From NCBI GenBank assembly GCA_035463475.1, contig DATHTE010000003.1, positions 6,670 through 70,669 on the forward strand: a DNA stretch of 64,000 nucleotides, read 5' to 3'. Under the pieces are notes generated by a model. That model was not told where the DNA came from, did not search any database, and saw only the letters and a list, made by a program, of their open reading frames with translations. The position numbers were made by a program, and so were the translations under genes. This DNA comes from Vicinamibacterales bacterium. Lineage in GTDB: Bacteria > Acidobacteriota > Vicinamibacteria > Vicinamibacterales > 2-12-FULL-66-21. Within the stretch, counting starts at the first letter, position 1, and each line of letters begins with the position of its first letter. Positions 1 through 64,000 of the stretch are shown here, piece after piece.

Positions 1-1663
1 ACGCCATGTAGTTGAAGCTCACGAGGTTCGAAATGCCCGCGAGCGGCGCGGCCGCCCGGAACCGGTCGGTCTGCGTGATGAGCCAGTTCGTGAGCTGGCC
101 GCCGTAGCTCACGCCCTCGACGAACAGCGCACCGCGATCGATCCACGGGTACTTTGCGATAGCGGCGCTGACGCCGCTCAGCACGTCCTTCGCCTCGCCT
201 CCGTTCTGATCTCCGAAAATCGCGTCGGCAAACGCCTGCCCGTAGCCCGTCGATCCCCGGTAGTTCACCATCAGCGTCGCGAAGCCCTCGCCCGCGTAGA
301 TCTGCGCCTTCGCGTTGAACCAGGGCCCCTGCTGCGCATGCGGGCCGCCATGAATCGCGGCCACCAGGGGGTATTTGCGCGCGGGTTCGAAAGGGACCGG
401 CTTCGTCACGAACGCCTCGATCTCGAGGCCGTCGAAGCTCTTGAACCGGAACGCCTCCACGGTCGCGATGGCGCGCTCGCGAAGGAAGCCGTTTTGTTCC
501 TGCAGCGACGTGCCGATCAGCAGCTGTGATGGGTGGTCGCGTGTGGTCAGCGCGGCCGCGATCGTGTCGCCCGCGATCGACCACGCGCCGATCGAGCCAT
601 CGATCGGCAGGCGGCGGTCGCCCCGGTAGAGCGCCGTCAGGCCGCGCTCCTGCACCGTGAACGCGACCTCGGTGCCGACCCACTTCGGCGCGCCATGACG
701 GTTGTCGATGCCGGCCGCCGCTTCGCGCCGCTCCGCCCCGGCAGCGTTCATGACGTAGACGTGCGTATCCTCCATCGTCGTTTCCGACGACGTGCGATCG
801 CGCTTCGTCGCGAGGAACGCGATCGAGCGCCCGTCCGGAGACCAGCGGGGGTAGTACTCGGCGCTCGGCGTTCGCGTCAGGCGGCGTTCGGCGCCGTCGC
901 TGACGCGCACGGCGTAGAGGTCGTAGTTGAAGACGCGATCCGAATGCGGCTCGCGGTTCGAGACGAACAGGATCTCCTCGCTGGTGGGAGACCAGTCGAT
1001 CGAGTGTTCGTAGTGCTCGCCCCGCGTGAGCTGGCGGACCGTGCGCGTGGCGAGGTCGACGACGAAGATATGGAGCCGCCGGTTGTCGTTGAACGCGAAG
1101 TCGGCGGAGGAGGCCGGCGGCTTGTACAGGTAGCGCGTGATGACGATCGGATCGCCGCCCGGCTCCTCGTCTGCTGGCGTGGAGGAGACGAACGCGATTC
1201 GCTTGCCGTCGGGCGACCACGCGAACGCTTCTCCCTCCGAAGGCAGGGGGTGGTTCGTGCCGCTCACGATCGCGACGCGTTCGCCCGGTGCGCTGACGAC
1301 GTCCGAGGCGCGGCGTGCGTCCACGACGGAGAGCGCGACGCCCCCGTCCGCGATCCCGAAGTACGCGAGCCGCGCGCCATCGCTCGACCAGCGCGGGTTC
1401 CACGCGGACGCGTCGTGTGCGCCGACACGGAACGCCTTGCCGCTCGCGACGTCGGCAACCCACAGCTCTGGATAGGGCGTCCCTGGCCCCTCGGCGTTCT
1501 GGACCGTGTAGGCGACCCTCTTCCCATCAGGCGAGAGTTGCACGTCGCCAACGGAGCGAAGCCGGTACAGGTCGCGTGTGGTGAGCGGCGGCGCGCCGGC
1601 CGCCGCGAGAAGCGACCCGGCGAGGATGGTGTGACAGGCGAGCAGCCGGAGCGTGCGCCTCAT
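1..1663 (-). CDS. S9 family (prolyl oligopeptidase/acylaminoacyl peptidase) serine peptidase, 3' end runs off the window
   Basis: Not in the ORF track; translated by hand. Starts MRRTLRLLACHTILAGSLLAAAG (signal peptide) at 1663, then PD40-like repeats (SPDGKRVAY), IHGGPH and the nucleophile motif G-V-S-Y-G-G near 100-120. The ATG overlaps the chdC stop (ATGA). Confidence 0.9.
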   Translation of the reverse strand, partial: MRRTLRLLACHTILAGSLLAAAGAPPLTTRDLYRLRSVGDVQLSPDGKRVAYTVQNAEGPGTPYPELWVADVASGKAFRVGAHDASAWNPRWSSDGARLAYFGIADGGVALSVVDARRASDVVSAPGERVAIVSGTNHPLPSEGEAFAWSPDGKRIAFVSSTPADEEPGGDPIVITRYLYKPPASSADFAFNDNRRLHIFVVDLATRTVRQLTRGEHYEHSIDWSPTSEEILFVSNREPHSDRVFNYDLYAVRVSDGAERRLTRTPSAEYYPRWSPDGRSIAFLATKRDRTSSETTMEDTHVYVMNAAGAERREAAAGIDNRHGAPKWVGTEVAFTVQERGLTALYRGDRRLPIDGSIGAWSIAGDTIAAALTTRDHPSQLLIGTSLQEQNGFLRERAIATVEAFRFKSFDGLEIEAFVTKPVPFEPARKYPLVAAIHGGPHAQQGPWFNAKAQIYAGEGFATLMVNYRGSTGYGQAFADAIFGDQNGGEAKDVLSGVSAAIAKYPWIDRGALFVEGVSYGGQLTNWLITQTDRFRAAAPLAGISNLVSFNYMA

Positions 1664-2490
1664 TCTGCGAGCGCGGGAGTACGCCCGTCGAGCATGGTGT
1701 CCAGTTCCGCCGGCGAGAACTGCAGGCCCACGAAGAACGGACCAAACTCGGCATACTCGGCGCTGGCGCGGTCGAACCGCATCTCGTGGATCAGCTTCTT
1801 GAAGACGACAGGATCGTCCGCGAAAAGATCGACTCCCCACTCCCAGTCGTCGAGACCCATCGAGCCGGAGATGATCTGCGTGACCTTCCCCGCGTAGTGG
1901 CGGCCGATCATCCCGTGCTCGCGCATCATCGCCGCGCGGTCGGCGAACGGTTCGACGTACCAGTTCTTGAGCTCGCCGCGGCGCTTGTTCATCGGATAGA
2001 AGCACACGTGGCGGCGGCGCGGCACTTCGGTGAACAGCCGGCCGTTCACGCGCGCCCTTTGCGATTCCATCTCGCGGTCGAACGCCTCGTCGTATTGTTC
2101 GCTCCCCTGCTGCAGCCTCCTGGCCTGGAGCTGCTCGTGGATCTTCGCGGTCATGTCGTACATGCCCAGCTCCACCACCGAGACGTACGACGACGTTGGC
2201 TCCAGTAAGTCGAAGAGCGGCACCCGCGCCAGGGCAAGCTGGGCTGCGGAGAGATCCTCGACCGTGCGGCGGAAGTGCACGAGCATGAGGTCCCCTTTAT
2301 GCCCCAGCAGCTGCACGAGCGCGCTGCCGCCCGCCTCCTCGCCGGAGGTCGCAATCGCGGCCACGGCCTGCTCCGCGGCGTCGCGCCGCTCCCCCGCCGA
2401 GAGCTGGCGCACTTCGGGCCACTTCACGCGAAACATCTGGTGGAGGATGCTCCACCCTTCGAGCGTCTCGGGAACGAACGGATTGTGCAT
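1660..2490 (-). CDS. chdC: Coproheme decarboxylase (HemQ/ChdC, chlorite dismutase-like family)
   Basis: CFYPMNKRR..NWY, MREHGMIGRHYAGKVTQIISGSMGLDDWEWGV and EMRFD..SAEYAEFGPFFVG closely match the Firmicutes-type HemQ signature, including the catalytic Tyr/Lys and proximal His. Confidence 0.88.
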   Translation of the reverse strand: MHNPFVPETLEGWSILHQMFRVKWPEVRQLSAGERRDAAEQAVAAIATSGEEAGGSALVQLLGHKGDLMLVHFRRTVEDLSAAQLALARVPLFDLLEPTSSYVSVVELGMYDMTAKIHEQLQARRLQQGSEQYDEAFDREMESQRARVNGRLFTEVPRRRHVCFYPMNKRRGELKNWYVEPFADRAAMMREHGMIGRHYAGKVTQIISGSMGLDDWEWGVDLFADDPVVFKKLIHEMRFDRASAEYAEFGPFFVGLQFSPAELDTMLDGRTPALAE

Positions 2491-2527
2491 GGCTTAAGCG
2501 GTGCCCGCGCGCGCGGCCGTCATTCGG

Positions 2528-4285
2528 TCAAGGCTCCCGTTCATGCACGACGCTCCCTCCCACGATCGTGACCACGCTCGTCGTGGCGGGAAGCGCGGCC
2601 GGCGGCGCGGTGAAGATATCCTGCGAGAGCACCGCGAGATCCGCAAGCATCCCGGGCGCGATCGCTCCTCTCTCCTGCTCGGCGAACTGCGCGTACGCCG
2701 AGCCCCACGTGTACGCCTGAACGGCCTCCTCTCGCGAGAGCGCCTCGTCCGGGTTGTTCGGATGCGTGGTCGCCCAGGCGATGTTCTGGAACGGATTCGC
2801 CGGACCGTCGCTCCCCAGCGCGAGCACCACTCCGGCGCGAAGGACGGACTTCAGCGGCTGCATGCCCGCCTTCCGCGCCTCGCCGAAGCGCGCCGCCAGC
2901 TCCGTAACCGTGAGGTGCGACGGGTTCTGGACGAGGATGACCCCGAGCTTCGCCGCGCGATCGAGCAAATCGGACACGAGCAGGTCGCCGTGCTCCAGGC
3001 GCGCGCGGCGGGACTGCCATCGCAGCGGCGAGCCGGCCGCCTGCATGGCCGAAAAAACGAGGTCGATGGCCCCGTCCCCCGACGCATGCAACATCACCTG
3101 CTCGCGGCTGTCCAGGGCACGGCCGAGCATGGCGGTCAGCGGCGGCGGCTTGAAGTTCGGCTGGCCGCGCCACCCGCGACGGTCCGCGTAGTCCTGCCGA
3201 AGGAACGCCAGGCGCTCGACAGGCGTGCCATCCACGATCCACTTCGTGCCCCACACGCCGAGCATGGATGCTGCCGGGGCCGGGGCTGTATTGGCCGGTG
3301 GCTGCCACCGGACGGGATCCTCGAAGGGAAACCGCACGAGCCGCACGCGAATCGGCAGCGGGACCTCTCGCAGCGCGGCGGCAACGCGGTCCGCATCGCG
3401 CGCGATCATGAACGCCTGGACGCTCGTCACGCCCCAGCCGGACAGCTCCGCGGCGAACTTCTTCCATGCCTCAACGAGGCCCGTGTCTCCCGACAATTCG
3501 TGGACCGTTCGTTCGATGCGGTACTCCGCGTACTCGTGCGCAAAGCCGCTGAGCGTCCGATCGTTTCCGCCCTTACGGAGACGCGTGAAGAACCCGCCCG
3601 GAGGGTCGGGCTCGGTCTCCGACAGACCGAGCTGCTTCATGGCCGCGGTGTTGAAGAAGGTGCCGTGGCCGGTCCACGCGCGCAGCAGCACCGGATGTTC
3701 GCGCGACACCCCGTCGAGCCCGAAGCGTGTCGCCTCCGCATCGTCGATGAGCGTGGGGCCAATCGTGCCGAAGATCCACGTGCCCTTCTCCGCGACCGAC
3801 GCAGCTTCCTTGACGAGCGTCAACAACTCCTTGAACGTTGGATCGGGAAACGGCTCGTCTCCCTGGGCGAGCCGCACGCCGGGCGGCGCCGCAGTTGGGT
3901 GCGTGTGCGCGTCGTTCAAACCCGGGACCACCACGCGCCCCTGGGCGTCGATCACGCGGGTGGCTGGACCCCTGAGCTTGTTGATGTCCGCGTTCGAGCC
4001 GACGGCGGCGATGCGCTCGCCGCGAATCGCGAGCGCGTCCGCCCACGCGATCTGCGGCGGCGCCGCGGAGGGCTGCGCGCCTGGCGTGGGGAGCGGGACC
4101 TGGGCGGCGAAGATCTTCGCGTTCACGATGACCACGTCGGCTGGCGGAGGCGCTGGCGCCTGCTTCTGCGGCGGCGGCCGGCGGGGGCGGCGCTGGGCCG
4201 GTTTCGCAGGCCGCTGGGCGGCGAGCAACTCCGGAAGGGCGAACAGCGCAGCCAGACAGAAGGGGAGGAGAAGATGCTTCCTCAT
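2528..4285 (-). CDS. Secreted amidohydrolase (Amidohydro_3/YtcJ-like)
   Basis: DAHTH, LHASGD, LEHGD and GSDGP metal motifs. Start reassigned to MRKHLLLPFCLAALFA (signal peptide) at 4285. Confidence 0.88.
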   Translation of the reverse strand: MRKHLLLPFCLAALFALPELLAAQRPAKPAQRRPRRPPPQKQAPAPPPADVVIVNAKIFAAQVPLPTPGAQPSAAPPQIAWADALAIRGERIAAVGSNADINKLRGPATRVIDAQGRVVVPGLNDAHTHPTAAPPGVRLAQGDEPFPDPTFKELLTLVKEAASVAEKGTWIFGTIGPTLIDDAEATRFGLDGVSREHPVLLRAWTGHGTFFNTAAMKQLGLSETEPDPPGGFFTRLRKGGNDRTLSGFAHEYAEYRIERTVHELSGDTGLVEAWKKFAAELSGWGVTSVQAFMIARDADRVAAALREVPLPIRVRLVRFPFEDPVRWQPPANTAPAPAASMLGVWGTKWIVDGTPVERLAFLRQDYADRRGWRGQPNFKPPPLTAMLGRALDSREQVMLHASGDGAIDLVFSAMQAAGSPLRWQSRRARLEHGDLLVSDLLDRAAKLGVILVQNPSHLTVTELAARFGEARKAGMQPLKSVLRAGVVLALGSDGPANPFQNIAWATTHPNNPDEALSREEAVQAYTWGSAYAQFAEQERGAIAPGMLADLAVLSQDIFTAPPAALPATTSVVTIVGGSVVHEREP

Positions 4286-4291
4286 CCGCGA

Positions 4292-4299
4292 AGTATAAT
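4292..4299. promoter_or_regulatory. Overlapping back-to-back -10 boxes (TATAAT on +, TATACT on -)
   Basis: AGTATAAT in a 43-bp divergent gap. The minus-strand TATACT lies 6 nt before the amidohydrolase ATG (leaderless geometry); the plus-strand TATAAT is about 30 nt before the methyltransferase ATG. Confidence 0.55.
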
Positions 4300-4328
4300 C
4301 GCCCTCCTTGGCCCTGGAAGGAGACGCT

Positions 4329-4880
4329 ATGCGAGTTCGCCCGTCGGTGGTCCTGGCAGTTCTGCTGGTTATCTCATCCGCTGCGCCGATGGCGCAGCAG
4401 GCCGCCACTCCGGAGAAGCCCCTTCGGTCGCCGGACGTGATTTACGTGCCGACGCCACAGGAGGTCGTGGACGCGATGCTCGTCCTCGCCGGCGTGACCG
4501 GAAAGGATGTGGTGTACGACCTCGGGTGCGGCGACGGGCGCATCCCGGTGACGGCCGCGAAGATGTACGGCGCGCGGGCCATCGGGATCGACATCGATCC
4601 GCAGCGGATCCAGGAAGCGAACGCAAACGTCAAGAGCGCCGGCGTGGGGGACAAGGTCAAGATCCTCAACGCGGACCTTTTCGAGACCGACATCAGCCCC
4701 GCCACCGTGGTGACGCTCTACCTGCTTCCGTCGCTGAATCAGAAGCTCATCCCGAAGCTCAAGCAGCTCAAACCCGGCACGCGCGTCGTCTCGCACGCGT
4801 TCGACATGGGAGACGAATGGCCGCCGGAGAAAACGCAGGAGATCAACGGACGAAGGATCTTCCTCTGGACCATTCGATAG
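4329..4880 (+). CDS. Class I SAM-dependent methyltransferase with N-terminal signal peptide
   Basis: PDVIYVPTP, motif I VYDLGCGDG, GIDID, VTLYLL. ATG at 4329 follows a GGAG SD; the N-terminus is hydrophobic (MRVRPSVVLAVLLVISSAAPMA). Confidence 0.85.
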   Translation: MRVRPSVVLAVLLVISSAAPMAQQAATPEKPLRSPDVIYVPTPQEVVDAMLVLAGVTGKDVVYDLGCGDGRIPVTAAKMYGARAIGIDIDPQRIQEANANVKSAGVGDKVKILNADLFETDISPATVVTLYLLPSLNQKLIPKLKQLKPGTRVVSHAFDMGDEWPPEKTQEINGRRIFLWTIR

Positions 4881-4931
4881 GCCGGGCGTCTGGCCCTTCG
4901 CTTGCTCGTCGTCTGGCGCAGGAGGACGCTG

Positions 4932-5219
4932 ATGCCTGCGCCAGAAGACGAGACCCAGCAGAGAGTGAAGGGCACGCCGAAGCCCGCCGACGCGAGCGCG
5001 CCCGATGACGCTCGCGGGACAGCACGTGGCGAAACGGGCCGCGGTGAACGCCTCGACGACTCCCCCGAAGCTCGGATGATGCGTGGCGGCACTCTCACCA
5101 CCAGCAATCCCCTGCCGCTTCCCCCCGACATGGATCGCGCGGACTTCGACGAAATCGACAACGCCGCCGCCGACGAGGCGCGCAACGACGTCAGGCGGCG
5201 CGAGCGGTCTGCCGATTAG
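4932..5219 (+). CDS. Small hydrophilic hypothetical protein (95 aa)
   Basis: AGGAGG SD before the ATG at 4932; fills the gap between genes; no family recognised. Confidence 0.6.
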   Translation: MPAPEDETQQRVKGTPKPADASAPDDARGTARGETGRGERLDDSPEARMMRGGTLTTSNPLPLPPDMDRADFDEIDNAAADEARNDVRRRERSAD

Positions 5220-5230
5220 AGATCGACACG

Positions 5231-5263
5231 GACGTGGGGTCCGCCTTCAGGCGGACCCACGTC
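5231..5263. repeat. REP-like palindrome GACGTGGGGTCCGCC-TTCA-GGCGGACCCACGTC
   Basis: 14-bp stem with one bulge and a TTCA loop; a partial second copy CCGCCTTCCGGCGG follows at about 5265-5278. Confidence 0.75.
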
Positions 5264-5284
5264 GCCGCCTTCCGGCGGGTCACA

Positions 5285-5311
5285 GAACTCGACGCCAGTT
5301 CGCGTGTCTAA
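5285..5311 (+). promoter_or_regulatory. Candidate ECF (sigmaE-type) promoter GAACT-N16-GTCTAA
   Basis: Matches the GAACTT-N16-TCTAA type consensus; about 40 nt upstream of the TonB gene ATG. Confidence 0.55.
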
Positions 5312-5352
5312 CGTCACAGAAGGGCCGCGGACCCGCACAACGGAGGGCAACC

Positions 5353-6030
5353 ATGCGATCGGGCTCTGTCCTGGTGTCGGTGTTCGTCCATGCGCTTATT
5401 CTCGTCGCGGCGCTGATCGTTCCGCTCGTCGCGACTGCGGATCTTCCCGACGTGCATCGGCCGCTGGCGCCGTACGTGCGCGTCTATCGCCCCGCGGACA
5501 TTCCGCTGCCCGCGGACACTCTGAAACGCCCTGCCCCTCAGCGGACCAACCGGCCTGCGCCTGCGCGCGCGCCCGACGGCATCCTGCCGGAGAAGCCGCG
5601 GCCGGCGGCCGACGGCGACCGTGTTCCGTTCAGCGTCGACGCTCCAGTCGGCGAAGGGTTGCCGCGGGGCTTCGGCGGAGGCGACACGATCACCGCCGCT
5701 CCCCCTCTGCCTCCACCGCCACCGCCGCCGCGGCCGATTCCGCCGCAGCCGGTCGGCGGCCGGATCACGGCGCCCGCGCGCGTCGCGTACGTCGCGCCCC
5801 ACTACCCGCAGATTGCGCAGACGGCGCGCGTTCAGGGCGACGTGGTGCTCGAAGCGATCATCGGCGTGGACGGCGCCGTGCAGAACCTGCGTCTTGTGCG
5901 CTCCGCGTCGCCGCTGCTGAACGATGCCGCGATTGCGGCCGTTCGCGAATGGCGCTACACGCCGACGCGGCTCAACGGTATTCCGGTTCCGGTCGTGATG
6001 ACAGTGACCGTGAGCTTCAGGTTGCGATGA
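5353..6030 (+). CDS. tonB: Energy transducer TonB family protein
   Basis: N-terminal TM helix with SxxxH (SVFVHALIL), Pro-rich linker, and TonB_C domain (PHYPQIAQTARVQGDVVLEAIIG..WRYTP). Start reassigned to 5353 (GGAGG SD). Confidence 0.9.
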   Translation: MRSGSVLVSVFVHALILVAALIVPLVATADLPDVHRPLAPYVRVYRPADIPLPADTLKRPAPQRTNRPAPARAPDGILPEKPRPAADGDRVPFSVDAPVGEGLPRGFGGGDTITAAPPLPPPPPPPRPIPPQPVGGRITAPARVAYVAPHYPQIAQTARVQGDVVLEAIIGVDGAVQNLRLVRSASPLLNDAAIAAVREWRYTPTRLNGIPVPVVMTVTVSFRLR

Positions 6031-6079
6031 AACCGGGCCCTCGCCTACACTCCAGCGTCTCCCCAGAAAGGCGGATCAC

Positions 6080-7951
6080 GTGCGACAATCCAGGTCCTGT
6101 TTCTTCGGTGCGGCGTTCGCGCTCACCGTGACGTTCGCACCAGCCACTCTCTCGGCCCAGGTTCCCTCCTGGCCCTCACCAGAAGAGGAAGAGGAACAGT
6201 ACATACAGACGCGAATCGCGCACGGCCAGTCACACGCGTCGGGAATGCGGCCCGAACTCGGGCCGGTGATCCTCGGCAACCCGACGCGGGCGGTCGTGGT
6301 CCTTCGCGTGGGCCTGTACTACTCATTCACGCCGACCGGCACGTACTCGGAGTTCTCAACGCTCCACCATCCGTTCGTCGATGTCGGGCACACCGCGGGG
6401 GACGTGCACGTCATCGACCGCGCCACGGGCAAGCAGATCATCGCGACGACGGCCGGCGCCGCCGTGCGCGTGGCGCACGACGGCACGGGATACCAGGTGT
6501 CGATCGACGGCACGTTCCTCGGCACGTTTGCCGGGCCGATCTTCTTCCGACCGGTCTCAGCCGAGAATCGGTTCCGCGTCGAGAGCATCCGCCGCGGCGC
6601 CAGCTTCGCCAGCAGCTACGTTCCGCTGTACCGGGGCGCGATCGAGATCGCGCGCGACAGGTCCACGGCCGCGGGCCGCGTGAACGTCGTGAACGTCGTC
6701 GCGCTCGAGGACTACGTGCCGGGCGTGGTGATCAACGAGTCGCTCTCGTCGTTTCACGTGGAGGCGTTGAAGGCGCAGGCGGTGGCCGCGCGCGGGTACG
6801 CGGTGGCGAACGTGGGACGGTACGCGGCGCTCGGCTACCCGTTCGATATCGTGGACTCCAGCTCGTCGCAGGTGTATCGCGGCGCGGTCTCCGAACACCC
6901 GAAGGCGGTGCAGGCCAGCCAGGACACTACCGGCCTCGTCGCGTCCTATGCCGGGCGGATCATCTCGGCGCTCTACTCGTCGTCGTTCGGCGGGCACAGC
7001 GAGAACAACGAATGGATCTTCAACAGCCCGTCGAACCAGCTGCCGGGCACGAATGCGGAGCCGTACCTGCGAGGTGTGTACGACGGCGACGGCTTGCCGC
7101 CGGATTTCAGCAGCGAGGCGGGCATCGACGCTTTCTGGAGCGTGCAGCAGCCGTCCACGTTCGACGAGTGCGACCGCGTGTCGAACGCGAGGAACCGCTT
7201 CTCGCGTTGGCGGATCGTGCTGACCGGCCCCCAGATCAAGGCGCGCCTGACCGGCACGCGCTTCGTGCTGATCTCCGGTGATCTCACGGGCGAGGTCGCC
7301 GACGTCGAACTGCTGCAGCGGATGGCCGGCTCGGCGCGCGCGGCGGTCGCCCGCATCACGCTCGCGTCGGGGATCGTCGAGGTGCGCGGGTGGGACAACC
7401 TCCGGTTCGTCCTCGGCAGGACGGCCGTGTCGACGCCGGCGATGTGCGCCGCCACCGCCATCGTAGCCAGCTTCACGCTGAACAACCCGAGCGTGATCAG
7501 CGTCGCGCGTAACCCGGACAGTACGTTCAACGCGCTCACGGCGTGGGGCGGCGGCTGGGGGCACAACGTCGGCCTGAGCCAGTACGGATCGAACGGTCGG
7601 GCGCACGCGGGCCAGGACTTCCTGCAGATCCTGAAGGGCTATTACACAGGCGTGGACATCGGCGCCTACCCGATCGACATCGGCCGCGATCCGGGCACCG
7701 GCGCCCCGACGCTGCGCCAGGAGTTCTTCGCGCCGAACGCGCGGGGCACGCTCGTGGTGCGCCCCAGCGCGCTCAAGGGGCTGCGCGTTCACATCAACGG
7801 CGAGCACGACATCGTGCTCGACGCGGCCGCGCTCGACACCGACATCGTCTCGGTGGACGTCTCCGCGTACCTTCGGCCCGGCATCAACACGGTGCAATAC
7901 AGCCCGGTCGGACGGACGGGCAGCGCGACGGTGACGGTGGTCGTCGAATAG
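6080..7951 (+). CDS. SpoIID/LytB domain protein (peptidoglycan lytic transglycosylase-like), secreted
   Basis: VNVVALEDYVPGVVINE, EALKAQAVAARGYA, SQVYRG and GGGWGHNVGLSQYG motifs; signal peptide; extra C-terminal beta domain. Confidence 0.88.
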   Translation: MRQSRSCFFGAAFALTVTFAPATLSAQVPSWPSPEEEEEQYIQTRIAHGQSHASGMRPELGPVILGNPTRAVVVLRVGLYYSFTPTGTYSEFSTLHHPFVDVGHTAGDVHVIDRATGKQIIATTAGAAVRVAHDGTGYQVSIDGTFLGTFAGPIFFRPVSAENRFRVESIRRGASFASSYVPLYRGAIEIARDRSTAAGRVNVVNVVALEDYVPGVVINESLSSFHVEALKAQAVAARGYAVANVGRYAALGYPFDIVDSSSSQVYRGAVSEHPKAVQASQDTTGLVASYAGRIISALYSSSFGGHSENNEWIFNSPSNQLPGTNAEPYLRGVYDGDGLPPDFSSEAGIDAFWSVQQPSTFDECDRVSNARNRFSRWRIVLTGPQIKARLTGTRFVLISGDLTGEVADVELLQRMAGSARAAVARITLASGIVEVRGWDNLRFVLGRTAVSTPAMCAATAIVASFTLNNPSVISVARNPDSTFNALTAWGGGWGHNVGLSQYGSNGRAHAGQDFLQILKGYYTGVDIGAYPIDIGRDPGTGAPTLRQEFFAPNARGTLVVRPSALKGLRVHINGEHDIVLDAAALDTDIVSVDVSAYLRPGINTVQYSPVGRTGSATVTVVVE

Positions 7952-7993
7952 CCTCCGCTGACGGTCGCGCGTGCTAGGATTTGGCATCCCTGC

Positions 7994-9484
7994 ATGGCCC
8001 GCGCGACCGTCCACGATCTCAAGACCCTCATTCTCTCTTTTCAGCCCGTTGTCGCGATCGACAGCGTCGAAGAGGAGCGCGTCGAGTCCCTGGTGCGCGA
8101 GGTCGCGGCAGAGCTGCGGCTGCCGCTGTTCCAGTGGTCCATCACGCAGGGGTTCGTGCGCGACGGCGCGAACCGGCACCCTACTTTCGGCACCACCGAC
8201 GCACTCGGCGCGCTGCGGCACATCGAAACGCTGTCGGTCGAGGCGATCTTCCACATGCGGGACCTCGCCGTGCACCTCTCGCGTCCCGACGTGCAGCGCG
8301 CGTTTCTCGACGCCGCCACGAAATTCTCGAAGACCCGCTCCACCATCGTCCTGAGCGGCGTCCCCGCGGAGGTTCCGCCAGCGGTGGCCACGATGGTCGT
8401 GCATCTCGAGCTGCAGCTCCCGTCGCCCGACGAGCTGCGGTTGCTGGTCGGGAGCGTCGCGGCCGCGATGAAGGCGAGCGGAAGGCCGGTGACCGTCACC
8501 CTCGAGCCGCCTGAGCTGGACGCCCTGGTTCTCGCCATGCGCGGCCTCACACTGAACCAGGCACGACAGGCGCTCGCCTATGCCGCGCTGACCGACCGAC
8601 GCCTGTCGGCGGAAGACATCGGCCGCATCCTCGAGCGCAAGGCGCAGATCATCCAGGACGGTGGCCTGCTCGAGTACTATCCGGCTTCCGACAACGCGTT
8701 CCAGATTGGCGGCTTCGAGCGCTTCCGCGAGTGGCTCGCGCGATCTCGCGTCGGCTTCGAGTCCGAGGCGCGCGCGCTGAACCTCAGGCCGCCCCGCGGC
8801 GTGCTCGTCGTGGGGGTGCAGGGTTGCGGCAAGTCGCTCGCCGCGAAAGTGATCGCGCGCGAGTGGCGCATGCCGCTCCTGAAGCTCGACGCGGCGCGGC
8901 TGCTGGACAAGTTCGTCGGCGAGTCCGAAAAGAACCTGCGGCGCGCGCTCGACATGGCGGAATCGATGGCGCCCGCCGTGCTCTGGATCGACGAGATCGA
9001 GAAGGGATTCGCGACGGGCAGTGTCGAGGCGGACGGAGGCCTGGCGCGGCGCCTTCTCGGCAGTTTCTTGACCTGGCTGCAGGAACACCGCACGCCGGTG
9101 TTCGTCGCCGCCACCGCAAACGACCTCTCCGCTCTGCCTCCCGAGCTGATGCGCAAGGGACGGTTCGACGAGATCTTCTTCGTCGACCTCCCGGATCCGC
9201 GGACCCGCGAGGCGATCCTCCGCATTCACCTCTCCCTGCGGCACCAGGATCCCGCACGCTTCGACCTTCCGGCGCTCGCCGCGGCGTCCGAGGGTTTCTC
9301 CGGCGCTGAGCTCGAGCAGGCGCTGGTCGCGGCACTGTACAGGACGCTGTACGAAAAACGCCCACTCGACACGTCCCTCCTGCTCTCGATGCTGCGCGCC
9401 ACGGTCCCGTTGTCCGTTTCACGGCGCGAAGACATCGCGGCGCTGCGGGCGTACGCCGCCGGCCGGTTCGTGCCCGTCAAGTAG
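7994..9484 (+). CDS. AAA+ ATPase, Ycf46-like
   Basis: Walker A GVQGCGKS, Walker B LWIDEIEK, SRH ATAND..LPPELMRKGRFDE; N-terminal pattern typical of the Ycf46 family. Confidence 0.88.
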   Translation: MARATVHDLKTLILSFQPVVAIDSVEEERVESLVREVAAELRLPLFQWSITQGFVRDGANRHPTFGTTDALGALRHIETLSVEAIFHMRDLAVHLSRPDVQRAFLDAATKFSKTRSTIVLSGVPAEVPPAVATMVVHLELQLPSPDELRLLVGSVAAAMKASGRPVTVTLEPPELDALVLAMRGLTLNQARQALAYAALTDRRLSAEDIGRILERKAQIIQDGGLLEYYPASDNAFQIGGFERFREWLARSRVGFESEARALNLRPPRGVLVVGVQGCGKSLAAKVIAREWRMPLLKLDAARLLDKFVGESEKNLRRALDMAESMAPAVLWIDEIEKGFATGSVEADGGLARRLLGSFLTWLQEHRTPVFVAATANDLSALPPELMRKGRFDEIFFVDLPDPRTREAILRIHLSLRHQDPARFDLPALAAASEGFSGAELEQALVAALYRTLYEKRPLDTSLLLSMLRATVPLSVSRREDIAALRAYAAGRFVPVK

Positions 9485-9658
9485 AAACCCGGCTAGCACC
9501 GCTTTTGCTGTTCGCCGACCCGGGATCTCAGGCTGGGACAAGCGCGGCCGTTTGCGGGACGTTGCCGCCACCTCCGTACTGGGCGACGACACAGGACCTG
9601 CGCCCGACCGCGCCATCGAGGATTCCGCGCAGGCGGACCGGCCGAAGGAGGAGAAGTC

Positions 9659-9871
9659 ATGACCATGCGCGATGACGGAACGCCGAACGATCCGCGCGCC
9701 ATTCCGGGTGGCACCATGCCCTCGCGCACGCCAGGCGCGACCGGGCCGTCGACCCGCGAAATCGGACGGGGCAACGAAACCGACGCGACCGACTGGCGTA
9801 TCCGTCAGATGGAGATCGTAGGGAGGGTCGAAGACGGGCTGTCAAAGGAAGAACGTAAAAGGGAAAAGTGA
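9659..9871 (+). CDS. Small hypothetical protein (70 aa)
   Basis: Strong SD AGGAGGAG directly upstream; no family recognised. Confidence 0.55.
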   Translation: MTMRDDGTPNDPRAIPGGTMPSRTPGATGPSTREIGRGNETDATDWRIRQMEIVGRVEDGLSKEERKREK

Positions 9872-9933
9872 AAAGTGAGAAGGCACGAAGGAGAATTCGT
9901 GCCTGTTTCGATTTTCGTTTTGCGTTTTTCGAT
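9863..9933. repeat. Hairpin flanked by heptamer tandem repeats between convergent genes
   Basis: GAAAAGT x2 (9863-9876), perfect 9-bp stem AGGCACGAA/TTCGTGCCT (9881-9904), then TTTCGAT-type heptamers x4 (9906-9933). Confidence 0.75.
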
Positions 9934-9935
9934 TC

Positions 9936-11123
9936 TTATGGCGCTGGCCGGATTCGCAGGATCCGATCGTCTTCCGATCCCGGGTTCCCGCGGCCGTCGC
10001 GGTTGCTGGTCGTGAAGTAGAGGAAGCCGTCGGGTCCGAACACCACCTCGCGCAGCCGACCATAGCGCCCTTCCAGCAGCCGCTCCTCGCCTACCACCGT
10101 CGTGCCTCCCGCGTCGAACCGCACGCGGTGAAGGTGCGCGCCGCGCAGCGTCGCGAAGAACAGGTTGTTGGCGAACGCGGGAATGCGCGTGCCGCGATAG
10201 AACGCCATCCCCGACGGCGCGATCGACGGGTCGTAGAAGAGGACCGGCGGCTCCATGCCCGGTCGCGTCTGTGAGCCGACGATCTCGGGCCAGCCGTAGT
10301 TCGCGCCGGCGCGAATGCGGTTCACTTCGTCGAGGCCGGTCGGCCCGTGCTCCGTTTCCCACAGCTCGCCCGTGACCGGACTGAAATCGATCCCCTGCGG
10401 GTTCCGATGGCCATACGACAGCACGGGGGATGAGAACGGGTTCGCGCGCGGCGTCGTCCCGTCGTCGTTGAAGCGGAGGATCTTCCCGGCGAAGGAGCCG
10501 AGTTGCTGCGAGAGCGACGTCACTGCGGCGTCCCCCATGGTCATGTAGAGGAGACCGTCCGGTCCGAACTTGAGGCGCGAGCCGTCATGGATGGCCGCCC
10601 CGGGCACGTCGTCCAGCAACACGGCGCGCTCAGCGAGCACGCTGTTCACCTCGCGATAGCGGACCAGCCGGTTCGCCGGTTGTCCGCCGGCGTTCGCGGT
10701 GTAGACGAGGTACACGAACCGGTTTGACGCGAAACCCGGGTGGAGCGCGATGCCAAGGAGGCCCGCTTCGCCGGTCGCATACACATCCGTCAGGGTCAGC
10801 GCGGCGGCGGGCAGCACCTGGCCGTTCTGGATGATGCGGACGCGGCCGGGACGCTCCGTCACGAAGATGCGACCGTCCGGCGCGAACGCCATCGCCCAGG
10901 GCACCGTCAGGTTTCGGGCGAACGTCTCGACGAGAAAGCGGATCCCGTCGCCCGCCGTGAAGACGTCCCCTGTCGCGGGGGGTTCACCCGTCGGGTTGCC
11001 CGGCTGATCGGTTGGCGGAGTCGCGGGTCCGTCGGGCGCGCACGCGGCCTGTGGCTGCTGAATCGCCAGGATCAGCGCGAAGGGTGCCAGGTGCCTGAGC
11101 ATCGTGCAGGCGAGCCCATGCAT
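9936..11123 (-). CDS. PQQ-dependent sugar dehydrogenase (GSDH/YliI-like)
   Basis: PWAMAFAPDGRIFVTERPGR, GEAGLLGIALHP, IHDGSRLKFGPDG, GHRNPQG, EHGP..DEVN, GRLREV. Start at 11123 or 11102; the 5' extension in the ORF track is spurious. Confidence 0.9.
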   Translation of the reverse strand: MHGLACTMLRHLAPFALILAIQQPQAACAPDGPATPPTDQPGNPTGEPPATGDVFTAGDGIRFLVETFARNLTVPWAMAFAPDGRIFVTERPGRVRIIQNGQVLPAAALTLTDVYATGEAGLLGIALHPGFASNRFVYLVYTANAGGQPANRLVRYREVNSVLAERAVLLDDVPGAAIHDGSRLKFGPDGLLYMTMGDAAVTSLSQQLGSFAGKILRFNDDGTTPRANPFSSPVLSYGHRNPQGIDFSPVTGELWETEHGPTGLDEVNRIRAGANYGWPEIVGSQTRPGMEPPVLFYDPSIAPSGMAFYRGTRIPAFANNLFFATLRGAHLHRVRFDAGGTTVVGEERLLEGRYGRLREVVFGPDGFLYFTTSNRDGRGNPGSEDDRILRIRPAP

Positions 11124-11255
11124 TTGTCCTGCCTTCAGCCGGCCCCTATAAAACGGGCCTGCCCATGAAACCGATCGGCGCCCTCGGTCGTCATAACGAA
11201 TGAGCCGCGCCTGTTGGCAAGTATGTCTACGAGTATGGCAGAGAAGGAAAGGCAG

Positions 11256-11423
11256 ATGCCCGCCCGTCCGAGACTCGAGTACGACGTCTGTTCGCGCTGC
11301 AACACGCTGTTCGACGACCAGGGGGAAGGCGGCTGGTGGTTCGAGGCCGGACAGTGGTGGCATGAGTGCGCCCCCGAACGCCCCGCGAAAGTCGTCGTCC
11401 GTCGGCTCCCGCGCGTCGCCTGA
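11256..11423 (+). CDS. Small putative zinc-binding protein (55 aa; CxxC...HxC, Trp-rich)
   Basis: AGAAGGAAAGG purine tract before the ATG at 11256; sequence contains CSRC and WWHEC. Confidence 0.55.
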   Translation: MPARPRLEYDVCSRCNTLFDDQGEGGWWFEAGQWWHECAPERPAKVVVRRLPRVA

Positions 11424-11447
11424 CTGGAGTACTCGCGAGAAAAGAAC

Positions 11448-11495
11448 GGGGACAGTCATCGTGCGTTCCGCAGCGGGATTTCGGTGACTGTCTCC
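11448..11495. repeat. REP-like inverted repeat GGGGACAGTCATCG / CGGTGACTGTCTCC
   Basis: 14-bp arms with 2 differences around a 20-nt spacer; same GGGGACAGTC core as the 18273 palindrome. Confidence 0.7.
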
Positions 11496-11520
11496 GATTT
11501 CGTCCTGCATAATCCCGCTG

Positions 11521-12336
11521 ATGGCCCGGGGAATCCTCCCGGTCTGCCTCCTGCTTACGACCGCAGCCTGTCTCGGCACTGGCACGCGCGTCGTGTCCTT
11601 GCCGGATCCCTCGGTCCGTCCCGTCGCCAACATCCGCACAATTTCCGACTATCCCGTGGCCGCCGCATCCATCGTCGAGGTCCTCGAGCGTGATTTCGGG
11701 TTTCGGCGCTTTCCGGTGGCGTTCTACTTCTGCCCCGATCGGCAGGCTTTCGAGGAGATGCTGCTCGACTCCGGCTACGACGCAGCATTCGCCCGCCAGA
11801 CGGCGCGGACAATGGACGCCGTCGGCGGCTATCGGCGGGTACTGCTTAACGAGAGCGCCCTCGAGCGACAGGACTGGCCTGGTCGCGTCGCCTCCCTCGC
11901 CCACGAAGTGGGTCATAGCTTGCAGTACGAGTGGGGCGGGGGCCAGCGCCGCACGTCGGACCAGTGGCTGCGTGAGGGGTTTGCGGAGTGGCTCGCCATG
12001 CGCGTGATGGACCGGCTCGGCGGCGTGACCTACGGTCAGGTCCGCCGCCAGTACGCGGACGCGCTCCGGCGCACACGCCGCGCGCGCTCGCCCCGTCTCG
12101 ACGAGATGGTCACTTTTCGCGAGTGGGTGGAGCTCGCCAGCCGCCAGGACATCGCGCCCTACGCACAGGCGTTCCTGTCCGTGGACTTCCTCATCGAACG
12201 TCACGGCCTGCCCGCGGTGGTGGACTATTTCGAGCGCTTCGCGCGCGACCAGGATCGCGAGTCAAACTTCCGCGCGGCGTTCGGAGAGAACCTCGCCGCG
12301 TTCGAGTCGGCAGTGACGGACGCGCTGTGGCGCTAG
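11521..12336 (+). CDS. Gluzincin-type metallopeptidase (peptidase MA-like), probable lipoprotein
   Basis: HEVGH plus downstream WLREGFAE zinc motif; lipobox TAAC after a hydrophobic stretch. CATAAT 7 nt upstream of the ATG (leaderless geometry). Confidence 0.75.
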   Translation: MARGILPVCLLLTTAACLGTGTRVVSLPDPSVRPVANIRTISDYPVAAASIVEVLERDFGFRRFPVAFYFCPDRQAFEEMLLDSGYDAAFARQTARTMDAVGGYRRVLLNESALERQDWPGRVASLAHEVGHSLQYEWGGGQRRTSDQWLREGFAEWLAMRVMDRLGGVTYGQVRRQYADALRRTRRARSPRLDEMVTFREWVELASRQDIAPYAQAFLSVDFLIERHGLPAVVDYFERFARDQDRESNFRAAFGENLAAFESAVTDALWR

Positions 12337-12432
12337 CCCGGTTGGTGCCGGAACTCCGGCGCGTCAGCCGGGTTGGCGAGCCCGAACAGGGGAAAAAGCG
12401 CCCAAATACGTGCGAATGCCGACTCTTGCCGG

Positions 12433-12447
12433 CGGCACCGGCGTTGC
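12433..12447 (+). promoter_or_regulatory. Candidate sigma54 promoter CGGCAC-N5-TTGC
   Basis: GG-N10-GC spacing with GGCAC and TTGC, about 60 nt upstream of the small Cys-rich ORF. Confidence 0.45.
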
Positions 12448-12505
12448 GATCCGTAGGGTGACTCCTCGGTCCAGTCAGCGAGGGGGCGTTGCCAGGAGGG
12501 CCATC

Positions 12506-12709
12506 ATGCGGATCGAGCGCCATGACATCCAACACTGCCGCTGGGCGGAACAGACGCTGCTCCTGGCCGAGCCGTACTGGCTGAACGCGTGGGACTTCCC
12601 GTGGAGCTGCCGGCGCGACGGCGAGCCGCGGTCCGTAGAGGACACGCGCGTCTGCCGGACCTGCGTGCGCTGGGAATCGCGTCAAGAAGATCACAAAGAG
12701 ACGCGGTAG
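12506..12709 (+). CDS. Small Cys/Trp-rich protein (67 aa)
   Basis: AGGAGGG SD before the ATG at 12506; four Cys including a C-terminal CRTC, four Trp. Confidence 0.65.
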   Translation: MRIERHDIQHCRWAEQTLLLAEPYWLNAWDFPWSCRRDGEPRSVEDTRVCRTCVRWESRQEDHKETR

Positions 12710-12730
12710 GCGCCATCGTTGCCAAAAGGG

Positions 12731-12862
12731 CACGAAGGCCCACAAACGATCTGAACCGCGAAGCCACCAACGCCACTAAGAAAAAAGATCACAAGGGAAA
12801 TCGCTTTTAGGGAAATCCCCTTAGTGGCCTCTTTCTCTGTGACCTTCGTGGCCGTCGTGGTT
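12731..12862. repeat. Imperfect inverted repeat built of CACGAAGG/CCACTAAG-type units
   Basis: GCCACTAAG (12772-12780) is the exact reverse complement of 12820-12828; CACGAAGG (12731) pairs with CCTTCGTG (12843); A-rich core. Confidence 0.65.
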
Positions 12863-12895
12863 TGCACGATAAGGTCTTTAATCCCCGACGGCACT

Positions 12896-13214
12896 TGTAT
12901 TGACGCGGGCGCGAGGCGAGACCGGCGAGTCGATGGCCGCGGTGAGCGCCTGTGGAGCGCCGCTAGCGCAAGGCGAAGCCGGACCGCGCTGCGCTGGCGC
13001 CAGAGTCCGGCTTGGGGTCTCGGCAGCCTTCGCCAAGGCTTCGGCGGCGGGCCGTAGCTTCAGCGGAGGCCCGGGGACCCAAGCCTGACAAGCGAGGGGC
13101 CGGAGGGAACCGCCGCGCAGCGGCGGCCGGGAGCGCTGAGCCAAGCGAGCGGCCCCGGCGCGCGAACAGCGGCTATCGGCTCGCCGGAATTTCCAGCGTA
13201 CCTGCGTCAACACA
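12896..13214. mobile_element. Nested palindromic MITE/REPIN-like element (about 320 bp), non-autonomous
   Basis: Three concentric inverted-repeat pairs: 12896-12909/13201-13214 (12/14), 12922-12943/13166-13187 (19/22), 13010-13023/13071-13084, with a central GCCTTCGCCAAGGC hairpin. No transposase. Confidence 0.6.
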
Positions 13215-13249
13215 GCGCGCTTCGGGGCGTTTTGGGTCTAATGTCCCGT

Positions 13250-14875
13250 CTAGGTCTTGGCGCCGGCGACGCGGCGGGCCTCCTTCAGCTCCGCGCGCCC
13301 GGGCGTGTCCCCCTTCTTGCAGATCGAGACCAGCTCCTCGTAGTACTGCTTCGCCTTCGCCTGGTCGCCCGTCAGAGCCGCCGCGCGCGCGGCGCCGTAG
13401 GTGGCGCGGAACCGGTGCGGCTCCTTCTTGGTCACACTCTCGAACTCGGCGAGCGCTTCCGCCGGGCGTTTCAGCTCCAGCAGCATCTCCCCGAGAAGTT
13501 CGCGCGCGGGCGCGAGCGGTCCGGGTGAGATCGCCGATTTGTCCGTCGAGTCCTCGAGGACCACGGCTTCGCGTTGCAGCCGAAGGGCGTCATCCGCGCG
13601 TCCTTCGGCGAGCGCGGTCCAGGCCTGCGCGGACCTCTGCTGAATCTCGACCTGCTGCCCCCAGTAGTCGTCCTTTTTCTCCACGAGCGCCGCGTGCAGC
13701 TCGGCGAGCTTGCGCGTTTCGGCGGCCGCCGCGGACGCGTCTCCTTTGCGTGACGCACCGATCGCCCGCGCGTAGTGCGTCATTGCGTCGACGAAGGGGA
13801 ACGCGCTCGGTCTCGGCTGGAGCGCCGCCGCCTCGCTCCACGCGCCGCGCTCGAGCGCGAAGCGCGCCGGTATCGCGGCGAGCGCGAACAGCCCGACCTG
13901 CCCGTACTGCTCGGCCATGTTCACCTGCGCCGCGATCTCCTGCAGCTCGCCCAGCACGCGGCGTGCGGAGGCGTCCTGCGCCGTCTGCAGGTAGGCGTAC
14001 ACCTGGTAGTCGAGCGCGTGCAGCACCTCGGCGGCCGACTTCGCCTTGCGCGCCGCCTCCGCCGACGCACGATTTGTCGCGATCGAGTCCTCCCAGTGCC
14101 CCACGCGCGTGAACGTGTGCGACGGCATGTGGAGCGCGTGCGGTGCGTCCGGCGCAATCTGCGCGTAGCGGCGGGCGGCGGGGAGCGCGCGCTCGGCGAG
14201 CGGCGGATGGTCGTACGCGTGAATCAGGTAGTGCGCAACGCCGGGATGATCCGGCTGCTCCGTGAACAGCCCTTCGAGGATCGCCGCGGCCTTGAGCTGC
14301 TGGCTGTACGTCTTGTCGCTCGGCAGCGCCGTCTGGTTCATGGCGAGCGCGTAAAAGGCCGCTGCCTCGCGATCCTGCGGGTTCGCGTCGTAGAGGCTCT
14401 TCATCGCGCGCTCGTAGTTGACGATGCGCGTCCGCTGGTCGGTGGCCTCGAAGTTCTTGTACAACTCGCCGACCGCTGCGATGTACGCGCGTTCGCGCGG
14501 CGTCTTCGCGTCCATCGCCGCGGCCTTCTGCGCCGCCGTACGGCCCTCGTTCAGGGCCGCGACCGGCCGGGCGCCGCCGAACGGGTTGCCCCACCGGCTC
14601 ATCGCAACCCCCCACCAGGCCATGGCGCATCCGGGGTCCTTTTCGCCGACGCGCGCGAACGCCTCCGTGGCGGCCGCGAACCAGAACGAGTGCAGCAGTG
14701 CCACGGCGCGGTCGAATTCCGCGCGAATGGCGGGGGCGCATGACGTTTCGAAATGTACCCGACCCAACCTCTCCGGGGGCTGGCCGGTTTCGTGCTGGTG
14801 CTGGATGGCTGGTGGGGTCTGGACGCTGGCGGACACGGACGTTAGCACGAGCGCAAACGAAATCTGAGCGAGCAT
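13250..14875 (-). CDS. Secreted tetratricopeptide-repeat-like protein with conserved His motifs
   Basis: Signal peptide, FETSC, VALLHSFW, HPGVAHYLIHAYD and HALHMPSH, helical repeats; AGGAGG SD. Confidence 0.8.
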   Translation of the reverse strand: MLAQISFALVLTSVSASVQTPPAIQHQHETGQPPERLGRVHFETSCAPAIRAEFDRAVALLHSFWFAAATEAFARVGEKDPGCAMAWWGVAMSRWGNPFGGARPVAALNEGRTAAQKAAAMDAKTPRERAYIAAVGELYKNFEATDQRTRIVNYERAMKSLYDANPQDREAAAFYALAMNQTALPSDKTYSQQLKAAAILEGLFTEQPDHPGVAHYLIHAYDHPPLAERALPAARRYAQIAPDAPHALHMPSHTFTRVGHWEDSIATNRASAEAARKAKSAAEVLHALDYQVYAYLQTAQDASARRVLGELQEIAAQVNMAEQYGQVGLFALAAIPARFALERGAWSEAAALQPRPSAFPFVDAMTHYARAIGASRKGDASAAAAETRKLAELHAALVEKKDDYWGQQVEIQQRSAQAWTALAEGRADDALRLQREAVVLEDSTDKSAISPGPLAPARELLGEMLLELKRPAEALAEFESVTKKEPHRFRATYGAARAAALTGDQAKAKQYYEELVSICKKGDTPGRAELKEARRVAGAKT

Positions 14876-14914
14876 GGCACCTCCTGCGCGGCTCAGGACT
14901 GGTTCGAGCCGCGG

Positions 14915-14957
14915 ATTCTAGCACCGGTTGGGCCTTGGAGGCATACCCCACTAGAAT
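14915..14957. promoter_or_regulatory. Divergent -10 boxes TAGAAT (minus 14915-14920, extended TGc; plus 14952-14957)
   Basis: The plus-strand TAGAAT is 8 nt before the VPS10 ATG with no SD (leaderless geometry). Confidence 0.5.
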
Positions 14958-14965
14958 CTCCCCCC

Positions 14966-17900
14966 ATGAGAACCGCCCCCCTCGCCCTTGCGTTGCTCAT
15001 CGCGGCCGCTGGCCCGTCCAGTCGCGCCATGCTTGTCGCTCAATCGAGGACCGCCACCGCCCCGCAGCAGGCCGCCACGTCCGCTCCGGAGGTCGACGCC
15101 ATCAAGCTGCTGAAGTGGCGGCCGATCGGTCCGGCGAACAACGCCGGGCGCGTCTCCGAGATCGTCGGCATCCCGGGCGATCCGTCCACCTTCTACGTCG
15201 GCGCCGCTGCCGGCGGCCTGTTCAAGACCACCAACGGCGGCGTGACCTTCACGCCGATCTTCGACGACCAGCCGAACGTCTCGATCGGCGCGCTCGCCAT
15301 CGCGCCGTCCGACCAGAACATCCTGTACGTCGGCACCGGCGAGGGAAATCCGCGGAACAGCGCCTCGTTCGGTGAGGGCATGTTCAAGTCGGTTGACGCG
15401 GGGCGGCACTGGAAGCAGATCGGCCTCGCGGATACCGGCAAGATCGCCCGCGTTGTCATCGACCCGCGCAACCCGGACATCGTCTACGTGGCGGCTCTCG
15501 GGCACACCTGGGGACCGAGCGAGGAGCGCGGGCTCTTCAAGACGACCGATGGCGGCAAGAGCTGGAACAAGATCCTCTATAAGAACGACCTCACCGGCTG
15601 CTCGGACGTCGCCATCGACCCAACGAACTCCAACATCGTCTATGCGGGGATGTACACGCACCGGCGCTGGCCGTGGTACTTCGAGAGCGGCGCCGGGGAG
15701 ACGGCGCTCTACAAGTCGGTTGACGGCGGCGCCACCTGGACGCGGCTGTCCGGGCCGGGCAACACGCACGGGCTGCCGAAAGGCCCGATGGACCGCATCG
15801 GCGTGGCCGTCGCGCGCAGCAATCCGGACGTCGTCTATGCGATCAGCGAGACGAAAGAGGAAGGGGAGCTCTGGCGGTCCGACGACGCCGGCGCCACGTG
15901 GCGAACGGTCAACCGCGATCCGAACATCAACTTCCGGCCGTTCTACTACAGCGACATCCGCGTCGATCCGAACGATCCGGACATCGTCTATTCACTCTCC
16001 GGTCCGCTGCTGAAGTCGGAGGACGGGGGCCGGACGTTCCAGCGCATCGCGAACAGCGTGCACGGCGATCACCAGGCGCTGTGGATCGACCCGACGAACA
16101 GCCGGCGGATCCTGAACGGCAGCGACGGCGGCTTCCACGTGTCGTACGACGCCGGGCGCACGTGGGACCTCCTCAACAACGTCGCGATGACGCAGTTCTA
16201 CCACATCAACTTCGACATGCAGACGCCGTATCGGATCTGCGGCGGCCTGCAGGACAACGGCACGTGGTGCGGCCCGAGCCAGAGTCTCAACGGCGAGGGC
16301 ATGCGCAAGCTGGATTGGTACACCGTGGGCGGCGGCGACGGGTTCTGGGCCGTGCCGGACACGGCGCGCCCGTGGCTCGTCTACAACAACCTGCAGGGAG
16401 GCGTCATCAGCCTCACGGATACGCGGACCGGCGAGTCGCGGCCGATCAACCCGTATCCGGCTGGCATCGGCTCGAGCGGACAGTGGATGGCGCCGCAGCG
16501 GTACCGCTTCAACTGGAACGCACCGATCGCTCTCTCGCCGCAGGATCCGCAGACGGTCTACTACGGCGGGAACGTGCTCTTCAAGACGACGGACTTCGGC
16601 GAGTCGTGGGAGGTCATCAGCCCCGATCTGACGACCAATGACAAGGAGAAGCAGAAGTCGTCGGGCGGCACGATCGTGACCGACAACACCGCAGCGGAGT
16701 TCCACTGCACGATCATCTCCATCGCCCCCTCGCCGCTCGATCCGAACATCATCTGGGTGGGGACCGACGACGGCAACGTGCAGGTCACGCGCGACGGGGG
16801 CAAGACGTGGAGCAGCGTCGCCGGCAACATCAAGGGGCTGACGCCCAACGCGTGGATCGCCACGGTGGAGGCCTCCCATCACAACGCCGGCACCGCGTAC
16901 GTGGCCGCGAGCCATTTCCAGACGAACGCCGATTACGCTCCCTACTTCTTCAAGACGAGCGACTTCGGAAAGACATGGACGAAGATCACGGGCGGCATGC
17001 GCGCCCGCGGCTGGAGCCACGTGATCCGCGACGACCCGAAGAACCCGAACGTGCTGTACGCGGGCACCGAAAACGACGTCTACGCGTCGTGGGACGGCGG
17101 CAACCGCTGGGCGTCGATCCGGAACGGCATGCCGGCGGCGCCGGTGCGCGACCTGCTCGTCCATCCCCGCGAGCACGACGTGATCGTCGCGACACACGGC
17201 CGCGGCATCTACATCCTGGACGACGCGCGGCCACTGGCGGATCTGAGCGAGGCGCTCAAGACCGAGGCGCACCTGTTCGAGATCCGCCCCGCCACACGAT
17301 TCGTGCTGTTCAACCGGGACGGCAACCTCGGCGATCGCGAATGGATCCTCGACAGTCCCGAGCCCGGCGCGTACATCAACCTGTTCGTGACGCAGCCGTC
17401 GGATGCGGTGACGGTCACGATCGCGGATCGTGCGGGCAAGGTGGTGCGCACGCTGCGCAACGTCAAGGTCGCGGCGGGCGTGAACCGGATCTCGTGGGAC
17501 CTCCGGCACGATAACCCGGTGCCGCCGCCGCGGCCCCGGGCGGGGCAGCAGCCGCCGGGACCTCCGGGGGGCGTGCCGCCCGCCATCGCGCGCCGTTTCG
17601 GCTTCGGCGCCGCGGGACCGTTCGTACTGCCGGGTGAGTACACGGTGAAGGTAAAGGTCGCGGGTCGCGAGCTGACGCAGGCGGTGAAGGTCGCACTCGA
17701 TCCGCGCGTCGAGGCGAGGGAGACCGAGCTGACCGAGCAGCTCGAGACCGCGTTCACCGCCCTGCGGCTCGTCGCGCGCGTGAACCAGATCGTGGATCGC
17801 ACGGACGACCTGCTCGAGCAGCTCCGGTCGCTGCACGACCAGCTCCGTCGCGAGACGCCCCGGCCGATGACCACGAGCACGCAGGAGGAGAACAGCAACG

Positions 17901-18259
17901 GCGGCGCGCCGCTGCAGGCGTCCGCGCAGCCGCAGGCCGCCGGCGGAGGGCTCACCGCCGACGTGCAGGCGGCGATCGACGCGCTGAGAAAGTTCCGCGA
18001 CGAGGAGCTCGCGCGGCCACTGCCCGGCCTGGGCTACCGCCAGTATCCGCGGCTGCGCGAGGACGCGCAGGGCCTCGCGGGCTCGATCCAGCGCGGGCTC
18101 CGGGCGCCGAACGCCGGCGAAAAGCTGCGACTGAAAGAGCTGACGGAGCTGACCGACCAGGCCGCCTCGAAATTGAACGGCATGATCGGCGGCGAAATCG
18201 CGCGGATCAACGAGGCGATGCGCAGCCGGCCTCGGATTTCGACGGAACCCGTGAAGTAA
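14966..18259 (+). CDS. Secreted VPS10/BNR (WD40/YVTN-like) repeat protein, annotated glycosyl-hydrolase-like
   Basis: WRPIGPANNAGR, many S/TxDxGxTW Asp-box repeats, GGLQDNG, ATHGRG, C-terminal coiled coil. Confidence 0.9.
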   Translation: MRTAPLALALLIAAAGPSSRAMLVAQSRTATAPQQAATSAPEVDAIKLLKWRPIGPANNAGRVSEIVGIPGDPSTFYVGAAAGGLFKTTNGGVTFTPIFDDQPNVSIGALAIAPSDQNILYVGTGEGNPRNSASFGEGMFKSVDAGRHWKQIGLADTGKIARVVIDPRNPDIVYVAALGHTWGPSEERGLFKTTDGGKSWNKILYKNDLTGCSDVAIDPTNSNIVYAGMYTHRRWPWYFESGAGETALYKSVDGGATWTRLSGPGNTHGLPKGPMDRIGVAVARSNPDVVYAISETKEEGELWRSDDAGATWRTVNRDPNINFRPFYYSDIRVDPNDPDIVYSLSGPLLKSEDGGRTFQRIANSVHGDHQALWIDPTNSRRILNGSDGGFHVSYDAGRTWDLLNNVAMTQFYHINFDMQTPYRICGGLQDNGTWCGPSQSLNGEGMRKLDWYTVGGGDGFWAVPDTARPWLVYNNLQGGVISLTDTRTGESRPINPYPAGIGSSGQWMAPQRYRFNWNAPIALSPQDPQTVYYGGNVLFKTTDFGESWEVISPDLTTNDKEKQKSSGGTIVTDNTAAEFHCTIISIAPSPLDPNIIWVGTDDGNVQVTRDGGKTWSSVAGNIKGLTPNAWIATVEASHHNAGTAYVAASHFQTNADYAPYFFKTSDFGKTWTKITGGMRARGWSHVIRDDPKNPNVLYAGTENDVYASWDGGNRWASIRNGMPAAPVRDLLVHPREHDVIVATHGRGIYILDDARPLADLSEALKTEAHLFEIRPATRFVLFNRDGNLGDREWILDSPEPGAYINLFVTQPSDAVTVTIADRAGKVVRTLRNVKVAAGVNRISWDLRHDNPVPPPRPRAGQQPPGPPGGVPPAIARRFGFGAAGPFVLPGEYTVKVKVAGRELTQAVKVALDPRVEARETELTEQLETAFTALRLVARVNQIVDRTDDLLEQLRSLHDQLRRETPRPMTTSTQEENSNGGAPLQASAQPQAAGGGLTADVQAAIDALRKFRDEELARPLPGLGYRQYPRLREDAQGLAGSIQRGLRAPNAGEKLRLKELTELTDQAASKLNGMIGGEIARINEAMRSRPRISTEPVK

Positions 18260-18272
18260 CCGCACGGGTCAA

Positions 18273-18297
18273 CAAAACGGGGACAGTCCCCGTTTTG
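18273..18297. repeat. Perfect REP-like palindrome CAAAACGGGGAC-A-GTCCCCGTTTTG
   Basis: 12-bp perfect arms immediately after the VPS10 stop. Confidence 0.8.
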
Positions 18298-18419
18298 CTG
18301 CTTGACCCGAGTGTCGAGTTCAATGCACGAGCCGGTTTTCGTGTGAAGATCCCAGACACTTTTTCGACACGGGGTTGTTCACCAGAACTAGGCAACCGCC
18401 TGGTTGGATTGAGTTTGCG

Positions 18420-18703
18420 CCGCGTGCTCGGCTGTGGTACGGCGTTCGCACAATCCGCGGGCAGCGGGGCGAGTTGGAGCCGCGTTCCCGAGCGGCGACC
18501 GAGTTCTGAAGGGAGTTCGTTCACAGCCGCCGGACGGACACCATCTCGCTCCTTCATGCCGCGTCTGCGCTCGAGGCTCGCACAGGTTCTTAGCCGCAGC
18601 CGAACCGTCCGGCTGACCGTGTAGAGCGCAGACCACCGCGTTTGCAGCCGCACGGTCGGCCACGATGGCAGGCCCCCCTAGAGGGCCTGCCATCACTCTT
18701 TTT
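18420..18703 (+). ncRNA. Candidate structured non-coding RNA or leader (family not recognised)
   Basis: Long-range helix 18428-18438/18593-18603, internal GAAGGGAG/CTCCTTC pairing, hairpin at about 18610-18660, then an intrinsic terminator. No convincing ORF. Confidence 0.35.
18664..18703 (+). terminator. Intrinsic terminator
   Basis: Perfect 12-bp stem GATGGCAGGCCC/GGGCCTGCCATC followed by ACTCTTTTT. Confidence 0.75.
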
Positions 18704-18805
18704 GGGTCAGTTCTGAAACAGCTGGTTTAGCGGACTCGAGCGACACTTGCGTTGACGCTCGTCGGCGCCCGCTCCGTGTCTTCCCCGGGGCAGGTCGTGC
18801 AGAAT

Positions 18806-19912
18806 GTGCTTGTGCAAGACCTTTCGCCGCTGTTTCTGTCCCTCTTCCTGTTTGCCGCACCCGGCCAGCCCGCTCCGGCAGCCCCGGCACTCGACACTGC
18901 CTCGGTCTCCCGCTTCGCGGAACTGGCCCTCGCGTGCGTCCACAAGGAGTATCCGAACAAGATCGCGCACGTGCTATCCAGCGACGCGGACGCGCGGCCG
19001 CCGCGCGAGCTGACGCCAGCGTTTTACGGATGCTACGACTGGCACTCGTCGGTGCACGGCCACTGGCTCCTCGCGCGGGTCGCCCGGTTGCACCCGGACG
19101 CGCCATTTGCCGCGCGGGCACGCGAGGCGCTCGCCAGGAGCCTCACTGACGCCAACATCGCCGGCGAGGTGCGCTACCTCCGGGGCGCCGGCCGCGTGTC
19201 GTTCGAGCGGCCGTACGGGCTCGCCTGGCTGTTGCAGCTCGGCACCGAATTACGGGAGTGGAACGATCCCCAGGCACGCACGTGGGTGGCGGCGCTCGCG
19301 CCGCTCGAGCAGGAGGCCGTGGCGCGCGTCAACGACTGGCTGCCGAAGCTCACCGCGCCGATCCGCATCGGCGAGCACTCGCAGACTGCGTTGTCGTTCG
19401 GACTGATGCTCGACTGGGCGCGTGCCACCGGCGAGCGCCAGCTCGCGTCGCTGCTTGCGACGCGCTCGCGCGATTTCTACTTCAAGGATCGCGGCTGCCC
19501 GCTCTCGTACGAGCCCTCGGGCGAGGACTTTCTCTCGCCATGCCTGGCAGAGGCGGATCTCATGCGGCGCGTGCTCGAGCCGCGAGAGTTCGCCGTGTGG
19601 CTCGGCACGTTCCTGCCGTCCCTATCGGTCGACGGTCGGGGCGACTGGCTCGTTCCGGGCATCGTCACCGACCCGACCGACCCCAAGCTCGGGCACCTCG
19701 ATGGCCTGAATCTCTCGCGCGCATGGATGCTCGAAGGGATTGCGCACGGCCTTCCGGAAGGCGATCGACGCCGCCGGTCACTGGAAGCGGCCGCGAAGAT
19801 CCACCGCGATGCAGGGCTGAAAAACGTGACCGGCGAGCGCTACGAAGGTGGGCACTGGCTCGGCACGTTCGCCGTGTACCTCGTCACGCGCCGCGGACTC
19901 GACGCCCGCTGA
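18806..19912 (+). CDS. DUF2891 family protein, secreted
   Basis: EYPNKI.H, PAFYGCYDWHSSVHGHW, FERPYGLAWLL, HLDGLNLSRAW and YEGGHWLGTFA motifs. Start approximate (GTG at 18806). Confidence 0.85.
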   Translation: MLVQDLSPLFLSLFLFAAPGQPAPAAPALDTASVSRFAELALACVHKEYPNKIAHVLSSDADARPPRELTPAFYGCYDWHSSVHGHWLLARVARLHPDAPFAARAREALARSLTDANIAGEVRYLRGAGRVSFERPYGLAWLLQLGTELREWNDPQARTWVAALAPLEQEAVARVNDWLPKLTAPIRIGEHSQTALSFGLMLDWARATGERQLASLLATRSRDFYFKDRGCPLSYEPSGEDFLSPCLAEADLMRRVLEPREFAVWLGTFLPSLSVDGRGDWLVPGIVTDPTDPKLGHLDGLNLSRAWMLEGIAHGLPEGDRRRRSLEAAAKIHRDAGLKNVTGERYEGGHWLGTFAVYLVTRRGLDAR

Positions 19913-19942
19913 CGCCTGACGCCTGCTGACGCCTGAAGCCTG
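19910..19942. repeat. Heptamer tandem repeat (TGACGCC)n between convergent genes
   Basis: TGACGCC x3 plus TGAAGCC, with one TGC interruption. Confidence 0.75.
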
Positions 19943-20365
19943 CTAGGCCGGCTTCACCTTCAGCACGCCTGCCCGGACCAGGACCCCGGAGAAGTCGAAC
20001 ACGTGCCGCGCGGAGACTATCCCCTCTTCTCCGAACAGGTACTCGGCTGCCCCGTTGACGGTCACGCGCGTGCCCGGCTTCACCTCGCCGAAGAACGGGC
20101 CTGCCGCGATGCCGTCGAAGGTCCACAGGAACGACGCGCGCGGCGGATCGACGAGGGCGACTTCCCAGGACAGCAGGAAATCAGGAAACGCGGTGTACCA
20201 GTAGCGATACACGTCGCGGATGGCGTCGCGGCCGCGGACCACGCCGACGGCCGGGCTCTCGAACGTGCCGTCCTGGGCGTGCGCGGACGCCAGCGCCTCG
20301 ACATCGCGCCGGGCGAATGCCGCCTTGTGCTCGGACAGCCGCTCTTCGATAGCCGTTCGCGTCAT
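19943..20365 (-). CDS. SnoaL-like/NTF2 ester cyclase family protein
   Basis: 140 aa; GRDAIR..AFPD, WTFDG..G.FFG..P.G pattern. Confidence 0.8.
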   Translation of the reverse strand: MTRTAIEERLSEHKAAFARRDVEALASAHAQDGTFESPAVGVVRGRDAIRDVYRYWYTAFPDFLLSWEVALVDPPRASFLWTFDGIAAGPFFGEVKPGTRVTVNGAAEYLFGEEGIVSARHVFDFSGVLVRAGVLKVKPA

Positions 20366-20375
20366 CTGGCGTGCC

Positions 20376-21230
20376 TCAGAGATACTTCACGAAGATTACT
20401 TCGTTCCGCGACTCGTTGTAGATCAGCTCGTCCACCAGCGACCGGGTGATGGCCAGGCCCAGCCCGCCAGGGCGCATGCCCTGCGCTTCGCGGACCAGGG
20501 CGTGCTCGAACGGCTTGTCGGGCGGGTTGTTTGTCGCGGCGTGCGCGAGCCGCTCGATATCGAACCCCTCGCCAGGATCCGCGATCCGGTAGAGGAGCAT
20601 GCGCTTCGCGCGGATGCACGAGATGCGGACCTTGCGATTCGGATCGAGCTTCCCTCCCCACTCCACCGCGTTGCTCAGCAACTCGCGGAACGCGTGGCCT
20701 ACCGACTCCCGGATGTCTTCGGGGAGGTCCGCCTCGAGCTGCATGACGAAGGACTGGATGCGCTCGGCGACGGCGAGGGAACAGGGAGCGACGACCTCCA
20801 GCCAATCCGGCCGCGCGGAGATCACCTCGATTGGCAGCGTGGCGGTGGCGGGCGCGGCCAGCGCGTCCTCGACGACTTCGACGATCGTCGCGGGAGGGAA
20901 CGGCTTCTTCAGATAGCGATACGCCTGGCCGCGGACCGCCCGCAGCAGCGTCTCGGGCGCGTCGTCAGCGGTCATCATCACGACGCGCGGGAAATGCTCG
21001 AGCCCGCGCGCCTGCGCCAGAACCTCGAGCCCGGTCAGGCCCGGAAGGATGACGTCGAGCAGCACGAGATCAACGCGGCGGGCACGCAATGCCTCGAGCG
21101 CCGAGGGGCCGTCGGCGGCCTGCTCCACGGCGTATCCCGCGGCGCCAAGCAGGCCGGCCATCGCGACCCGCAGCGCGCGGTCGTCGTCGACGATCAGGAT
21201 CCGGCAGTTGGCCGACGGATCGGCTGGCAC
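20376..21230 (-). CDS. Response regulator fused to an RsbW-like HATPase_c (anti-sigma kinase-like) domain
   Basis: C-terminal 284 aa of ORF 20376..22934. GTG at 21230 with GGAGG SD; ILIVDDD, LLDVILP, then ELLSNAVEWG, IADPGEGFD and GGLGL. Confidence 0.85.
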   Translation of the reverse strand: MPADPSANCRILIVDDDRALRVAMAGLLGAAGYAVEQAADGPSALEALRARRVDLVLLDVILPGLTGLEVLAQARGLEHFPRVVMMTADDAPETLLRAVRGQAYRYLKKPFPPATIVEVVEDALAAPATATLPIEVISARPDWLEVVAPCSLAVAERIQSFVMQLEADLPEDIRESVGHAFRELLSNAVEWGGKLDPNRKVRISCIRAKRMLLYRIADPGEGFDIERLAHAATNNPPDKPFEHALVREAQGMRPGGLGLAITRSLVDELIYNESRNEVIFVKYL

Positions 21231-21317
21231 GCGCGCCTCCTCGCAGGAGGGTGTAGTGTAATGCCGCCGGGGCGGGCGGGAGCATTCTTGTCGCGCCACC
21301 CCCGACGGAGTGCAGAA

Positions 21318-24299
21318 ATGGCGGAACCGGCGCACCGACGCGTGGTGTACGAAACCGTCTGCGCCCTGGCCGAGTCCGACACGCTGGCGCACGCGGCGCC
21401 GCGCGTGCTCCGGGTGGTCTGCGAAGAGCTGCGCTGGGACTTCGGCGCCGTCTGGGAGCGCGACGCGGCGCGCCCCGCGCTCCGGTGCGTGGCCATCTGG
21501 CCCGAGCCTCCTCCCGTGCCGGACGAGTTCGCCGCCCTGACGCGGTCGATGGTGTTTACGCGCGGCATCGGGCTTCCCGGCCGCGTGTGGTCCGACCCGC
21601 GTCCCACCTGGATTCCCGACGTCCCGCACGACGAGAACTTCCCGCGGGCACCCGCGGCCGAGCGCGTCGGACTGCACGCCGGCCTCGGCCTCCCCATCCT
21701 CCGCAAGGGCGAAGTGCTGGGTGTGATCGAGGTCTTCAGCCGCGAGGTCCGGCAGCCCGATCCCGATCTTCTCCGGACGCTGACCATGGTCGCCGCGCAG
21801 GTCGCCGTGTTCGCGGACCGGAACTGGGCCGCCGAGGAGCTCGAACGGTTCTTCACGCTGTCGCTCGACCTGCTCTGCGTGGCCAACTTCGAAGGCTATT
21901 TCCTGCGCGTCAACCCGACGTGGCAGCGGCTGCTCGGCTGGACGAACGAAGAGCTGCAGGTCTCGCCGTTCCTCGACTTCGTCCATCCGGACGATCGCGG
22001 GGCGACGACGGAGGCGATGGCGGGCCTGACGCGGGGCGTCCGCGTCTTCGCGTTCGAAAACCGGTACCGCGCGCGAGACGGGTCGTACAAGTGGCTGCAG
22101 TGGACCTCGACGCCGTACACCGACGAGGGGCTGATCTACGCCGCCGCGCGCGACGTGACCGAGCGCCGGCTCGCGGAGGAAGCGCTCGCGCAGGCCAAGC
22201 GGCGGGCCGAGGAGGCGACGATCGCGAAGGGCGAGTTCCTCGCCAACATGAGCCACGAGATCCGCACGCCGATGAACGCGATCATCGGCATGACCGATCT
22301 GGCGCTTGCGACGAACCTCACCACGCAGCAGCGCGACCACATCACCACGGTGAAGGCGTCGGCCGAGGCGCTGCTGACGATCGTCAATGACATCCTCGAC
22401 GTGTCGAAGGTCGAAGCTCGCCGTCTCGTCCTCGATCGCGTGCCGTTCAACGTTCGCGACGTCGTCGAGGACGCCGTGCGCCTGCTGGCGCCGCGCGCGC
22501 ACGAGAAGAACCTCGAGCTGGCGTGCCACATCCGGCCGGACGTGCCCGACCTGGCCGTGGGCGATCGCGGTCGGCTGCGCCAGGTGATCGTCAATCTCGT
22601 GGGGAACGCGATCAAGTTCACCGACGAAGGCGAGGTGGTGGTGGACGTCGCCGCCGATCGGGTTGACGAGGAGGAAACGGCGCTGCGCTTCGTCGTCTCG
22701 GACACGGGAATCGGCATCTCGCCGGAGAAGCAGTGGCAGGTGTTCGGCCCCTTCGTGCAGGCGGACACCTCGACAACGCGGCGGTTCGGCGGCACGGGGC
22801 TGGGACTCACGATCTCCGCGCAGCTGGTCGAGCTGATGGGAGGGCGCATCTGGATCGAGAGCGAGCCGGGCGCCGGCAGCCGTTTTCATTTCGTCGCGCA
22901 TTTCGGCACGCACGCGCCGTCGGGCGAGCTGCACCAGGAGCCGGCCGCGCTCGACGGCCTGCGCGTGCTGGTGGTGGACGACAACGCGACGAGCCGCGAG
23001 ATCCTGGTTGAGATGCTGAGCGGCTGGCGCATGCAGCCCGCGGCGTTTGCGGAGGGCACGGCGGCGCTCGATGCGCTGTACCGCGCCGTGGACGCGGGAC
23101 GCCCGTTTCGCGTGGTCATTGCGGACGCGACGATGCCGGGACCTGATGGGTACGCGTTGGCGGAGCAGTTCAGGCGCGATCCCCGAATAGCGGACGTCCG
23201 GGTCGTCGTGCTTGCGTCATCCGGGACGGCGCAGGCGGGGCGCGCGGCAACCGAGGGGACGGGGCATGCCGATGTGGAACTGACGAAACCGGTCAAGCAA
23301 TCCGACCTGCTCAATGCGATTGCGGCACTGGTCACCACTGCCGGCGTGCCGGAGCGACGCGCCGCCGCGGCGCTCGTCCCGCTGGCGGCACAGCAATCGG
23401 GCGAGCAGGCGGCTGCCGGCGGGCACGAGCATGCGGCCCCGCGGCCTGCGGGTGCGCCCGTTCGCGTGCTGGTGGCCGAGGACAACGCGACGAACCAGAA
23501 ACTGGTGGCCACGCTGCTGGGGCAGCGCGGCCACGAGGTCTCGATCGTCTCGAACGGGCGTGAGGCGGTAGCGCGTGCACGTGAGCAGCCGTTCGACATC
23601 ATTCTCATGGACGTGCAGATGCCCGTGATGGGCGGCCTCGAAGCGACCGCCGCAATCCGCGTTGACGAGCGGGCGCGCGGCGTTCGTACTCCGATCGTCG
23701 CGTTGACGGCGCACGCGATGGCAGGCGATCGGGAACGCTGTCTCGAGGCGGGCATGGACGGCTACCTGTCCAAGCCCCTCAGGCCGGACGAACTGATGGC
23801 GGCGATCGATGCGTTCGCGGCGCCCGCGGCGCAGGCGCCGCCCGGGACGACAGCAGGCGAAGGGCGCGCCGGCGCGGCAGCTGCAGAGGGCGCGCCGAAG
23901 CACGGTACGGGCACGACGACGGCGACGGCGACCGCGGGAGTGGCCGTCGCGCGGCCACTCGACGCGGCGACGCTCGTGGCGGAGTTTGGCGGCAACCGCG
24001 CGCTGCTTGCCGAGGTGATCGACGTCTTCCTGGAGGATGCGCCGCGCCTCGTCGGCCGCATGAAGGAGGCCGCGGCGACGCGCGATGCAGCGGCGCTCGG
24101 GGCCGCCGCGCACGCGATGAAGGGATCGGTCGGCCTGTTCTCCCGCGGGGGCGCCTACCAGGGCGCCTCCCGCCTCTCGCAGGCCGCGCGCGCCGGCGAT
24201 CTGTCCGACATTGACGCGGCCTGCGGCGAGGTTGACCGTGAAGTGCGGCGACTGATCGACGCGCTGAAGGAGTTCCGGCGTGCACCAGGTGAAGCGTGA
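21318..24299 (+). CDS. Cytoplasmic hybrid sensor histidine kinase (GAF-PAS-HisKA-HATPase-REC-REC-Hpt)
   Basis: FLANMSHEIRTPMN, NLVGNAIKFT, DTGIGI, GGTGLGL, two REC domains and Hpt AAHAMKGS; no TM segment. Start MAEPAHRR at 21318. Confidence 0.92.
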   Translation: MAEPAHRRVVYETVCALAESDTLAHAAPRVLRVVCEELRWDFGAVWERDAARPALRCVAIWPEPPPVPDEFAALTRSMVFTRGIGLPGRVWSDPRPTWIPDVPHDENFPRAPAAERVGLHAGLGLPILRKGEVLGVIEVFSREVRQPDPDLLRTLTMVAAQVAVFADRNWAAEELERFFTLSLDLLCVANFEGYFLRVNPTWQRLLGWTNEELQVSPFLDFVHPDDRGATTEAMAGLTRGVRVFAFENRYRARDGSYKWLQWTSTPYTDEGLIYAAARDVTERRLAEEALAQAKRRAEEATIAKGEFLANMSHEIRTPMNAIIGMTDLALATNLTTQQRDHITTVKASAEALLTIVNDILDVSKVEARRLVLDRVPFNVRDVVEDAVRLLAPRAHEKNLELACHIRPDVPDLAVGDRGRLRQVIVNLVGNAIKFTDEGEVVVDVAADRVDEEETALRFVVSDTGIGISPEKQWQVFGPFVQADTSTTRRFGGTGLGLTISAQLVELMGGRIWIESEPGAGSRFHFVAHFGTHAPSGELHQEPAALDGLRVLVVDDNATSREILVEMLSGWRMQPAAFAEGTAALDALYRAVDAGRPFRVVIADATMPGPDGYALAEQFRRDPRIADVRVVVLASSGTAQAGRAATEGTGHADVELTKPVKQSDLLNAIAALVTTAGVPERRAAAALVPLAAQQSGEQAAAGGHEHAAPRPAGAPVRVLVAEDNATNQKLVATLLGQRGHEVSIVSNGREAVARAREQPFDIILMDVQMPVMGGLEATAAIRVDERARGVRTPIVALTAHAMAGDRERCLEAGMDGYLSKPLRPDELMAAIDAFAAPAAQAPPGTTAGEGRAGAAAAEGAPKHGTGTTTATATAGVAVARPLDAATLVAEFGGNRALLAEVIDVFLEDAPRLVGRMKEAAATRDAAALGAAAHAMKGSVGLFSRGGAYQGASRLSQAARAGDLSDIDAACGEVDREVRRLIDALKEFRRAPGEA

Positions 24300-24301
24300 A
24301 T

Positions 24302-24314
24302 GGGGTCTGATCCC
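24302..24314. repeat. Short REP-like palindrome GGGGTC-T-GATCCC between convergent stops
   Basis: Fills the 16-bp gap; same GGGGTC core as the 26426 and 33604 elements. Confidence 0.5.
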
Positions 24315-24315
24315 G

Positions 24316-26406
24316 TTACCGCCGCGCGGCCTTCGCGAGTGCAATCCCCAGTTCCTCGGCGAGCGCGTCCACGTCGTACACCCGCTCGAGCGCGGTCTCG
24401 ATGTACGCGGGATGCACGGCGACGGTGCGGTTCTTCTCGGCGTCGAACCAATAGCTTCCCGAGATCGAGTGGATGTTGCCGTCGAAGACCAGCCCGACGA
24501 TCTCCCCCTTGGCGTTCACCATCGGGCTCCCGGAATTCCCTCCGACGATGTCATTGGTCGTGACGAAGTTGACGCGGGAGTCCATGTCGAGCCGCGGTCT
24601 TGCGGCCGTCCAGCGTTTCGGCAGCGCGAAGGGGGGCGCCCCGGTAGCCCGCTCGAACAGCCGGCTCAGGCGCGTGAACGGCTCGACGCGCCCGTTGCCC
24701 TCGGTCCAGCCCTCCACCGCGCCGTACGAGAGCCGCAACGTGAAGGTCGCATCCGGATAGAGGCTCGTGCCGTACACCTTGAACCGCGCGGCGGCGATCG
24801 CCTGCTGCGCGCGCTGCTCCGGCGCCTGCACCTCGTTCTCGTAGATCTTCCGCAGCTCGCGCGCCTCGTCGTCGATTGCGCGGGCCAGCGCGATCATCGG
24901 GTCCTTGCTCGCCGCGACCGTCTTCTGCCCTCCTTCGAGCAGCGCCACGCGCACTTTCGGGTCCCCGAGTGTCGATCCGACGACGAGCGCGCGCGCCCGC
25001 TCGTCAGGCGAGGCGGTCCCGAGCGCTTCTTTGATCACCGGGTGATCGGGCCCGAGATACTCGCGCATCCGTTCCAGCGAAAACGAGAGGCGCACCTGTT
25101 CCAGATCCGGATACACGGGAGAGTGCGCGCCGAGCGTCTGGCGCAACGTGACCAGCTGCGCGTCGGTGTACTCACGGAGCCGGTCCGCGTTCGCCTTCGC
25201 GCGCTCGTCGGCCGCGCGGACCAGGTGTCGCGCGTAGACGAACAGGTCGCTGTTGAATCCCGCGCCCCCTTCGATCCACGTGTACGGGACCAGGATGTTG
25301 CGATACGTCGCTTCGGCCCGGGCGATGTCCTCCCACGCGCCGCCCGCCTGCGCTTTCAGCTCCGCGCTCGCCATCACGGCCTCGCGCAGCTTTCGCTCCT
25401 CCTCCGCGCGCTGCTCCATCATGCGATCATCGAGCAGCGAGACGAGCTGCATCCGCCGCACCTTGTGGCTGTTCTCGATGGTGTCGAGGTAGTCCTTCGC
25501 GGTGCGTGCCGCCTCGCGTGAGGACTTCGAGTACTGCGCCAGCCGTCCGCGCAGCTCCGAGAACCGCAGCAGCCAGAACGGCAGGACGATGTCGCGCTGC
25601 GTCTTGAGCTGCGCAACCGTCAACAGCCGCTGCGTCGTCCCAGGGTGCCCGGCGACGAAGACCGGCTCCCCTTCCTTCGCGCCGGACCAGTTGAACGTGA
25701 GATGCGCGGGCGGTCGTGCCGGCTTGCCGTTTTCGTAGACGCGCAGCAGCGACATGTCAAGGCACCAGCGCGGGAACTGGAAATTGTCCGGATCGCCGCC
25801 GAACGCGGCGACCGCGCTCTCCGGGGCGAACGCGAGCCGCACGTCGTCGTACCGCTTGTACTTGTAGAGCCAGTGCTGGCCCCCTTGGTACAGCGTGACC
25901 GCTTCGCACGCGCGCGGCTCTCCCGCCTGCTTCGAGTCGGCCTCGCAGCGCTCTTCGAGCTTGGTGAGGACCTGATTGCGGGTGCGCGCCGCCTCGGCGG
26001 GCGCGACGCCCTCGAGCGCCCGCGTGACGTCCGCGGTGACGTCCTCGGTGTCGATCAGCACCGAGGCGCGCTCACCCTGGCAGCGGACTTCGTCCTTGCG
26101 CGTCGCGGCTGTGAACCCGCTCGCCACCAGGTCGCGGGCGGCTGTCGAGTTCTCGGCGAGGCACGTCTGCGCGCAGTGATGGTTCGTGAGCACCAGCCCG
26201 TCGGGGGAGACGAAGGAGGCGGTGCAGCCGCTCTCCAGCCGGATGACCGCGTTCTGCAGCCGCTCGAGCCACTGATCGCCGGTTTGCACGCCATACTTCT
26301 TCGCGACCTCGCCCCGCGGGAAGTTGTCGAACGTCCACATCCCCTCGTCGGCCGCCACGCCGGCGCAGAGCGCCGCCACGAACATCGCCACGACAAGTCG
26401 CTTCAT
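24316..26406 (-). CDS. S46 family dipeptidyl peptidase (DPP7/DAP BII type)
   Basis: DEGMWTF, LTNHHCA, DIVGGNSGSP, GLVFDGN (Gly at the S1 position as in DPP7, not the Arg of DPP11). Confidence 0.93.
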   Translation of the reverse strand: MKRLVVAMFVAALCAGVAADEGMWTFDNFPRGEVAKKYGVQTGDQWLERLQNAVIRLESGCTASFVSPDGLVLTNHHCAQTCLAENSTAARDLVASGFTAATRKDEVRCQGERASVLIDTEDVTADVTRALEGVAPAEAARTRNQVLTKLEERCEADSKQAGEPRACEAVTLYQGGQHWLYKYKRYDDVRLAFAPESAVAAFGGDPDNFQFPRWCLDMSLLRVYENGKPARPPAHLTFNWSGAKEGEPVFVAGHPGTTQRLLTVAQLKTQRDIVLPFWLLRFSELRGRLAQYSKSSREAARTAKDYLDTIENSHKVRRMQLVSLLDDRMMEQRAEEERKLREAVMASAELKAQAGGAWEDIARAEATYRNILVPYTWIEGGAGFNSDLFVYARHLVRAADERAKANADRLREYTDAQLVTLRQTLGAHSPVYPDLEQVRLSFSLERMREYLGPDHPVIKEALGTASPDERARALVVGSTLGDPKVRVALLEGGQKTVAASKDPMIALARAIDDEARELRKIYENEVQAPEQRAQQAIAAARFKVYGTSLYPDATFTLRLSYGAVEGWTEGNGRVEPFTRLSRLFERATGAPPFALPKRWTAARPRLDMDSRVNFVTTNDIVGGNSGSPMVNAKGEIVGLVFDGNIHSISGSYWFDAEKNRTVAVHPAYIETALERVYDVDALAEELGIALAKAARR

Positions 26407-26425
26407 ACGGGCAGGATATCAACGT

Positions 26426-26526
26426 GGGGTCAGGTCTGGAAAACCCTGTTTAAGAGACACGAGCGACACGGCGCCCCCGGGCCTGTCGCTCGTGTCCGCT
26501 AAACAGGGTTTTCCAGACCTGACCCC
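26426..26526. repeat. 101-bp REPIN-like long inverted repeat
   Basis: Perfect 27-bp outer arms GGGGTCAGGTCTGGAAAACCCTGTTTA plus perfect 13-bp inner arms GACACGAGCGACA; fills most of a divergent gap. Confidence 0.9.
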
Positions 26527-26547
26527 GTTTCGGTATCCTCTCCCACC

Positions 26548-27930
26548 ATGCCGCGCAGAGCTCTCGCCTCGCTCGTCCTGTCTGTCTGTGCCATTCCGCT
26601 GACTACCGCCCTCGGACAAGACCCTCCCGCGCCAGCGCCCGGCGGCCGCGTGAGGGCGCTCGTGGGCGGGACCCTTATCGACGGCTTCGGCAGCGTACCC
26701 ATCCGCAACAGCGTGATCTTGATCGAAGGGGACCGCATCACGGCGGTCGGCCAGGTCGGGTCGCTCGCCGTGCCGCAGGCCGGCAAGGCCGCCGCGGAGG
26801 TCATCTCCACGGAAGGCATGACCGTGCTGCCTGGCCTGTGGGACATGCACGTCCACACGATGATCGCCGGGCACGCTGACTACGCGCACTGGGACAAGAC
26901 GTATCCCGCGCAGTTCGAGTCCGTGATCATGCCCGCCTCCGCCAGGCAGCTCCTGATGGCCGGTGTCACGAGCGCGCGCGATCTCGGCGCGCCGCTCGAA
27001 CCGAGCATTAGCGTCCGCGACCGAATCAACGCCGGCAAAATCCCCGGACCGACACTCTACGTCTCCGGGCCGTTCATCCAGCACGAACCCTATCCCGGCA
27101 CGGAGGCGTTCCGCTGGGGCGTCACGGGGGCAGACGACGCGCGCGCGAAGGTGGACAGGCTTGCGAAAGCCGGCGCGGACGTCATCAAGCTGATCGACCA
27201 GGATCAAATGACGCTCGACGAAGTGCGTGCCGTCGTCGAGCAGGCCCACCGGCACCGGCTGCCCGTCGTCGCGCACTCGCACCGGCCGGAGGAGATCCGC
27301 CGGGGCCTGGCCGTCGGCGTGGACTGCTTCGAGCACACGGGGCTGTCGAGCGCGCCGGAGTATCCGCCGGAGATCATCGCCGCCGTTCGCGAGCGCACGG
27401 CACAAATGAGCCTCGGCCCGCTCTGGTGGACACCGACCGTCGAGGGGCTGCTCAATTACGAGTACCTGCGCGACAACCCGGAGTTCATCGACGATCCGGC
27501 GTGGCACGAAGGGCTGCCCACGAACATCGTGCAGGACATCCGCAAGTCGCTCGAGCACACCGATAGGCTGCCCTATTACCAGCTCACGCCGGCGCGGAGG
27601 CCGACGCTCAGGCGCAAGTTCCAGCAGCTGCGCGAAGCGGGCGTGGTACAGCTCATTGGCACCGACAGCGGAATCCCGATGCAGTTCCACACGCAATCCA
27701 CCTGGCGCGAGCTGCACGCCTGGGTGAACGAGATGGGCGTCGCACCGATCGAGGCAATTCGCGCGGCCACGTACTGGCCGGCCGTCGCGATGAAGAAGGA
27801 TACGGAGGTGGGCACGGTGACGCCCGGGAAGTACGCGGACATCATCGCGGTGCGCGGCGACGCGCTGCGGGACATCGCGCTGCTGCAGCGCGTGGACGTC
27901 GTCGTCAAACACGGAGTGAGGTACCGATAG
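26548..27930 (+). CDS. Secreted metal-dependent amidohydrolase (Xaa-Pro dipeptidase/prolidase-like)
   Basis: GLWDMHVH, VIKL, AHSH, FEH and GTDSG ligands; signal peptide. Confidence 0.88.
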   Translation: MPRRALASLVLSVCAIPLTTALGQDPPAPAPGGRVRALVGGTLIDGFGSVPIRNSVILIEGDRITAVGQVGSLAVPQAGKAAAEVISTEGMTVLPGLWDMHVHTMIAGHADYAHWDKTYPAQFESVIMPASARQLLMAGVTSARDLGAPLEPSISVRDRINAGKIPGPTLYVSGPFIQHEPYPGTEAFRWGVTGADDARAKVDRLAKAGADVIKLIDQDQMTLDEVRAVVEQAHRHRLPVVAHSHRPEEIRRGLAVGVDCFEHTGLSSAPEYPPEIIAAVRERTAQMSLGPLWWTPTVEGLLNYEYLRDNPEFIDDPAWHEGLPTNIVQDIRKSLEHTDRLPYYQLTPARRPTLRRKFQQLREAGVVQLIGTDSGIPMQFHTQSTWRELHAWVNEMGVAPIEAIRAATYWPAVAMKKDTEVGTVTPGKYADIIAVRGDALRDIALLQRVDVVVKHGVRYR

Positions 27931-27989
27931 GTTCTCCAACGGGGGCTCGCGCTCGAGGGGTTCGCTCGACGATGAGAGAGCCTCAGAGG

Positions 27990-29168
27990 CTAGGCTCCCG
28001 CCCAGCGGTCGTGCAGCAGGCGCACGGCGACCGCCGCGGGCGAGGGATCGACCACGTACGTGCGCCGGAGGTCTCCGCCTCCGTGGAAGCGCGTGTGCAC
28101 GCCGGCGGCGGCGAGCGCGGCAAGATCATCGTCGGCGCCGGCTCGGAGCGCGGCGGCGTCGCCGATCACTGACACCCAGGCCTGCTCCGCGCGCTGGGAC
28201 GGCTCGAGGCCCGCTTCCGCCAGCGCAGCCTCCAGCTCTCGCGCGTCCGGCGCGCCGAGCACGACCCGCCCGCTCCGCGCGTCCAGGAGACTCATGATCA
28301 GCCGGCGCCGCTCCCAGGCGCCGAGCGTCGCCTGGTCCACCGAGCCCGCGGGCACCGTGACGGTGTGGAACGGCGCAAGCGATGCGACACCGCTGAAGCG
28401 CGGTTCGCCTCCATCGGTGTTGCCAATCCAGGTGCCCGGCGCGTCGGAGAACGTCGATCTCACGACCACGGGCGTCGCTCCGTCCCACCCAGCTTTCACG
28501 GCGCGCGCGTGGACTACCTTCGCGCCGAAGCGCGCCAGTTCGTGCATGCGAGCGAACCCGATTCGGTCGATCGTTCGCGCAGTGGGCACGATCCGCGGGT
28601 CCGCGGTCGCGACCCCCTCGACATCCGTGAAGATCTCGACGCGTTCGGCCCCGAGCGCCACACCTACCACGACCCCGGACGTGTCGCTCGCACCGCGCCC
28701 GAGCGTGTTGTAGTCGAACGTGTCGCGGACGATGCCCTGGCCGCCGGTGATCACCGGCACCTCGCCGCGCCCGAGGAGATCGAGCAGCCGAGACGCGTCG
28801 ACCTGGATCACTTCCGCCTCGGTCGGATGGCCGTCGGTAAAGATGCGGGCCTGCGCGCCGGTCAGGCCTACGGCCGGAATACCGGCCCGCTTCAACGTGT
28901 GGGACATCAGGGCGACCGAGATGATCTCGCCCGTCACGAACGCCAGCGTGTAATCGCCCGGGGCGACCGCCCCCCCGTCCGCTCGCAGCAGATCGAGCAG
29001 CGTGTCGGTCGCGTATGGATCGCCGCGGCGCCCCATCGCAGAGACGACGATCGCGACGGCGTAGCCGGCATCCCGCGCGCGGCGGACCTGTTCCACAACC
29101 ATCTCGCGCCGTTCCGGCGTCGAGACGGACGTGCCCCCAAACTTCTGCACGCGGACGCGCGGGCTCAT
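27990..29168 (-). CDS. dapG: Monofunctional aspartate kinase, DapG (Bacillus AK-I)-like, with degenerate ACT region
   Basis: VQKFGGTSV, VVSAMGRRGDPYATDTLL, TLGRGASDTS, IFTDVEGV.TADPR, GAKVVH.RAV. Confidence 0.85.
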   Translation of the reverse strand: MSPRVRVQKFGGTSVSTPERREMVVEQVRRARDAGYAVAIVVSAMGRRGDPYATDTLLDLLRADGGAVAPGDYTLAFVTGEIISVALMSHTLKRAGIPAVGLTGAQARIFTDGHPTEAEVIQVDASRLLDLLGRGEVPVITGGQGIVRDTFDYNTLGRGASDTSGVVVGVALGAERVEIFTDVEGVATADPRIVPTARTIDRIGFARMHELARFGAKVVHARAVKAGWDGATPVVVRSTFSDAPGTWIGNTDGGEPRFSGVASLAPFHTVTVPAGSVDQATLGAWERRRLIMSLLDARSGRVVLGAPDARELEAALAEAGLEPSQRAEQAWVSVIGDAAALRAGADDDLAALAAAGVHTRFHGGGDLRRTYVVDPSPAAVAVRLLHDRWAGA

Positions 29169-29178
29169 GCGGGGGGCC

Positions 29179-30492
29179 TCACCCGAAGAGATACTTCTCG
29201 CCGAGGGGCGACCAGAAGACGTCGAGCACCTGCGCGCTCGTTTCGGAGAACGGGTTGCGCGTGCGGGCGCGCACCAGGTGCGGCACGCTGGAGTCGATGT
29301 AGCACGAGTCGCCCGGCCGCAGGTGCTCGGTCACCAGCTCCTGCTCGACGTACGTCGTCAGCTCCAGTTCGCCGTCGAGGACGTAGATGAACTCGTGCCC
29401 GTGGTGCTCGTGCATGGTGAGGCGTTCGATGTCCACGTTGAGCAGGCGGATGAAGCACGGAAACATCTGTCGCGACGGAACGCAGGTGGCGAGCTGCTGG
29501 CACGTCTTCGACTGCGGTTCGTGCTCGCGTTCGACGGGCGTGCGTCGCGTGCTGTTCGGGATCTGATCGAGGTCCTTGGCGCGCTGCACGCAGTAGAACG
29601 GCCGCGCGCCGGGACGCGGCTCGACCACCTCCGCGAGCGGGACGCCGAACAGACGCGCGATGCGCAGGACGCGATCGAGTGGCAGCGCGCGCTCTCCGTC
29701 CTCCACCCGCTGCAGCTGGCGCGGCGTGATCCCCACCTGGTCGGCCACTTCCTCCAGCTCCCAGCGATGGAGCTTTCGCAGCCAGCGCAGCCGCTGGCCG
29801 ATCCGTCGCAGGTCGTCACCCGGCCCGTCCGCGCTGGCGCTCACGTCCGCCCACACCCATCGCGATCCCGGTTCCACCGGAGACGACACCGACGCCTGCA
29901 CCTGCACGGTCTCCGCGGGCTCCTCGTCGAGCGAGCTCAGGGAGTGCGCCAGGTCCGGACGCAGGTACGCCCAGTCGCCTCGCGACAGCTCTTCCCGCAC
30001 GAGTCCGTCGGGCGTGTCGATCGTGACCGCGACCGCCCCGCGGAGCACGAACAGGAACTCCTCCGCGTGGTGCTGCCAGAGGACCGGAGACGCGACGCCG
30101 TGCTGGCGGATGCGCCCGAACATCGGATTGAGGTGGCGGCCGATGAACAGGTTCGCGAGCTCCCAGAACTCGTTCCCGGGTACCCCGTTTCCGTGCTGAT
30201 GCTGCGGCGCGCGGGCGCGAACGTCCCCCTCGCGCGTGATCTGAAACGGAATGCGCGCATCGCGCGGCAGGAGCGCGTCCACCGGCAGCTTCAGCGCCGC
30301 CGAGATCGTCAGCGCTTGCGACAGGTCGGCAACGTGCAGGCCGTTCTCGATCTCCGACAGGCGGGCCATGGACACGCCGGTCGCCGCCGCGAGCTGTTTG
30401 AGGGTGAGCCCGAGGCGCTGCCGCTCTTCGCGAATCCGCGCGCCGAGGCCGAGAGAGCCATAGTCGAGCAAGTGCGAGCTGAAAACCGTCAT
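29179..30492 (-). CDS. Tandem XRE-HTH/cupin transcriptional regulator (HTH-cupin-HTH-cupin)
   Basis: HTH1 GARIREERQRLGLTLKQLA..LSEIENG; cupin1 HHAEEFLFVLRG; HTH2 GQRLRWLRK..LQRVEDG; cupin2 HHGHEFIYVLDGEL..GDSCYIDSSVPH. Confidence 0.88.
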   Translation of the reverse strand: MTVFSSHLLDYGSLGLGARIREERQRLGLTLKQLAAATGVSMARLSEIENGLHVADLSQALTISAALKLPVDALLPRDARIPFQITREGDVRARAPQHQHGNGVPGNEFWELANLFIGRHLNPMFGRIRQHGVASPVLWQHHAEEFLFVLRGAVAVTIDTPDGLVREELSRGDWAYLRPDLAHSLSSLDEEPAETVQVQASVSSPVEPGSRWVWADVSASADGPGDDLRRIGQRLRWLRKLHRWELEEVADQVGITPRQLQRVEDGERALPLDRVLRIARLFGVPLAEVVEPRPGARPFYCVQRAKDLDQIPNSTRRTPVEREHEPQSKTCQQLATCVPSRQMFPCFIRLLNVDIERLTMHEHHGHEFIYVLDGELELTTYVEQELVTEHLRPGDSCYIDSSVPHLVRARTRNPFSETSAQVLDVFWSPLGEKYLFG

Positions 30493-30548
30493 AAGGTCGA
30501 TTTCAGAATAAGACGGATCTCCGGCGCGCCTACTGAAAAAGTGTCCCG

Positions 30549-30615
30549 ATTATACCTCATCAGTCGCATTCGAATGAAATATTCGCTTGACTCGCAACGA
30601 AGGCGACGGTTTGAT
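30549..30615. promoter_or_regulatory. Divergent sigma70 promoters with an operator-like motif between them
   Basis: Minus-strand TATAAT at 30549-30554; plus-strand TTGACT-N17-TTTGAT at 30587-30615; motif CGCATTCGAATGAAATATTCGC at 30565-30586. Confidence 0.6.
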
Positions 30616-30692
30616 CAGCGGCGCAACCTCTGCCTCCGATCCGAGGCGCGAGAATTCCGCCCAAAAAAGCTGAAGCGATGAGGGGAGCACAT

Positions 30693-33599
30693 ATGCGCAA
30701 GCTGATTCTTCCGTTTGCGATCGCGCTGCTGGTCGGTGCGTTCGCCGCGTCCGCCGGGGCGCAGACCGCGCTGGGAACGCTGCGCGGCAACGCCCTGGAC
30801 GAGCAAGGGGCCGCGCTGCCCGGCGTCACCATCACCGCCAGGGAGACGCAGACCAACACGGTGGCGAGCACCGTCACCGGAGGACATGGGGAGTACCTGC
30901 TGACGAACCTGCGCCCGGGCAAGTACGAGCTCAGCGCGGAGCTGACCGGCTTCCAATCGCACCGCCAGGCGCTCGAACTGCGCGTCGGCGAGGACCTCAC
31001 GGTGACCTTCACGATGAAGATCGCCGGCCTGACGCAATCGGTCGAAGTGGTCGGCGAAAGCGTCCCCGTGCAAACGCAGAGCACCGTGGGCACGGTCATC
31101 TCGAACAAGCAGATTGACGACCTGCCGACGATCTCGCGCGATTTCTCCGCGCTCGCGAAGCTCTCGCCCGGCACGACGCAGTCGGGGATGACGGGCGCGA
31201 CGGCGGCGGGCACCGGCATCTCCATTTCCGGCATGCGGCCGTATCAGAACAACATCGTCGTGGACGGCGCGTCGAACCTGATGCAGTTCTACGGCCGTCA
31301 GGCGAACGACTTCCCGCAGGACTGGATCCAGGAGTTCCAGGTCCTCACCAATTCGTTCGGCGCCGAGTTCGGGCAGGCCGCCGGCGGGGTGATGAACGTG
31401 ATCACGCGCAGCGGCTCGAACGCGTTCGGCGGGCGCGTCTACGGGTTCTTCCGCGACGCGAAACTCGACAGCCCGCCGTTCGCGGGGAGGTACGACCCGA
31501 ACGGCGAGCCGGTATTCCTCGACGAGACTCCCCCCTTCGACCAGCAGCGCCTGGGCGGGTTCCTCGGCGGGCCGGTTCGGCGCGACTCGGTCTTCTTCTT
31601 CGGCGGCATCGAATCGCTGAATCTCGATTCGTCCGAGGTGCTCGCGCTCTCGAACTACTGGCGCGCGGCGCTCCCCAACGAGCCGACGATTATCCCGAAG
31701 GGCACCGACAGCAACGTGTACCTGGCGAAGGTGGACTGGAACGTCAGCCAGAACAACCGGATGTATTTCCGGTACACGAACACCGACAAGTCCGACAAGA
31801 ACGTCAGCCTCGGCACTTCGGCGCTCGACACGCTCGAGACGCGATACACGTTCGAGGGGCCGCTGTGGAACGTGCTCGGCAACTGGACGAGCACCTTCAC
31901 GCAGCGCGCCTTCAACGAGCTGCGCGTATTCTACGGGGTGAACAAGCCGTGGATCCTCGCGAATCACGCGAACGGGCTCGGCGGCAGCCTGCTCCTCGAC
32001 GCAGACGGCGCCAACGGCCTGAACGGCCGGTTCGCGTACCGCAGTTACCCTGGCGCGAACTTCGGCGCGACGAGCTTCACCGGTCTCGAGGGGGAATCGA
32101 ACGCCTACATCATCGACAACTTCTCGTTCATCATGGGGCACCACAGCATCAAGACAGGCGTGCAGCTCTCGCGCCTGACGATGTTCATGGACGTGGAGGC
32201 GTCGCACAAGGGACGGTGGGGCTTCCTCACCGACCGGGTCTTCAACATCAACGATCCGGCGAGCTATCCGAACAGCTTCAGCGGTAACGTGGCGACCGGC
32301 AAGGCGACGCTCACAGCGTGGAACCCGTCGGTGTACATCCAGGACACGTGGCAGCCGACAGGCAACCTGACGCTGAACCTCGGGCTGCGGTATGACCTGG
32401 ACCGCACGCCAGCGACCGTCAACTCCTACATCGATCCATACAACGAGAAGACGGTCGCGCGGCTGGGCGGCGCCCCGCCGCTGCAGAAGTCGAAGCTCGA
32501 TACCAACAACGTCTCGCCTCGCCTGGGATTCGTGTGGGTGCCCACGGCTGACCGCCGGACGACGATCCGCGGGAGCTACGGGCTCTTCTACGATCAGAAC
32601 CACTTCAACTGGACCGACATCTACGTCAACGAGACGCTGCTCTCGACGCGGCGCGTCAGCTTCAACGCGACCTCGCCGGCCGACAACCCCTTCTACAACC
32701 CGGCGGATCCGACGGGCAGCCGGGACCGGCTGCGGCGGTTCCTCGCCGAGGCGTTCCCGGCGTACCCGGACTTGTCCGTCGCGCCGTACGGCACGGAGCA
32801 GATCCTCGGCATTGCGCCCGACTTCAAGATCCCGTACTCGGGGACCTTCTCGGTGGGCGTCACGCACGACTTCGGCACGAAGCTCACGACCCGCGCCGAC
32901 TACGTGAACACGCGCTTGTTCGACGCCGCGGTCTCGATCGACACGAACTGGACGCAGACCGCCGACGGCCGCTTCGTGCGCGCCGACCCGCGGTTCGGGC
33001 GCAAGACGTTCGTCGGCAACCGCTCGCTGACGGGGCAGAAGGGTGAGCTGACGTACAACGGCCTGCACATGCGCGCGGAATGGGTGCCCGCGGCCGCGAG
33101 CCGCGTCGGCCTCTCGTACACGCTTTCGAAGGGCGAGGGGAACGTCGTCAGCACGCTGTCCACGGCGGCGAACACGAACCCGTTCGACCTCGACGAGGAC
33201 TTCGGCCCCGACAACAACGACCGTCGCCACAACCTCGTGCTGGACGGGTCCTACATGATCCCGAGGATCGACGTGCAGGCTGCGGGGATCTTGTCGTATC
33301 GGAGCGCGCTCCCCTACAACGTGACCACCGCGTTGCAGCTCGACTCCGATCCGTTCTCGGACCTGCCCGAAGGGCGGAACCCCCGCCGGGGCGACAGCGA
33401 GAAGAACCTCGATCTTCGGCTGAGCAAGGTGTTCCGGATCGGGCGGACCAGCACCTGGGTGTACTGGGAGATGTATAACGCGCTCAATACCGACAATTAC
33501 TTCGGCTTCCAGGGGAGCCTGCAGTCGCCGATCTTCTCGCGGCCGACGACGGAGCTGCCGAAGCGCCGTCAGCAGTTCGGCTTGCGGTTCGACTTCTAA
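30693..33599 (+). CDS. TonB-dependent receptor (carboxypeptidase-regulatory N-domain, Oar-like) 1
   Basis: Signal peptide, GAALPGVTITA, IQEFQVLTN.F.AEFGQAAGG, YIQDTW..LNLGLRYD, terminal FDF. Start reassigned to 30693 (AGGGGAG SD). Confidence 0.92.
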   Translation: MRKLILPFAIALLVGAFAASAGAQTALGTLRGNALDEQGAALPGVTITARETQTNTVASTVTGGHGEYLLTNLRPGKYELSAELTGFQSHRQALELRVGEDLTVTFTMKIAGLTQSVEVVGESVPVQTQSTVGTVISNKQIDDLPTISRDFSALAKLSPGTTQSGMTGATAAGTGISISGMRPYQNNIVVDGASNLMQFYGRQANDFPQDWIQEFQVLTNSFGAEFGQAAGGVMNVITRSGSNAFGGRVYGFFRDAKLDSPPFAGRYDPNGEPVFLDETPPFDQQRLGGFLGGPVRRDSVFFFGGIESLNLDSSEVLALSNYWRAALPNEPTIIPKGTDSNVYLAKVDWNVSQNNRMYFRYTNTDKSDKNVSLGTSALDTLETRYTFEGPLWNVLGNWTSTFTQRAFNELRVFYGVNKPWILANHANGLGGSLLLDADGANGLNGRFAYRSYPGANFGATSFTGLEGESNAYIIDNFSFIMGHHSIKTGVQLSRLTMFMDVEASHKGRWGFLTDRVFNINDPASYPNSFSGNVATGKATLTAWNPSVYIQDTWQPTGNLTLNLGLRYDLDRTPATVNSYIDPYNEKTVARLGGAPPLQKSKLDTNNVSPRLGFVWVPTADRRTTIRGSYGLFYDQNHFNWTDIYVNETLLSTRRVSFNATSPADNPFYNPADPTGSRDRLRRFLAEAFPAYPDLSVAPYGTEQILGIAPDFKIPYSGTFSVGVTHDFGTKLTTRADYVNTRLFDAAVSIDTNWTQTADGRFVRADPRFGRKTFVGNRSLTGQKGELTYNGLHMRAEWVPAAASRVGLSYTLSKGEGNVVSTLSTAANTNPFDLDEDFGPDNNDRRHNLVLDGSYMIPRIDVQAAGILSYRSALPYNVTTALQLDSDPFSDLPEGRNPRRGDSEKNLDLRLSKVFRIGRTSTWVYWEMYNALNTDNYFGFQGSLQSPIFSRPTTELPKRRQQFGLRFDF

Positions 33600-33603
33600 T
33601 CCT

Positions 33604-33629
33604 GGGGTCAGGTCTGGAACAGACCTGAC
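33604..33629. repeat. Short copy of the 26426 element (GGGGTCAGGTCT-GGAAC-AGACCTGAC)
   Basis: First 16 nt identical to 26426-26441; 9-bp perfect stem; lies between TBDR1 and the amidohydrolase. Confidence 0.8.
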
Positions 33630-33648
33630 TCACCCTCAAGGAGGACTC

Positions 33649-35007
33649 ATGCTCAAGCGTGTCGTGATTGCCGCCGTCGCGGTCCTCGTGGCGGCTCCCG
33701 ATCTCTTCGCACAGCGCCCGCCGGCACCGACGACGCCCGCGAAGATCACCGCCGTCCGGGCGGGGCGCCTCATCGACCCGGAGACCGGCACGGCTGCGGC
33801 CAACCAGGTGATTCTGATCGTGGGCGACAGGATCAAAGAGATCGGCGCCAACATAGCCATTCCGCCAGGTGCGGAGGTGATCGACCTGTCCAGGCTCACC
33901 GTGCTGCCGGGCCTCGTCGATGCGCACGCACACCTGGCGATCACCTACAAGGAGTTCCCCGAGAACAACATCTATTACCTGACGTACGTGCTGGACTCGA
34001 CGCCGCTGCGGGCGATCCAGGCCGCCTCGAACGCGATGCAGGTGCTCAACTCCGGCTTCACCGTCGTCCGCGACGTAGGGAACAACGCACTGTACGCGGA
34101 CGTCGCGTTGCGCATGGCAATCGAGCAGGGATGGCTGCCGGGCCCGACCATCATTCCATCGGGACCGATGATCGGCGGCACAGGCGGGCAGTACTGGCCG
34201 ACACCGGAGATGTACAAGTACCACAGCATCATGTACCCCGAGTACATCGACGCGAACAGCCCGGACGAGATCGTCCGCGCGATCCGGGAGAACCTGCTGT
34301 TCGGCGCGAAGACGATCAAGCTGTGCGTGGACTGCAAGCCGTGGGGCTACTCCGTTGACGAGATGAAGCTGGCGATCACCGAGGCCGCAAAAGGGGGCGC
34401 CAAGGTCGAAGGGCACTGCCAGACGACGGACGGCGTACAGCGCGCAATAGACGCGGGGCTCTACATCATCGCGCACGGCCGCGGGCCGACGCCCGAGCAG
34501 CACGCGCAGATGGCGAAGAAAGGCATCTTCCTCGCGAGCACGGACACGCCCTTCACGCCCTACCGCGGCAGCGAAGCGGCATTCAAGACGACGGTCGCCC
34601 AGCTGCGCTCGGCGTGGACGCAGGGGGTCCCTGTCACCTTCTCCACCGACATGGATTACTGGAACGATCGGATGAAGAAGGAGAACGGGGACTGGATGAG
34701 CCGCGGCGATTTGACGATCAACTTCCTGTTGACGTGGAAGGCAGCCGGGATCGCGCCCAAGGACATCCTCAAGGCGATGACCATCAACGGCTACAAGGCC
34801 GCCGACATCATCGCCGAGCGGGGGCCGATCAAGCCGGGCATGTACGCGGACATGATCGCCGTCCCCGGTGACCCGCTCGCTGACATCGACACGCTGCGCA
34901 ACGTGCAGTTCGTCATGAAGAACGGCAAGATCTTCAAGAAGGACGGCGTCATGCAGCCCGAGAAGTTCTTGCACCCGGGTCCGATCAATGGATGGAACCG
35001 CCGGTAG
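33649..35007 (+). CDS. Secreted metal-dependent amidohydrolase (prolidase-like)
   Basis: GLVDAHAH, TIKL, EGHC, IAHG, STD; signal peptide; AAGGAGG SD. Confidence 0.88.
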   Translation: MLKRVVIAAVAVLVAAPDLFAQRPPAPTTPAKITAVRAGRLIDPETGTAAANQVILIVGDRIKEIGANIAIPPGAEVIDLSRLTVLPGLVDAHAHLAITYKEFPENNIYYLTYVLDSTPLRAIQAASNAMQVLNSGFTVVRDVGNNALYADVALRMAIEQGWLPGPTIIPSGPMIGGTGGQYWPTPEMYKYHSIMYPEYIDANSPDEIVRAIRENLLFGAKTIKLCVDCKPWGYSVDEMKLAITEAAKGGAKVEGHCQTTDGVQRAIDAGLYIIAHGRGPTPEQHAQMAKKGIFLASTDTPFTPYRGSEAAFKTTVAQLRSAWTQGVPVTFSTDMDYWNDRMKKENGDWMSRGDLTINFLLTWKAAGIAPKDILKAMTINGYKAADIIAERGPIKPGMYADMIAVPGDPLADIDTLRNVQFVMKNGKIFKKDGVMQPEKFLHPGPINGWNRR

Positions 35008-35015
35008 GAGGGCCC

Positions 35016-36074
35016 ATGCAGACCTACAACGTGGCTGTCGTCGGCGCGCTCGGTCTCGTGGGATCCACGATGGTGCGGATCCTCGAGGAGTACGAGTTCC
35101 CGGTGCGCGAGCTGCGGCTGCTGGAGGCGAAGGGGCTCGCCGGCGTGCCAGTGAGCTTCCGCGGTCAGGCGTTGACGACGGCTGAAGCCCGCGAGGAGGC
35201 ATTCGCCGGAATCGACATCGCGCTCTTCGCCACGAACGATGAGATCAGCGCTGAGCTGGTGCCGCAGGCCGTCCGGCAGGGGGCGATCGCGATCGACAAC
35301 AGCAAGTACTTCCGGATGGATCCGGAGACGCCGCTGGTGGTTCCGGAAGTCAACCCGGAGGACCTCGCGTGGCACCGCGGGCGCATCGCGAACCCGAATT
35401 GCACGACGATCGCGACGATCCTGGCGCTGAAGCCGATCCACGATGTCGGCACGATCCGCCGTGTCGTCGCGTCCACGTACCAGTCGGCGTCCGGAGGCGC
35501 GATGGCCGGGATGCTGGAGCTTCGCCGGCAGGCGTCCGAGTTCGCGGCGGGCGTGCCGGTCTCGCCGCCGGCGGTGTTCAAGTACCAGCTCGCGTTCAAC
35601 CTGATCCCGTTCATCGACGCGTTCGAGAAGGACGGCTACACGCGCGAGGAGTGGAAGATGATCCACGAGACGCGCAAGATGCTGCACGCGCCGGAGATGC
35701 GCATCACCGACACGGCGGTGCGCGTGCCGACGCTGGTGGCGCACGCGGTCAGCGTCAACATCGAGACCGAGCGGAAGGTGACGGTGGCGCAGGCGCGGGA
35801 AGCGTTCGCGCGGGCGCCCGGCGTGAAGCTCGTGGACGACGTCGAGCAGATGCAGTTCCCGCAGCCGCTCGAGGTGGCCGGCGGAAACCTGACCCACATC
35901 GGGCGCATCCGCGAGGACTTCTCGACCGCCAACGGACTCAATCTGTGGCTGGTGTCCGACAACGTGCGCAAGGGGGCCGCGCAGAACGCGGTGCAGATCG
36001 CGCAGTTGCTGGTGCAGCAGGGACACCTGGAGACGTGGCGGGCGGCGCGCAAGGGGGCGGTCGTGAGCGCGTAG
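35016..36074 (+). CDS. asd: Aspartate-semialdehyde dehydrogenase (type 2)
   Basis: VAVVGALGLVG, IDNS.YFRMD, VVPEVN, IANPNCTT (catalytic Cys), STYQSASG, AFNLIP, DNVRKGAA. The SD overlaps the upstream stop (TAGGAGG). Confidence 0.93.
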   Translation: MQTYNVAVVGALGLVGSTMVRILEEYEFPVRELRLLEAKGLAGVPVSFRGQALTTAEAREEAFAGIDIALFATNDEISAELVPQAVRQGAIAIDNSKYFRMDPETPLVVPEVNPEDLAWHRGRIANPNCTTIATILALKPIHDVGTIRRVVASTYQSASGGAMAGMLELRRQASEFAAGVPVSPPAVFKYQLAFNLIPFIDAFEKDGYTREEWKMIHETRKMLHAPEMRITDTAVRVPTLVAHAVSVNIETERKVTVAQAREAFARAPGVKLVDDVEQMQFPQPLEVAGGNLTHIGRIREDFSTANGLNLWLVSDNVRKGAAQNAVQIAQLLVQQGHLETWRAARKGAVVSA

Positions 36075-36160
36075 GGTCAGGGGCGCTCGCCGTGGGGCGG
36101 CTCGGCGCTCAGGCGCGGGGCGCTCGCCGTGGGGCGTTGGGGCGCTCGGCGGACCCTGTC
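36075..36160. repeat. G-rich direct repeat cluster between convergent genes
   Basis: GGGGCGCTCGCCGTGGGGCG occurs twice, with extra GGCGCTC units; the ends AGGGTC/GACCCT are inverted. Confidence 0.65.
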
Positions 36161-36162
36161 GC

Positions 36163-37683
36163 CTAGCTGCCCCCGCGGCGTCCCTTCGGGGCGACCTTCA
36201 CCACGAGCACGCGGCCCCGCACGTTCGCGGGGGTGATGTTCGCTGCGCGCGTGACGGCGCGCCCGGACGGGGTCATCGACGTGACTTCGACGTCGACACG
36301 CCCGTCGGTGGCGAGCCCGACGTGCACCGGCATCACGCTTTGCGAGCAGTAGCCGCCGCCCGAGTCGACGATCCCCATCCCGAGCAGCTTGCGCGTCCCT
36401 GCCGCGAACACACGTACCTCGGCCCCCGCCTGCGTGTCGCGACCGCGCGCGTCCACCACGCGCACCTGCACCGACCTCGCGGCGACGTTGGCGGGCAGCA
36501 GGTTGCGATAGAGCGGGTGGCCTCCCTTTGGGTTGTTGTTGGCGAGCGCCAGGTCGAGATCGCCGTCCTTGTCGAAATCCACCCACACCACGCCGTGCGT
36601 GGCCCCGAACTTCGCGATGTTCTCCGGCATCGCGTTCGTGAAGCGCCCGCCTTCGTTGCGATACAGGAAATCCTTCTCGTTGAGGGGCTTGTCGATGTAC
36701 GACGAGACGTAGACGTCGATCCGGCCGTCGTGGTCGAAGTCGCCCCAGCGCGACGGAGTCGCCTTGTCACCACCAGCAAGACCCAGCTCGCTCGAGACCT
36801 CGGTGAACTTCGCGGGCCCGTCCGCGCGGTACATGTAGTTGTTGCCGTACCCCGCGACGAACAGATCGAGGTCGCCGTCGTTGTCGTAATCCGCGAGCCC
36901 CGGGCCGTTGCTGCCGGAGGTCTGCGGACGTCCGGCGGCGTTCACCCCGAGTTCGGCGCCGACCTCGACGAAACGCGCGCCGTCGTTCCGGTACATCGCG
37001 TTGTTGTCGCCGTTCTGGTTCGCGACGAACAGATCGAGGTCGCCATCCTGGTCCATGTCGAACCACACCGCGCCGACCGTCCGACGCGGATCGTCCATGC
37101 CAAGCTCCTTCCCCACGCTCGTGAACTTGTCGCCGTCGTTGCGGAACAGCAGGTTGGGGGCGTCGCGCAACGCGACGAACAGGTCGAGATCGCCGTCCCG
37201 GTCGAAGTCCACCCACGCCGGCTGCCGCGTCTCGCCGACGACGTCGATGCCCAGGGACTTCGCGACATCGGTGAAGCGCCCGGCCTCGTTGCGGTACACA
37301 CGGCCAGGCGTTTCGGATTTCCGCGTGAAGCCCACGTAGAGATCCGGGTCGCCATCAGCGTCGAAGTCGCCCCACGCGGCCGAGCGCGTGTCCGTGAGAT
37401 CCGCGACACCGGCCGCGGCCGCCACGTCCACGAACGTGCCCGCGTCGTTGCGATACAAACGGTTCGCGATGCCCATGCGGAAGCCGACGAACTGATCGAG
37501 GTCGCCGTCGCTGTCGAAATCGGCCCAGGCGTTCGGCTGCCCGCCCGACGCGGCGAACAACTCGGGTTGCACCGCCTCGAAGACGGGAGCGGCCGGGGCA
37601 CCACCACCGGTCTGAGCCAGGTCCGTCGAACCCGCCAGACCGACCACGACGACTGTCAGACAGATCAGGACCACACGGGTCAT
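36163..37683 (-). CDS. CRTAC1/ASPIC-UnbV family FG-GAP repeat protein, secreted
   Basis: Repeated WxDFDxDGDLDLFV and LYRNDxG motifs plus C-terminal GGYCSQS..HVGL. Start MTRVVLICL at 37683 (AAGGAG SD). Confidence 0.88.
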   Translation of the reverse strand: MTRVVLICLTVVVVGLAGSTDLAQTGGGAPAAPVFEAVQPELFAASGGQPNAWADFDSDGDLDQFVGFRMGIANRLYRNDAGTFVDVAAAAGVADLTDTRSAAWGDFDADGDPDLYVGFTRKSETPGRVYRNEAGRFTDVAKSLGIDVVGETRQPAWVDFDRDGDLDLFVALRDAPNLLFRNDGDKFTSVGKELGMDDPRRTVGAVWFDMDQDGDLDLFVANQNGDNNAMYRNDGARFVEVGAELGVNAAGRPQTSGSNGPGLADYDNDGDLDLFVAGYGNNYMYRADGPAKFTEVSSELGLAGGDKATPSRWGDFDHDGRIDVYVSSYIDKPLNEKDFLYRNEGGRFTNAMPENIAKFGATHGVVWVDFDKDGDLDLALANNNPKGGHPLYRNLLPANVAARSVQVRVVDARGRDTQAGAEVRVFAAGTRKLLGMGIVDSGGGYCSQSVMPVHVGLATDGRVDVEVTSMTPSGRAVTRAANITPANVRGRVLVVKVAPKGRRGGS

Positions 37684-37705
37684 AGCGCGCTCCTTGCCGG
37701 AAGAG

Positions 37706-37751
37706 TTTTCACGAATGCGGCTCAGTCTAGCGCATTGAATGAAAATTTCGC
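37706..37751. promoter_or_regulatory. Operator-like inverted repeat related to the 30565 motif
   Basis: TTTTCACGAATGCG (37706-37719) and CGCATTGAATGAAAATTTCGC (37731-37751); TTGACA at 37769. Confidence 0.55.
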
Positions 37752-37940
37752 CAGTCTGCCGGAATTCCTTGACAAAATGTCGCGTGCGGCCTGAACATAC
37801 CAGTCCAAAGCTTCGGCTGGAAAACTTTCCCGCCGATCTCCACACGCACACACACCGTAGAGAACGATTACAGGTCTGAACCGCTCGACGGGCGCGGGGT
37901 CTTCCCGGCTCTCGCGCGGATCCAGCCACGGAGGTCTCAC

Positions 37941-40784
37941 ATGGCTGCCAGAAGGCCAGGAGTGTTCGCCCTGGCGCTTGCCGTTTGCCTGACGGTTGGC
38001 GCCGGCCCGCTCTTCGCGCAAACCAGCTTCGCGACGCTTAAGGGGTCGATCACCGACGAACAGAAGGCCGTCCTGCCCGGCGCGACGGTGACGATCCGGC
38101 ATCTCGACACGAACACCACCCGCACGGCGGTGACCGACCAACTCGGTCAGTACTTCGTGCCCAACCTGCCCACGGGCACCTACGAGGTCGTCGTGACGAT
38201 GTCAGGTTTCGGCGACGTCAAGCGGGAGATCGCGCTCCGCGTCGGGCAGGAGGCGGTGCTGGACCTGACGATGGGGATCGCAACGCTCGAACAGGCGGTC
38301 ACGGTCTCCGGCCAGGCGGCGCTCGTCGAAACGCGCACCACGGTGGGCGGCCTGATCACGAACAAGCAGATCGACGAGTTGCCGACGATCGCGCGCGACT
38401 TCTCCGACCTCGCGAAGCTCGCGCCGGGGATCACCTCCACCGGGCAGAGCGGGATGGGCTTCTCCACGGCGGGACAGAAGCAGTACCAGAACAACGTGTT
38501 CGTGGACGGCGCGACCAACGCGATGCAGTTCTACGGCACGCAGGCCGAGTCGTATCCCCAGGACTGGATCCAGGAATTCCAGGTGATGACCAACGGCTTC
38601 TCCGCCGAGTTCGGGCAGGCGTCGGGCGGCGTGCTGAACGTGATCACGCGCAGCGGATCCAACCGGGTGCAGGGGCGGGTCTACGGCTTTTTCCGCGACG
38701 ACCGCTTCGATACGGCGCCCTACGCCGGGCGCTTCGTCAGCGGCGAGCCGCAGTACCTCGACAGCCCGCCGGAGTACGGCCAGCAGCGCTGGGGCGGGTT
38801 CCTGGGCGGACCGATCGTGAAGGACAAGACATTCTTCTTCGCGGGCGCGGAAAACCTCGACAACGAGGCAACGACGGTGCTCGCGCTGTCGAACTACTGG
38901 CGCGACCAGGGGTACGAGACGGTTCTCCCCTCCGAGAACACCAACCGCGTGTATATGGTCAAGGCCGACTGGAACGCGAGCCAGAAGAACCGCTTCTCGT
39001 TCCGGCACAGCCGCACGGCCAAGACCGACAAGAACTGCAGCGGCCAGGGGGGCGATGGCTGCAACAGCAGTCCGCTCTGGAGCGAGGAAAAGCGCGCGAC
39101 GTTCGACGGCCCGCTGTGGAGCGTGCTGGGCAACTGGACGAGCACGCTGAGCAGCCGCGCGTTCAACGAGCTGCGCGCGTACTACGGCGTCAATAAACTG
39201 TTCATCACGTGCAACCTCGCCGGCACCTACGGGCTCGATCTGCTGCAGAAGAACGCCTCGACCGGCCAGTACACCGAGCGCTCGCATCCCGGCGGCGCGT
39301 TCGGCTGCTCGACCACCGGCGGGCTCGAAGGGGAGACGAACCTGTACTTCAACGACACCTTCATGTGGGTGCTCGGACGCCACCAGGTGAAGTTCGGCGG
39401 CCAGCTCGCGCGGGTGAATTTCCTGATGGACATCGACGCGTCGCAGAAGGGGCGCTGGAGCTTCCCGAGCGACCGGGTGTTCAACATCAACGATCCGGCG
39501 AGCTACCCCGATCAGTTCAACGCAGCGATCGGCACCGCCACCCACAGCGAGGCGCGCTGGAACCAGAGCCTGTTTATCCAGGACACCTGGCAGGCGCGAC
39601 CCAACCTGACGCTGAACTTCGGGCTGCGGTACGACATCGACAACACGATCCTCGTGGGGAACGATCTCGTTGACGCCCGCAACCAGCGCTACGTGCAGAA
39701 CCTCGGCGTCACGCCACCGCTGAACAAAGTGAAGCGCGACGTGAATAACGTCGCGCCGCGCGCCGGCTTTGTCTGGCTGCCCACAGCCGACCGCCTCTGG
39801 TCGATCCGCGGGAGCGTCGGCGTGTTCTACGACCAGAATCACTTCAACTACAACGACGTCTACACGAACCAGACGCTGCTGGCCGAGCGGCGCGTGTCGT
39901 TCAACGCCAACAGCTCCACGGCCAACCCGTTCTGGCCGGACCGCAACGCGATGCGCGCGTTCCTGGCGCGCAACTTCCCGCTGTTCCCCGACCTGTCGTC
40001 GCTCGGGATCATTCCGGAACTCGTCGTCGCGCTGGCGCCCGACTTCCGCATTCCCTACACGATTCAGGCGACCGTGGGCTTCTCGCGGCAAATCGGCCCC
40101 CGGATGTCCGTCCAGGCCGACTACGTGCACGCGCGCGGCGACGACTCGGTCATCGCCCGCGATCAGAACGTGGTGCTCGTCAACGGGCAGTTCGTGGGCG
40201 CCGACCCGCGCTACACGGGCCTGAATATCATCGAGAATGGTGGGTGGACGCGCTACAACGGCCTGCAGACGCGCGCGGAGTTCCGGACGACTCCGGCGCG
40301 GATCGGCATGTCCTACACGCTGGCCAAGGCGACATCCAACACGCTCGCCACGCAGGTGAGCGGCACCGCCGCGACCAACCCGCTCGACCTGACGATCGAC
40401 GAGGGGCCGACCAACGAGGATCGCCGCCATGTGCTCGCCGTCGACGGCTCGTACCTGCTGCCGTTGGACTTCCAGGTGTCGGGCCTGTGGCGTTACTACA
40501 GCCCGCTGCCCTACAGCGTCAGCAGCCGGTTCGTCGTGTTCGCGCGTCCCGAGCCGCGCAACTCGCGGCGCGGCGACGACGAGTACAACATGGACCTGCG
40601 CGTCGGAAAGAACTTCAAGCTCGGCGGCCGCGCGAGCGCGGGGGTCTTCTGGGAGATGTTCAACGTGTTCAACACCGACAACTTCCAGGCGTTCCAGGGC
40701 TCGCTCGAGTCCACGTCGTTCGGCGTGCCGGCGCGCGCCCTGGCGAAGCGGCGCCAGCAGTTTGGCTTCCGCTTTGATTTCTAG
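37941..40784 (+). CDS. TonB-dependent receptor 2, close paralog of receptor 1
   Basis: Shares PQDWIQEFQV, FDGPLWSVLGNWTST, DRVFNINDPASYP and RRQQFGxRFDF with TBDR1; GGAGG SD. Confidence 0.92.
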   Translation: MAARRPGVFALALAVCLTVGAGPLFAQTSFATLKGSITDEQKAVLPGATVTIRHLDTNTTRTAVTDQLGQYFVPNLPTGTYEVVVTMSGFGDVKREIALRVGQEAVLDLTMGIATLEQAVTVSGQAALVETRTTVGGLITNKQIDELPTIARDFSDLAKLAPGITSTGQSGMGFSTAGQKQYQNNVFVDGATNAMQFYGTQAESYPQDWIQEFQVMTNGFSAEFGQASGGVLNVITRSGSNRVQGRVYGFFRDDRFDTAPYAGRFVSGEPQYLDSPPEYGQQRWGGFLGGPIVKDKTFFFAGAENLDNEATTVLALSNYWRDQGYETVLPSENTNRVYMVKADWNASQKNRFSFRHSRTAKTDKNCSGQGGDGCNSSPLWSEEKRATFDGPLWSVLGNWTSTLSSRAFNELRAYYGVNKLFITCNLAGTYGLDLLQKNASTGQYTERSHPGGAFGCSTTGGLEGETNLYFNDTFMWVLGRHQVKFGGQLARVNFLMDIDASQKGRWSFPSDRVFNINDPASYPDQFNAAIGTATHSEARWNQSLFIQDTWQARPNLTLNFGLRYDIDNTILVGNDLVDARNQRYVQNLGVTPPLNKVKRDVNNVAPRAGFVWLPTADRLWSIRGSVGVFYDQNHFNYNDVYTNQTLLAERRVSFNANSSTANPFWPDRNAMRAFLARNFPLFPDLSSLGIIPELVVALAPDFRIPYTIQATVGFSRQIGPRMSVQADYVHARGDDSVIARDQNVVLVNGQFVGADPRYTGLNIIENGGWTRYNGLQTRAEFRTTPARIGMSYTLAKATSNTLATQVSGTAATNPLDLTIDEGPTNEDRRHVLAVDGSYLLPLDFQVSGLWRYYSPLPYSVSSRFVVFARPEPRNSRRGDDEYNMDLRVGKNFKLGGRASAGVFWEMFNVFNTDNFQAFQGSLESTSFGVPARALAKRRQQFGFRFDF

Positions 40785-40793
40785 GAGTTGTCG

Positions 40794-42401
40794 ATGACTC
40801 GATCGATGCGATTGATCGCGAGCGCCACGTGTGTGGCGCTCGCGCTTGGCGTCGCGGTGACGGCGCAGGAAAGGCTCGACTACGCGGCGCTCGGCAAGAT
40901 CCAGGACGAGGGCCTGAAACGCTCGCAGGTGATGGACCACGCCTGGTGGCTGTCGGACGTATACGGCCCGCGGCTGACGGGATCGCCTGGCATCAAGCAG
41001 GCGGGTGACTGGGCCGTGAAGCGCCTCACCGAATGGGGGCTCGCGAACGCTCACCAGGAGAAGTGGAAGTTCGGGAAAGGCTGGTCGCTGCAGCGCTTCA
41101 GCGCCCACATGGTCGAGCCCCAGATCCAGCCGCTCATCGGCTACCCGAAGTCCTGGACTCCGGGCACGAAGGGCGTGGCGACGGCCGACGTGGTCGCGGT
41201 GTCGATCCGCTCCGAAGCGGACTTCGCGAAATACAAGGGGCAGCTCGCCGGCAGGATCGTGCTGACCCAACCCGAGCGGGAAGTGAAGATGCTCGACGGG
41301 CGCGTCGTCTGGCGCATGGACGATCAGATGCTCGCGGAGGCGGAGCGGATGCCGGTGCCGGGACGCCCCGCGCCGCCACGCCCGAGCGGCCCGAGCCTGC
41401 AGGACAAGATCAACCAGTTCCTGCTCGCCGAGGGGGTCGTCGCGGCGTTCGATCGCGGCAGTGACGCGTCGATGGTGGCCATGGGCGGCATGGAGAACCT
41501 CGAGGCGTTGACGCAGCGCACCGACGGCGGCACCGTGTTCGTGATGGGCGGCGGTCCGCACGACGAGAACGCGGGCAAGGTCGTGCCGCAGGTCACGCTC
41601 GCGGTCGAACACTACAACCGCATGGTCCGTCTCCTCGAGCGGAAGATTCCCGTCAAGGTGGAGCTGAACATCCAGGCGACGTTCCACGACGAGGTCGATG
41701 CAAACGGCTTCAACGTCATCGCGGATCTGCCCGGCACCGATCCGTCGGGCGAGGTCGTGATGCTCGGTGCGCACCTTGACAGCGGGCACTCGGCGACCGG
41801 CGCCACTGACAACGGCACCGGGTGCGCGGTGCTCATGGAGGCGATGCGCATCCTCCAGGCCACGGGCGTGAAGCCGCGGCGGACGATCCGCCTCGCGCTC
41901 TGGGGCGGCGAGGAACAGGGCTACGCCGGCGCGCGCGCGTACGTGCGTGACCACCTCGCCGACGTGAAGACGATGCAGCTCAAGCCGGAGCACGGCCAGC
42001 TGTCGGCGTACTACAACCTGGACAACGGCGCCGGAAAGATCCGCGGTGTGTGGATGCAGGGGAACCTGGCGATCACGCCGATCTTCCGCGAGTGGATCGA
42101 GCCGCTGCGCGGCTTCGGCGTGAGCACGCTGTCGCCGCGGATCGTGAGCGGATCGGACTACGTCGCGTTCGACGAGGTAGGAATCCCCGCGTTCCAGTTC
42201 ATCCAGGATCGCCTGGAGTACAATTCGCGGACGCACCACTCGAACATGGACGTCTACGATCGCGTACAGCGCGACGACCTCGTCCAGATGGCCGTCGTGA
42301 CCGCGACCTTCGCGTACAACACGGCGATGCGCGCCGAGAAGCTGCCGCGCAAGCCGCTGCCGGCACCGACTGCTCCGCCTCGCATGACGTCGCAGCCCTG
42401 A
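40794..42401 (+). CDS. Secreted M28 family aminopeptidase/carboxypeptidase Q-like
   Basis: GPRLTGSP, GAHLDS, GATDNGTG, WGGEEQG, YNLDNG, HHSNMD. ATG at 40794 follows AGGAG. Confidence 0.9.
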   Translation: MTRSMRLIASATCVALALGVAVTAQERLDYAALGKIQDEGLKRSQVMDHAWWLSDVYGPRLTGSPGIKQAGDWAVKRLTEWGLANAHQEKWKFGKGWSLQRFSAHMVEPQIQPLIGYPKSWTPGTKGVATADVVAVSIRSEADFAKYKGQLAGRIVLTQPEREVKMLDGRVVWRMDDQMLAEAERMPVPGRPAPPRPSGPSLQDKINQFLLAEGVVAAFDRGSDASMVAMGGMENLEALTQRTDGGTVFVMGGGPHDENAGKVVPQVTLAVEHYNRMVRLLERKIPVKVELNIQATFHDEVDANGFNVIADLPGTDPSGEVVMLGAHLDSGHSATGATDNGTGCAVLMEAMRILQATGVKPRRTIRLALWGGEEQGYAGARAYVRDHLADVKTMQLKPEHGQLSAYYNLDNGAGKIRGVWMQGNLAITPIFREWIEPLRGFGVSTLSPRIVSGSDYVAFDEVGIPAFQFIQDRLEYNSRTHHSNMDVYDRVQRDDLVQMAVVTATFAYNTAMRAEKLPRKPLPAPTAPPRMTSQP

Positions 42402-42426
42402 CGGGTGACGGTCCCGATAGCCGGAC

Positions 42427-42451
42427 GCCAGCGCGCTCCGCGCGCGCTGGC
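42427..42451. terminator. GC-rich hairpin between convergent operons
   Basis: Perfect 10-bp stem GCCAGCGCGC/GCGCGCTGGC; no U-tract. Confidence 0.5.
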
Positions 42452-42458
42452 ATCCGTG

Positions 42459-44225
42459 CTACCTAGTAACGGTAGGAACTTCGCGCCAGCCCCTGGCGGT
42501 TCGAAGTTGCTCCCGCAGCTTGAGGCTGGCAGGTTCGTCAACCGTCCATGTCGCCGGATCGATGACGACACCGTAGTCGTCTCGCGCTGACGACAAGGAC
42601 ACGAGTTCGTTCCGCACGTCTCTGAGCACCCTAGCGGGCTCGCGGTCGAGCGGATCGCCCCAGCCGCCCGCCCCTGGCTGCTCGTGCCTGAACACCTCCC
42701 CGCGCCTGATGCGCATCGTCAACTTTGCAGGAAGATCACGGTTGTCCGAATTGGGGTTGAGCACGTTGCGTGACGGCTTTCCTGGCTGTCCTCCGTAGAG
42801 ACCATAGGGTCTGAAGATGCGTCGGTCGGCGCGAACCTGAAGGACGGCTTCCTCTTCGAGCAGCCGGTAGTCCCTTCGAAGCGACATCCCTCCGCGATGC
42901 TTCCCCGGTCCCCCGACGTCCTGAATGAACTCGCAGCAGAGGATTTCCAGAGGCTGCTCGACTTCGGTCATCTCCGCCGACGGCAGGGAGATATTGGTGA
43001 ACAGGTTCGCATTACCGTCCAGGCCGTCCGCCCACGGGCGACCACCCCAGGCGGTGCAAAAGAACTCCACGAAGATGAACGGCGTTCGATCCGGATAGTA
43101 GCCACCGATCGAAACGCCCGTATTCCCGCCTTCGGAGGCCGCAACGATGCGGTCTGGCAGCATTCGCGCCAACGCACCGAAACACGTGTCGACCATTCGA
43201 AAGCCCGTGAGCCCCCGAGCGGCGCACGCCGCAGGAACCACAGCATTGGCAATGGTGCCCGGCGGAGCGACTACTTCGATCGCGCGGTAGAATCCAGCGT
43301 TACACGGAATATCCGATGGCAGTACCGATTTCATGCAGGTGTACGTGGCGGCTTTCGTGTACGAGAGCGTATTGTTGATGGCACCTTTGACCTGCGGCGA
43401 ACTCCCGGTCCAGTCAACGACGAGATGATCTCCCTTCTTTCGCAGCGTGACCTGCAGTGGGATCGCGATTCCCAAGTCCACGCCGTCATCGTCAATCCAG
43501 TCGGTGAAACTCCACTCCCCGTCCGGTAATGCCCCGACAGCCGCACGCGTCATGCGCTCCGTATAGTCCAATATCTGGTCCATGTGGGCGGTGACGCGGG
43601 CTGCGCCGTCCTTGCGGAGGAGACGTAGAAACGCATCCTCTGCGATGTGGCACGCGGCCAATTGCGCGCGGATGTCTCCAAGCACCCGAACGGGCAGGCG
43701 CACGTTTGTCTCCAGAAGCCGGAACAGCGTCTCGTTCGGCTCTCCAGCGTCGTACATCTTCACGGGCGGTATGCGCAGTCCCTCCTGGAATATCTCCGTC
43801 GAATCAGAAGCGTTTGAGCCGGCGACGCGCCCGCCCATGTCAGTCTGGTGGCAGATCGTGGCAGCAAACGCAATCCGTTTGCCCTCGAAGAAAATTGGTT
43901 TGAGGACGAAGAGGTCCGGGAGGTGCATCCCCCCCTCGAAGGGATCGTTCAGGCAGTACACGTCTCCGGGGCGCATTCGATCGCCATAACGCTCGAGAAC
44001 GGCCCCAAGTGCGTCCGGGAACGACGCGAGATGCGCCGGCAGTGTCAGTCCCTGTGCAACCGTCCGCCCTGCTGCGTCTGCCAGGGCGGTTGAATAATCC
44101 ATGTTGTCTTTGAGAACACCGGAGTACGAGGTCCTCAGGATCGTCAACGCCATTTCGTCGGCGATGGACAGCAGCACGTTTTTGAAAACTTCAAACTCGA
44201 TAGGATCGCGCGGTGAATCGCTCAC
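42459..44225 (-). CDS. hyuB: Hydantoinase B/oxoprolinase subunit
   Basis: DPIEFEV, RTSYS, DYSTAL, LNDPFEGGMHLPD, HQTDMGG, EIFQEGLRIPP, GAGGWGDP. Confidence 0.9.
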   Translation of the reverse strand: MSDSPRDPIEFEVFKNVLLSIADEMALTILRTSYSGVLKDNMDYSTALADAAGRTVAQGLTLPAHLASFPDALGAVLERYGDRMRPGDVYCLNDPFEGGMHLPDLFVLKPIFFEGKRIAFAATICHQTDMGGRVAGSNASDSTEIFQEGLRIPPVKMYDAGEPNETLFRLLETNVRLPVRVLGDIRAQLAACHIAEDAFLRLLRKDGAARVTAHMDQILDYTERMTRAAVGALPDGEWSFTDWIDDDGVDLGIAIPLQVTLRKKGDHLVVDWTGSSPQVKGAINNTLSYTKAATYTCMKSVLPSDIPCNAGFYRAIEVVAPPGTIANAVVPAACAARGLTGFRMVDTCFGALARMLPDRIVAASEGGNTGVSIGGYYPDRTPFIFVEFFCTAWGGRPWADGLDGNANLFTNISLPSAEMTEVEQPLEILCCEFIQDVGGPGKHRGGMSLRRDYRLLEEEAVLQVRADRRIFRPYGLYGGQPGKPSRNVLNPNSDNRDLPAKLTMRIRRGEVFRHEQPGAGGWGDPLDREPARVLRDVRNELVSLSSARDDYGVVIDPATWTVDEPASLKLREQLRTARGWREVPTVTR

Positions 44226-44264
44226 GGTGGCTCCCCTTGCACCTCACGGCTGCTTCGCGGGTCA

Positions 44265-46361
44265 TCATTGCTGAAGCGTGATGACGATGTTTCCGACCTC
44301 ATCGGCGGCAGCATTCGCACCTGGAGGGATCACGCAGGTCGAGTCGTACTCCTCGACGATGCAGGGTCCCGATCGGTGGACGGCGAGGTCCGCGCGGGTG
44401 AGGATCGGCGTTTTCAACCAACCCGAGTCGGGCCCGAAGTACACGCGGCGGCACGGGAATGGATCCGCGGCGTTCCGTCGTTGGGCCACGTCCAATCTCG
44501 CCGCCGCGCGGGGCTTATCCGGAACGCCGCGGCCGACAACGCGCAAGCTCACGATCTCCATCGGTTCGTGAGGCCCGGCGCGATGTCCATACATGCGCTC
44601 GTGTTCACGAGCGAACCCTTCCTCCAGGGCGGTCATGGCGTCGCGATCAATGGCGCCGGAAGGTGCAGAAATCGTTAGTTCGTATGACTGCCCTTGATAG
44701 CGCATGTCGACGGCGCGCCAGAGGCGGGCACGGTCACCAGTGAACCCTTCGGCGGCAAGCCGCTCGAGGGCACGCCCCTCCATTCCGTCCCAGACCCCGT
44801 TGAGCGCGTGCAGATCGAGATCGCGAGTCCCGTGCCACCACGTCTGCACGTAGTGGTGTTCCACATCGGAGTACACGAGGCCGAACGCCGAGAAGAGCCC
44901 CGGAGAAGGCGGCACGACGATACGGGCGATCTCGAGGGACCGGGCGATTCCTGCGGCGAACAGCGGTCCATTGCCTCCGAATGCGAAGAGGACGTAATCA
45001 CGCGGGTCACGACCGCGCTCGCTCGACACTGCCCGGATCGCGCGCCTCATGTTCGCGGCCGCGATCACGTGTGCGCCGTAGGCGGCTTCTTCGAGCCGCA
45101 TGACGAGCGGCTTCGCGACCTTTTTCTCGAAGACCGCTAGGGAACGCGCGGCATTCAGCTTCACTGCACCACCGGCAAGCTGGAAAGGGTTCAGATAGCC
45201 GAGAATGACATTGGCGTCGGTGATGGTGGGCTCCGTCCCGCCGAGGTCATAGCAGAGTGGGCCGGGAAAGGCCCCCGCGCTTCGGGGGCCGACCTGAAGC
45301 GACCCCCCCGAGTCGATCCATACCACCGAGCCCCCGCCAGCGCCGACCTCCGCCAGATCGATCGCGGGAACTCGAATGAGATACCCCGCGCCCGACAGCA
45401 GGCGGGAACCGTGCATCATGCCCCCGCCCACCTGGTATTCGGCCGCCCGAGTCACCTCGCCGTCTTGAACGATCGACGCTTTTGCCGTCGTCCCCCCCAT
45501 GTCGAAGGTGATCGCCCTTGAGAGCCCCATTCTGCGCGCGAGGAACTGTGCGCCCACGACGCCGGCAGCGGGCCCTGACTCGATGATGTGCACGGGCATC
45601 CGGCACGCAGCCGCAGCGGTCATAAGACCACCGTTGGATTGCATGATTAGAATCGGAGCAGTCACGCCAATTCGCTGAAGCCCCACTCGCAGTGCCTCGA
45701 GATAGGCTCGCACAACCGGCATCACGTACGTGTTGATGGCTGTCGTGGACGTTCTCTCGTACTCTCTGATTGCGGGCTCGACATCAACGCTGATGCAGAC
45801 CGGTAGGTCCGGATGGTGGCGCTCCAAGTACGCCTTGATCTGCTCCTCGTGGACGGGATTCGCGTACGAGTTGAGGAGGCACACCGCAATCGCTTCGACG
45901 TTCTCGCCGATCAGCCGTTGGACCGCTTGGTCGACGTCCGCCTCGTCCAGTGACCTGAGGACCTGGCCGCGCGCGTTCACGCGTTCATCGACCTCGAGTC
46001 GCAGGTACCGCTCCACCAGCGGAACGGGCTTCTGCCATTGGAGGTCGTACAGATTCGGCATCCGCAAGCGCCTGATTTCCAGAACGTCACGAAATCCTTT
46101 GGTCGTGATCAAGCCCGTGCGTGCTCCCCGGAGTTCGAGGATCGCGTTCGAAGCGACCGTCGTCCCGTGAAGGATTTCGCTAATCTCAGCGGGCGCCACA
46201 CCAGCTTCGGCGAACACCTGCACGAGCCCGTCGACAATGGCGCGCGAGTAATCGTCTACCGTCGAAGAGATCTTCTTTGTGTGGACCTGACCGTCCTCGT
46301 CGAGGAAGACGATGTCGGTAAACGTTCCCCCGATGTCGACCCCCACCCTGAAGGCACTCAT
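44265..46361 (-). CDS. hyuA: Hydantoinase A/oxoprolinase subunit (ATP-binding)
   Basis: GVDIGGTFTD, HGTTVASNA, REYERTSTT, ESGPAAG, DMGGTT, VGAGGGS, SAGAFPGP. Start at 46361. Confidence 0.92.
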   Translation of the reverse strand: MSAFRVGVDIGGTFTDIVFLDEDGQVHTKKISSTVDDYSRAIVDGLVQVFAEAGVAPAEISEILHGTTVASNAILELRGARTGLITTKGFRDVLEIRRLRMPNLYDLQWQKPVPLVERYLRLEVDERVNARGQVLRSLDEADVDQAVQRLIGENVEAIAVCLLNSYANPVHEEQIKAYLERHHPDLPVCISVDVEPAIREYERTSTTAINTYVMPVVRAYLEALRVGLQRIGVTAPILIMQSNGGLMTAAAACRMPVHIIESGPAAGVVGAQFLARRMGLSRAITFDMGGTTAKASIVQDGEVTRAAEYQVGGGMMHGSRLLSGAGYLIRVPAIDLAEVGAGGGSVVWIDSGGSLQVGPRSAGAFPGPLCYDLGGTEPTITDANVILGYLNPFQLAGGAVKLNAARSLAVFEKKVAKPLVMRLEEAAYGAHVIAAANMRRAIRAVSSERGRDPRDYVLFAFGGNGPLFAAGIARSLEIARIVVPPSPGLFSAFGLVYSDVEHHYVQTWWHGTRDLDLHALNGVWDGMEGRALERLAAEGFTGDRARLWRAVDMRYQGQSYELTISAPSGAIDRDAMTALEEGFAREHERMYGHRAGPHEPMEIVSLRVVGRGVPDKPRAAARLDVAQRRNAADPFPCRRVYFGPDSGWLKTPILTRADLAVHRSGPCIVEEYDSTCVIPPGANAAADEVGNIVITLQQ

Positions 46362-46444
46362 GCCCGGGCTCCGCACCCGCAGGACTCGCCGAGTTTCATC
46401 TGTGACGCGGCCCTCCTCGCGCTGGACCGGCGGTCATGGCATCG

Positions 46445-47344
46445 CTAGGGAAGCAGACCGGCTTGGCGCAGCGCGTCACGAAGTTCCTGCTTCGCGGCGT
46501 CTCCCAATGGACGGAAAGGCGGCCGTACGGGACCGGAAGGGAGGCCGACGAGTTCGAGCGCGGCCTTGGTAGCTGCCGGCTGCCCGTACTTCCGGCAAAA
46601 GTCGCGGATTGGCTGCCAGCGATAGAAGCGGCTCCGGGCCGACTCCCACTCGCCTGCCTGGATTTCCGCGTAAAGGGACACATACTCGGCGGTCATGAAG
46701 TTCGAGAGCGTGGAGGTACACCCGGGCATTCCGAGCGCCATCGCGCCGAGAATGGTTCCATCGGAGCCACACATGACGGCGATCTTGTCACCGGCGGCGG
46801 CAAGCGTCCGCACCTGAGCGTGGATATCCGTGGCGCCCTGCTTCACCGCGACAATGCGCTCGAGGTCTGCCAGTTCGCCGATCTGCTCGGGACTGAGATG
46901 CACACCGATGCTGGTGCTGTTGTAAATCATCACCGGAACATCGACCGCCTCGCAGAGCGTCTCGAAGTGATGCCGGATGTCCTCTGGCTCGACTTCGGCG
47001 ACGTACGGTGGTGTGACCATCACCATATCGGCGCCGGCGCGCCTGGCCGCCTCGCTCAGCGCCACGGCCTCCAGAGTTCCGCTCGCGGCCGTACAACACA
47101 CGAGCGGCACGCGCCCCGCCACGACGTTTGCGGCGGCGGCAAAGAGCTGGCGGCGTTCGGATTCTGTGAGGCTCGGATACTCCGCGTAGGTGCCGCCGAC
47201 GATGATCCCGTGTGAACCCGCATCAATAAAGTGATCGATGTTTCGCCGCAGCGAGACGAGGTCGACAGACAGGTCTCCGGACATCGGCGTAACCGCCAGA
47301 ACGTAAATTCCTCGGATCTGCTGGCTCCTTCGTTTCATCGTCAT
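46445..47344 (-). CDS. DapA/NAL-family class I aldolase (probably not true DHDPS)
   Basis: Schiff-base Lys (VAVKQ) and Tyr (MIYN) are present; the substrate loop reads GTYAE rather than the GTTGE of DHDPS. Confidence 0.85.
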   Translation of the reverse strand: MTMKRRSQQIRGIYVLAVTPMSGDLSVDLVSLRRNIDHFIDAGSHGIIVGGTYAEYPSLTESERRQLFAAAANVVAGRVPLVCCTAASGTLEAVALSEAARRAGADMVMVTPPYVAEVEPEDIRHHFETLCEAVDVPVMIYNSTSIGVHLSPEQIGELADLERIVAVKQGATDIHAQVRTLAAAGDKIAVMCGSDGTILGAMALGMPGCTSTLSNFMTAEYVSLYAEIQAGEWESARSRFYRWQPIRDFCRKYGQPAATKAALELVGLPSGPVRPPFRPLGDAAKQELRDALRQAGLLP

Positions 47345-47398
47345 CTGACGCTCGGTGTCGCGCGTGGCCGCTCCTCTCCGGGAATGTCGAGGCGCGGC

Positions 47399-48097
47399 TC
47401 AGAGGTATTGGGAAAGTACGTTGACCCGGTATGACGCCGCGATCTTCCGGTTTAGGACCGGGTCGTCGAGTTCCAGGTCGTATGCCTCCCCAAAGACGAG
47501 CCCCGACCGGGTGGCAATGGTGCCCGAAAACAGCACCACGCCCAGCCGAGGAGGCCACGTCACGTCCGGAAGGGCGCAGAGCAGCTCCCGCGGCGACAGA
47601 AGCCCGCCGAGCGCTCCTTCCTGATACAGCGATCTCGTGCCGTTCTCGCTCGTCCAGCAACGGAGTACCAGCTCGTCCCAGTGATCCGCCACCTCGCGGT
47701 AGGGCCAGCACGACGCCGCGATGAACTTGCCGCACATCTGCTTGGAGGCCGGAATGGACTTCGTTTCGACGTCACGATCTGTTTGATCGCTGCCGACCGT
47801 CACCCAGATGTCGTCGCCGCGGCACAGCAGCACGCACTCCACCTCGCCCGAGGACTTGTCGCTCACGACCGTCATCTCGCGGTCTGTCGTAAGCAGGTAG
47901 GGGGAGAAGTTCATGAACGTCGGGACTCGCGTTGGACGTGGCACGCCAAGCTGAGCGAGCTCTTCGATGTGTGCCTCCACGGCGTCCCGGTTGCGCCCTG
48001 CCCAGCCACAGCACATCAGGCGACCCGCCTCGAAGGTGAGTCGGCGCGATTCGCCCTTCGCGTTCACCGTGAGGGCGAGCGATTTCACTCCAATCAT
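47399..48097 (-). CDS. DUF2848 family protein (FAH-like fold)
   Basis: GWAGRN..V..HIEEL..LGVP.P, SSGEVE, VGSDQTDR..E, SKQMC. Confidence 0.82.
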   Translation of the reverse strand: MIGVKSLALTVNAKGESRRLTFEAGRLMCCGWAGRNRDAVEAHIEELAQLGVPRPTRVPTFMNFSPYLLTTDREMTVVSDKSSGEVECVLLCRGDDIWVTVGSDQTDRDVETKSIPASKQMCGKFIAASCWPYREVADHWDELVLRCWTSENGTRSLYQEGALGGLLSPRELLCALPDVTWPPRLGVVLFSGTIATRSGLVFGEAYDLELDDPVLNRKIAASYRVNVLSQYL

Positions 48098-49542
48098 GAC
48101 TCCTCCGATTCGATAGCCGATTGCCCTGAGGACGTCAGCGTCGGACGCTTGACCAACCTCAAGTCACGTTCGAACGCGTCGCCGATCCGCAGGACCATCG
48201 CCTCGTCGAACGGACGTCCAGCGATTTGCAGACCAATGGGCAAACCTGCTGCTGAGTAACCGCAGCAGACGGATAGGCAAGGCATGCCCGTCAGGTTGTA
48301 GATCCGAGTGAAACGGGTCAGCGCGGCAGGTACCGGCTCCGCCCGGCCGTCCACCAGCACGGTGGTGTCGTCAATCAGCGGAGCCGTGACTGGCAGTTGC
48401 GGCGTGATCAGGGCGTCTACGGCCCGGAACGCCCGGGCAAAGGCGCCCTGCACCTTCCGTCTGATCCTGAGGGCTTTCAGGTAGTCCGCCGCGGAAACAT
48501 TCGCGGCAGCGTCCAGCCGTGCGCGGACGTCCGTGCCGAGCGCCTCGGAACGCGTGCGGTGCCATTTCTCGAGAGAGCCCGCCGCTTCTGCGAACAGGAT
48601 AATGGACGCGGCACGCGCGGCGTCCGGAAGGAGATCGAGCGAAATCGGCGACACGCTGGCACCCAGCTGTTTGAGCCGGGCGAGCGCCTGATCGATCGAT
48701 GAGCGGACCTCAGGGTACAGGCCGTCGAAATAGAACTGATCGGGAACGCCCAGCCTGACGCCCTCCAGATCTCCCTCGAGAGCACGCGTGTAGTCCGGTA
48801 CCGGCACTCTAGCGCTCGACGGATCCCGCCGGTCGGGCCCGGCGAGTAACTGCATCGCAAGCGCGAGGTCTCGGACGCTGCCCGCAATCGGCCCCACGTG
48901 GTCCATCGACCACGCCAAAGGATAGGCGCCGAAACGGCTGACGCGCCCATACGTGGGTTTGAGGCCACAGACACCGCAAAGCGACGCGGGGATCCTGACC
49001 GAGCCGCCCGTATCCGTTCCCAGTGTCAGGAACGCGAACGAGCAGGCTATGGCTGCTGCCGAGCCGCCGCTCGAGCCGCCCGTCATCCGGGAAGGGTCCC
49101 ACGGATTCCGCACTGCGCCGTAGTGCGGGTTCACCGAGGTCGCGCCGAACGCAAACTCGTGCATGTTCAATTTGCCGAGCAGGATTCCGCCGGCCCGATC
49201 CAGACGGTCAACTACCGCCGCGTTGTATGAGGGCACGAACGCGTTCAGGACTTTCGACCCGCATGTCGTCCGTATTCCCCTGGTCAGGAACAGGTCTTTG
49301 ACGGCGTACGGCACCCCGTGCAGTGGCCCCGCGTATCGCCCCTTCAGAATCTGCGATTCGGCCTTCGAGGCCGCAGCAAGCGCTGGTTTGACCAGAGTTG
49401 TGATGAACGCGTTGATGCGGCCGTCGTGCTCTTCGACCCGTTCAAGGCAGGCGCGGGTGATCTCGACCGGCGACGCCTGTTTCGTGCGGAGCGCGTCCGA
49501 CAGCGACGAGAGCGTCCAGGTGTGGAGGTTTGTGGCGCTCAC
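48094..49542 (-). CDS. Amidase signature family enzyme (AtzE/GatA-like), cytoplasmic
   Basis: AVKDLF, GKLNMHEFA, GGSSGGS, GTDTGGSVRIPAS (Ser-cisSer-Lys triad); 4-bp overlaps with both neighbours. Confidence 0.92.
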   Translation of the reverse strand: MSATNLHTWTLSSLSDALRTKQASPVEITRACLERVEEHDGRINAFITTLVKPALAAASKAESQILKGRYAGPLHGVPYAVKDLFLTRGIRTTCGSKVLNAFVPSYNAAVVDRLDRAGGILLGKLNMHEFAFGATSVNPHYGAVRNPWDPSRMTGGSSGGSAAAIACSFAFLTLGTDTGGSVRIPASLCGVCGLKPTYGRVSRFGAYPLAWSMDHVGPIAGSVRDLALAMQLLAGPDRRDPSSARVPVPDYTRALEGDLEGVRLGVPDQFYFDGLYPEVRSSIDQALARLKQLGASVSPISLDLLPDAARAASIILFAEAAGSLEKWHRTRSEALGTDVRARLDAAANVSAADYLKALRIRRKVQGAFARAFRAVDALITPQLPVTAPLIDDTTVLVDGRAEPVPAALTRFTRIYNLTGMPCLSVCCGYSAAGLPIGLQIAGRPFDEAMVLRIGDAFERDLRLVKRPTLTSSGQSAIESEES

Positions 49543-49751
49543 GTATCTGACTCGTCGGGAAAGAAGATGTTTGCGGGCTCGAGTTCCAGTGGATCCAGCA
49601 TGCCGAGCCGGTCGGCTTGTTCTTTCAGGGTTTCCGCCGGCACTGGACGGAGCGCGGCAGGTGCAGGCCGCGCCGGCGACCTGGCAAGAGACCGGGAGGC
49701 CTTTCTCCTGCGCCGCGAAACCGTTCTCGTGCGTGTTCGTTTCTTCGGCAT
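49539..49751 (-). CDS. Small putative amidase partner subunit (AtzG/GatC-like C-terminus)
   Basis: Ends LDPLELEPANIFFP (EPAxxF motif); its stop overlaps the amidase GTG; very basic N-terminus. Confidence 0.6.
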   Translation of the reverse strand: MPKKRTRTRTVSRRRRKASRSLARSPARPAPAALRPVPAETLKEQADRLGMLDPLELEPANIFFPDESDT

Positions 49752-49793
49752 CGCTGTCTGGCCGTTCGAGGAACAGCCGGGGGTTGAAGCCAG

Positions 49794-51155
49794 TTACGTG
49801 GTGCCCTCCGTCCGCGCGTGGCCGAGTGCCCCGACCCGGCCCCGACGCGGGGTGGACAGCAGGATCAGGATCGCGGCGACCGCTTCGATTCCGGCAACCA
49901 CATAAAGTCCTGCCGCGGTCTTCCCGGTGACGTCCATCAGCCAGCCGACAACGAACGGGCCAAGCCAGCCGGAAAGGTTACCGATAGAGTTGATGAGCGC
50001 GATGCCGCCTGCGGCAGCCGTACCTGCAAGCAGCATCGTCGGGATCTGCCAGAACGGCGCGAAGGCGCTCAGCACGGCGGCCTGGGCGAGAACGAGCGCA
50101 GCAAAGGCCAACGGTGGCGTATTCGCAAATACGCCAATCAGCACCAGGCCTACGGCCGCGGCCAGGCAGGGGAGCGCCGTATGGTAGCGCCGCTCCAGCA
50201 GACGGTCTGAGCTCCGTCCGACGATCACGAGCGCGATCATCGCGACGATGTACGGCACGGCCGAGAGCAGCCCGATCACCGCGTTGCTCTGCACCCCGAT
50301 ACCTCTGATAATCGTCGGGCTCCAGAACCCGAGCGTCGGATTAGCGCTCACAAGGCAGAAGTAAATCAAGGCCAGGAGCCACACGCGTGGGATCCGCAGC
50401 GCCGCGCCGAATCCATGCTGCCTCCGACCGGCTCGGCGCTTATCAGCATCCAGATCGGTGAGAACGAGCTGCTTCTCGCCAGGCGTCAGCCACCGGGCTT
50501 GAGCGGGCGTGTCATCGATGAGCACGAACGTCAGGAGCCCGAAGACGACAGAAGGTATGCCCTCGATCACAAAGAGCCACTGCCAGTTCGCCAGGCCAGC
50601 GTAGCCCCCCATCGCGCTCATCACCCAGCCAGAGATGGGGCCACCCGTCATCCCGGCAATCGGAACGGCCGTCATGAAGAAACTCGTCATGCCCGCGCGG
50701 CGGCTGGCGGGGAACCAGTACGTCAGATACAGGAGCACGCCAGGGTAGAGGCCTGCTTCAAAGGCACCGAGCAGGAAACGCAGCACGTAGAACTGCGTCG
50801 AAGTCTTCACGAACATCATGGCGATGCTCGTCACGCCCCACAGCAACGCGATTCGCGCAAGAGTCTTGCGTGCGCCGATCTTCTCCAGCAGGAGGTTGCT
50901 CGGGATTTCGAACAAAAGGTACCCGAGGTAGAAAATGCCAGCTCCGAACCCGTACACTGCCTCGCTGAAACCGAGGTCGTCCAGCATCTGTAGCTTGGCG
51001 AACCCGACGTTCACGCGGTCGAGCCACGCCATCACGAACAGGAGGCTGAGGAATGGGATAATCCGCTTGCCAATCTTCCGGTAGACCGCATCCGCCTCAC
51101 CGGCCGACGTCGCGCTGAGCGTCGCTCCGGCCAGTTGTTCGACGGGCTGCTGCAT
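49794..51155 (-). CDS. MFS transporter, anion:cation symporter (TtuB/NicT-like)
   Basis: RIIPFL, LDRVNVGFA, FYLGYLLFEIPSN, GAFEAGLYPG, WQWLFVIEGIP, INSIGNLSG. Confidence 0.9.
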   Translation of the reverse strand: MQQPVEQLAGATLSATSAGEADAVYRKIGKRIIPFLSLLFVMAWLDRVNVGFAKLQMLDDLGFSEAVYGFGAGIFYLGYLLFEIPSNLLLEKIGARKTLARIALLWGVTSIAMMFVKTSTQFYVLRFLLGAFEAGLYPGVLLYLTYWFPASRRAGMTSFFMTAVPIAGMTGGPISGWVMSAMGGYAGLANWQWLFVIEGIPSVVFGLLTFVLIDDTPAQARWLTPGEKQLVLTDLDADKRRAGRRQHGFGAALRIPRVWLLALIYFCLVSANPTLGFWSPTIIRGIGVQSNAVIGLLSAVPYIVAMIALVIVGRSSDRLLERRYHTALPCLAAAVGLVLIGVFANTPPLAFAALVLAQAAVLSAFAPFWQIPTMLLAGTAAAGGIALINSIGNLSGWLGPFVVGWLMDVTGKTAAGLYVVAGIEAVAAILILLSTPRRGRVGALGHARTEGTT

Positions 51156-51164
51156 GGATTCTCC

Positions 51165-52094
51165 TTAGGCGCTGGCGTCAACCGCGGCGTCCGGCAGCGG
51201 CACTCTGTCCGCTCTCGCGGACCACAGCATCGTCACCGCCGTGTAGATGACGACCACGACGACGAGCCACCGCAGCCAGTACAACGGGAGTTCCCTGACG
51301 ACATAGGCGGCCAGCAGCACTCCGGGAACGCCGCCAATGGCCAGACCGCGCGCGACGCGCAAACTGTAGCTGCGCTCCCGGATGAATCGCATACTGGCTA
51401 CCGCCATCACGAAGGCGCCGGACCCCGTCATGATGGGAAATGCGGCTCTGGGACTCATGCCAAGCAGGCTGACGAGAATCAACGAAGGTGCATACAGCCC
51501 GATGCCCAGCGTTTGGAGGGAGCCGAAGACGAAGCTGCCGCTCACCGCGATCGCCAGCCGGAGGCCGCGAACGCCGAGCGCCTCTCCACCCGCGGGAAAG
51601 AGACGCAGCTGCGTCATGAACATCACCGTGGCCGCGACGAGCAGACCCACGCCGATCCCGATCTGAATGCGGCGGCGCGGCCAGTGGGCCACCACCCCTG
51701 CGCCGAGCCACGCGCCGATGGCGGACGCGCCGATCATCCCGTACAACGTCAGCGTGTCCACTTCGATGATTGACGTGTAAATAAACGCCTGGGCGATGGT
51801 CGGCAGCGCATGTCCGACGTTGAGAGTGCCCGGAATGATGCGGTCCGGGACCATCTGCTTCAGTTTGAAAACGGCCGTCGTCGGCGCGAAGGAGCCGATG
51901 CCGAGTGCGTCGAAGAAATTGGTGACCGCACCCAGACAGAGCTGGAACCAGCCTGGAGCGCGGGCGTCGAGGATGCCGGAGGGATCGGCCGTCCCGTGCC
52001 GCGCCGCGGTGACGGCCCTCGTCCAAACGGCGAGATAGGCGGCGGTTGTGGCGCCCAACAGCCAGAGCAGAGCAGTAATTGGACTCACGTTCAC
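51165..52094 (-). CDS. TSUP (TauE/SafE) family membrane protein
   Basis: Highly hydrophobic; TNFFDALGIGSFAPT, PGTLNVGH, LGMSP..AFPIMTGS. Confidence 0.78.
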   Translation of the reverse strand: MNVSPITALLWLLGATTAAYLAVWTRAVTAARHGTADPSGILDARAPGWFQLCLGAVTNFFDALGIGSFAPTTAVFKLKQMVPDRIIPGTLNVGHALPTIAQAFIYTSIIEVDTLTLYGMIGASAIGAWLGAGVVAHWPRRRIQIGIGVGLLVAATVMFMTQLRLFPAGGEALGVRGLRLAIAVSGSFVFGSLQTLGIGLYAPSLILVSLLGMSPRAAFPIMTGSGAFVMAVASMRFIRERSYSLRVARGLAIGGVPGVLLAAYVVRELPLYWLRWLVVVVVIYTAVTMLWSARADRVPLPDAAVDASA

Positions 52095-52119
52095 AGCGAC
52101 GCTTTGTTCGAGGCAGCCG

Positions 52120-55100
52120 TTAGTCTCGTGAATCTGCGGGCGACGGCCCCGACTTCAGGAACTCCGACACCTCTGTGGCTATGAGCCCCTTCAGCTCCGT
52201 TTCGTAGCCCGCCAGGCGAGCCGACAACTCGTTGAACACCGTGTGTGTCCACCGTGTCGGCGCGCCGTCGGCGCTGCCGATGATTGTCGTCAACGTCGCA
52301 AACTGCTGATGCAGCCCCTTGGGCGGCAGGAGCATCGGATTCGCACCGACGGTTCTGGTCAGGCCCCCTTCTATCGAGGCGAGCCTGGCCTTGAGACGGT
52401 CGGCCGCCTCCTTTCGCGCGCCGTTGGCGCCTGCTCCGCGTTCGTCGACCTGCTTTCTGATCTCGCGAAGGCGATTGACGATATCGGTCGTCTCGGACAC
52501 TTTGTCACGGGCGGCCATCCACAGCGTGAACTGGGCGGCAAGGTCCGACTCGCTCCACGCAACTCGCGGGTCTTTCCGGATTTCGAAAGGCTCCTCCATC
52601 GTCCGCCCGGCAGCCTCCAACTGCACGACGTAAGTGCCGGGTGCCGCCGCGGGCGGCGCGGGTCGTGGCCACTCCATCCCGGACAGGGCGGCGCCTGGTG
52701 AAAGCTCGCGGGCATTCGGGTACCGCATGTCCCACACGAAACGATTGGTCCCCACCACCGCGGACACGACCGGTTCGCCCGGATTTGTCGAAGAGCCGCG
52801 ACTAGAGAAGCGTCTGATCACGTTGTCTGCCTGATCTCGAATCGTGATGGTGACGTCACCGGCTGGCTTCTCGCGCAGGAAGTACGTCACGACGACGCCG
52901 TTCGGGGGGTTGCGGCCAGCATTGAGGGGCAGCCGGGTCACCTCGCCGTTTGGGCCTTCCACGTGCTTGTACGCGACCTCGCCACCATAAGAAATGACGT
53001 CGCTGGGAACGGCACCGCCCGCGCCGCGCCTGCCCAAACTCGCGCCGAGGAGCCGATAAGTGGGAGGCACCTGGAACAGGTGCATCGCGGAGCGCGCGAC
53101 GGCGTCAGTCAGGTAACGAAGCGGCGTCACGTCGTCGAGGATCCACAGGCCCCGCGAGTGCGTTCCGATCACGAGGTCGTTGTCCTTGACGAGAAGGTCA
53201 TGCACCGCCACGCCAGGCAGGTTGCGCTGCAATGAGTGCCAGGATTCCCCGGCGTTGAACGAGACGTAGACGCCTCGCTCGGTGCCCAGATAGAGAAGGC
53301 CCGCACGTACGGGATCTTCTCGTATCACGCGCGCGAAGTCGTCCGGCCCGATTGCAGCCGTGATGCTCTTCCACGTCTTCCCGTAGTCAGTCGTCATGTA
53401 GACGTACGGCCGTTGGTCGTCCAGTTGATGGCGATTGGCGGCGAAGTAAGCCGTAGCCGGATCGTGACGGGATAGTTCGATTGTGTTGATCTTCAGCCAC
53501 TTCGGCCAATCCTTCGACGAGATGTCGTTCCAGCTCCTCCCGCCATCTCTCGACAGGTGCATGGCGCTGTCGTCACTGCCGGCCCAGAGTTCGCCACGCC
53601 TGAGCGGCGACTCGGCGAGAGCAAACACGACGTTCGTAAAGGTCTGCGCGAAACCGAGCGAGGTGATCGGGCCGCCGCTTACCGCTTGCAGGACACTCGT
53701 GTCATTGCGCGTCAGATCGGGGCTGATGATCTCCCAGCTTTGTCCCAGATCCCGCGAGCGAAAGACGTAGTTCCCCGCCGCATAGAGCAGATCCGGGTCA
53801 TGCGGCGAGAAGAACAGCGGGAACGTCCAGTTGAAGCGAAACTTCTTGTCTTTCTGCGGATGCGAGCTGTACGTGTCTTCTGGCCAGATGTTGATGACGC
53901 GGCCGCCTGCGAGCCCGGTGCGGCCATCGTATCTCTTCATCTGACCCTCGCCACCCGGGCCGCTGCCGTAGGCTCCGGCCAGTACGACCTTCGGGTCGTC
54001 CGGTTTGACGGCAATGTGGCCGCTCTCCGCGCCGCCGGTCGGATAGGTGTCGTGGAACGTGATTGCCGGACCGCTAGTGCGGCTCGGAACACTCACCGCC
54101 GAGCTGTCCTGCTGGGTCGCATACACACGATAGGGAAATTGATTGTCCACCGCGATGCGATAGACCGCGGACGAGATCTGATTGAACTGTCCGGACCAAG
54201 AGTTGCCGCCATTAAGGGTGACGGTCGCGCCGCCGTCGTTCCCTTCGATCATCCGGTCGGGGTTGTTCGGATCGATCCACATGGCGTGATTGTCACCGTG
54301 GGTCGTAGGCCAGGTACGAAACGTCTTCCCGCCGTCCGTCGACTTCCAGGCTTCGTAGGAGAGGATGTACAAGATCTCCGGGTTCTTCGGATGCGGGTAG
54401 ACGTGCATGTAGGAAGAGGGGCTCCGCCGAAGGTCGCGCTGGCGGCTGATCGCTTGCCACGTCGCTCCACTGTCGTCCGACCGGAAGAGTCCGCCATCCT
54501 CTGCTTCAACAAGTGCCCACACTCGGCTCGGCTTCGCCGGCGACATCGCGACGCCGATTCGACCTTTGATCCCTGTAGGGAATCCAGGCCGCTTGCTGAG
54601 ATCGGTCCATGTGTCACCGCCGTCGACTGATTTGTAAAGCCCGCTATCCGGCCCACCGCTTATTTCGTCCCATGGCTGGCGGACAAACTGGTAAATGGCG
54701 GCGTACAGCACGCGAGGGTCGCCGCGATCCATCGACAGGTCGATCGCGCCCGCGCGCTCGCTCTTGAACAGCACGCGCTGCCATGTCTTCCCGCCATCCT
54801 TCGAGCGGTAGACGCCGCGCTCGGGATTTGGCCCGAAGGCATGCCCGAACGCGGCGACGTAAACGAGGTTGGGGTTGCTCGGGTGAATCCGAACTTGCGC
54901 GATGTGACGGGTCTCCTCGAGCCCCACATGCGCCCAGGTCTTCCCACCATTGGTGGACTTGTAGACACCGTCACCGGAGGCCATGTCCGGTCTCATGCAA
55001 GTGTCGCCCATGCCGGCGTAGACGACATTCGGATCCGACTCCGCCACCGCGACGGCGCCCACCGGACCGGTCTTGAAGTACCCGTCAGAGACGGGCTCCC

Positions 55101-55407
55101 AATACAGGCCCGCATCGACTGACTTGAACACGCCACCGCCGTTGGCGCCGTAATAGAAGACCAGCGGATTCCGAGGGTCGCCGGCAACCGCGGAAACGCG
55201 GTTGCCTTTCGCAGGACCGATGAAGCGCCACTCAAGCGCGCGCAGGTAGTCTCCAGGAACCGCGTTCGCGTAGCCCGCCTGCCGCCTTGCATCCACCGCG
55301 CTTGCCGCCGAAAGACCAGTGGTCCGCGTCGTCCGGTCAGCGAGGACAGCGGTACCTACGAGCATGCAGACGGCAGCTGCGATTCCGCTCACGTGTCTAC
55401 GCGACAT
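52120..55407 (-). CDS. Secreted VPS10/BNR repeat protein 2
   Basis: WRFIGPAKGNRV, multiple SxDxGxTW repeats, GTHSRG, same architecture as 14966..18259. Confidence 0.9.
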   Translation of the reverse strand: MSRRHVSGIAAAVCMLVGTAVLADRTTRTTGLSAASAVDARRQAGYANAVPGDYLRALEWRFIGPAKGNRVSAVAGDPRNPLVFYYGANGGGVFKSVDAGLYWEPVSDGYFKTGPVGAVAVAESDPNVVYAGMGDTCMRPDMASGDGVYKSTNGGKTWAHVGLEETRHIAQVRIHPSNPNLVYVAAFGHAFGPNPERGVYRSKDGGKTWQRVLFKSERAGAIDLSMDRGDPRVLYAAIYQFVRQPWDEISGGPDSGLYKSVDGGDTWTDLSKRPGFPTGIKGRIGVAMSPAKPSRVWALVEAEDGGLFRSDDSGATWQAISRQRDLRRSPSSYMHVYPHPKNPEILYILSYEAWKSTDGGKTFRTWPTTHGDNHAMWIDPNNPDRMIEGNDGGATVTLNGGNSWSGQFNQISSAVYRIAVDNQFPYRVYATQQDSSAVSVPSRTSGPAITFHDTYPTGGAESGHIAVKPDDPKVVLAGAYGSGPGGEGQMKRYDGRTGLAGGRVINIWPEDTYSSHPQKDKKFRFNWTFPLFFSPHDPDLLYAAGNYVFRSRDLGQSWEIISPDLTRNDTSVLQAVSGGPITSLGFAQTFTNVVFALAESPLRRGELWAGSDDSAMHLSRDGGRSWNDISSKDWPKWLKINTIELSRHDPATAYFAANRHQLDDQRPYVYMTTDYGKTWKSITAAIGPDDFARVIREDPVRAGLLYLGTERGVYVSFNAGESWHSLQRNLPGVAVHDLLVKDNDLVIGTHSRGLWILDDVTPLRYLTDAVARSAMHLFQVPPTYRLLGASLGRRGAGGAVPSDVISYGGEVAYKHVEGPNGEVTRLPLNAGRNPPNGVVVTYFLREKPAGDVTITIRDQADNVIRRFSSRGSSTNPGEPVVSAVVGTNRFVWDMRYPNARELSPGAALSGMEWPRPAPPAAAPGTYVVQLEAAGRTMEEPFEIRKDPRVAWSESDLAAQFTLWMAARDKVSETTDIVNRLREIRKQVDERGAGANGARKEAADRLKARLASIEGGLTRTVGANPMLLPPKGLHQQFATLTTIIGSADGAPTRWTHTVFNELSARLAGYETELKGLIATEVSEFLKSGPSPADSRD

Positions 55408-55452
55408 TCAACAGCTCCTTCATCACGCCGGTTCAAATACGCCGTGGCCCGA

Positions 55453-58287
55453 TCAACGCGTGGCGCTGGTCGTCTGCCGACCTGCCTGTGGCACTTCGAC
55501 CGAGCGGGCCGCGCCGTAGTAGATCCCATTGAACAGAAACGGGAACGTGGCGTGTGTCCCACCGCGGAACGTAATTTCCGGACCGAACAGAAACACCTTC
55601 CCCTTGCCAAGCGGGATCTCCAGGGCTGCCGCACCGTCTTTGAGGTAGCCCTGGCCCCACCCCCATCCGCTGCGTACCGGTGCCTCGGCGGAGTACCAGG
55701 CCACCACCTTCACGTCCCGCGACGTGGCCGTCGGTGCCAATCTGAAGACCGGGCTGCGATTGAAGAACACATCCACCTGATCGGGCATCCCGTACGCGAG
55801 CGGGTTGGTGTTATCCACGCGAGCTTTGACCAGCGCGCCCGGCACGAAGTACTTCTCCGATGGCAGCGGCCGCTCCTGACCCGTCGCGGTGCGCTCGACG
55901 AGGTGGTCGGCGACCGGCAGCCCGAGGTGGTAGGCGAGATTCGTGGCCGTGCCCGCGGCGATGATCGTGCCACCGTCCTCAACAAAGGTCCTGAGTTGCG
56001 GGATGGTCTTCGCCACCGTCACGGTGCCGACCTTGCCCGCCCACTCGGGCGGGAGATTGGATGGAGGGGCGCTCTCGCCACGCCTCGGCGGTTCCCTATC
56101 GGTTCGTGGAACGCCGTCCATGAACACGATGACGTCGTACCTGGCTCTGAGATTGCCGGCATCGAGCTGCGGGGGGTACACGACTTCGAACGTGGGGAAC
56201 TGGAACTGCTGCTCGAACAGCCATCGGACCCAGCCAGAGGGCATCGAGCCTCCGTACTGGTCCACCAGTCCCACTCTGACCGGCTGCAACTTGTAGGCCT
56301 CGCCGGTCGGTGGCCGGGCCGTCCCTTCGAATGTCAGGCCTATCTCAGCGGCCAATTTGTCGATCGCGGCGCGTGTAGTTGGCCGCGACGGGATGTAGAT
56401 CGTCCCAGGCGGGTACGATTTCCCGCCGACCGTGGTCCCTGCCTTCAGCCAGTACACGTCCTCCTTGGCGCCCAACAACCGGTTGGTCGCCGTGAACGCA
56501 TCCTTCACGGCGTGGCTCAGCAGATAGCCTGCCGGAGATTCTCCGGCACCTGCCACGACGCTGCCCGCAGGAATCTTGATCAGCTGCCCGAAGGGCAACT
56601 TCTCAAACGATCCCTCCAACGGATCGAGGATGCGATCGAATTGCACCCCCATCTGAAAGGCCAGCGTGTAGCCCGCCATGTCGTAGGGCGGCTTGGGTGG
56701 GCCCCCGGGATAGTAGAAGTCGTTCGGGTGGTTCTGCGGCTCCAGCATGTCGCGGAGGTGCGGGCGGTACGCCTGCGCCGCCTTGAGCACGTAGGATCCC
56801 GCCGCGTAGCTCTTTCCAGCGACCTGAAACGCACTCCTCGCCCGGTGCACCTCGATCCCCGCTTTGACGAGCATGTTCACGAACTTGGTCGCGGTCAGGA
56901 AATCGGGCTGGTCGGCGGGGATGATGTAGGCGCGCGGGTCCCGGCGCTCGGGCGTGCGCATGCTGTCGTAGTACTTGGACGGCACGACCTGCGCCGATCC
57001 CACACGGGTCTCACCCTCGCGTTGGGACCGTTCTGCCGTCGCCTCCTTGGCCGCGGCGGCTTTGGCCTCGTCGATCCACGTGGGCTGCAGCGTCCAATGA
57101 TCCTTGCTGCCGCGCTCGATCGAGTTCATCCCCATCCGCCAGCTTCGAAAGAGCCACTGATCCTTGTTGCGCGAGGCAACATCGAGGATGGCGCGCTGAG
57201 CGGAGAGGATGTAGTCAATGGACTGCTTGAAGTGCCAGACCCTCTGGGGCGGGATCGGCAATGGCACGTCCCCGTGCGGCAGCTGGCGATCGAGCACCAG
57301 CGGGATCTCCATGGGCGTCGGATGGCCGTGCGCCTCCGTCAGGATGCCGACCTGGTTATGGAACAGCGAGGTGGCGCGCTCCAGGCCATTGGCCCAGGTG
57401 GAGTAGGAGGCTTCGCTGCGCGACGCGGAGCCGGCCTTGCCTTCGGCGAGGAACCGGCTGGTAATCGCGGCGCCGACCTCGTCGATGCCGATGATGACGA
57501 GCGGATCCAGGTTGTAGTTGAAGGGATCGCGGAACGGCGGCACAAAGAGGATGGCCCCCTGCGGGCCCGTCTGGTGTGCGTTGTACGTGATCTGAGGCAT
57601 CCACTCGATGTACATCTGCCGATTGATCGCCTCGGTTTCCGGCTGGTTCGCCATGAACGAGTCGCGGTTGTTGTCGTGGCCGACGTACTTGTGGTACAGC
57701 CGCGGCAACTGCATGTTCCGCTGCTTCGGGTCCGGGTCGCGCATGTACCAGTTCGCGGTCAGCTCCAGCCCGTCGGGGTTGACCGGCACGAGCAGCAGAA
57801 TCACGTCGTTCAGGAAGCGCAGCGTCTCGGCGTCGTTCTGGCTCACCATCTGGTAGGCCTGCCAGAAGAGAACCTGGGAGTTGAGGATTTCGGTGGCGTG
57901 TAATCCGCCGTCCTCCCACACGACCGCCTTTCCCTCTGACGCGAGCGCTCGGGCCTGCGGCTCTGTGATGCCCTCGGCCCTTCCAAGCCTGTGTGAGATC
58001 TCTTTATAACGGGCGAGCTTCTTGTGGTTCTCGGGAGACGTGATGATGGCCATGACCATCGGCCGGCCTTCGGCCGTCTTCCCGATCTCGACGATCTTCA
58101 TCCGCTCCGACAGCTTGTCCAGCTGGTTCCAATAGTCCAGCAGCTGCGTGTAGTTCGCGACGAAGTAGTCGTCGCCGACGGTCGACGGGCCGACCTTAGG
58201 AGGAGGAACCGGCCCTTGCGCCTGGACGGCCGGGCAAACCGTGAGCGTCAGGACCGCGATGAGAGCGAGCCCAATCCTCTTCTTCAC
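55453..58287 (-). CDS. Secreted M14 zinc carboxypeptidase with C-terminal GATase-like domain
   Basis: GGLHATE (HxxE), NPDG, DNNRD, YNAHQ. Signal peptide from GTG 58287 (alternative start GTG 58329). Confidence 0.88.
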   Translation of the reverse strand: MKKRIGLALIAVLTLTVCPAVQAQGPVPPPKVGPSTVGDDYFVANYTQLLDYWNQLDKLSERMKIVEIGKTAEGRPMVMAIITSPENHKKLARYKEISHRLGRAEGITEPQARALASEGKAVVWEDGGLHATEILNSQVLFWQAYQMVSQNDAETLRFLNDVILLLVPVNPDGLELTANWYMRDPDPKQRNMQLPRLYHKYVGHDNNRDSFMANQPETEAINRQMYIEWMPQITYNAHQTGPQGAILFVPPFRDPFNYNLDPLVIIGIDEVGAAITSRFLAEGKAGSASRSEASYSTWANGLERATSLFHNQVGILTEAHGHPTPMEIPLVLDRQLPHGDVPLPIPPQRVWHFKQSIDYILSAQRAILDVASRNKDQWLFRSWRMGMNSIERGSKDHWTLQPTWIDEAKAAAAKEATAERSQREGETRVGSAQVVPSKYYDSMRTPERRDPRAYIIPADQPDFLTATKFVNMLVKAGIEVHRARSAFQVAGKSYAAGSYVLKAAQAYRPHLRDMLEPQNHPNDFYYPGGPPKPPYDMAGYTLAFQMGVQFDRILDPLEGSFEKLPFGQLIKIPAGSVVAGAGESPAGYLLSHAVKDAFTATNRLLGAKEDVYWLKAGTTVGGKSYPPGTIYIPSRPTTRAAIDKLAAEIGLTFEGTARPPTGEAYKLQPVRVGLVDQYGGSMPSGWVRWLFEQQFQFPTFEVVYPPQLDAGNLRARYDVIVFMDGVPRTDREPPRRGESAPPSNLPPEWAGKVGTVTVAKTIPQLRTFVEDGGTIIAAGTATNLAYHLGLPVADHLVERTATGQERPLPSEKYFVPGALVKARVDNTNPLAYGMPDQVDVFFNRSPVFRLAPTATSRDVKVVAWYSAEAPVRSGWGWGQGYLKDGAAALEIPLGKGKVFLFGPEITFRGGTHATFPFLFNGIYYGAARSVEVPQAGRQTTSATR

Positions 58288-58325
58288 AACCGCACCAGCC
58301 TTTCGTCCACGTGATACGAATGAAC

Positions 58326-58610
58326 TCACCGGGCCCGGAAATGCGTGGCGGGCTCCACGCCATGTGGGACGGCATAGCGGCGCACCGTCTCCAAGTCCTG
58401 GGACAGCATGTCCATCGCACGGCGCGTCCGCTCGATCTGGGTGTCGGTGAGCGTCTCACCCGAGGGCGGGAGTGCCGCGCCGGGCGTCTGGCCGGACACC
58501 TTCTCTGCAAGGCGAACCCCACCACCAGCCAGTCCCGTCATGCCGCGAACCGCCAGGAGCCCGCCAAGAGCAGCCGTGAAAGCTCGCCGTCCTTTGCTGA
58601 AGTTATTCAT
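58326..58610 (-). CDS. Small Tat-signal protein with AtzG/GatC-like C-terminus (putative amidase partner)
   Basis: KGRRAFTAALGGLLAV twin-Arg N-terminus; ends VPHGVEPATHFRAR (EPAxxF). Confidence 0.7.
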   Translation of the reverse strand: MNNFSKGRRAFTAALGGLLAVRGMTGLAGGGVRLAEKVSGQTPGAALPPSGETLTDTQIERTRRAMDMLSQDLETVRRYAVPHGVEPATHFRAR

Positions 58611-58647
58611 GTGACACCTTGCAGTTGGCCAGAGCCGAATTGGCCCG

Positions 58648-60069
58648 TCAGTCCAGCCTCGGATGGCGGGTATGCCAGCCGGTCGCGTCCTGGTACGCCT
58701 TCGCGAGGGTCATGACGGACGCCTCCTCAAAGCTGCGACCGACGAACTGAATGCCCACCGGCAGGCCGTCGACATACCCTGCGGGAACGCAAACGGCCGG
58801 TAGGCCAGTGAGGTTGGTAAAACTGGACGTCCTGGGTGCGGGGCGTGCGGGCCCCGCAGGCCGTGCCGGCGCGGGCGTAGACGCCGGTGGACGCGACGGG
58901 CCCTCGGCCGCCGGTTGCGCTGGACCGCCGGCGGGCGCCACCCACACGTCAACCGTCTTCATCAGCCGTGTGGCGTCGGCTTGCATCAGGGCGCGAATCT
59001 GCTGCGCCTTGAGGTACTGCACGGCCGGGATCACGCGCGCAGCGGGCAGAGTGTTCTTCCACGCCCTCGCGGCATCGTCGCTTAGCGTCGCGACGTGATC
59101 GTCGGTAATGAGATCCTCGAAGAAGAGCGCCGCTTCCGCGCCGCGCACCACCTCGAAAACCGAGTTGTAGGGGTAGTCCGGCAACTGGATCGGCTCGAGT
59201 GTCACACCGAGCCGTTCGATCGCGCCGAGCGCCTCTTTCATGATCGGCTTGACGGTCGCGTCGCGCAGTCCGTCGAACTCCGCCTCGACCACGCCAACTC
59301 GCAGTTTGGCAGGCGAGGCGCCGGGATCCCAGCGGTACGGCATTTCGACGGTGGACGGATCGCGCGGGTCAACGCCTCGGATCGCATCGAAGACAAGGCC
59401 GCAGTCTTCGACGGTTCGACAGATCGGTCCGACCTTGTCGATTGTCCAGCCGAGCGCCATCGCACCCGCCCGGCTCACCCGTCCGTAGGTTGGCCTGAGC
59501 GCGCTGACGCCACACACCGCAGTCGGGCCGATAAGCGATCCCATCGTCTCGGTTCCGACCGCGAAGCCGACCATTCCGGCCGCAGTTGCCGCCGCCGGCC
59601 CCGCTGAGGAACCACCGCTGGATCGAGTCGTGTCCCAGGGACACCGGGTCGTACCGCCGAACCAGCGCGCGCCGCGCGCCAGTTCGCCCATCGACAGCTT
59701 CGCGAGGAGCAGCGCGCCAGCGTCGCGGAGCTTTCCGACGACGGTCGCATCCTCGGCCGGTATCCGTTCCTCGTGATACTTGATGCCCCACGTCGTCCGA
59801 ATGCCCTTCGTGTCGAACAGATCCTTCAGGCCATACGGGATGCCGTGCAAGGGGCCGCGATAGCGGCCCTTTGCGATCTCCTGCTCCGCCTGGCGCGCCT
59901 CGGAACGCGCCCGTTCTTCGGTGAGAGTAATGACAGCGAGCAGCTTCGGATCGAGCCGCCTCATTCGCTCGAGACACGCCTCGGTGAGTTCGACCGGCGA
60001 CAGCCGCTTAGCCTTGATCTGCCGGGCGAGGTCGGTTACCGAGGAGAAGACCAGTTCTTCGCCTGCCAT
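58648..60069 (-). CDS. Amidase signature family enzyme without signal peptide
   Basis: GLKDLFD, AKLSMGELA, GGSSAG, GTETMGSL..P. Start MAGEELVF at 60069 with GGGAG SD. Confidence 0.9.
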   Translation of the reverse strand: MAGEELVFSSVTDLARQIKAKRLSPVELTEACLERMRRLDPKLLAVITLTEERARSEARQAEQEIAKGRYRGPLHGIPYGLKDLFDTKGIRTTWGIKYHEERIPAEDATVVGKLRDAGALLLAKLSMGELARGARWFGGTTRCPWDTTRSSGGSSAGPAAATAAGMVGFAVGTETMGSLIGPTAVCGVSALRPTYGRVSRAGAMALGWTIDKVGPICRTVEDCGLVFDAIRGVDPRDPSTVEMPYRWDPGASPAKLRVGVVEAEFDGLRDATVKPIMKEALGAIERLGVTLEPIQLPDYPYNSVFEVVRGAEAALFFEDLITDDHVATLSDDAARAWKNTLPAARVIPAVQYLKAQQIRALMQADATRLMKTVDVWVAPAGGPAQPAAEGPSRPPASTPAPARPAGPARPAPRTSSFTNLTGLPAVCVPAGYVDGLPVGIQFVGRSFEEASVMTLAKAYQDATGWHTRHPRLD

Positions 60070-60124
60070 GCGACGCTCCCGCGGCACGCGGCGGCGTGAT
60101 GTGACGCCGCGTGCCGGCACAGAA

Positions 60125-60979
60125 TTAACGACCGTTGGACGATGCGAGGGCCGAGCGCATTTCCTTGAGGGAGTTCCGCAACTGCCCCTGCAACATCTGG
60201 AAATCGGATCCAAGGCTGATCAACTTGTACCCGGCGGCCACCTTCTCCGCGATGTTCTTCGGGTTCGCGTTCGTGCCGGCGATCACGTTGCGCGCCAGAC
60301 ACAGCTTCAGGACTTTCGCGGCATCGTCGGCGGAGATATGAACCGTGTGAACGGCGGCGAGGCCGGGCGTCTCGATGATCTCCTTGGCGTTCTTGACGCC
60401 CTCCTCCGTCTCAATCATCGCCACGACCATGAGCTTGCCCTTCGGATTCAGCGGCCACAGCTCCGACGCCTCGTGGGTGGGCGCGCTGTTGACGCCCTGC
60501 AGGAGGGACTGCTCCGTGTACATGAAGATCGAGATGATCCGCTCCAACTCGGCACGGCTTTCGACAACGGGCACCCAGACTCCGCTTGCCGGGCCCACTC
60601 GGATGGATTCGGCGATCTCAAACCGGGGATCCCAGCCCGCTCGATGCCCCAGTTTGATGAGCACCGAAGGAGCTGGCTTCGGCTCCGACCGATATCGGCT
60701 GTTGAAGTCCGGCACCTCGAGGAGGAAGCTGTGCAGCGTTCGAAAGTCGTAGATGTCGTGCTCCACATCCGCGACGATGAAGTCGAGGTCGCTGGTCGCG
60801 AGCACCTTCGTGATCCGGGTCGCGCCCATCGCGCCCGTCCAGATGCCGATTGCCGGCTTACCTGCTGCCAGAATCGAGGCCAGGTTGTTCGCGGGTTCAT
60901 CCGCCTTCGGCGCTGCGGGTGCCAGAGTGACGATCAGCAGCGCCAGAACCAGTACGAGGACGCGTGTCGGTAATCTCAT
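60125..60979 (-). CDS. HpcH/HpaI aldolase/citrate lyase family protein with signal peptide
   Basis: GKPAIGIW, DFIVADVEH, LWPLNPKG.LMVVAMIET.EGVKN; N-terminus MRLPTRVLVLVLALLIVTLAPA; AGGAG SD. Confidence 0.78.
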   Translation of the reverse strand: MRLPTRVLVLVLALLIVTLAPAAPKADEPANNLASILAAGKPAIGIWTGAMGATRITKVLATSDLDFIVADVEHDIYDFRTLHSFLLEVPDFNSRYRSEPKPAPSVLIKLGHRAGWDPRFEIAESIRVGPASGVWVPVVESRAELERIISIFMYTEQSLLQGVNSAPTHEASELWPLNPKGKLMVVAMIETEEGVKNAKEIIETPGLAAVHTVHISADDAAKVLKLCLARNVIAGTNANPKNIAEKVAAGYKLISLGSDFQMLQGQLRNSLKEMRSALASSNGR

Positions 60980-61034
60980 GAGGATCTCCTCTTTATGAAC
61001 GCAAACTGAACACGGTCAGAGATGAGACGGAGTG

Positions 61035-61103
61035 TGGTGGCCGGGCTCCGATCGTCGAGGCCCGGCACCATGTCGAGAGCAACGGAGTGCTCCTACGCTC
61101 CGT
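61035..61103 (-). other. Twin hairpins just downstream of the TBDR3 stop (possible mRNA-stabilising structure)
   Basis: ACGGAGTG/CGCTCCGT stem adjacent to the stop and TGGTGGCCGGGC/GCCCGGCACCA stem. Confidence 0.45.
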
Positions 61104-63920
61104 TCAGAACGACAGCTTCCCGCCGACCCGAACGACACGCGGATTGATCGTCGCCGACACGACACCCAGGCTGGAGCCGACGGTGTTGTTCTGATTGAGG
61201 ACCGTGTTGACGTTCAACACGTTGTACACGTCGGCAAAGGGCTCCAACCGTATGTTGCGCACTCTGAACACGCGCCCCACTCGCAGATCGAGCATGCGCC
61301 ACGGCTCGTAGCGCTCCTCGTCGTTGCGCTCGAGTCGGACCGTCTGAGTGGCGCGGGTCAGGGTCGGCACCAGCGCCCGGCCCACATTCAGCGAGCGAAC
61401 TCGAGGGTGTCCGCTGTTCGCGACGAACGACCCGCTGAACGAAATCTCGTAGGGCAAGATGTAGCTGCCCGAGATCTTGAACTGGTGCGGTTCGTCGTTG
61501 CCGACAGCTCCATAGTCGAAGATGTTGTTGTTGGGGTCGCTCGGATCTGTCGAGACAATTCGTCCCAGATTCCTGCCGTAGTGATACCCGCCCTGCACCT
61601 GTCCCTTCGACCCGAACCGGCGCTGAAGATGGAACTCGATGCCGTTGTAATTCGTGTCCAGCTCCGTGCGATTCTCCAGGATGTTGTCCTGCTTGCCGGC
61701 CGTCGACGGGTTCTGGTTGTAGATGGTCAGCGGCTGGTTCGTCAGCGGATTGTTGATGACCACCGGGATGTAGCTGTCGGTCGGCACGGCGCGGTTGACG
61801 GTGGCCCTCATGTCGCGCTGTTCGCGACGGTACGCCATCACGGACACTTTGAGGTTGGCCCCAATCTGGCGCTCGACGCCCAGGCTGTACTCCCGGTTGA
61901 ACGGGCGACGCAGGTCAGGATCCAATGTCGTGGTCGTGCCTCCGCCCCAGCCCGCGCAGCGCGTGATCTCAAACTCTTGCGCGATGTCGTCGAGGTTGGC
62001 GTCCCTCCACGCGCAGCGGTTCGTCTGGTAGAAGAGGGGATTCAGCGATTCAGCCAGGCCCGTAGCCTCGTTGCCGATGTACTTGCTGAAGCTGGCTTTC
62101 AGCACCGTCTTGGCATCCCCGCTGACGTCGAGCGCGACGCCCACCCGCGGCACGACGGTTTGCCAGGTCTTCACGTCCCGCTTTTCGATCTGCCGTTCCG
62201 GCATCCATGTTCCCGCCTCGGCGGTCTGATTGGGCCACCAGATATGCAGGTAATCGTACCGCGCACCTGCGTTGACCGTCAGGCGGTTCGCGACCATCCA
62301 GCGGTCCTGGATGTACGCTCCAAACTGCCGCGCCTTGTTGTTCGTGTAGACAGGCGAATTGATCAGATCGACCGAATCCGACACGCCGCTGCGGTACCGC
62401 TGGATGATGTCGCCGTGCTCCGTGTAGTCTCTGATGGTCTCGTAACCGCCGAAATCGTACTGGGCACCCGTTCTCAACTCGTGCGAACCACTCCAGGTGC
62501 CAGTCAGCGTCGCCGATCCTGCGAGGATCGTCCGGTACGGATTCCCCTCTCGAATTCGAGTTGGGGCGACCGAGAGCACGCCTGTGACGATGTCGAGGTG
62601 GGGGATGTCGCCGGGGTTGACTTCCGGGCGGTATCGCTCTCTCTGGTTGACTTTGGTTGTCGACCCCATGATTTCATAGATCCAGCGGTTCGACGGGGTC
62701 GCGGTGTACGTCATGCCAACCAAATAGTTGAAGGGATTCTGCGTATTGAAGTTCGCGGCCTCGGGGCTGACGAACGTCTGGCCGACTCCCTGGTCCATCC
62801 GAAACGGCCTGTAGATGGCCTCTCGGCTATCGGCAATTGTGAACCTGTTCGTTTTGTTGATTTGCCAGGTGATCTTGCCGTAATAGTCGCCGCGCCGCAC
62901 GTAGTTCTGCAGCTGGTCACCTTGCAGCGTGAACTGGTTGGCCAGGAGCTCCGTGTAGGACCAGATGCGGACGTTTCCGAAGAACCAGACCTTGCTCTTC
63001 TTGATTGGGCCGCCGAGGGAACTGTCGACGTCATACGCCTTGGTTCCGCCGCTGGTCGCCCGCACCCCGCGCTCCCTGAGTTCATCGTCGAGATTCGAGG
63101 ACTGCATCCGCTTTTCGAAACCCGAGGCGAAAACGGAACCGCTGAAATTGTCTCCCCCGCTCTTCGTCACCAGCGTCATCGCGATGCCGCCATGAGCCAC
63201 CCACGCCGGAATCGCGGTGGTCTGGTAGTTCACTTCCTCGTTGGCGCCCGTGCCGCCGTAGGACATCGGCGCGTCTCCGCCGCCGTAGTAAGAGTTGGTT
63301 GGAAGACCGTCACGGAAGTATGTTCTCTCGTTGCCGCGGCTGCCGTGGATCTGCCATCCCGAGCCGTAGTTCTGCGACAGCGAGCCGCCCACTTCCGGAG
63401 TGCCGGTCGAGAACCCGACCATGAACTTCGTCATGTCGAAGAGGTTGCGCGAACTCGGAATCGTGTTGATCGTCTCGTCTGTCACCACGTACTGAGTCGT
63501 CGCCGTGCGAACGTCCACGAGCGGCGACTCGCCGGTCACGGTGAGTGTCTCGGCGACCGCACCCACGCCGAGCTGAGCGTCAATGGTCGCAGTGAATCCC
63601 GAGTTGATCACCACATCGCTGCGTTGGTAGCTCCCAAACCCGGGCAGCGAGAACTTGACCGTGTACCGCCCCACCGGAAGGCGCAGGAAGTGGTAATTCC
63701 CCGAAGCCTCGGTGGTCGTCTCTCGGGTGCCTTCAATCAGGGCCGGCGAGCTTATTTCGACCGTCACGCCCGGCAGCACGCCGCCGCTTTCGTCTCGAAC
63801 CACACCCTCGATTCCGCCAGTGGCTGTCTGTCCCCACGCCGGTGTCACAAGGACGATCCATAGAAGCACGCTCAGTTCCGCCGCGCGCCAGCTGCCGCCG
63901 CTCTTTCGACGTGCGTTCAT
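61104..63920 (-). CDS. TonB-dependent receptor 3 (different subfamily from 1 and 2)
   Basis: Signal peptide from MNARRK at 63920 (GAGG SD), GGVLPGVTVEISSPALI, YIQDRW..LTVNAGARYD, terminal F. Confidence 0.92.
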   Translation of the reverse strand: MNARRKSGGSWRAAELSVLLWIVLVTPAWGQTATGGIEGVVRDESGGVLPGVTVEISSPALIEGTRETTTEASGNYHFLRLPVGRYTVKFSLPGFGSYQRSDVVINSGFTATIDAQLGVGAVAETLTVTGESPLVDVRTATTQYVVTDETINTIPSSRNLFDMTKFMVGFSTGTPEVGGSLSQNYGSGWQIHGSRGNERTYFRDGLPTNSYYGGGDAPMSYGGTGANEEVNYQTTAIPAWVAHGGIAMTLVTKSGGDNFSGSVFASGFEKRMQSSNLDDELRERGVRATSGGTKAYDVDSSLGGPIKKSKVWFFGNVRIWSYTELLANQFTLQGDQLQNYVRRGDYYGKITWQINKTNRFTIADSREAIYRPFRMDQGVGQTFVSPEAANFNTQNPFNYLVGMTYTATPSNRWIYEIMGSTTKVNQRERYRPEVNPGDIPHLDIVTGVLSVAPTRIREGNPYRTILAGSATLTGTWSGSHELRTGAQYDFGGYETIRDYTEHGDIIQRYRSGVSDSVDLINSPVYTNNKARQFGAYIQDRWMVANRLTVNAGARYDYLHIWWPNQTAEAGTWMPERQIEKRDVKTWQTVVPRVGVALDVSGDAKTVLKASFSKYIGNEATGLAESLNPLFYQTNRCAWRDANLDDIAQEFEITRCAGWGGGTTTTLDPDLRRPFNREYSLGVERQIGANLKVSVMAYRREQRDMRATVNRAVPTDSYIPVVINNPLTNQPLTIYNQNPSTAGKQDNILENRTELDTNYNGIEFHLQRRFGSKGQVQGGYHYGRNLGRIVSTDPSDPNNNIFDYGAVGNDEPHQFKISGSYILPYEISFSGSFVANSGHPRVRSLNVGRALVPTLTRATQTVRLERNDEERYEPWRMLDLRVGRVFRVRNIRLEPFADVYNVLNVNTVLNQNNTVGSSLGVVSATINPRVVRVGGKLSF

Positions 63921-64000
63921 CCCGCACCTCCATTGCCGGGTCCAGTCGCGCCCAGAGAGTTCAACTCGCCGCGACGGCACTCGACCTCGGCGACGAAACA

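Follow-up and report, generated by a model that had tools for sequence, protein, structure and literature searches.

We propose that the 141-bp gap between two divergent genes in a Vicinamibacterales genome probably holds an orphan REPIN-type element that was passively inserted between two pre-existing leaderless core promoters of a '-10 only' type. The gap lies in a window of 64,000 nt (the whole stretch of DNA analyzed), and the genome, referred to here as G000, is a 99.7%-complete draft of 5.61 Mb in 144 contigs with 68% GC, from a soil acidobacterium whose closest peptidase orthologues assign it to Vicinamibacterales, Acidobacteriota; all genomes compared are drafts or MAGs. A preliminary description of the window had interpreted the palindrome in this gap as a symmetric bidirectional promoter, in which a REP-like element had been exapted to supply -35 boxes to both genes. 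The evidence points instead to an ordinary event, in which a selfish hairpin repeat was tolerated in the upstream half of two promoters whose function does not depend on a -35 box.

A palindrome of the REP type between two divergent genes

The gap separates a gene encoding an S46 family peptidase from one encoding an amidohydrolase. Both products have a predicted signal peptide (MKRLVVAMFVAALCAGVAA/DEGMW for the peptidase; MPRRALASLVLSVCAIPLTTALG... for the amidohydrolase), and both ATGs, at 26406-26404 on the minus strand and at 26548 on the plus strand, respectively, are the earliest starts possible in their ORFs. We read both upstream regions and found no purine-rich Shine-Dalgarno (SD) sequence before either ATG; in G000, the sequence preceding the amidohydrolase ATG is TATCCTctcccaccATG. 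The coordinates given in the preliminary description were all correct, including the palindrome, the TATCCT hexamers 7 nt outside it, the ATGs a further 6 and 8 nt away, and the TTTCCA motifs at 18 nt. The locus is arranged as follows:

24316 to 26406, minus strand: S46 family peptidase gene, 696 aa (PF10459 Peptidase_S46, E=1.8e-205)
26407 to 26412: acgggc, the 6-nt spacer from the peptidase ATG to TATCCT
26413 to 26418, minus strand (AGGATA on plus): TATCCT, predicted -10 box of the peptidase, at -12..-7 from the ATG, with TGa upstream (extended -10-like)
26419 to 26425: tcaacgt, the 7-nt spacer from the peptidase -10 box to the palindrome
26426 to 26526, no strand: 101-bp REPIN-like palindrome, two inverted REP units with termini GGGGTCAGGTCT / AGACCTGACCCC
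26437 to 26442, minus strand (TGGAAA on plus): TTTCCA in the left arm, 18 nt upstream of the peptidase -10 box, matching TTGACA at 4/6 positions
26510 to 26515, plus strand: TTTCCA in the right arm, 18 nt upstream of the amidohydrolase -10 box
26527 to 26533: gtttcgg, the 7-nt spacer from the palindrome to the amidohydrolase -10 box
26534 to 26539, plus strand: TATCCT, predicted -10 box of the amidohydrolase, at -14..-9 from the ATG, with GG upstream
26540 to 26547: ctcccacc, the 8-nt spacer from TATCCT to the amidohydrolase ATG
26548 to 27930, plus strand: amidohydrolase gene, 460 aa (PF01979 Amidohydro_1, E=2.7e-27)

The palindrome is far beyond chance. Its arms (26426-26468 and 26484-26526) are 43 nt each, are complementary at 40/43 positions (three mismatches) and enclose a 15-nt centre, and the repeat search extended the inverted repeat to 26413-26539, with 56-nt arms at 86%. 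As single-stranded DNA, the 141-nt gap folds at -59.3 kcal/mol (z = -12.4). A search of Rfam over the locus returned sub-threshold chance matches only. We considered whether the TATCCT hexamers form part of the element and rejected this, as the 7-nt spacers are not complementary (2/7) and the hexamers are missing from the other copies. A promoter inside the element was also rejected, since the palindrome contains no TANNNT and the sigma-70 scan gave no match there.

The palindrome belongs to a repeat family with the ends GGGGTCAGGTCT...AGACCTGACCCC. At one mismatch or fewer, G000 carries 58 termini of this family, which resolve into 16 paired copies plus single units. About ten copies are of the long form (89-110 bp, 75-83% identical to the palindrome at 26426-26526), while the short-form copies are hairpins of 29-35 bp. 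Most copies lie between ORFs, in convergent, tandem and divergent gaps, and some lie within ORFs. No target-site duplication was present at any family copy in G000, and the unit, which begins (T)GGGGTCAGGTCT, lacks a GTAG or CGTC tag at both ends. Several copies (C8:85118, C108:11712, C15:24955 and others) fall within long high-GC3 ORFs of our crude gene set and may represent intragenic REP insertions or mis-called ORFs. Within the window itself, a short-form copy (GGGGTCAGGTCTGGAACAGACCTGAC) occupies 33604-33632, starting 4 nt past a stop codon. The following gene has its GGAGG SD about 15 nt beyond this copy, and the gap looks co-transcribed.

Among 60 relatives, the GGGGTCAGGTCT motif is patchy, with 46 matches in G006, 12 in G007, 7 in G048 and 0 copies in the same-genus genome G001. 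In G006, G048 and G007, the motif borders PF01797 (Y1_Tnp, RAYT) genes in inverted orientation. At the G006 locus (L116, G006:C274), five plus copies at 139-258 and four minus copies at 1428-1561 surround the RAYT gene, in flanking arrays of tandem GGGGTCAGGTCTG... units with a 27-nt period; the same arrangement is seen in G048 (L123) and G007 (L117). The RAYT proteins of L116 and L123 share 51% identity. Many further tandem GGGGTCAGGTCTG... arrays occur elsewhere in G006. REP families are defined by a motif of this kind flanking its RAYT gene in inverted orientation, and the 101-bp form, as an inverted doublet, is built like a REPIN. Thus, the initial assignment of the palindrome as REP-like is supported by the three related genomes.

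G000 also contains two PF01797 genes, at C25:43560-43904 (L024) and C43:13936-14271 (L023). Each is bordered by a repeat family of its own, AAATGGGGTCAGACCCCATTT (up to 56 BLAST matches, or about 50 copies) for the first and GGCCTGTCACCAATTGTCC (up to 19 matches in G000) for the second, and their products are only 35-39% identical to the G006 RAYT protein. Because both RAYT-like genes carry other repeat families, and no RAYT gene flanked by GGGGTCAGGTCT was found in G000, the GGGGTCAGGTCT copies count as orphans within the limits of a 99.7%-complete draft. The AAATGGGGTCAGACCCCATTT and GGGGTCAGGTCT families have the 8-mer GGGGTCAG in common, and cross-mobilization is conceivable.

Predicted leaderless -10 boxes in the genome and in orthologues

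To place the two TATCCT boxes in a genomic context, we used a crude set of 2969 ORFs of at least 150 codons, chosen by high GC3 and with the first start codon taken. In this set, the first base of TANNNT is enriched at -15..-12 from the start codon, with an abrupt drop at -11. TAYNNT likewise peaks at -15..-12 and drops sharply at -11, and the TANNNT peak survives the exclusion of hexamers that begin with an in-frame stop codon. A leaderless-type box is present in 246/2969 ORFs (8.3%) versus 1.5% at control offsets. The commonest boxes among these 246 are TAGAAT, TATAAT and TAGACT or, when hexamers with an in-frame TAA/TAG are left out, TATAAT, TACAAT and TATCAT, with a preference for G in the 1-2 nt before the box. 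Across the genome, TATCCT itself shows a 6.4x enrichment at -12..-15, and both TATCCT boxes of the locus, at -12 and -14, fall inside the enriched window. An SD-like motif precedes about 27% of the 2969 ORFs. This leaderless signature agrees with the 9.7-19.4% of leaderless genes predicted in Acidobacteria by Zheng et al. 2011 (PMC3160421).

Divergent gene pairs with leaderless-type boxes on both sides number 15 out of 270, where about 6 would be expected if the two sides were independent. Twelve of the 15 have gaps of 17-67 bp, including one 43-bp gap with boxes 14 nt apart. In compact pairs such as C35:9212-9240, C87:76720-76748 and C72:89667-89711, TANNNT-N6-9-start is found on both strands, and there is no space for a -35 box outside the neighbouring gene.

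Next, we analyzed the orthologues of both genes at loci lacking the element, a comparison that the preliminary description had itself proposed. Among the amidohydrolase orthologues, a box (TATACT, TATGCT, TATAGT or TACAAT) lies 6-7 nt before the ATG in the same-genus genome G001 (81% identity; TATACTctcccgATG), L125 (87%; TATGCT-N6-ATG, TATGCTtcgccgATG), L127 (83%; TATACT-N7-ATG, TATACTccccgccATG), G018 (75%; TATAGT-N6-ATG) and G006 (TACAAT-N6-ATG). The orthologues in G013 and G008 (79% and 76% identity) are SD-led (AGGAGG). For the peptidase, the orthologue L036 (cTGcTATCCTgtcctcATG) carries TATCCT, the identical hexamer at the identical distance, with no element upstream; L038 has TACTGT-N6-ATG and G013 has TATGCT-N6-ATG, while those of G001, L035 and L037 have SD-like leaders. 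The DNA upstream of the orthologue boxes is unrelated between genomes, and therefore the core promoter would work in many upstream contexts. Since orthologues without the element keep them, both -10 boxes predate it.

Consequently, the proposal that both genes are leaderless, with TATCCT as their -10 box, is supported as a prediction by the genome-wide signature and by conservation in orthologues. The retention of TANNNT boxes at loci without the palindrome argues, at the same time, against a promoter built by the repeat.

Several other features of these loci deserve mention. Orthologues alternate between SD-led and leaderless forms, and the G001 peptidase orthologue (L021, G001:C22, 1445-1497) has a TATCCT 41 nt upstream of the ATG as well as a GGAGG SD. 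In the closest amidohydrolase relatives (L125 2980-3003 and L126 1332-1355), the gene follows a co-directional 402-aa gene at a distance of 20 nt; in L125, the TATGCT-N6-ATG in this position suggests an internal leaderless promoter in an operon-like pair. Upstream of the amidohydrolase orthologue of L127, at 2920-2975, the unit (A/C)TCGAACC(C), 8-9 nt long, is repeated in a row. A possible remnant of the element in G001 (CCTGAACCCC before the amidohydrolase and GATATC..AACGT..GGGG before the peptidase) was judged to be chance, the motif being absent from that genome.

The role of the arms, competing explanations and the origin of the symmetry

The exaptation model would have the arms provide TTTCCA as a -35 box, at an 18-nt spacer, to each flanking -10 box. 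Its geometry is exact, and any -35 contact made by either promoter would by position fall inside the arms. Furthermore, most family copies give GTTCCA or GTTTCA, so TTTCCA at this locus has one more match to TTGACA, and the Neisseria Correia elements, with promoters at either or both ends (PMC2649163), provide a precedent. However, a hexamer agreeing with TTGACA at 4/6 positions or more, at a spacing of 16-18 nt, was found for 8.9% of the 246 leaderless-type promoters, compared with 10.6% and 8.1% in windows shifted by 25 or 35 nt, so the TTTCCA match is at chance level here. The region upstream of these 246 promoters gave no -35 signal, with a flat weight matrix and no positional peak of TTG, and a generic sigma-70 scan of the locus returned 0 matches. 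The AAAACC/GGTTTT variant that yields TTTCCA is also present in the copy at C58:76827-76849, and therefore it is not an adaptation of this locus. The two TTTCCA boxes count, moreover, as one coincidence, because the arms mirror each other.

The preliminary description had also proposed a genome-wide search for -10 enrichment 7 nt outside other copies of the element. Among the 58 family termini, TANNNT occurs 7 nt outside only at the two termini of this locus and at none of the other 56, and the density of TANNNT within 25 nt of family termini equals the background. Taken together with the -10 boxes kept by orthologues that lack the palindrome, these results do not bear out functional -35 boxes in the arms, their exaptation, or the palindrome as a symmetric bidirectional promoter. 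We thus regard the exapted promoter as unlikely. The arms may still influence promoter strength to a modest degree.

The element could alternatively act as a topology-sensitive or protein-binding DNA module, for example through a cruciform or through binding of gyrase or an IHF-like protein, that couples or insulates the two promoters. Some E. coli REP/BIME elements bind gyrase or IHF-like proteins. The hairpin is very stable, as its folding energy and z-score indicate, and since only 7 nt lie between each arm and the adjacent -10 box, extrusion would bring the boxes together; the 101 bp would also separate promoters that might otherwise compete for RNA polymerase. Against such a module, copies sit in all kinds of gaps and even within ORFs, and the family is absent from the same-genus relative G001. 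We consider a dedicated module of this kind improbable. A further explanation is that the genes are not leaderless at all. Transcription would then start farther upstream, in or across the element, translation would proceed without an SD, the hairpin would lie in the 5' UTR and affect mRNA stability or translation, and the pair of TATCCT hexamers would be coincidental. With an SD-like motif in only about 27% of ORFs, SD-less translation of leadered mRNAs is probably common in G000. Other copies (e.g., C133:71022) lie 9-35 nt from a start codon with no -10 box between, and therefore elements of this family can lie in leaders. Nevertheless, orthologues of both genes keep TANNNT 6-8 nt before the ATG although their DNA farther upstream is unrelated, both spacings lie exactly within the enriched window of the genome, the element contains no TANNNT, and the promoter scan found no match. 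There is, in our judgement, little chance that hairpin-bearing leaders account for this locus.

We favour the passive insertion of an orphan REPIN between two older promoters. According to this model, RNA polymerase would recognise each TATCCT box, with TGa upstream for the peptidase and GG for the amidohydrolase; the predicted start sites coincide with each ATG or lie no more than 2 nt from it, and the mRNAs would be translated leaderless. The REPIN would then lie upstream of both start sites and probably in neither mRNA. By geometry, it would cover the -35 and spacer positions of both promoters, which appear to have no -35 requirement, and it is best viewed as a selfish insertion, tolerated where the DNA holds little promoter information. 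From this combination of evidence, we infer the actual start sites, insertion as the origin and the neutrality of the element. Secondary effects are conceivable: the element might keep two competing promoters at a distance, extrude as a cruciform when divergent transcription generates negative supercoiling, or bind a protein.

The symmetry of the locus would follow if the element sits at the middle of what is otherwise a 40-bp back-to-back leaderless promoter. Removing the element leaves CAT-acgggc-AGGATA-tcaacgt/gtttcgg-TATCCT-ctcccacc-ATG, in which the gap measures 40 bp and 14 nt separate the -10 boxes. On this reconstruction, the element-free gap would be a compact back-to-back leaderless promoter, an architecture native to G000, where it occurs about a dozen times. 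Any divergent pair of TANNNT boxes is by nature an inverted repeat at 3/6 positions, and the chance of identity between two leaderless-type hexamers of G000 is 0.042. We estimate the central position in the 14-nt gap at about 1 in 15, and as likelier should selection disfavour positions that touch the extended -10. Identical hexamers at equal distances thus amount to a coincidence of about 0.3% (0.042 x ~1/15), which gives a targeted or selected arrangement some plausibility. We consider the symmetry of the hexamers a moderate coincidence and not design.

The junction could also have arisen by a rearrangement that joined two genes instead of by simple insertion. The peptidase and amidohydrolase genes are not adjacent in any relative examined, so that none of them shows the unsplit 40-bp promoter; neither gene keeps its neighbours, and even the closest amidohydrolase relative reaches no more than 87% identity. 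When metagenome contigs were scanned for exact matches to both flanks, no empty-site allele came up. Both origins are thus compatible with the relatives examined, and the collections searched hold no same-species allele.

A broader possibility is a preference of REP/REPIN-type palindromes, in insertion or in retention, for the centre of compact back-to-back leaderless promoters, where they would uncouple competing promoters, making this a recurrent and functional form of promoter remodelling. Such a preference might arise if divergent transcription keeps the DNA underwound or single-stranded, the substrate of a Y1 transposase. We consider this highly unlikely.

Comparison with known systems

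The two promoters resemble the leaderless TANNNT genes described by others (PMC3160421), including those of Mycobacterium (PMC3898074) and Deinococcus (PMC4007540, PMC12340547), in having TANNNT 6-8 nt before the ATG and no SD. The weak or absent -35, the high GC and a signature that is genome-wide in G000 extend the likeness. They differ in that, in the lineage of G000, such promoters are predictions from sequence, and in that two promoters face apart with a repeat wedged between them. Our results support, on computational grounds, the use of leaderless '-10 only' promoters by Vicinamibacterales, in which they often form very compact back-to-back pairs.

The element largely qualifies as a REP/REPIN, the class mobilized by RAYTs (Y1, IS200-like) in Pseudomonas and Enterobacteria (PMC3733652; Bertels and co-workers, PMC8049555). 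It shares with that class a short palindromic unit in tens of mostly intergenic copies, the occurrence of singlets and inverted doublets, with the doublet forming one hairpin of about 100 nt, the lack of target-site duplication, a patchy distribution in relatives, and the inverted flanking of a Y1_Tnp gene by the same motif in G006, G007 and G048. The described REP super-families carry a GTAG or CGTC tag (Di Nocera et al. 2013, PMC3733652). The G000 family differs in having no such tag, in its Acidobacteriota host (Vicinamibacterales), in having no cognate RAYT in the genome, in numbering only about 58 termini and in its longer unit of about 35-43 nt. The GGGGTCAGGTCT REP family and its RAYT are thereby described in Acidobacteriota, a phylum in which such elements are little characterized.

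The closest parallel for a promoter-bearing palindrome is provided by the Correia elements (CREE) of Neisseria, which can generate promoters at either or both ends (PMC2649163). Like the element described here, CREE are palindromic, non-autonomous elements of 100-150 bp that adjoin genes. If the exapted-promoter model were true, the locus would add to that of Neisseria a second and independent example of a mobile palindrome turned by domestication into a two-way promoter. In CREE, however, the element or its junction contributes the promoter parts, which are found again from copy to copy, whereas in the G000 family the -10 boxes are older than the element and the other copies lack them; the G000 element further differs in showing no indication of a -35 function and no TA duplication.

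Follow-up and report, generated by a model that had tools for sequence, protein, structure and literature searches.

The question raised by this locus is whether 14 consecutive genes, encoding between them an outer-membrane receptor, exported proteins, inner-membrane carriers and cytoplasmic enzymes, serve the uptake and breakdown of one compound, and of which kind. The genes occupy positions 42459-63920 of the window (the whole 64,000-nucleotide stretch analysed, from a soil metagenome-assembled genome of a Vicinamibacterales bacterium), and are all on the minus strand where the original prediction placed them, with junctions of -4 to 124 nt. Three of the junctions are 4-nt overlaps: small69/amidase1, amidase1/DUF2848, and the small94 stop with the M14 start. 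A further overlap, between the HpcH-like gene and amidase2, was apparent only, and is an artefact because the ORF was called over-long; amidase2 likely starts at MAGEEL (60072). At its 3' end the block converges on a TBDR-M28 operon of the plus strand, the two stops being 57 nt apart, and about 360 nt of non-coding DNA lie upstream of its first gene. Scanning the block for promoters and terminators gave an uninformative result equal to chance (14 terminator-like sites against 13.1 expected, no excess), an Rfam search of the cluster and its upstream region found nothing, and a search for RNA runs carrying the block sequence found none, the carriers being soil-metagenome DNA runs only.

Pfam bore out the gene families as named from the sequence alone. 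In order these are a TBDR with CarboxypepD_reg, HpcH_HpaI, Amidase, no family (94 aa), Peptidase_M14, Sortilin-Vps10/BNR, TauE, MFS_1, no family (70 aa), Amidase, DUF2848, DHDPS, Hydantoinase_A with its N- and C-terminal domains, and Hydantoinase_B. Inspection of the N-termini found Sec-type signals on the TBDR, HpcH-like, M14 and VPS10 proteins, an RR motif on the 94-aa protein, and no signal on amidase1, DUF2848, the DapA-like protein or HyuAB, and on that inspection the proposed correspondence of gene order with the cell envelope holds. No redox-family domain occurs among the 14 proteins, in agreement with the claim that the unit has no redox enzyme, and none of the 14 products matched a SusD family in Pfam. 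The NCBIfam equivalog cut-offs for caprolactamase, AtzE, GatA and DapA were reached by none of the enzymes, and every specificity is therefore a guess.

The first gene encodes a TonB-dependent receptor (TBDR; 61104-63920, minus strand like all features below; PF25183, PF13620, PF00593) having an N-terminal CarboxypepD_reg domain, a weak plug match and a barrel, with its likely start at MNARRK (63920). It is followed by a secreted HpcH/HpaI-family protein with a Sec-type signal (60125-60979; PF03328), for which the Pfam match is weak and partial (37.6 bits) and which, on its sequence, may not be catalytic. Acidobacteriota and members of other phyla conserve the family (55-86% identity), and a relative adjoins a TBDR in two loci (L174 and L172). 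The secreted M14 metallocarboxypeptidase-family protein of 958 aa (55453-58329; PF00246, 80 bits) has HATE and NPDG motifs by inspection and a long C-terminal extension, and an M14-TBDR-DUF2848 arrangement is found at locus L009. Last of the exported set is a secreted Sortilin-VPS10/BNR beta-propeller protein of 1095 aa (52120-55407; PF15902, PF02012). In a metagenome scan, its relatives at 38-52% identity (80 loci) had a TBDR near in 2, an amidase near in 1, and no other cluster gene; because distant relatives are almost never linked to cluster genes, VPS10 alone is no pathway marker. Modular TBDR-VPS10-MFS-hydrolase units are repeated at L172.

Two of the enzymes belong to the amidase-signature family, defined by a Pfam Amidase domain and a Lys/cis-Ser/Ser triad. 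Both match PF01425 (413 bits for amidase1, 291 bits for amidase2), and by inspection both carry KDLF, GGSSGG (GGSSAG in amidase2) and G(T/M)GGS / MGS motifs. Amidase2 (58648-60072) lacks a signal peptide of its own and falls below the AtzE cut-offs (256 bits against 461 for NF006631, 249 bits against 425.75 for TIGR02715) and the GatA cut-off (TIGR00132, 481 bits). Its homologues in relatives are about 600 aa long, with an N-terminal Tat signal and a domain of about 90 aa. The adjoining small94, a 94-aa twin-arginine-signal protein (58326-58610), can be aligned over its whole length to the N-terminal portion of these fused Tat-amidases, and a profile of the fused N-domain recovered it with hmmsearch at E = 1.3e-4 and the copy in genome G050 at 6.8e-11 (Z=1000). 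That copy (40% identity) likewise directly follows amidase2 (64%). By these comparisons small94 corresponds to a separated N-terminus of amidases which relatives make as single fused, Tat-signalled proteins. Export of amidase2 as a two-chain enzyme is therefore probable, with small94 as its probable small subunit and export carrier. The Tat small protein, earlier listed as a separate component, thus appears to belong to amidase2.

The block continues inward with a TSUP (TauE/SafE) inner-membrane anion transporter (51165-52094; PF01925) and an MFS transporter of the anion:cation symporter type (49794-51155; PF07690; TIGR00893 at 335 bits, below cut-off) that resembles D-galactonate and HpaX transporters. 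The postulated "small partner" gene that follows is real: small69 (49539-49751) is a conserved ORF of 70 aa with no Pfam family, and its stop codon runs into the amidase1 start (GTGA). Full-length counterparts with 52% identity exist in L010 and L011, and L008 and L018 preserve its C-terminal half; in all four loci it lies upstream of the amidase, and it is probably the small subunit of amidase1. Amidase1 itself (48094-49542) is a cytoplasmic enzyme of the GatA/AtzE branch, with best PDB matches to GatA (4wj3) and AtzE (6c62), and scores below the cut-offs for GatA (TIGR00132, 384 bits against 481) and for the AtzE family (NF006631, 380 against 461; TIGR02715, 369 against 425.75). The true gatC-gatA pair of the genome lies on contig C47. 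GatC homology of small69 and small94 was considered and is unsupported by BLASTP, Pfam or a custom profile: neither matched Pfam GatC even at E = 10 or, by BLASTP, the genome's own GatC, and the fused N-domain profile scores GatC at only E = 1.1. They resemble GatC only in where the genes lie and in a short (L/V)EPA motif. A PDB sequence search with DUF2848, small69 and a 497-aa protein from L010 returned no matches.

Coupled translationally to amidase1 through the 4-nt overlap is the DUF2848 protein (47399-48097; PF11010, 215 bits), predicted to have the architecture of an FAH-fold metal enzyme. Members of the FAH superfamily combine a beta-sandwich fold with an ExE...D metal site. Its AF2 model (pLDDT 91.6) was compared with the PDB by Foldseek, and the top 16 matches are all FAH enzymes (E 3.7e-9 to 7e-6), led by Cg1458, KdaD, HpcE, fumarylpyruvate hydrolase and 4-oxalocrotonate decarboxylase. 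The model superposes on the Cg1458 oxaloacetate decarboxylase, KdaD, HpcE and fumarylpyruvate hydrolase with a TM of about 0.6 and E values down to 3.7e-9, whereas identity to them is 13-19% and there is no Pfam FAA_hydrolase match. The modelled structure thus indicates an FAH fold for DUF2848, a family in its own right of which no member has been studied, and the ExE and His motifs align, weakly, with the FAH motifs (hhalign E = 0.074). A literature search for DUF2848 or PF11010 returned no relevant paper, and none containing "DUF2848".

Relatives of DUF2848 were recovered from genome contigs by an alignment query, a single-protein scan having found none, and neighbouring genes at high-GC loci were called with a GC3-filtered caller. 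An amidase lies beside DUF2848 in 59 of 70 loci, across phyla, and the pair is often accompanied by a carboxylate-type transporter, either TRAP or an MFS protein 47-48% identical to that of the window; in Paraburkholderia these MFS homologues are placed between DUF2848 and the amidase. Two further Acidobacteriota loci, L009 and L021, have DUF2848 linked to a TBDR. A lactam or omega-amide theme near DUF2848 is seen in a minority, comprising HyuAB in three loci, D-Glu-cyclase-like genes (5 cluster members) and CN-hydrolase (3); the last two occur near DUF2848 in L031, L042 and L050. To the same theme belongs L008, where the amidase and DUF2848 have a creatininase and an RraA-like aldolase nearby.

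The last three genes encode a DHDPS/NAL-family class I aldolase or lyase (46445-47344; PF00701, 207 bits), HyuA (44265-46376) and HyuB (42459-44225). The first meets the DHDPS Pfam family, scores 170.5 bits against a TIGR00674 cut-off of 206.15, and by inspection lacks the Arg at the position after the YN motif; on this evidence it is not a true DapA. Its orthologues, at 60-82% identity, are normally found beside an aminotransferase in clusters of Firmicutes type, and that partner is missing from this block. HyuA and HyuB are the alpha and beta subunits of an enzyme of the ATP-dependent lactamase/hydantoinase family. Superfamily membership is clear, with PF05378, PF01968 and PF19278 in HyuA and PF02538 (563 bits, positions 1-519 of 519) in HyuB, all above cut-off. 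HyuA scores 547 bits against CapA (NF050156) and HyuB 292 bits against CapB (NF050157), each with a cut-off of 1000. HyuA matches 7hk5 and 6yra in the PDB, and HyuB is the only Hydantoinase_B gene in the genome. Orthologues of HyuA are found at 77% identity in L010, 78% in G050 and 66% in L027, and of HyuB at 87% in G050 and 68% in L027; among 400 other Acidobacteriota no close HyuB orthologue was found, the best match being 51% identical. As HyuB is single-copy and PxpA is encoded elsewhere in the genome, a role of HyuAB as housekeeping 5-oxoprolinase was rejected.

Whether these genes travel together was judged mainly from two relatives. L010, a metagenome contig, preserves the gene order from VPS10 through HyuA (VPS10 79%, TSUP 82%, MFS 80%, amidase1 77%, DUF2848 77%, HyuA 77%, small69 52%), with a 497-aa orphan protein replacing the DapA-like gene. 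G050, a genome from another family of the same order, keeps the TBDR, VPS10, HpcH-like, amidase2, small94 and HyuAB genes together and lacks the block from TSUP through MFS, small69, amidase1 and DUF2848 to the DapA-like gene. On its contig C380 (G050:C380), an MFS gene, VPS10 (68%), HyuA (78%), HyuB (87%) and the TBDR (67%, adjoining HyuB) are on one strand, and divergent from these are the HpcH-like gene (61%, preceding amidase2), amidase2 and small94. The unit therefore consists of an envelope-plus-HyuAB core and an inserted cytoplasmic module, the complete 14-gene order being seen only in close relatives. The predicted co-conservation of the unit accordingly stands for the collinear stretch in L010 and for the genes kept in G050, and fails for the middle block in G050. 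The suggestion that DUF2848, the DapA-like enzyme, the amidase and HyuAB form a conserved core did not survive, with HyuAB near DUF2848 in only 3 of 80 genome-contig loci (L025, L027 and L083), the DapA-like enzyme usually with an aminotransferase, and no DapA-like gene in L010.

Gene content, topology signals, co-conservation, the DUF2848 fold (as a model) and the split-amidase relationship are direct observations, from which a reaction order and a substrate may be inferred. With slightly more confidence than doubt, the block is predicted to be one TBDR-led, PUL-like catabolic operon, built in two layers, for an exogenous carboxylated amide or lactam compound. The first layer would be the envelope and HyuAB set, found conserved together in different families of the order. 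The TBDR would carry the compound, or a larger precursor, over the outer membrane; in the periplasm it would meet the two-chain amidase2/small94, the HpcH-like protein, the M14 carboxypeptidase and the VPS10/BNR propeller; the anionic product would cross the inner membrane through the MFS or TSUP carrier, and HyuAB would open a stable ring amide at the expense of ATP. The second layer, the block inserted between VPS10 and HyuA, would supply the ACS-type MFS and the TSUP transporter. Within it, the GatA/AtzE-like amidase1 with its own small subunit would release a terminal or omega amide as ammonia, the FAH-fold DUF2848 may work as a tautomerase, hydratase, ring-chain opener or decarboxylase on the 2-oxo acid formed by, or preceding, this step, and the DHDPS-family aldolase would split the product to pyruvate and a small aldehyde. 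The substrate class could be a five-membered lactam acid of the pyroglutamate or 2-hydroxy-5-oxoproline (cyclic 2-oxoglutaramate) type, free or released from peptides, an assignment that is possible and on balance doubtful. Conversion of a plain pyroglutamate ring to a 2-oxo acid needs a redox or transaminase step, neither of which is in the cluster, and this counts against it. In favour of the operon reading are the short gaps and 4-nt overlaps, the absence of a terminator excess, the convergent operon and the non-coding gap that flank the block, the co-conservation in L010 and G050, the amidase-DUF2848 pair and the TBDR linkage of DUF2848 in L009 and L021. Counted against the operon reading as a whole are the presence of DUF2848 in only 3 of 61 related genomes, the limitation of the full gene order to close relatives, the lack of close HyuB orthologues in the 400 other Acidobacteriota, the almost never linked distant VPS10 relatives, the missing aminotransferase, the orphan in L010, the weak HpcH match and the equivalog cut-offs that no enzyme reaches.

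The same genes might instead be independent modules that share only a strand, each with a different substrate: a periplasmic set for peptide and amide scavenging (TBDR, HpcH-like, amidase2, M14 and VPS10), a transporter-amidase-DUF2848 set, and the HyuAB lactamase. The amidase and DUF2848 occur without HyuAB in more than 90% of loci, and this, together with the survival of the envelope genes and HyuAB in G050 without the middle block, the almost never linked VPS10 relatives, the different, aminotransferase-containing cluster in which DapA-like orthologues are found, and the repeated units of L172, speaks for such a mosaic. We nevertheless consider it rather unlikely: the middle block lies between VPS10 and HyuA, themselves co-conserved, and not alongside them, the same insertion is retained at 77-82% identity in L010, gaps are short with no excess of terminators, and DUF2848 is TBDR-linked in the two other Acidobacteriota loci.

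Two narrower chemistries can be set beside the two-layer operon. In one, M14 and amidase2 would trim blocked peptides in the periplasm, 5-oxoproline would be imported, and HyuAB, as an OplAB-type 5-oxoprolinase, would yield glutamate, a salvage of pyroglutamyl peptides and 5-oxoproline that fits the strong match of HyuA to solved 5-oxoprolinase- and caprolactamase-type chains, the peptidases in and adjoining the cluster, and the D-Glu-cyclase-like and Asp/Glu/hydantoin-racemase-like genes seen elsewhere near DUF2848 or orthologous HyuAB. It is unlikely, since it assigns no function to amidase1, DUF2848 and the DapA-like aldolase, in a genome that already encodes PxpA of the usual bacterial 5-oxoprolinase and has no pyroglutamyl peptidase. 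In the other, HyuAB, as an enzyme of (N-methyl)hydantoinase type, would open a 5-substituted hydantoin acid, and the AtzE-like amidase1 would strip off the carbamoyl or ureido nitrogen in the manner of AtzE and allophanate hydrolase. Here the best solved match of HyuA, an N-methylhydantoinase (479 bits), the scores of amidase1 near the AtzE family and allophanate hydrolase, the creatininase in L008, and the Asp/Glu/hydantoin-racemase-superfamily gene that adjoins orthologous HyuAB in L027 are all in keeping. However, neither the AtzE nor the allophanate hydrolase cut-off is reached, genes for AtzD, AtzH, urease and carbamoylase are absent, and an FAH-fold enzyme and an aldolase would be superfluous for ureide breakdown, making a hydantoin or ureide pathway very unlikely.

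How the predicted operon relates to known systems can be summarized by its parts. SusC/SusD-type PULs are TBDR-led and combine co-oriented periplasmic hydrolases, inner-membrane carriers and cytoplasmic enzymes. The block shares the TBDR-led layout, but has no SusD-like lipoprotein and no glycoside hydrolase; its enzymes are C-N hydrolases, and the substrate would therefore be nitrogenous rather than a glycan. The AtzEG complex is a pair of AtzE and AtzG. Compared with the AtzE-AtzG 1-carboxybiuret hydrolase and GatCA (PMC6219798), amidase1 belongs to the same amidase-signature branch and has an ORF of about 70 aa ahead with a 4-nt overlap, an arrangement shared with the genome's own gatC-gatA pair. 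It differs in that amidase1 is below the cut-offs, small69 and small94 are without significant GatC similarity, no other atz genes are present, and the partner of amidase2 is Tat-signalled and downstream. CapAB, OplAB and the N-methylhydantoinase HyuAB (PMC6061476, PMC8453981) have the same two-subunit build, with three HyuA domains and a full-length Hydantoinase_B, and match strongly, whereas HyuA of the window reaches about half, and HyuB under a third, of the caprolactamase equivalog cut-off (1000 bits). The caprolactam pathway also has an omega-aminotransferase (PMC6061476, PMC8453981), which this block lacks, and the window enzyme sits in a TBDR operon. With the glutamine transaminase/omega-amidase route (PMC9806585, PMC10452834) there may be a shared logic, an omega-amide on a 2-oxo acid that exists mostly as lactam, and some DUF2848 loci have a Nit-type CN-hydrolase in place of the amidase-signature enzyme; the window, in contrast, has neither a transaminase nor a Nit-family amidase. 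As predicted, then, the block matches no described pathway as far as sequence comparison can tell, and some of its parts recur together in related bacteria.

The 2-oxoglutaramate/2-hydroxy-5-oxoproline route has no known lactam-opening enzyme (PMC9806585, PMC10452834). It is conceivable, and quite unlikely, that DUF2848 is this missing enzyme, opening or hydrating lactams of the 2-hydroxy-5-oxoproline type, with the operon as the first system dedicated to their uptake and catabolism. The targets would then be the cyclic forms that predominate for 2-oxoglutaramate and for N-substituted or hydroxylated relatives of it. An omega-amidase would act on the open form (the amidase-signature enzyme with its small subunit here, a Nit-type CN-hydrolase elsewhere), HyuAB would use ATP to open the non-hydroxylated ring, and the periplasmic, Tat-piggybacked two-chain amidase would free the unit from a larger nitrogenous compound.

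In summary, this locus offers several starting points: DUF2848, an unstudied FAH-fold family paired with an amidase across many phyla, and a HyuAB clade of ATP-dependent lactamases without assigned substrate. The split of small94 and amidase2, set against the fused form, suggests that an amidase-signature enzyme can travel through Tat on a detached signal-bearing subunit, its export being predicted. Little is understood of how the abundant Acidobacteriota of soil take up nutrients; the locus would represent a TonB-dependent, PUL-like design for organic nitrogen and not for glycans, and identification of its substrate would give function to hundreds of related loci.

Between 42459 and 63920 lie 14 consecutive open reading frames, all on the minus strand and with junctions of -4 to 124 nt, in agreement with the original prediction of a co-oriented 14-gene unit with short gaps and overlaps; three junctions (small69/amidase1, amidase1/DUF2848 and small94/M14) are 4-nt overlaps. 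The gene families proposed for the named proteins were borne out by Pfam. In order, these are a TonB-dependent receptor (TBDR) with a CarboxypepD_reg domain, an HpcH/HpaI-like protein, an amidase (amidase2; Amidase), a 94-aa protein without a Pfam family (small94; with amidase2 it spans 58326-60072), an M14 peptidase (Peptidase_M14), a VPS10 protein (Sortilin-VPS10/BNR), a TSUP transporter (TauE), an MFS transporter (MFS_1), a 70-aa protein without a Pfam family (small69; 49539-49751), a second amidase (amidase1; Amidase), a DUF2848 protein (DUF2848), a DapA-like protein (DHDPS), HyuA with all three of its domains, and HyuB with a full-length match. N-terminal sequences, by inspection, fit the proposed arrangement along the cell envelope, with signal peptides on the TBDR, HpcH-like, M14 and VPS10 proteins, an RR motif in small94, and no N-terminal signal seen in amidase1, DUF2848, the DapA-like protein or HyuAB. 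A redox domain was found in none of the 14 proteins, also as predicted.

The 3' end of the cluster converges with a plus-strand operon (37941-42401), 57 nt separating it from that operon's stop; the operon encodes a 947-aa CarboxypepD_reg-type TBDR and then an M28 peptidase, and at least three loci of the window are headed by a TBDR and include C-N hydrolases. Upstream of the cluster TBDR, about 360 nt of non-coding DNA run past the window's end, just beyond which a minus-strand gene (2950-4617 of locus L006), divergent from a TPP-enzyme gene, encodes a product without a Pfam match, roughly 460-555 aa long. Third-codon-position GC is 0.71-0.84 in the cluster genes versus 0.91-0.93 in the two plus-strand neighbours and 0.83-0.93 in most other window genes, so that the block is somewhat distinct in composition; its lower value across 42459-63980 than in adjacent genes may be a sign of later acquisition by the source genome, a 5.6-Mb soil MAG whose relatives carry the label Vicinamibacterales.

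As originally proposed, the cluster maps onto no described pathway, and no product reached an NCBIfam equivalog cut-off: HyuA scored 547 bits against CapA and HyuB 292 against CapB (cut-off 1000 for each), amidase1 384 against GatA (cut-off 481) and 380 against the AtzE family (461), and the DapA-like protein 170.5 against DapA (206). Among solved structures, HyuA is closest to an N-methylhydantoinase and the caprolactamase-type chain 6yra, and amidase1 to GatA and AtzE; for DUF2848, no solved relative was found by sequence, nor any paper mentioning the family in a literature search. A housekeeping 5-oxoprolinase role for HyuAB is ruled out because PxpA is encoded elsewhere in the genome and HyuB is present as a single copy.

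Conservation of the block is partial. The closest relative, an ENA metagenome contig of 12,986 bp (L010), is collinear with the window through VPS10 (79% identity), TSUP (82%), MFS (80%), small69 (52%), amidase1 (77%), DUF2848 (77%) and HyuA (77%); a DUF1028 gene (5647-6417) stands between MFS and small69, and a 497-aa protein without a Pfam or PDB match (9119-10612) occupies the DapA-like position. The genome G050, from another family within the order, has on one strand of its contig C380 an MFS gene of different type, VPS10 (68%), HyuA (78%), HyuB (87%) and TBDR (67%), with HpcH (61%), amidase2 (64%) and small94 (40%) divergent from them. DUF2848 is absent from that genome. HyuAB and the envelope genes are thus kept as one set, and TSUP-MFS-small69-amidase1-DUF2848-DapA-like is an insertion separating VPS10 from HyuA. 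Beside the G050 cluster (13920-17155 of locus L203) a LysR regulator is oriented away from two genes, for an ornithine-cyclodeaminase/mu-crystallin protein and a second DHDPS-like protein, that are typically paired in cyclic imino-acid metabolism. DUF2848 is rare among close relatives (3 of 61 genomes), HyuB orthologues above 51% identity were absent from 400 other Acidobacteriota, and the cluster is a patchy accessory trait.

The pair at the centre of the inserted block is widespread: in 80 DUF2848 loci from many phyla, an amidase-signature gene adjoins DUF2848 in 59 of the 70 where genes could be called. Other neighbourhoods argue against one conserved pathway. HyuAB lies near DUF2848 in only three of the 80 genome loci. 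Among 80 loci with VPS10 relatives (38-52% identity), linkage to cluster genes is almost absent: two have a TBDR, one has an amidase, and none has any other. Orthologues of the DapA-like protein (60-82% identity; Paenibacillus, Sporomusa and metagenomes) likewise count against it, since each of the five contexts examined places them directly after an aminotransferase of class I/II; four of these (L175, L176, L177 and L211) also have M20 or M24 peptidases and a GntR regulator, some with a CN-hydrolase and SDR, and the fifth, a 3-kb contig (L210), is limited to the aminotransferase, the DapA-like gene and a gene for a D-glutamate-cyclase-like C-domain.

Small94, predicted as a separate Tat protein of the pathway, has to be read differently. 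Amidase2 homologues in most relatives (loci L180-L202) are fused proteins of about 600 aa with an N-terminal Tat signal and a domain of about 90 aa, and over its whole length small94 aligns with a profile built from these N-termini (E = 6.8e-11 in G050, 1.3e-4 in the window), which identifies it as the detached N-terminal part of amidase2. The window and G050 instead encode this part by a gene of its own, downstream of amidase2, which makes a natural split/fused pair, and Tat probably exports amidase2, itself devoid of a signal, as a two-chain enzyme. Small69, which is kept upstream of amidase1-type genes, shares a short C-terminal (L/V)EPA motif with small94; neither has significant similarity to GatC, but the genome's own gatC-gatA pair (contig C47, 1330-3185 of locus L208) has a 4-nt overlap, arranged as small69/amidase1.

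The AlphaFold model of DUF2848 (pLDDT 91.6, from a 36-sequence alignment) suggests an FAH fold, as the 16 significant matches in the PDB all belong to the FAH superfamily, including Cg1458 oxaloacetate decarboxylase, KdaD, HpcE, fumarylpyruvate hydrolase and 4-oxalocrotonate decarboxylase. Invariant H43, E85, E87, D104, D107 and K119 are candidates for the catalytic set, and a weak profile match to FAH proteins (E = 0.074) puts H43 in register with the FAH His motif and E85-x-E87 with the ExE motif. DUF2848 is often accompanied by a GntR regulator and by a transporter for carboxylates, of the TRAP type or, in Paraburkholderia, an MFS protein sharing 47-48% identity with that of the window. Across its loci, non-homologous enzymes of the same chemical kinds recur: ring-amide enzymes (HyuAB in L025, L027 and L083, D-glutamate-cyclase-like in L016, L031, L042 and L050, creatininase in L008), amide hydrolases (amidase-signature or Nit-type CN-hydrolase) and aldolases (DHDPS-like or RraA-like). 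The HyuAB of L027, 66-68% identical to the window's, has an Asp/Glu/hydantoin-racemase-like gene next to it. This recurrence, confined to a minority of loci, suggests that the compound is a small, chiral carboxylic acid with a lactam or amide group.

A scheme of five steps is the most economical: the substrate would enter through the TBDR, be deamidated and trimmed in the periplasm, and be imported as an anionic product via MFS or TSUP; HyuAB would then open the ring at the expense of ATP, and finally amidase1 with small69 would hydrolyse the omega-amide, DUF2848 would act on the 2-oxo acid or its lactam, and an aldol cleavage would take place. The candidate substrate that fits best is a compound of the pyroglutamate or 2-hydroxy-5-oxoproline type. 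An ENA contig of 98.9 kb (L172) carries two tandem modules, TBDR-VPS10-AstE/AspA-like-aminotransferase-MFS-HpcH and TBDR-VPS10-MFS-Amidohydro_1-Amidase, with TBDR 41% and VPS10 52% identical to those of the window, suggesting that Acidobacteriota have a modular family of loci for the uptake of nitrogen compounds. The cluster itself is real, partly co-conserved and uncharacterised, and is a predicted TBDR-led catabolic operon.

Follow-up and report, generated by a model that had tools for sequence, protein, structure and literature searches.

How does an amidase that carries no signal peptide come to be encoded among secreted proteins, and what is the short gene that follows it? Within the window, by which we mean the entire 64,000-nucleotide stretch of DNA under analysis, from a soil bacterium, the two lie side by side on the minus strand, where the preliminary description had placed them (Table 1). 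The best explanation, to which we give a probability of roughly 65%, is that the small protein is an obligate subunit of the AtzG/GatC kind which would also carry the amidase out through the Tat pathway. Most documented cases of such hitchhiking through Tat concern redox enzymes that bear cofactors. The remark, made at the outset, that the neighbours are secreted is borne out: genes near the pair, adjoining ones included, encode secreted proteins, and the one directly upstream encodes an HpcH/HpaI-like protein (E 1.9e-9 against its Pfam model) whose homologues likewise begin with signal peptides. The order HpcH-like gene, amidase, small gene recurs at further loci (L001, L002, L003-L006, L047, L050 and L051) and is kept down to 46% identity of the small protein.

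Table 1. Positions of the pair, its parts and the upstream gene within the window.
Feature	Position	Strand	Remarks
Upstream gene, HpcH/HpaI-like, 284 aa, Sec-type signal peptide (MRLPTRVLVLVLALLIVTLAPAAPKA)	60125..60979	(-)	PF03328
Catalytic subunit, amidase-signature enzyme	58648..60069	(-)	473 aa, without signal peptide; Pfam PF01425
Pro/Ala-rich insert in amidase, residues 379-415 (~35 residues)	58825..58935	(-)	Alignment of 15 family members
Spacer from amidase stop to small-gene start, 37 nt	58611..58647	(-)	AAGG, Shine-Dalgarno-like site at 58617-58620
Small-subunit gene, 94 aa, stop codon included	58326..58610	(-)	Tat-type signal, then GatC-like segment
Predicted Tat signal peptide, residues 1-29	58524..58610	(-)	n-region MNNFSKG, RR, h-region AFTAALGGLLAV, c-region RGMTGLA
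Twin-arginine codons, R8 and R9	58584..58589	(-)	RR in all 49 small partners
GatC-like core, residues 37-94	58329..58502	(-)	Two predicted helices, VEPATHF, FRAR end; alignment to fused extension

The larger gene encodes an amidase-signature enzyme, which matches its Pfam model over residues 27-452 with 291.9 bits (gathering cut-off 27, E 1.2e-86). Its Lys-cisSer-Ser triad is intact at K82 (GLKD), S154/S155 (GGSSAG) and S178 (GTETMGS), and these motifs are kept across the family alignment. The top NCBIfam matches are AtzE-family and GatA models, all well under their cut-offs; for AtzE (NF006631 and TIGR02715) the scores are 256 bits against a required 461 and 248.9 against 425.75. Among solved sequences the nearest are GatA, the peptide amidase Pam and AtzE. 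The enzyme had been called signal-less, and rightly so: its N-terminus, MAGEELVFSSVTDL, coincides with the start of the family alignment, and its close relatives (59-84% identity) are all 460-471 aa long and lack an N-terminal extension. A signal overlooked through a wrongly chosen start codon can be rejected, since what would be translated upstream is hydrophilic, in a frame that overlaps the preceding gene; the single in-frame extension, from a TTG at 60213, runs into that gene, and the maximum Kyte-Doolittle(11) value ahead of the start is 1.03, without any hydrophobic stretch, as compared with 2.03 in the h-region of the small protein. As regards expression, in two runs labelled metagenomic RNA-Seq, which may contain DNA, short contigs match parts of the amidase and of the HpcH-like gene exactly, and none lies over the small gene.

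The next gene has the 94 codons, the GRRAF motif and the hydrophobic stretch with which it had been credited. Its product begins KGRRAFTAALGGLLAV / MNNFSKGRRAFTAALGGLLAVRGMTGLAGGG and ends in ...VEPATHFRAR, so that the reported EPATHF motif is present and is followed by three more residues, RAR. No terminator-like site was found in the spacer between the two genes, and translation of the pair as one read-through chain is impossible, as their frames differ and the amidase gene precedes the small one. In seven standalone homologues (41-69% identity) R8, R9, F11, G16 and a C-terminal E-P..FRAR are invariant. No Pfam or NCBIfam model matches the small protein, and searches with it as a single sequence, word-indexed against 5.8 billion proteins and by exhaustive phmmer against 1.84 billion representatives, returned three standalone relatives each and no fused forms; three further phmmer matches, of 890-1438 aa with 27% identity and several matched stretches, were taken as spurious.

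Because these searches missed the fused forms, profile-profile comparison was needed. By this means, residues 6-92 of the small protein align with the N-terminal extension of longer, fused amidases (hhalign probability 98.2%, E 3.6e-14), the GatC-like core falling on columns ~40-96 of that extension. Conversely, a profile of the fused extension has the small ORF as its sole match in the 5.6-Mb genome, in which no fused amidase was found. The comparison supports a view of the small protein as the free-standing counterpart of what in these relatives is a Tat signal joined to a GatC-like segment at the N-terminus. The fused extension in turn aligns with 13 GatC sequences (probability 82.6%, E 9.7e-6), its columns 40-104 corresponding to GatC 3-66; taken singly, 8 of 28 extensions match the gatC model TIGR00135 (best E 2e-4) and 5 of 28 match Gta3. 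The small-protein profile compared directly with GatC gives a non-significant E of 0.16, and the GatC models TIGR00135 and PF02686 match neither the small protein (P0001) nor six homologues at E up to 10. The apparent kinship of small protein and GatC is hence transitive only, by way of the fused extension (E 3.6e-14, then 9.7e-6). In the PDB, profile searches with small-protein and extension alignments gave chance-level matches only, among them no GatC or AtzG chain; the AtzG chains 6c62 and 6c6g match neither profile at E up to 10. That the small gene might be the housekeeping gatC is rejected, the genome having a separate, genuine gatC-gatA on another contig.

The interface of the pair was modelled by proxy, with a natural fusion (P0022) standing in for the two proteins of the window. 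Its AlphaFold2 model has a pLDDT of 89 and a pTM of 0.89; the signal residues 1-37 lie below pLDDT 50, while two helices (43-53 and 60-81) and a non-regular or extended stretch (82-127) reach about 77-95, scores in keeping with packing against the body of the amidase, which itself matches GatA, Pam and AtzE. Given this model and the precedent of GatC and AtzG, the small protein may well bind the amidase physically. The preliminary description had mentioned relatives with a fused Tat signal and a GatC-like segment, and such homologues were found, as enzymes of 550-640 aa; its likening of the small protein to GatC-type partners is likewise upheld, in that the extension is distantly GatC-like and confidently docked in the fusion model. 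Its label of a "split" amidase does not hold. In a GatA-rooted tree the two-gene forms are basal, and the fused (and thereby exported) enzymes form one derived clade nested among two-gene clades; fusion would therefore be the derived event and the two-gene form ancestral, and fission of a fused gene is rejected by the same tree. The common 550-640-aa "Tat-amidases" thus apparently arose by gene fusion from an older two-gene state. In an alignment of 15 family members, the Pro/Ala-rich insert of the amidase is present in all two-gene forms and missing from the fused ones.

The N-terminus of the small protein had been taken for a Tat signal. In favour of this, R8-R9-A-F-T satisfies the default pattern of TatP, RR.[FGAVML][LITMVF] (PMC1182353); the Tat models TIGR01409 and PF10518, on the other hand, match neither the protein nor six standalone homologues at E up to 10. 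Behind the arginines stand 12 uncharged residues, then R22, and the genome encodes TatC (E 6.8e-66, above cut-off). The c-region lacks a textbook AxA, GLA|G being a plausible, non-canonical cleavage site, and cleavage after A28 or A29 is likely to judge from the corresponding ATA|T, ESA|T and ELA|G of relatives. This weak c-region could also mean that the signal remains uncleaved (or, elsewhere, is lipidated) and that the amidase, once exported, stays fixed to the periplasmic side of the inner membrane. In some homologues the h-region ends in a lipobox or a conserved Cys, and anchored proteins inserted by Tat are known (PMC10924467). The small protein of the window, however, has no Cys at all, and the residues at -3 and -1 in its closest relatives are small, as for signal peptidase I, so that we consider a tethered enzyme unlikely at this locus.

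It could also be argued that the complex stays in the cytoplasm, as do AtzEG and GatCA (PMC6219798), and that the small protein only stabilises the amidase, its RR and hydrophobic N-terminus being no working export signal; the failure of the Tat models to match and the shortness of the h-region, 12 residues ahead of an Arg, would agree with this. The comparative set speaks against it. Among 66 loci from the class to which the bacterium belongs, 49 are two-gene pairs (that of the window and 48 others, in both gene orders), and in 49/49 of the small partners RR and an uncharged stretch are kept despite diverging surroundings; 48/49 show RR.[FLVIMW] and behind it a run of 10 or more uncharged residues, the remaining one having RREF and 9. 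Of the 47 partner amidases that were checked, none showed a hydrophobic N-terminus or a signal, and in many the open frame reaches less than 10 codons ahead of the aligned start; adjacent genes of which a single one encodes a signal were found in the window pair and in 48 others. GatC proteins of the same genomes, moreover, lack a comparable N-terminal extension, and the homologous N-termini of fused forms do match Tat models (TIGR01409, TAT_signal_seq, in 5/28 and PF10518 in 3/28). A canonical lipobox, LAAC or LAGC, is borne by three small partners, in three lineages, and makes sense only on an exported protein. Together with the Sec signal on the co-conserved HpcH-like neighbour, these observations render a cytoplasmic complex improbable. 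Finally, the small ORF might have nothing to do with the amidase beside it, being either a secreted mini-protein in its own right or a frame called by mistake; its lack of family models and the only six standalone relatives from database-wide single-sequence searches could suggest as much. This view is effectively refuted by the homology of the small protein to a segment covalently part of related amidases, by the 49 loci in which, in one gene order or the other, it adjoins an amidase without a signal, by 21 residues invariant in seven homologues and by its Shine-Dalgarno-like site.

Under the preferred reading, export of the pair through Tat, the two genes would encode a hetero-oligomeric amidase acting outside the cytoplasm, with the 473-aa protein as catalytic and the 94-aa protein as GatC/AtzG-like structural subunit. 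The mature small subunit (~65 residues, a helical hairpin and an extended EPAxxF strand) would wrap the amidase, and its first ~28 residues would serve as twin-arginine signal. The complex would assemble in the cytoplasm, where TatBC would recognise the signal of the small subunit, and cross the membrane folded, the amidase as hitchhiker; signal peptidase would then free a soluble periplasmic enzyme, which might work together with the HpcH-like protein, exported by Sec, and with the remaining secreted hydrolases encoded at this locus. Dependence on Tat and co-export of the pair are what we infer from this arrangement. Two observations bear on how strict it is. A minority of fused relatives bear Sec-type signals, so that the enzyme is probably able to fold once exported, which weakens the case for Tat as obligatory for its fold. 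Also, the related short amidases at L008 and L009 have no adjacent small gene, and therefore the enzyme may not always need its partner.

The two-gene design is widespread: the small-protein profile matches 65 of 301 genomes of the class, and in soil genomes of the Acidobacteriota type the family has many members; a genome of the same genus has no amidase/small-protein module. A broader proposition, which seems to us about evenly balanced, is that these loci represent a family of extracytoplasmic two-subunit amidases, in which a GatC-derived mini-subunit gained a twin-arginine signal (in some lineages a lipobox) and became obligate wrap and export carrier at once. In that case the GatCA module would, after AtzEG, have been put to new use independently a second time, and a cofactor-less hydrolase would be among the Tat hitchhikers; the single-chain "Tat-amidases", abundant in soil bacteria, would stem from one fusion, and in the clade of the window the pair would form a periplasmic catabolic module with the HpcH/HpaI-like enzyme. 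No description of such two-subunit exported amidases was found in the literature searched. As no Pfam or NCBIfam model exists for it, the small subunit is labelled a hypothetical protein in annotations, and its amidase is routinely assumed to be cytoplasmic; recognising the pair would change predictions of localisation and pathway for many "amidase" genes. The natural series from two genes, in either order, to one fused gene could serve the study of how hetero-oligomers become single chains, and the small subunit could provide a compact natural carrier tag for the export of folded amidases.

Several known systems invite comparison. The fused "long" amidases (550-640 aa, in databases amidase or GatA-family amidase) have 46-51% identity to the amidase of the window, and the entire small protein, signal included, has its homologue in their first 100-145 residues; unlike the pair, they are one polypeptide with a linker of 30-40 residues and without the Pro/Ala-rich insert. 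The peptide amidase Pam of Stenotrophomonas maltophilia, also an amidase-signature enzyme and a near solved relative (E 6.7e-53 and 4.5e-51), is periplasmic and carries its own signal; it is single-chain, in contrast to the presumed two-subunit form of the window, and is not known to have a GatC-like partner. In the GatCAB transamidosome, where GatA is among the best solved relatives of the amidase, it is residues 3-66 of GatC (helices, then a (V/T)EP..H/F strand) that align with the fused extension to which the small protein is homologous. The small protein lacks the C-terminal third of GatC (~100 positions) and ends three residues past its EPAxxF strand; the window locus has no GatB partner, and GatC itself has no signal.

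AtzG-AtzE, the 1-carboxybiuret hydrolase of Pseudomonas sp. ADP, is derived from GatCA; its AtzG, of 68 aa, is non-catalytic and obligate, AtzE being insoluble without it (PMC6219798). The predicted mature small protein, of ~65 aa, is similar in size to AtzG, whereas AtzEG is cytoplasmic, AtzG has no signal peptide, and atzG precedes atzE where the window has the amidase first. In having the signal on one subunit only, the pair resembles the Tat hitchhikers: the gamma subunit of the FAD-glucose dehydrogenase of Burkholderia is a small carrier on which the catalytic subunit depends to fold and be secreted (PMC6719666), and HybO/HybC and PaoABC (PMC4273604) combine one signal-bearing subunit with a signal-less catalytic subunit co-exported folded. 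The proposed carrier of the window, a GatC-derived wrap, has no sequence kinship to these carriers, and while the cargoes of these systems are cofactor-containing redox enzymes, that of the window is a cofactor-less hydrolase. If our reading is true, the use of Tat would here follow from quaternary structure alone, the amidase needing its GatC-like wrap before it leaves the cell.

The amidase and the small open reading frame belong to a run of minus-strand genes (see table). An AAGG Shine-Dalgarno-like site precedes the small gene, and no terminator-like site was found between it and the amidase. The M14-like gene has two possible GTG starts on the minus strand (58287-58329): that at 58329 overlaps the small-gene stop as GTGA, and that at 58287 gives the protein a classical signal, MKKRIGLALIAVLTLTVCPAVQA followed by QG.

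Genes of the minus-strand run (window positions)
Feature	Position	Strand	Remark
HpcH/HpaI-like protein	60979-60125	-	directly upstream of the amidase
Amidase	60069-58648	-	amidase-signature enzyme, Pfam E 1.2e-86
94-aa ORF (small protein)	58610-58326	-	37 nt downstream of the amidase
M14 carboxypeptidase-like protein	58329-55453 or 58287-55453	-	
BNR/sortilin-repeat protein	55407-52120	-	

The small protein (MNNFSKGRRAFTAALGGLLAVRGMTGLAGGG...VEPATHFRAR) has the RR pair, hydrophobic stretch and EPATHF motif given in the preliminary description, the last of these followed by RAR. No Pfam or NCBIfam model matched it, Tat signal and GatC models included, and when two very large protein collections were searched with the single sequence, only six standalone relatives (91-94 aa) came up; in the alignment of these seven proteins R8, R9, F11, G16 and a C-terminal E-P..FRAR are invariant. 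The amidase, whose Lys-cisSer-Ser triad is intact (K82, S154/S155, S178), starts where the family alignment itself starts, and since its sole longer frame (TTG at 60213, overlapping the upstream gene) is hydrophilic, it lacks a signal peptide, as first read. All of its close relatives, at 59-84% identity, have 460-471 aa, and most of those at 46-51% identity measure 550-640 aa. These longer proteins are the fused forms mentioned at the outset, with an extra N-terminus of 100-145 residues composed of an RRxF signal, a GatC-like segment (...AEKLxGLxFTDAE...Y..LR...IP.DTEPA..F.P) and a linker of 30-40 residues. This extension is homologous to the small protein (profile of 7 against profile of 28, probability 98.2%, E 3.6e-14, residues 6-92, signal included). 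A Pro/Ala-rich insert of ~30-35 residues (58825-58935, minus strand; amidase residues 379-415, between VAP and TNLTG) occurs in every two-gene member aligned and in none of the fused forms; it may occupy the surface covered by the linker in the latter.

In turn, 13 GatC sequences of related genomes aligned with the extension profile across GatC positions 3-66 (probability 82.6%, E 9.7e-6), and single extensions gave weak recurrent matches to gatC, Gta3 and Tat signal models. Because the direct comparison of the small-protein profile with GatC was not significant (E 0.16), the relationship to GatC is transitive, via the fused extension; PDB sequence searches with both profiles reached neither GatC nor AtzG. 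In the window genome (5.6 Mb) the extension profile matches only the small ORF, no fused form was found, and a genuine gatC-gatA is present, separate from the pair.

There is good support for the view that the small protein is a partner subunit of the amidase. As a proxy for the two-gene pair, the natural fusion P0022 was modelled with AlphaFold2 on a 78-sequence alignment (pLDDT 89, pTM 0.89). Its signal (residues 1-37) is disordered, while two helices, at 43-53 and 60-81, and the lengthy non-regular region 82-127 reach pLDDT 77-95; such confidence in a non-regular stretch would be expected of a segment packed on the amidase body, which superposes on GatA, the peptide amidase Pam and AtzE. 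AtzE is insoluble without its obligate partner AtzG, and the AtzEG pair derived from GatCA (PMC6219798).

The term "split amidase" used initially proved to be an evolutionary misnomer. In both amidase-domain trees (one of 185 rows, the other of 68 rows with six GatA sequences as root) the fused forms all fall into a single derived clade (SH-aLRT 98-99). Two small-gene-first clades branch off earliest, followed by the two clades in which the amidase-first pairs lie, including the window's own (support 99-100), and then by a small clade, again small-gene-first, that is the sister group of the fused forms. Two genes in gatC-gatA order therefore look ancestral, making the amidase-first order a rearrangement and the long "Tat-amidases" products of fusion. 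At locus L007 (3690-5443) 2 nt separate the end of a 102-aa Tat/GatC-like ORF from the start of the amidase, which is in a different frame. As its clade is sister to the fused one, this may be a pre-fusion arrangement; it may also be a fusion with a frameshift, or an error of sequencing.

Of 301 genomes of the class, 65 gave a match to the small-protein profile, and 66 loci from the class were fetched and analysed. Two-gene pairs number 49, with the amidase first in 16 and the small gene first in 33. In 48 of these the small protein carries RR.[FLVIMW] and then a run of 10 or more uncharged residues (RREF plus 9 in the last); the sequence around these features has diverged freely. Of the 47 partner amidases examined, not one begins with a hydrophobic stretch, and in many the open frame extends less than 10 codons ahead of the aligned start. 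Two short amidases, P0019 and P0054 (L008, L009), have neither signal nor adjacent small gene; their partner may be encoded elsewhere, or both may be cytoplasmic forms. Across G001 and the other family-f1 genomes the module is patchy: the same-genus genome and most of the family lack it, and its closest genomic relatives belong to family f21, in the same class but outside the window's order, a pattern that suggests either transfer or repeated loss. One genome, G095, holds a small-gene copy interrupted by a TAA stop (C1:4445805-4446011), and two fused amidases plus one small-gene-first pair within 10 kb (C1:4511000-4521300, L061).

The best explanation is Tat co-export of the amidase with its small partner subunit, to which we assign a probability of about 0.65. 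RRAFT agrees with the default pattern of TatP, under which 97% of the TatP training signals fall and which by itself yields 15% false positives on cytoplasmic proteins carrying RR (PMC1182353). The h-region has 12 uncharged residues (Kyte-Doolittle 2.03) and then an Arg, GLA/G is a plausible cleavage site, and the genome encodes TatC. Comparative evidence carries more weight than these motifs. A canonical lipobox directly follows the h-region in three small partners (LAAC in L072 and L081, LAGC in L079), and a conserved Cys stands at its end in some 25 others; loci with such a Cys include many of family f18 (ALWQQAC/AEV) and L046, L049 and L055-L058 (STAC/AEV, NAMC/AEV). In these other lineages the carriers may thus be Tat-exported lipoproteins by which the amidase is tethered to a membrane. 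The main rivals to co-export of a free complex are both unlikely: an exported yet membrane-tethered complex and, slightly less probable still, a cytoplasmic AtzEG-like complex; lipobox and Cys make sense only outside the cytoplasm.

Co-export also fits the secreted neighbours, which were correctly noted earlier and would suit an extracytoplasmic site of action. The HpcH-like protein (60125-60979, minus strand) has a clear Sec-type signal peptide, unusual for the HpcH/HpaI aldolase-like family, and signal-like N-termini occur on the M14-like, BNR and TonB-receptor-like proteins of the window. Homologues of the HpcH-like protein, including those in L001 and L003, all start with Sec-type signals; its gene always lies directly upstream of the amidase in the window's clade, and relatives from metagenomes and genomes whose small proteins share as little as 46% identity keep the three genes in the sequence HpcH-like, amidase, small gene. 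Short contigs that match parts of the amidase and HpcH-like gene exactly (59077-60687) occur in two sediment runs labelled metagenomic RNA-Seq, with none over the small gene; these two genes may thus be transcribed, on weak expression evidence limited to them, and the same strain occurs outside the source soil sample.

Tat hitchhiking is established for hydrogenases. It is likewise established for the small signal-bearing gamma subunit of FAD-glucose dehydrogenase (PMC6719666) and for PaoABC (PMC4273604). Full-text literature searches found no paper combining it with a GatC-like amidase partner; each element is known separately, AtzG being an established GatC-like partner of an amidase-signature enzyme.
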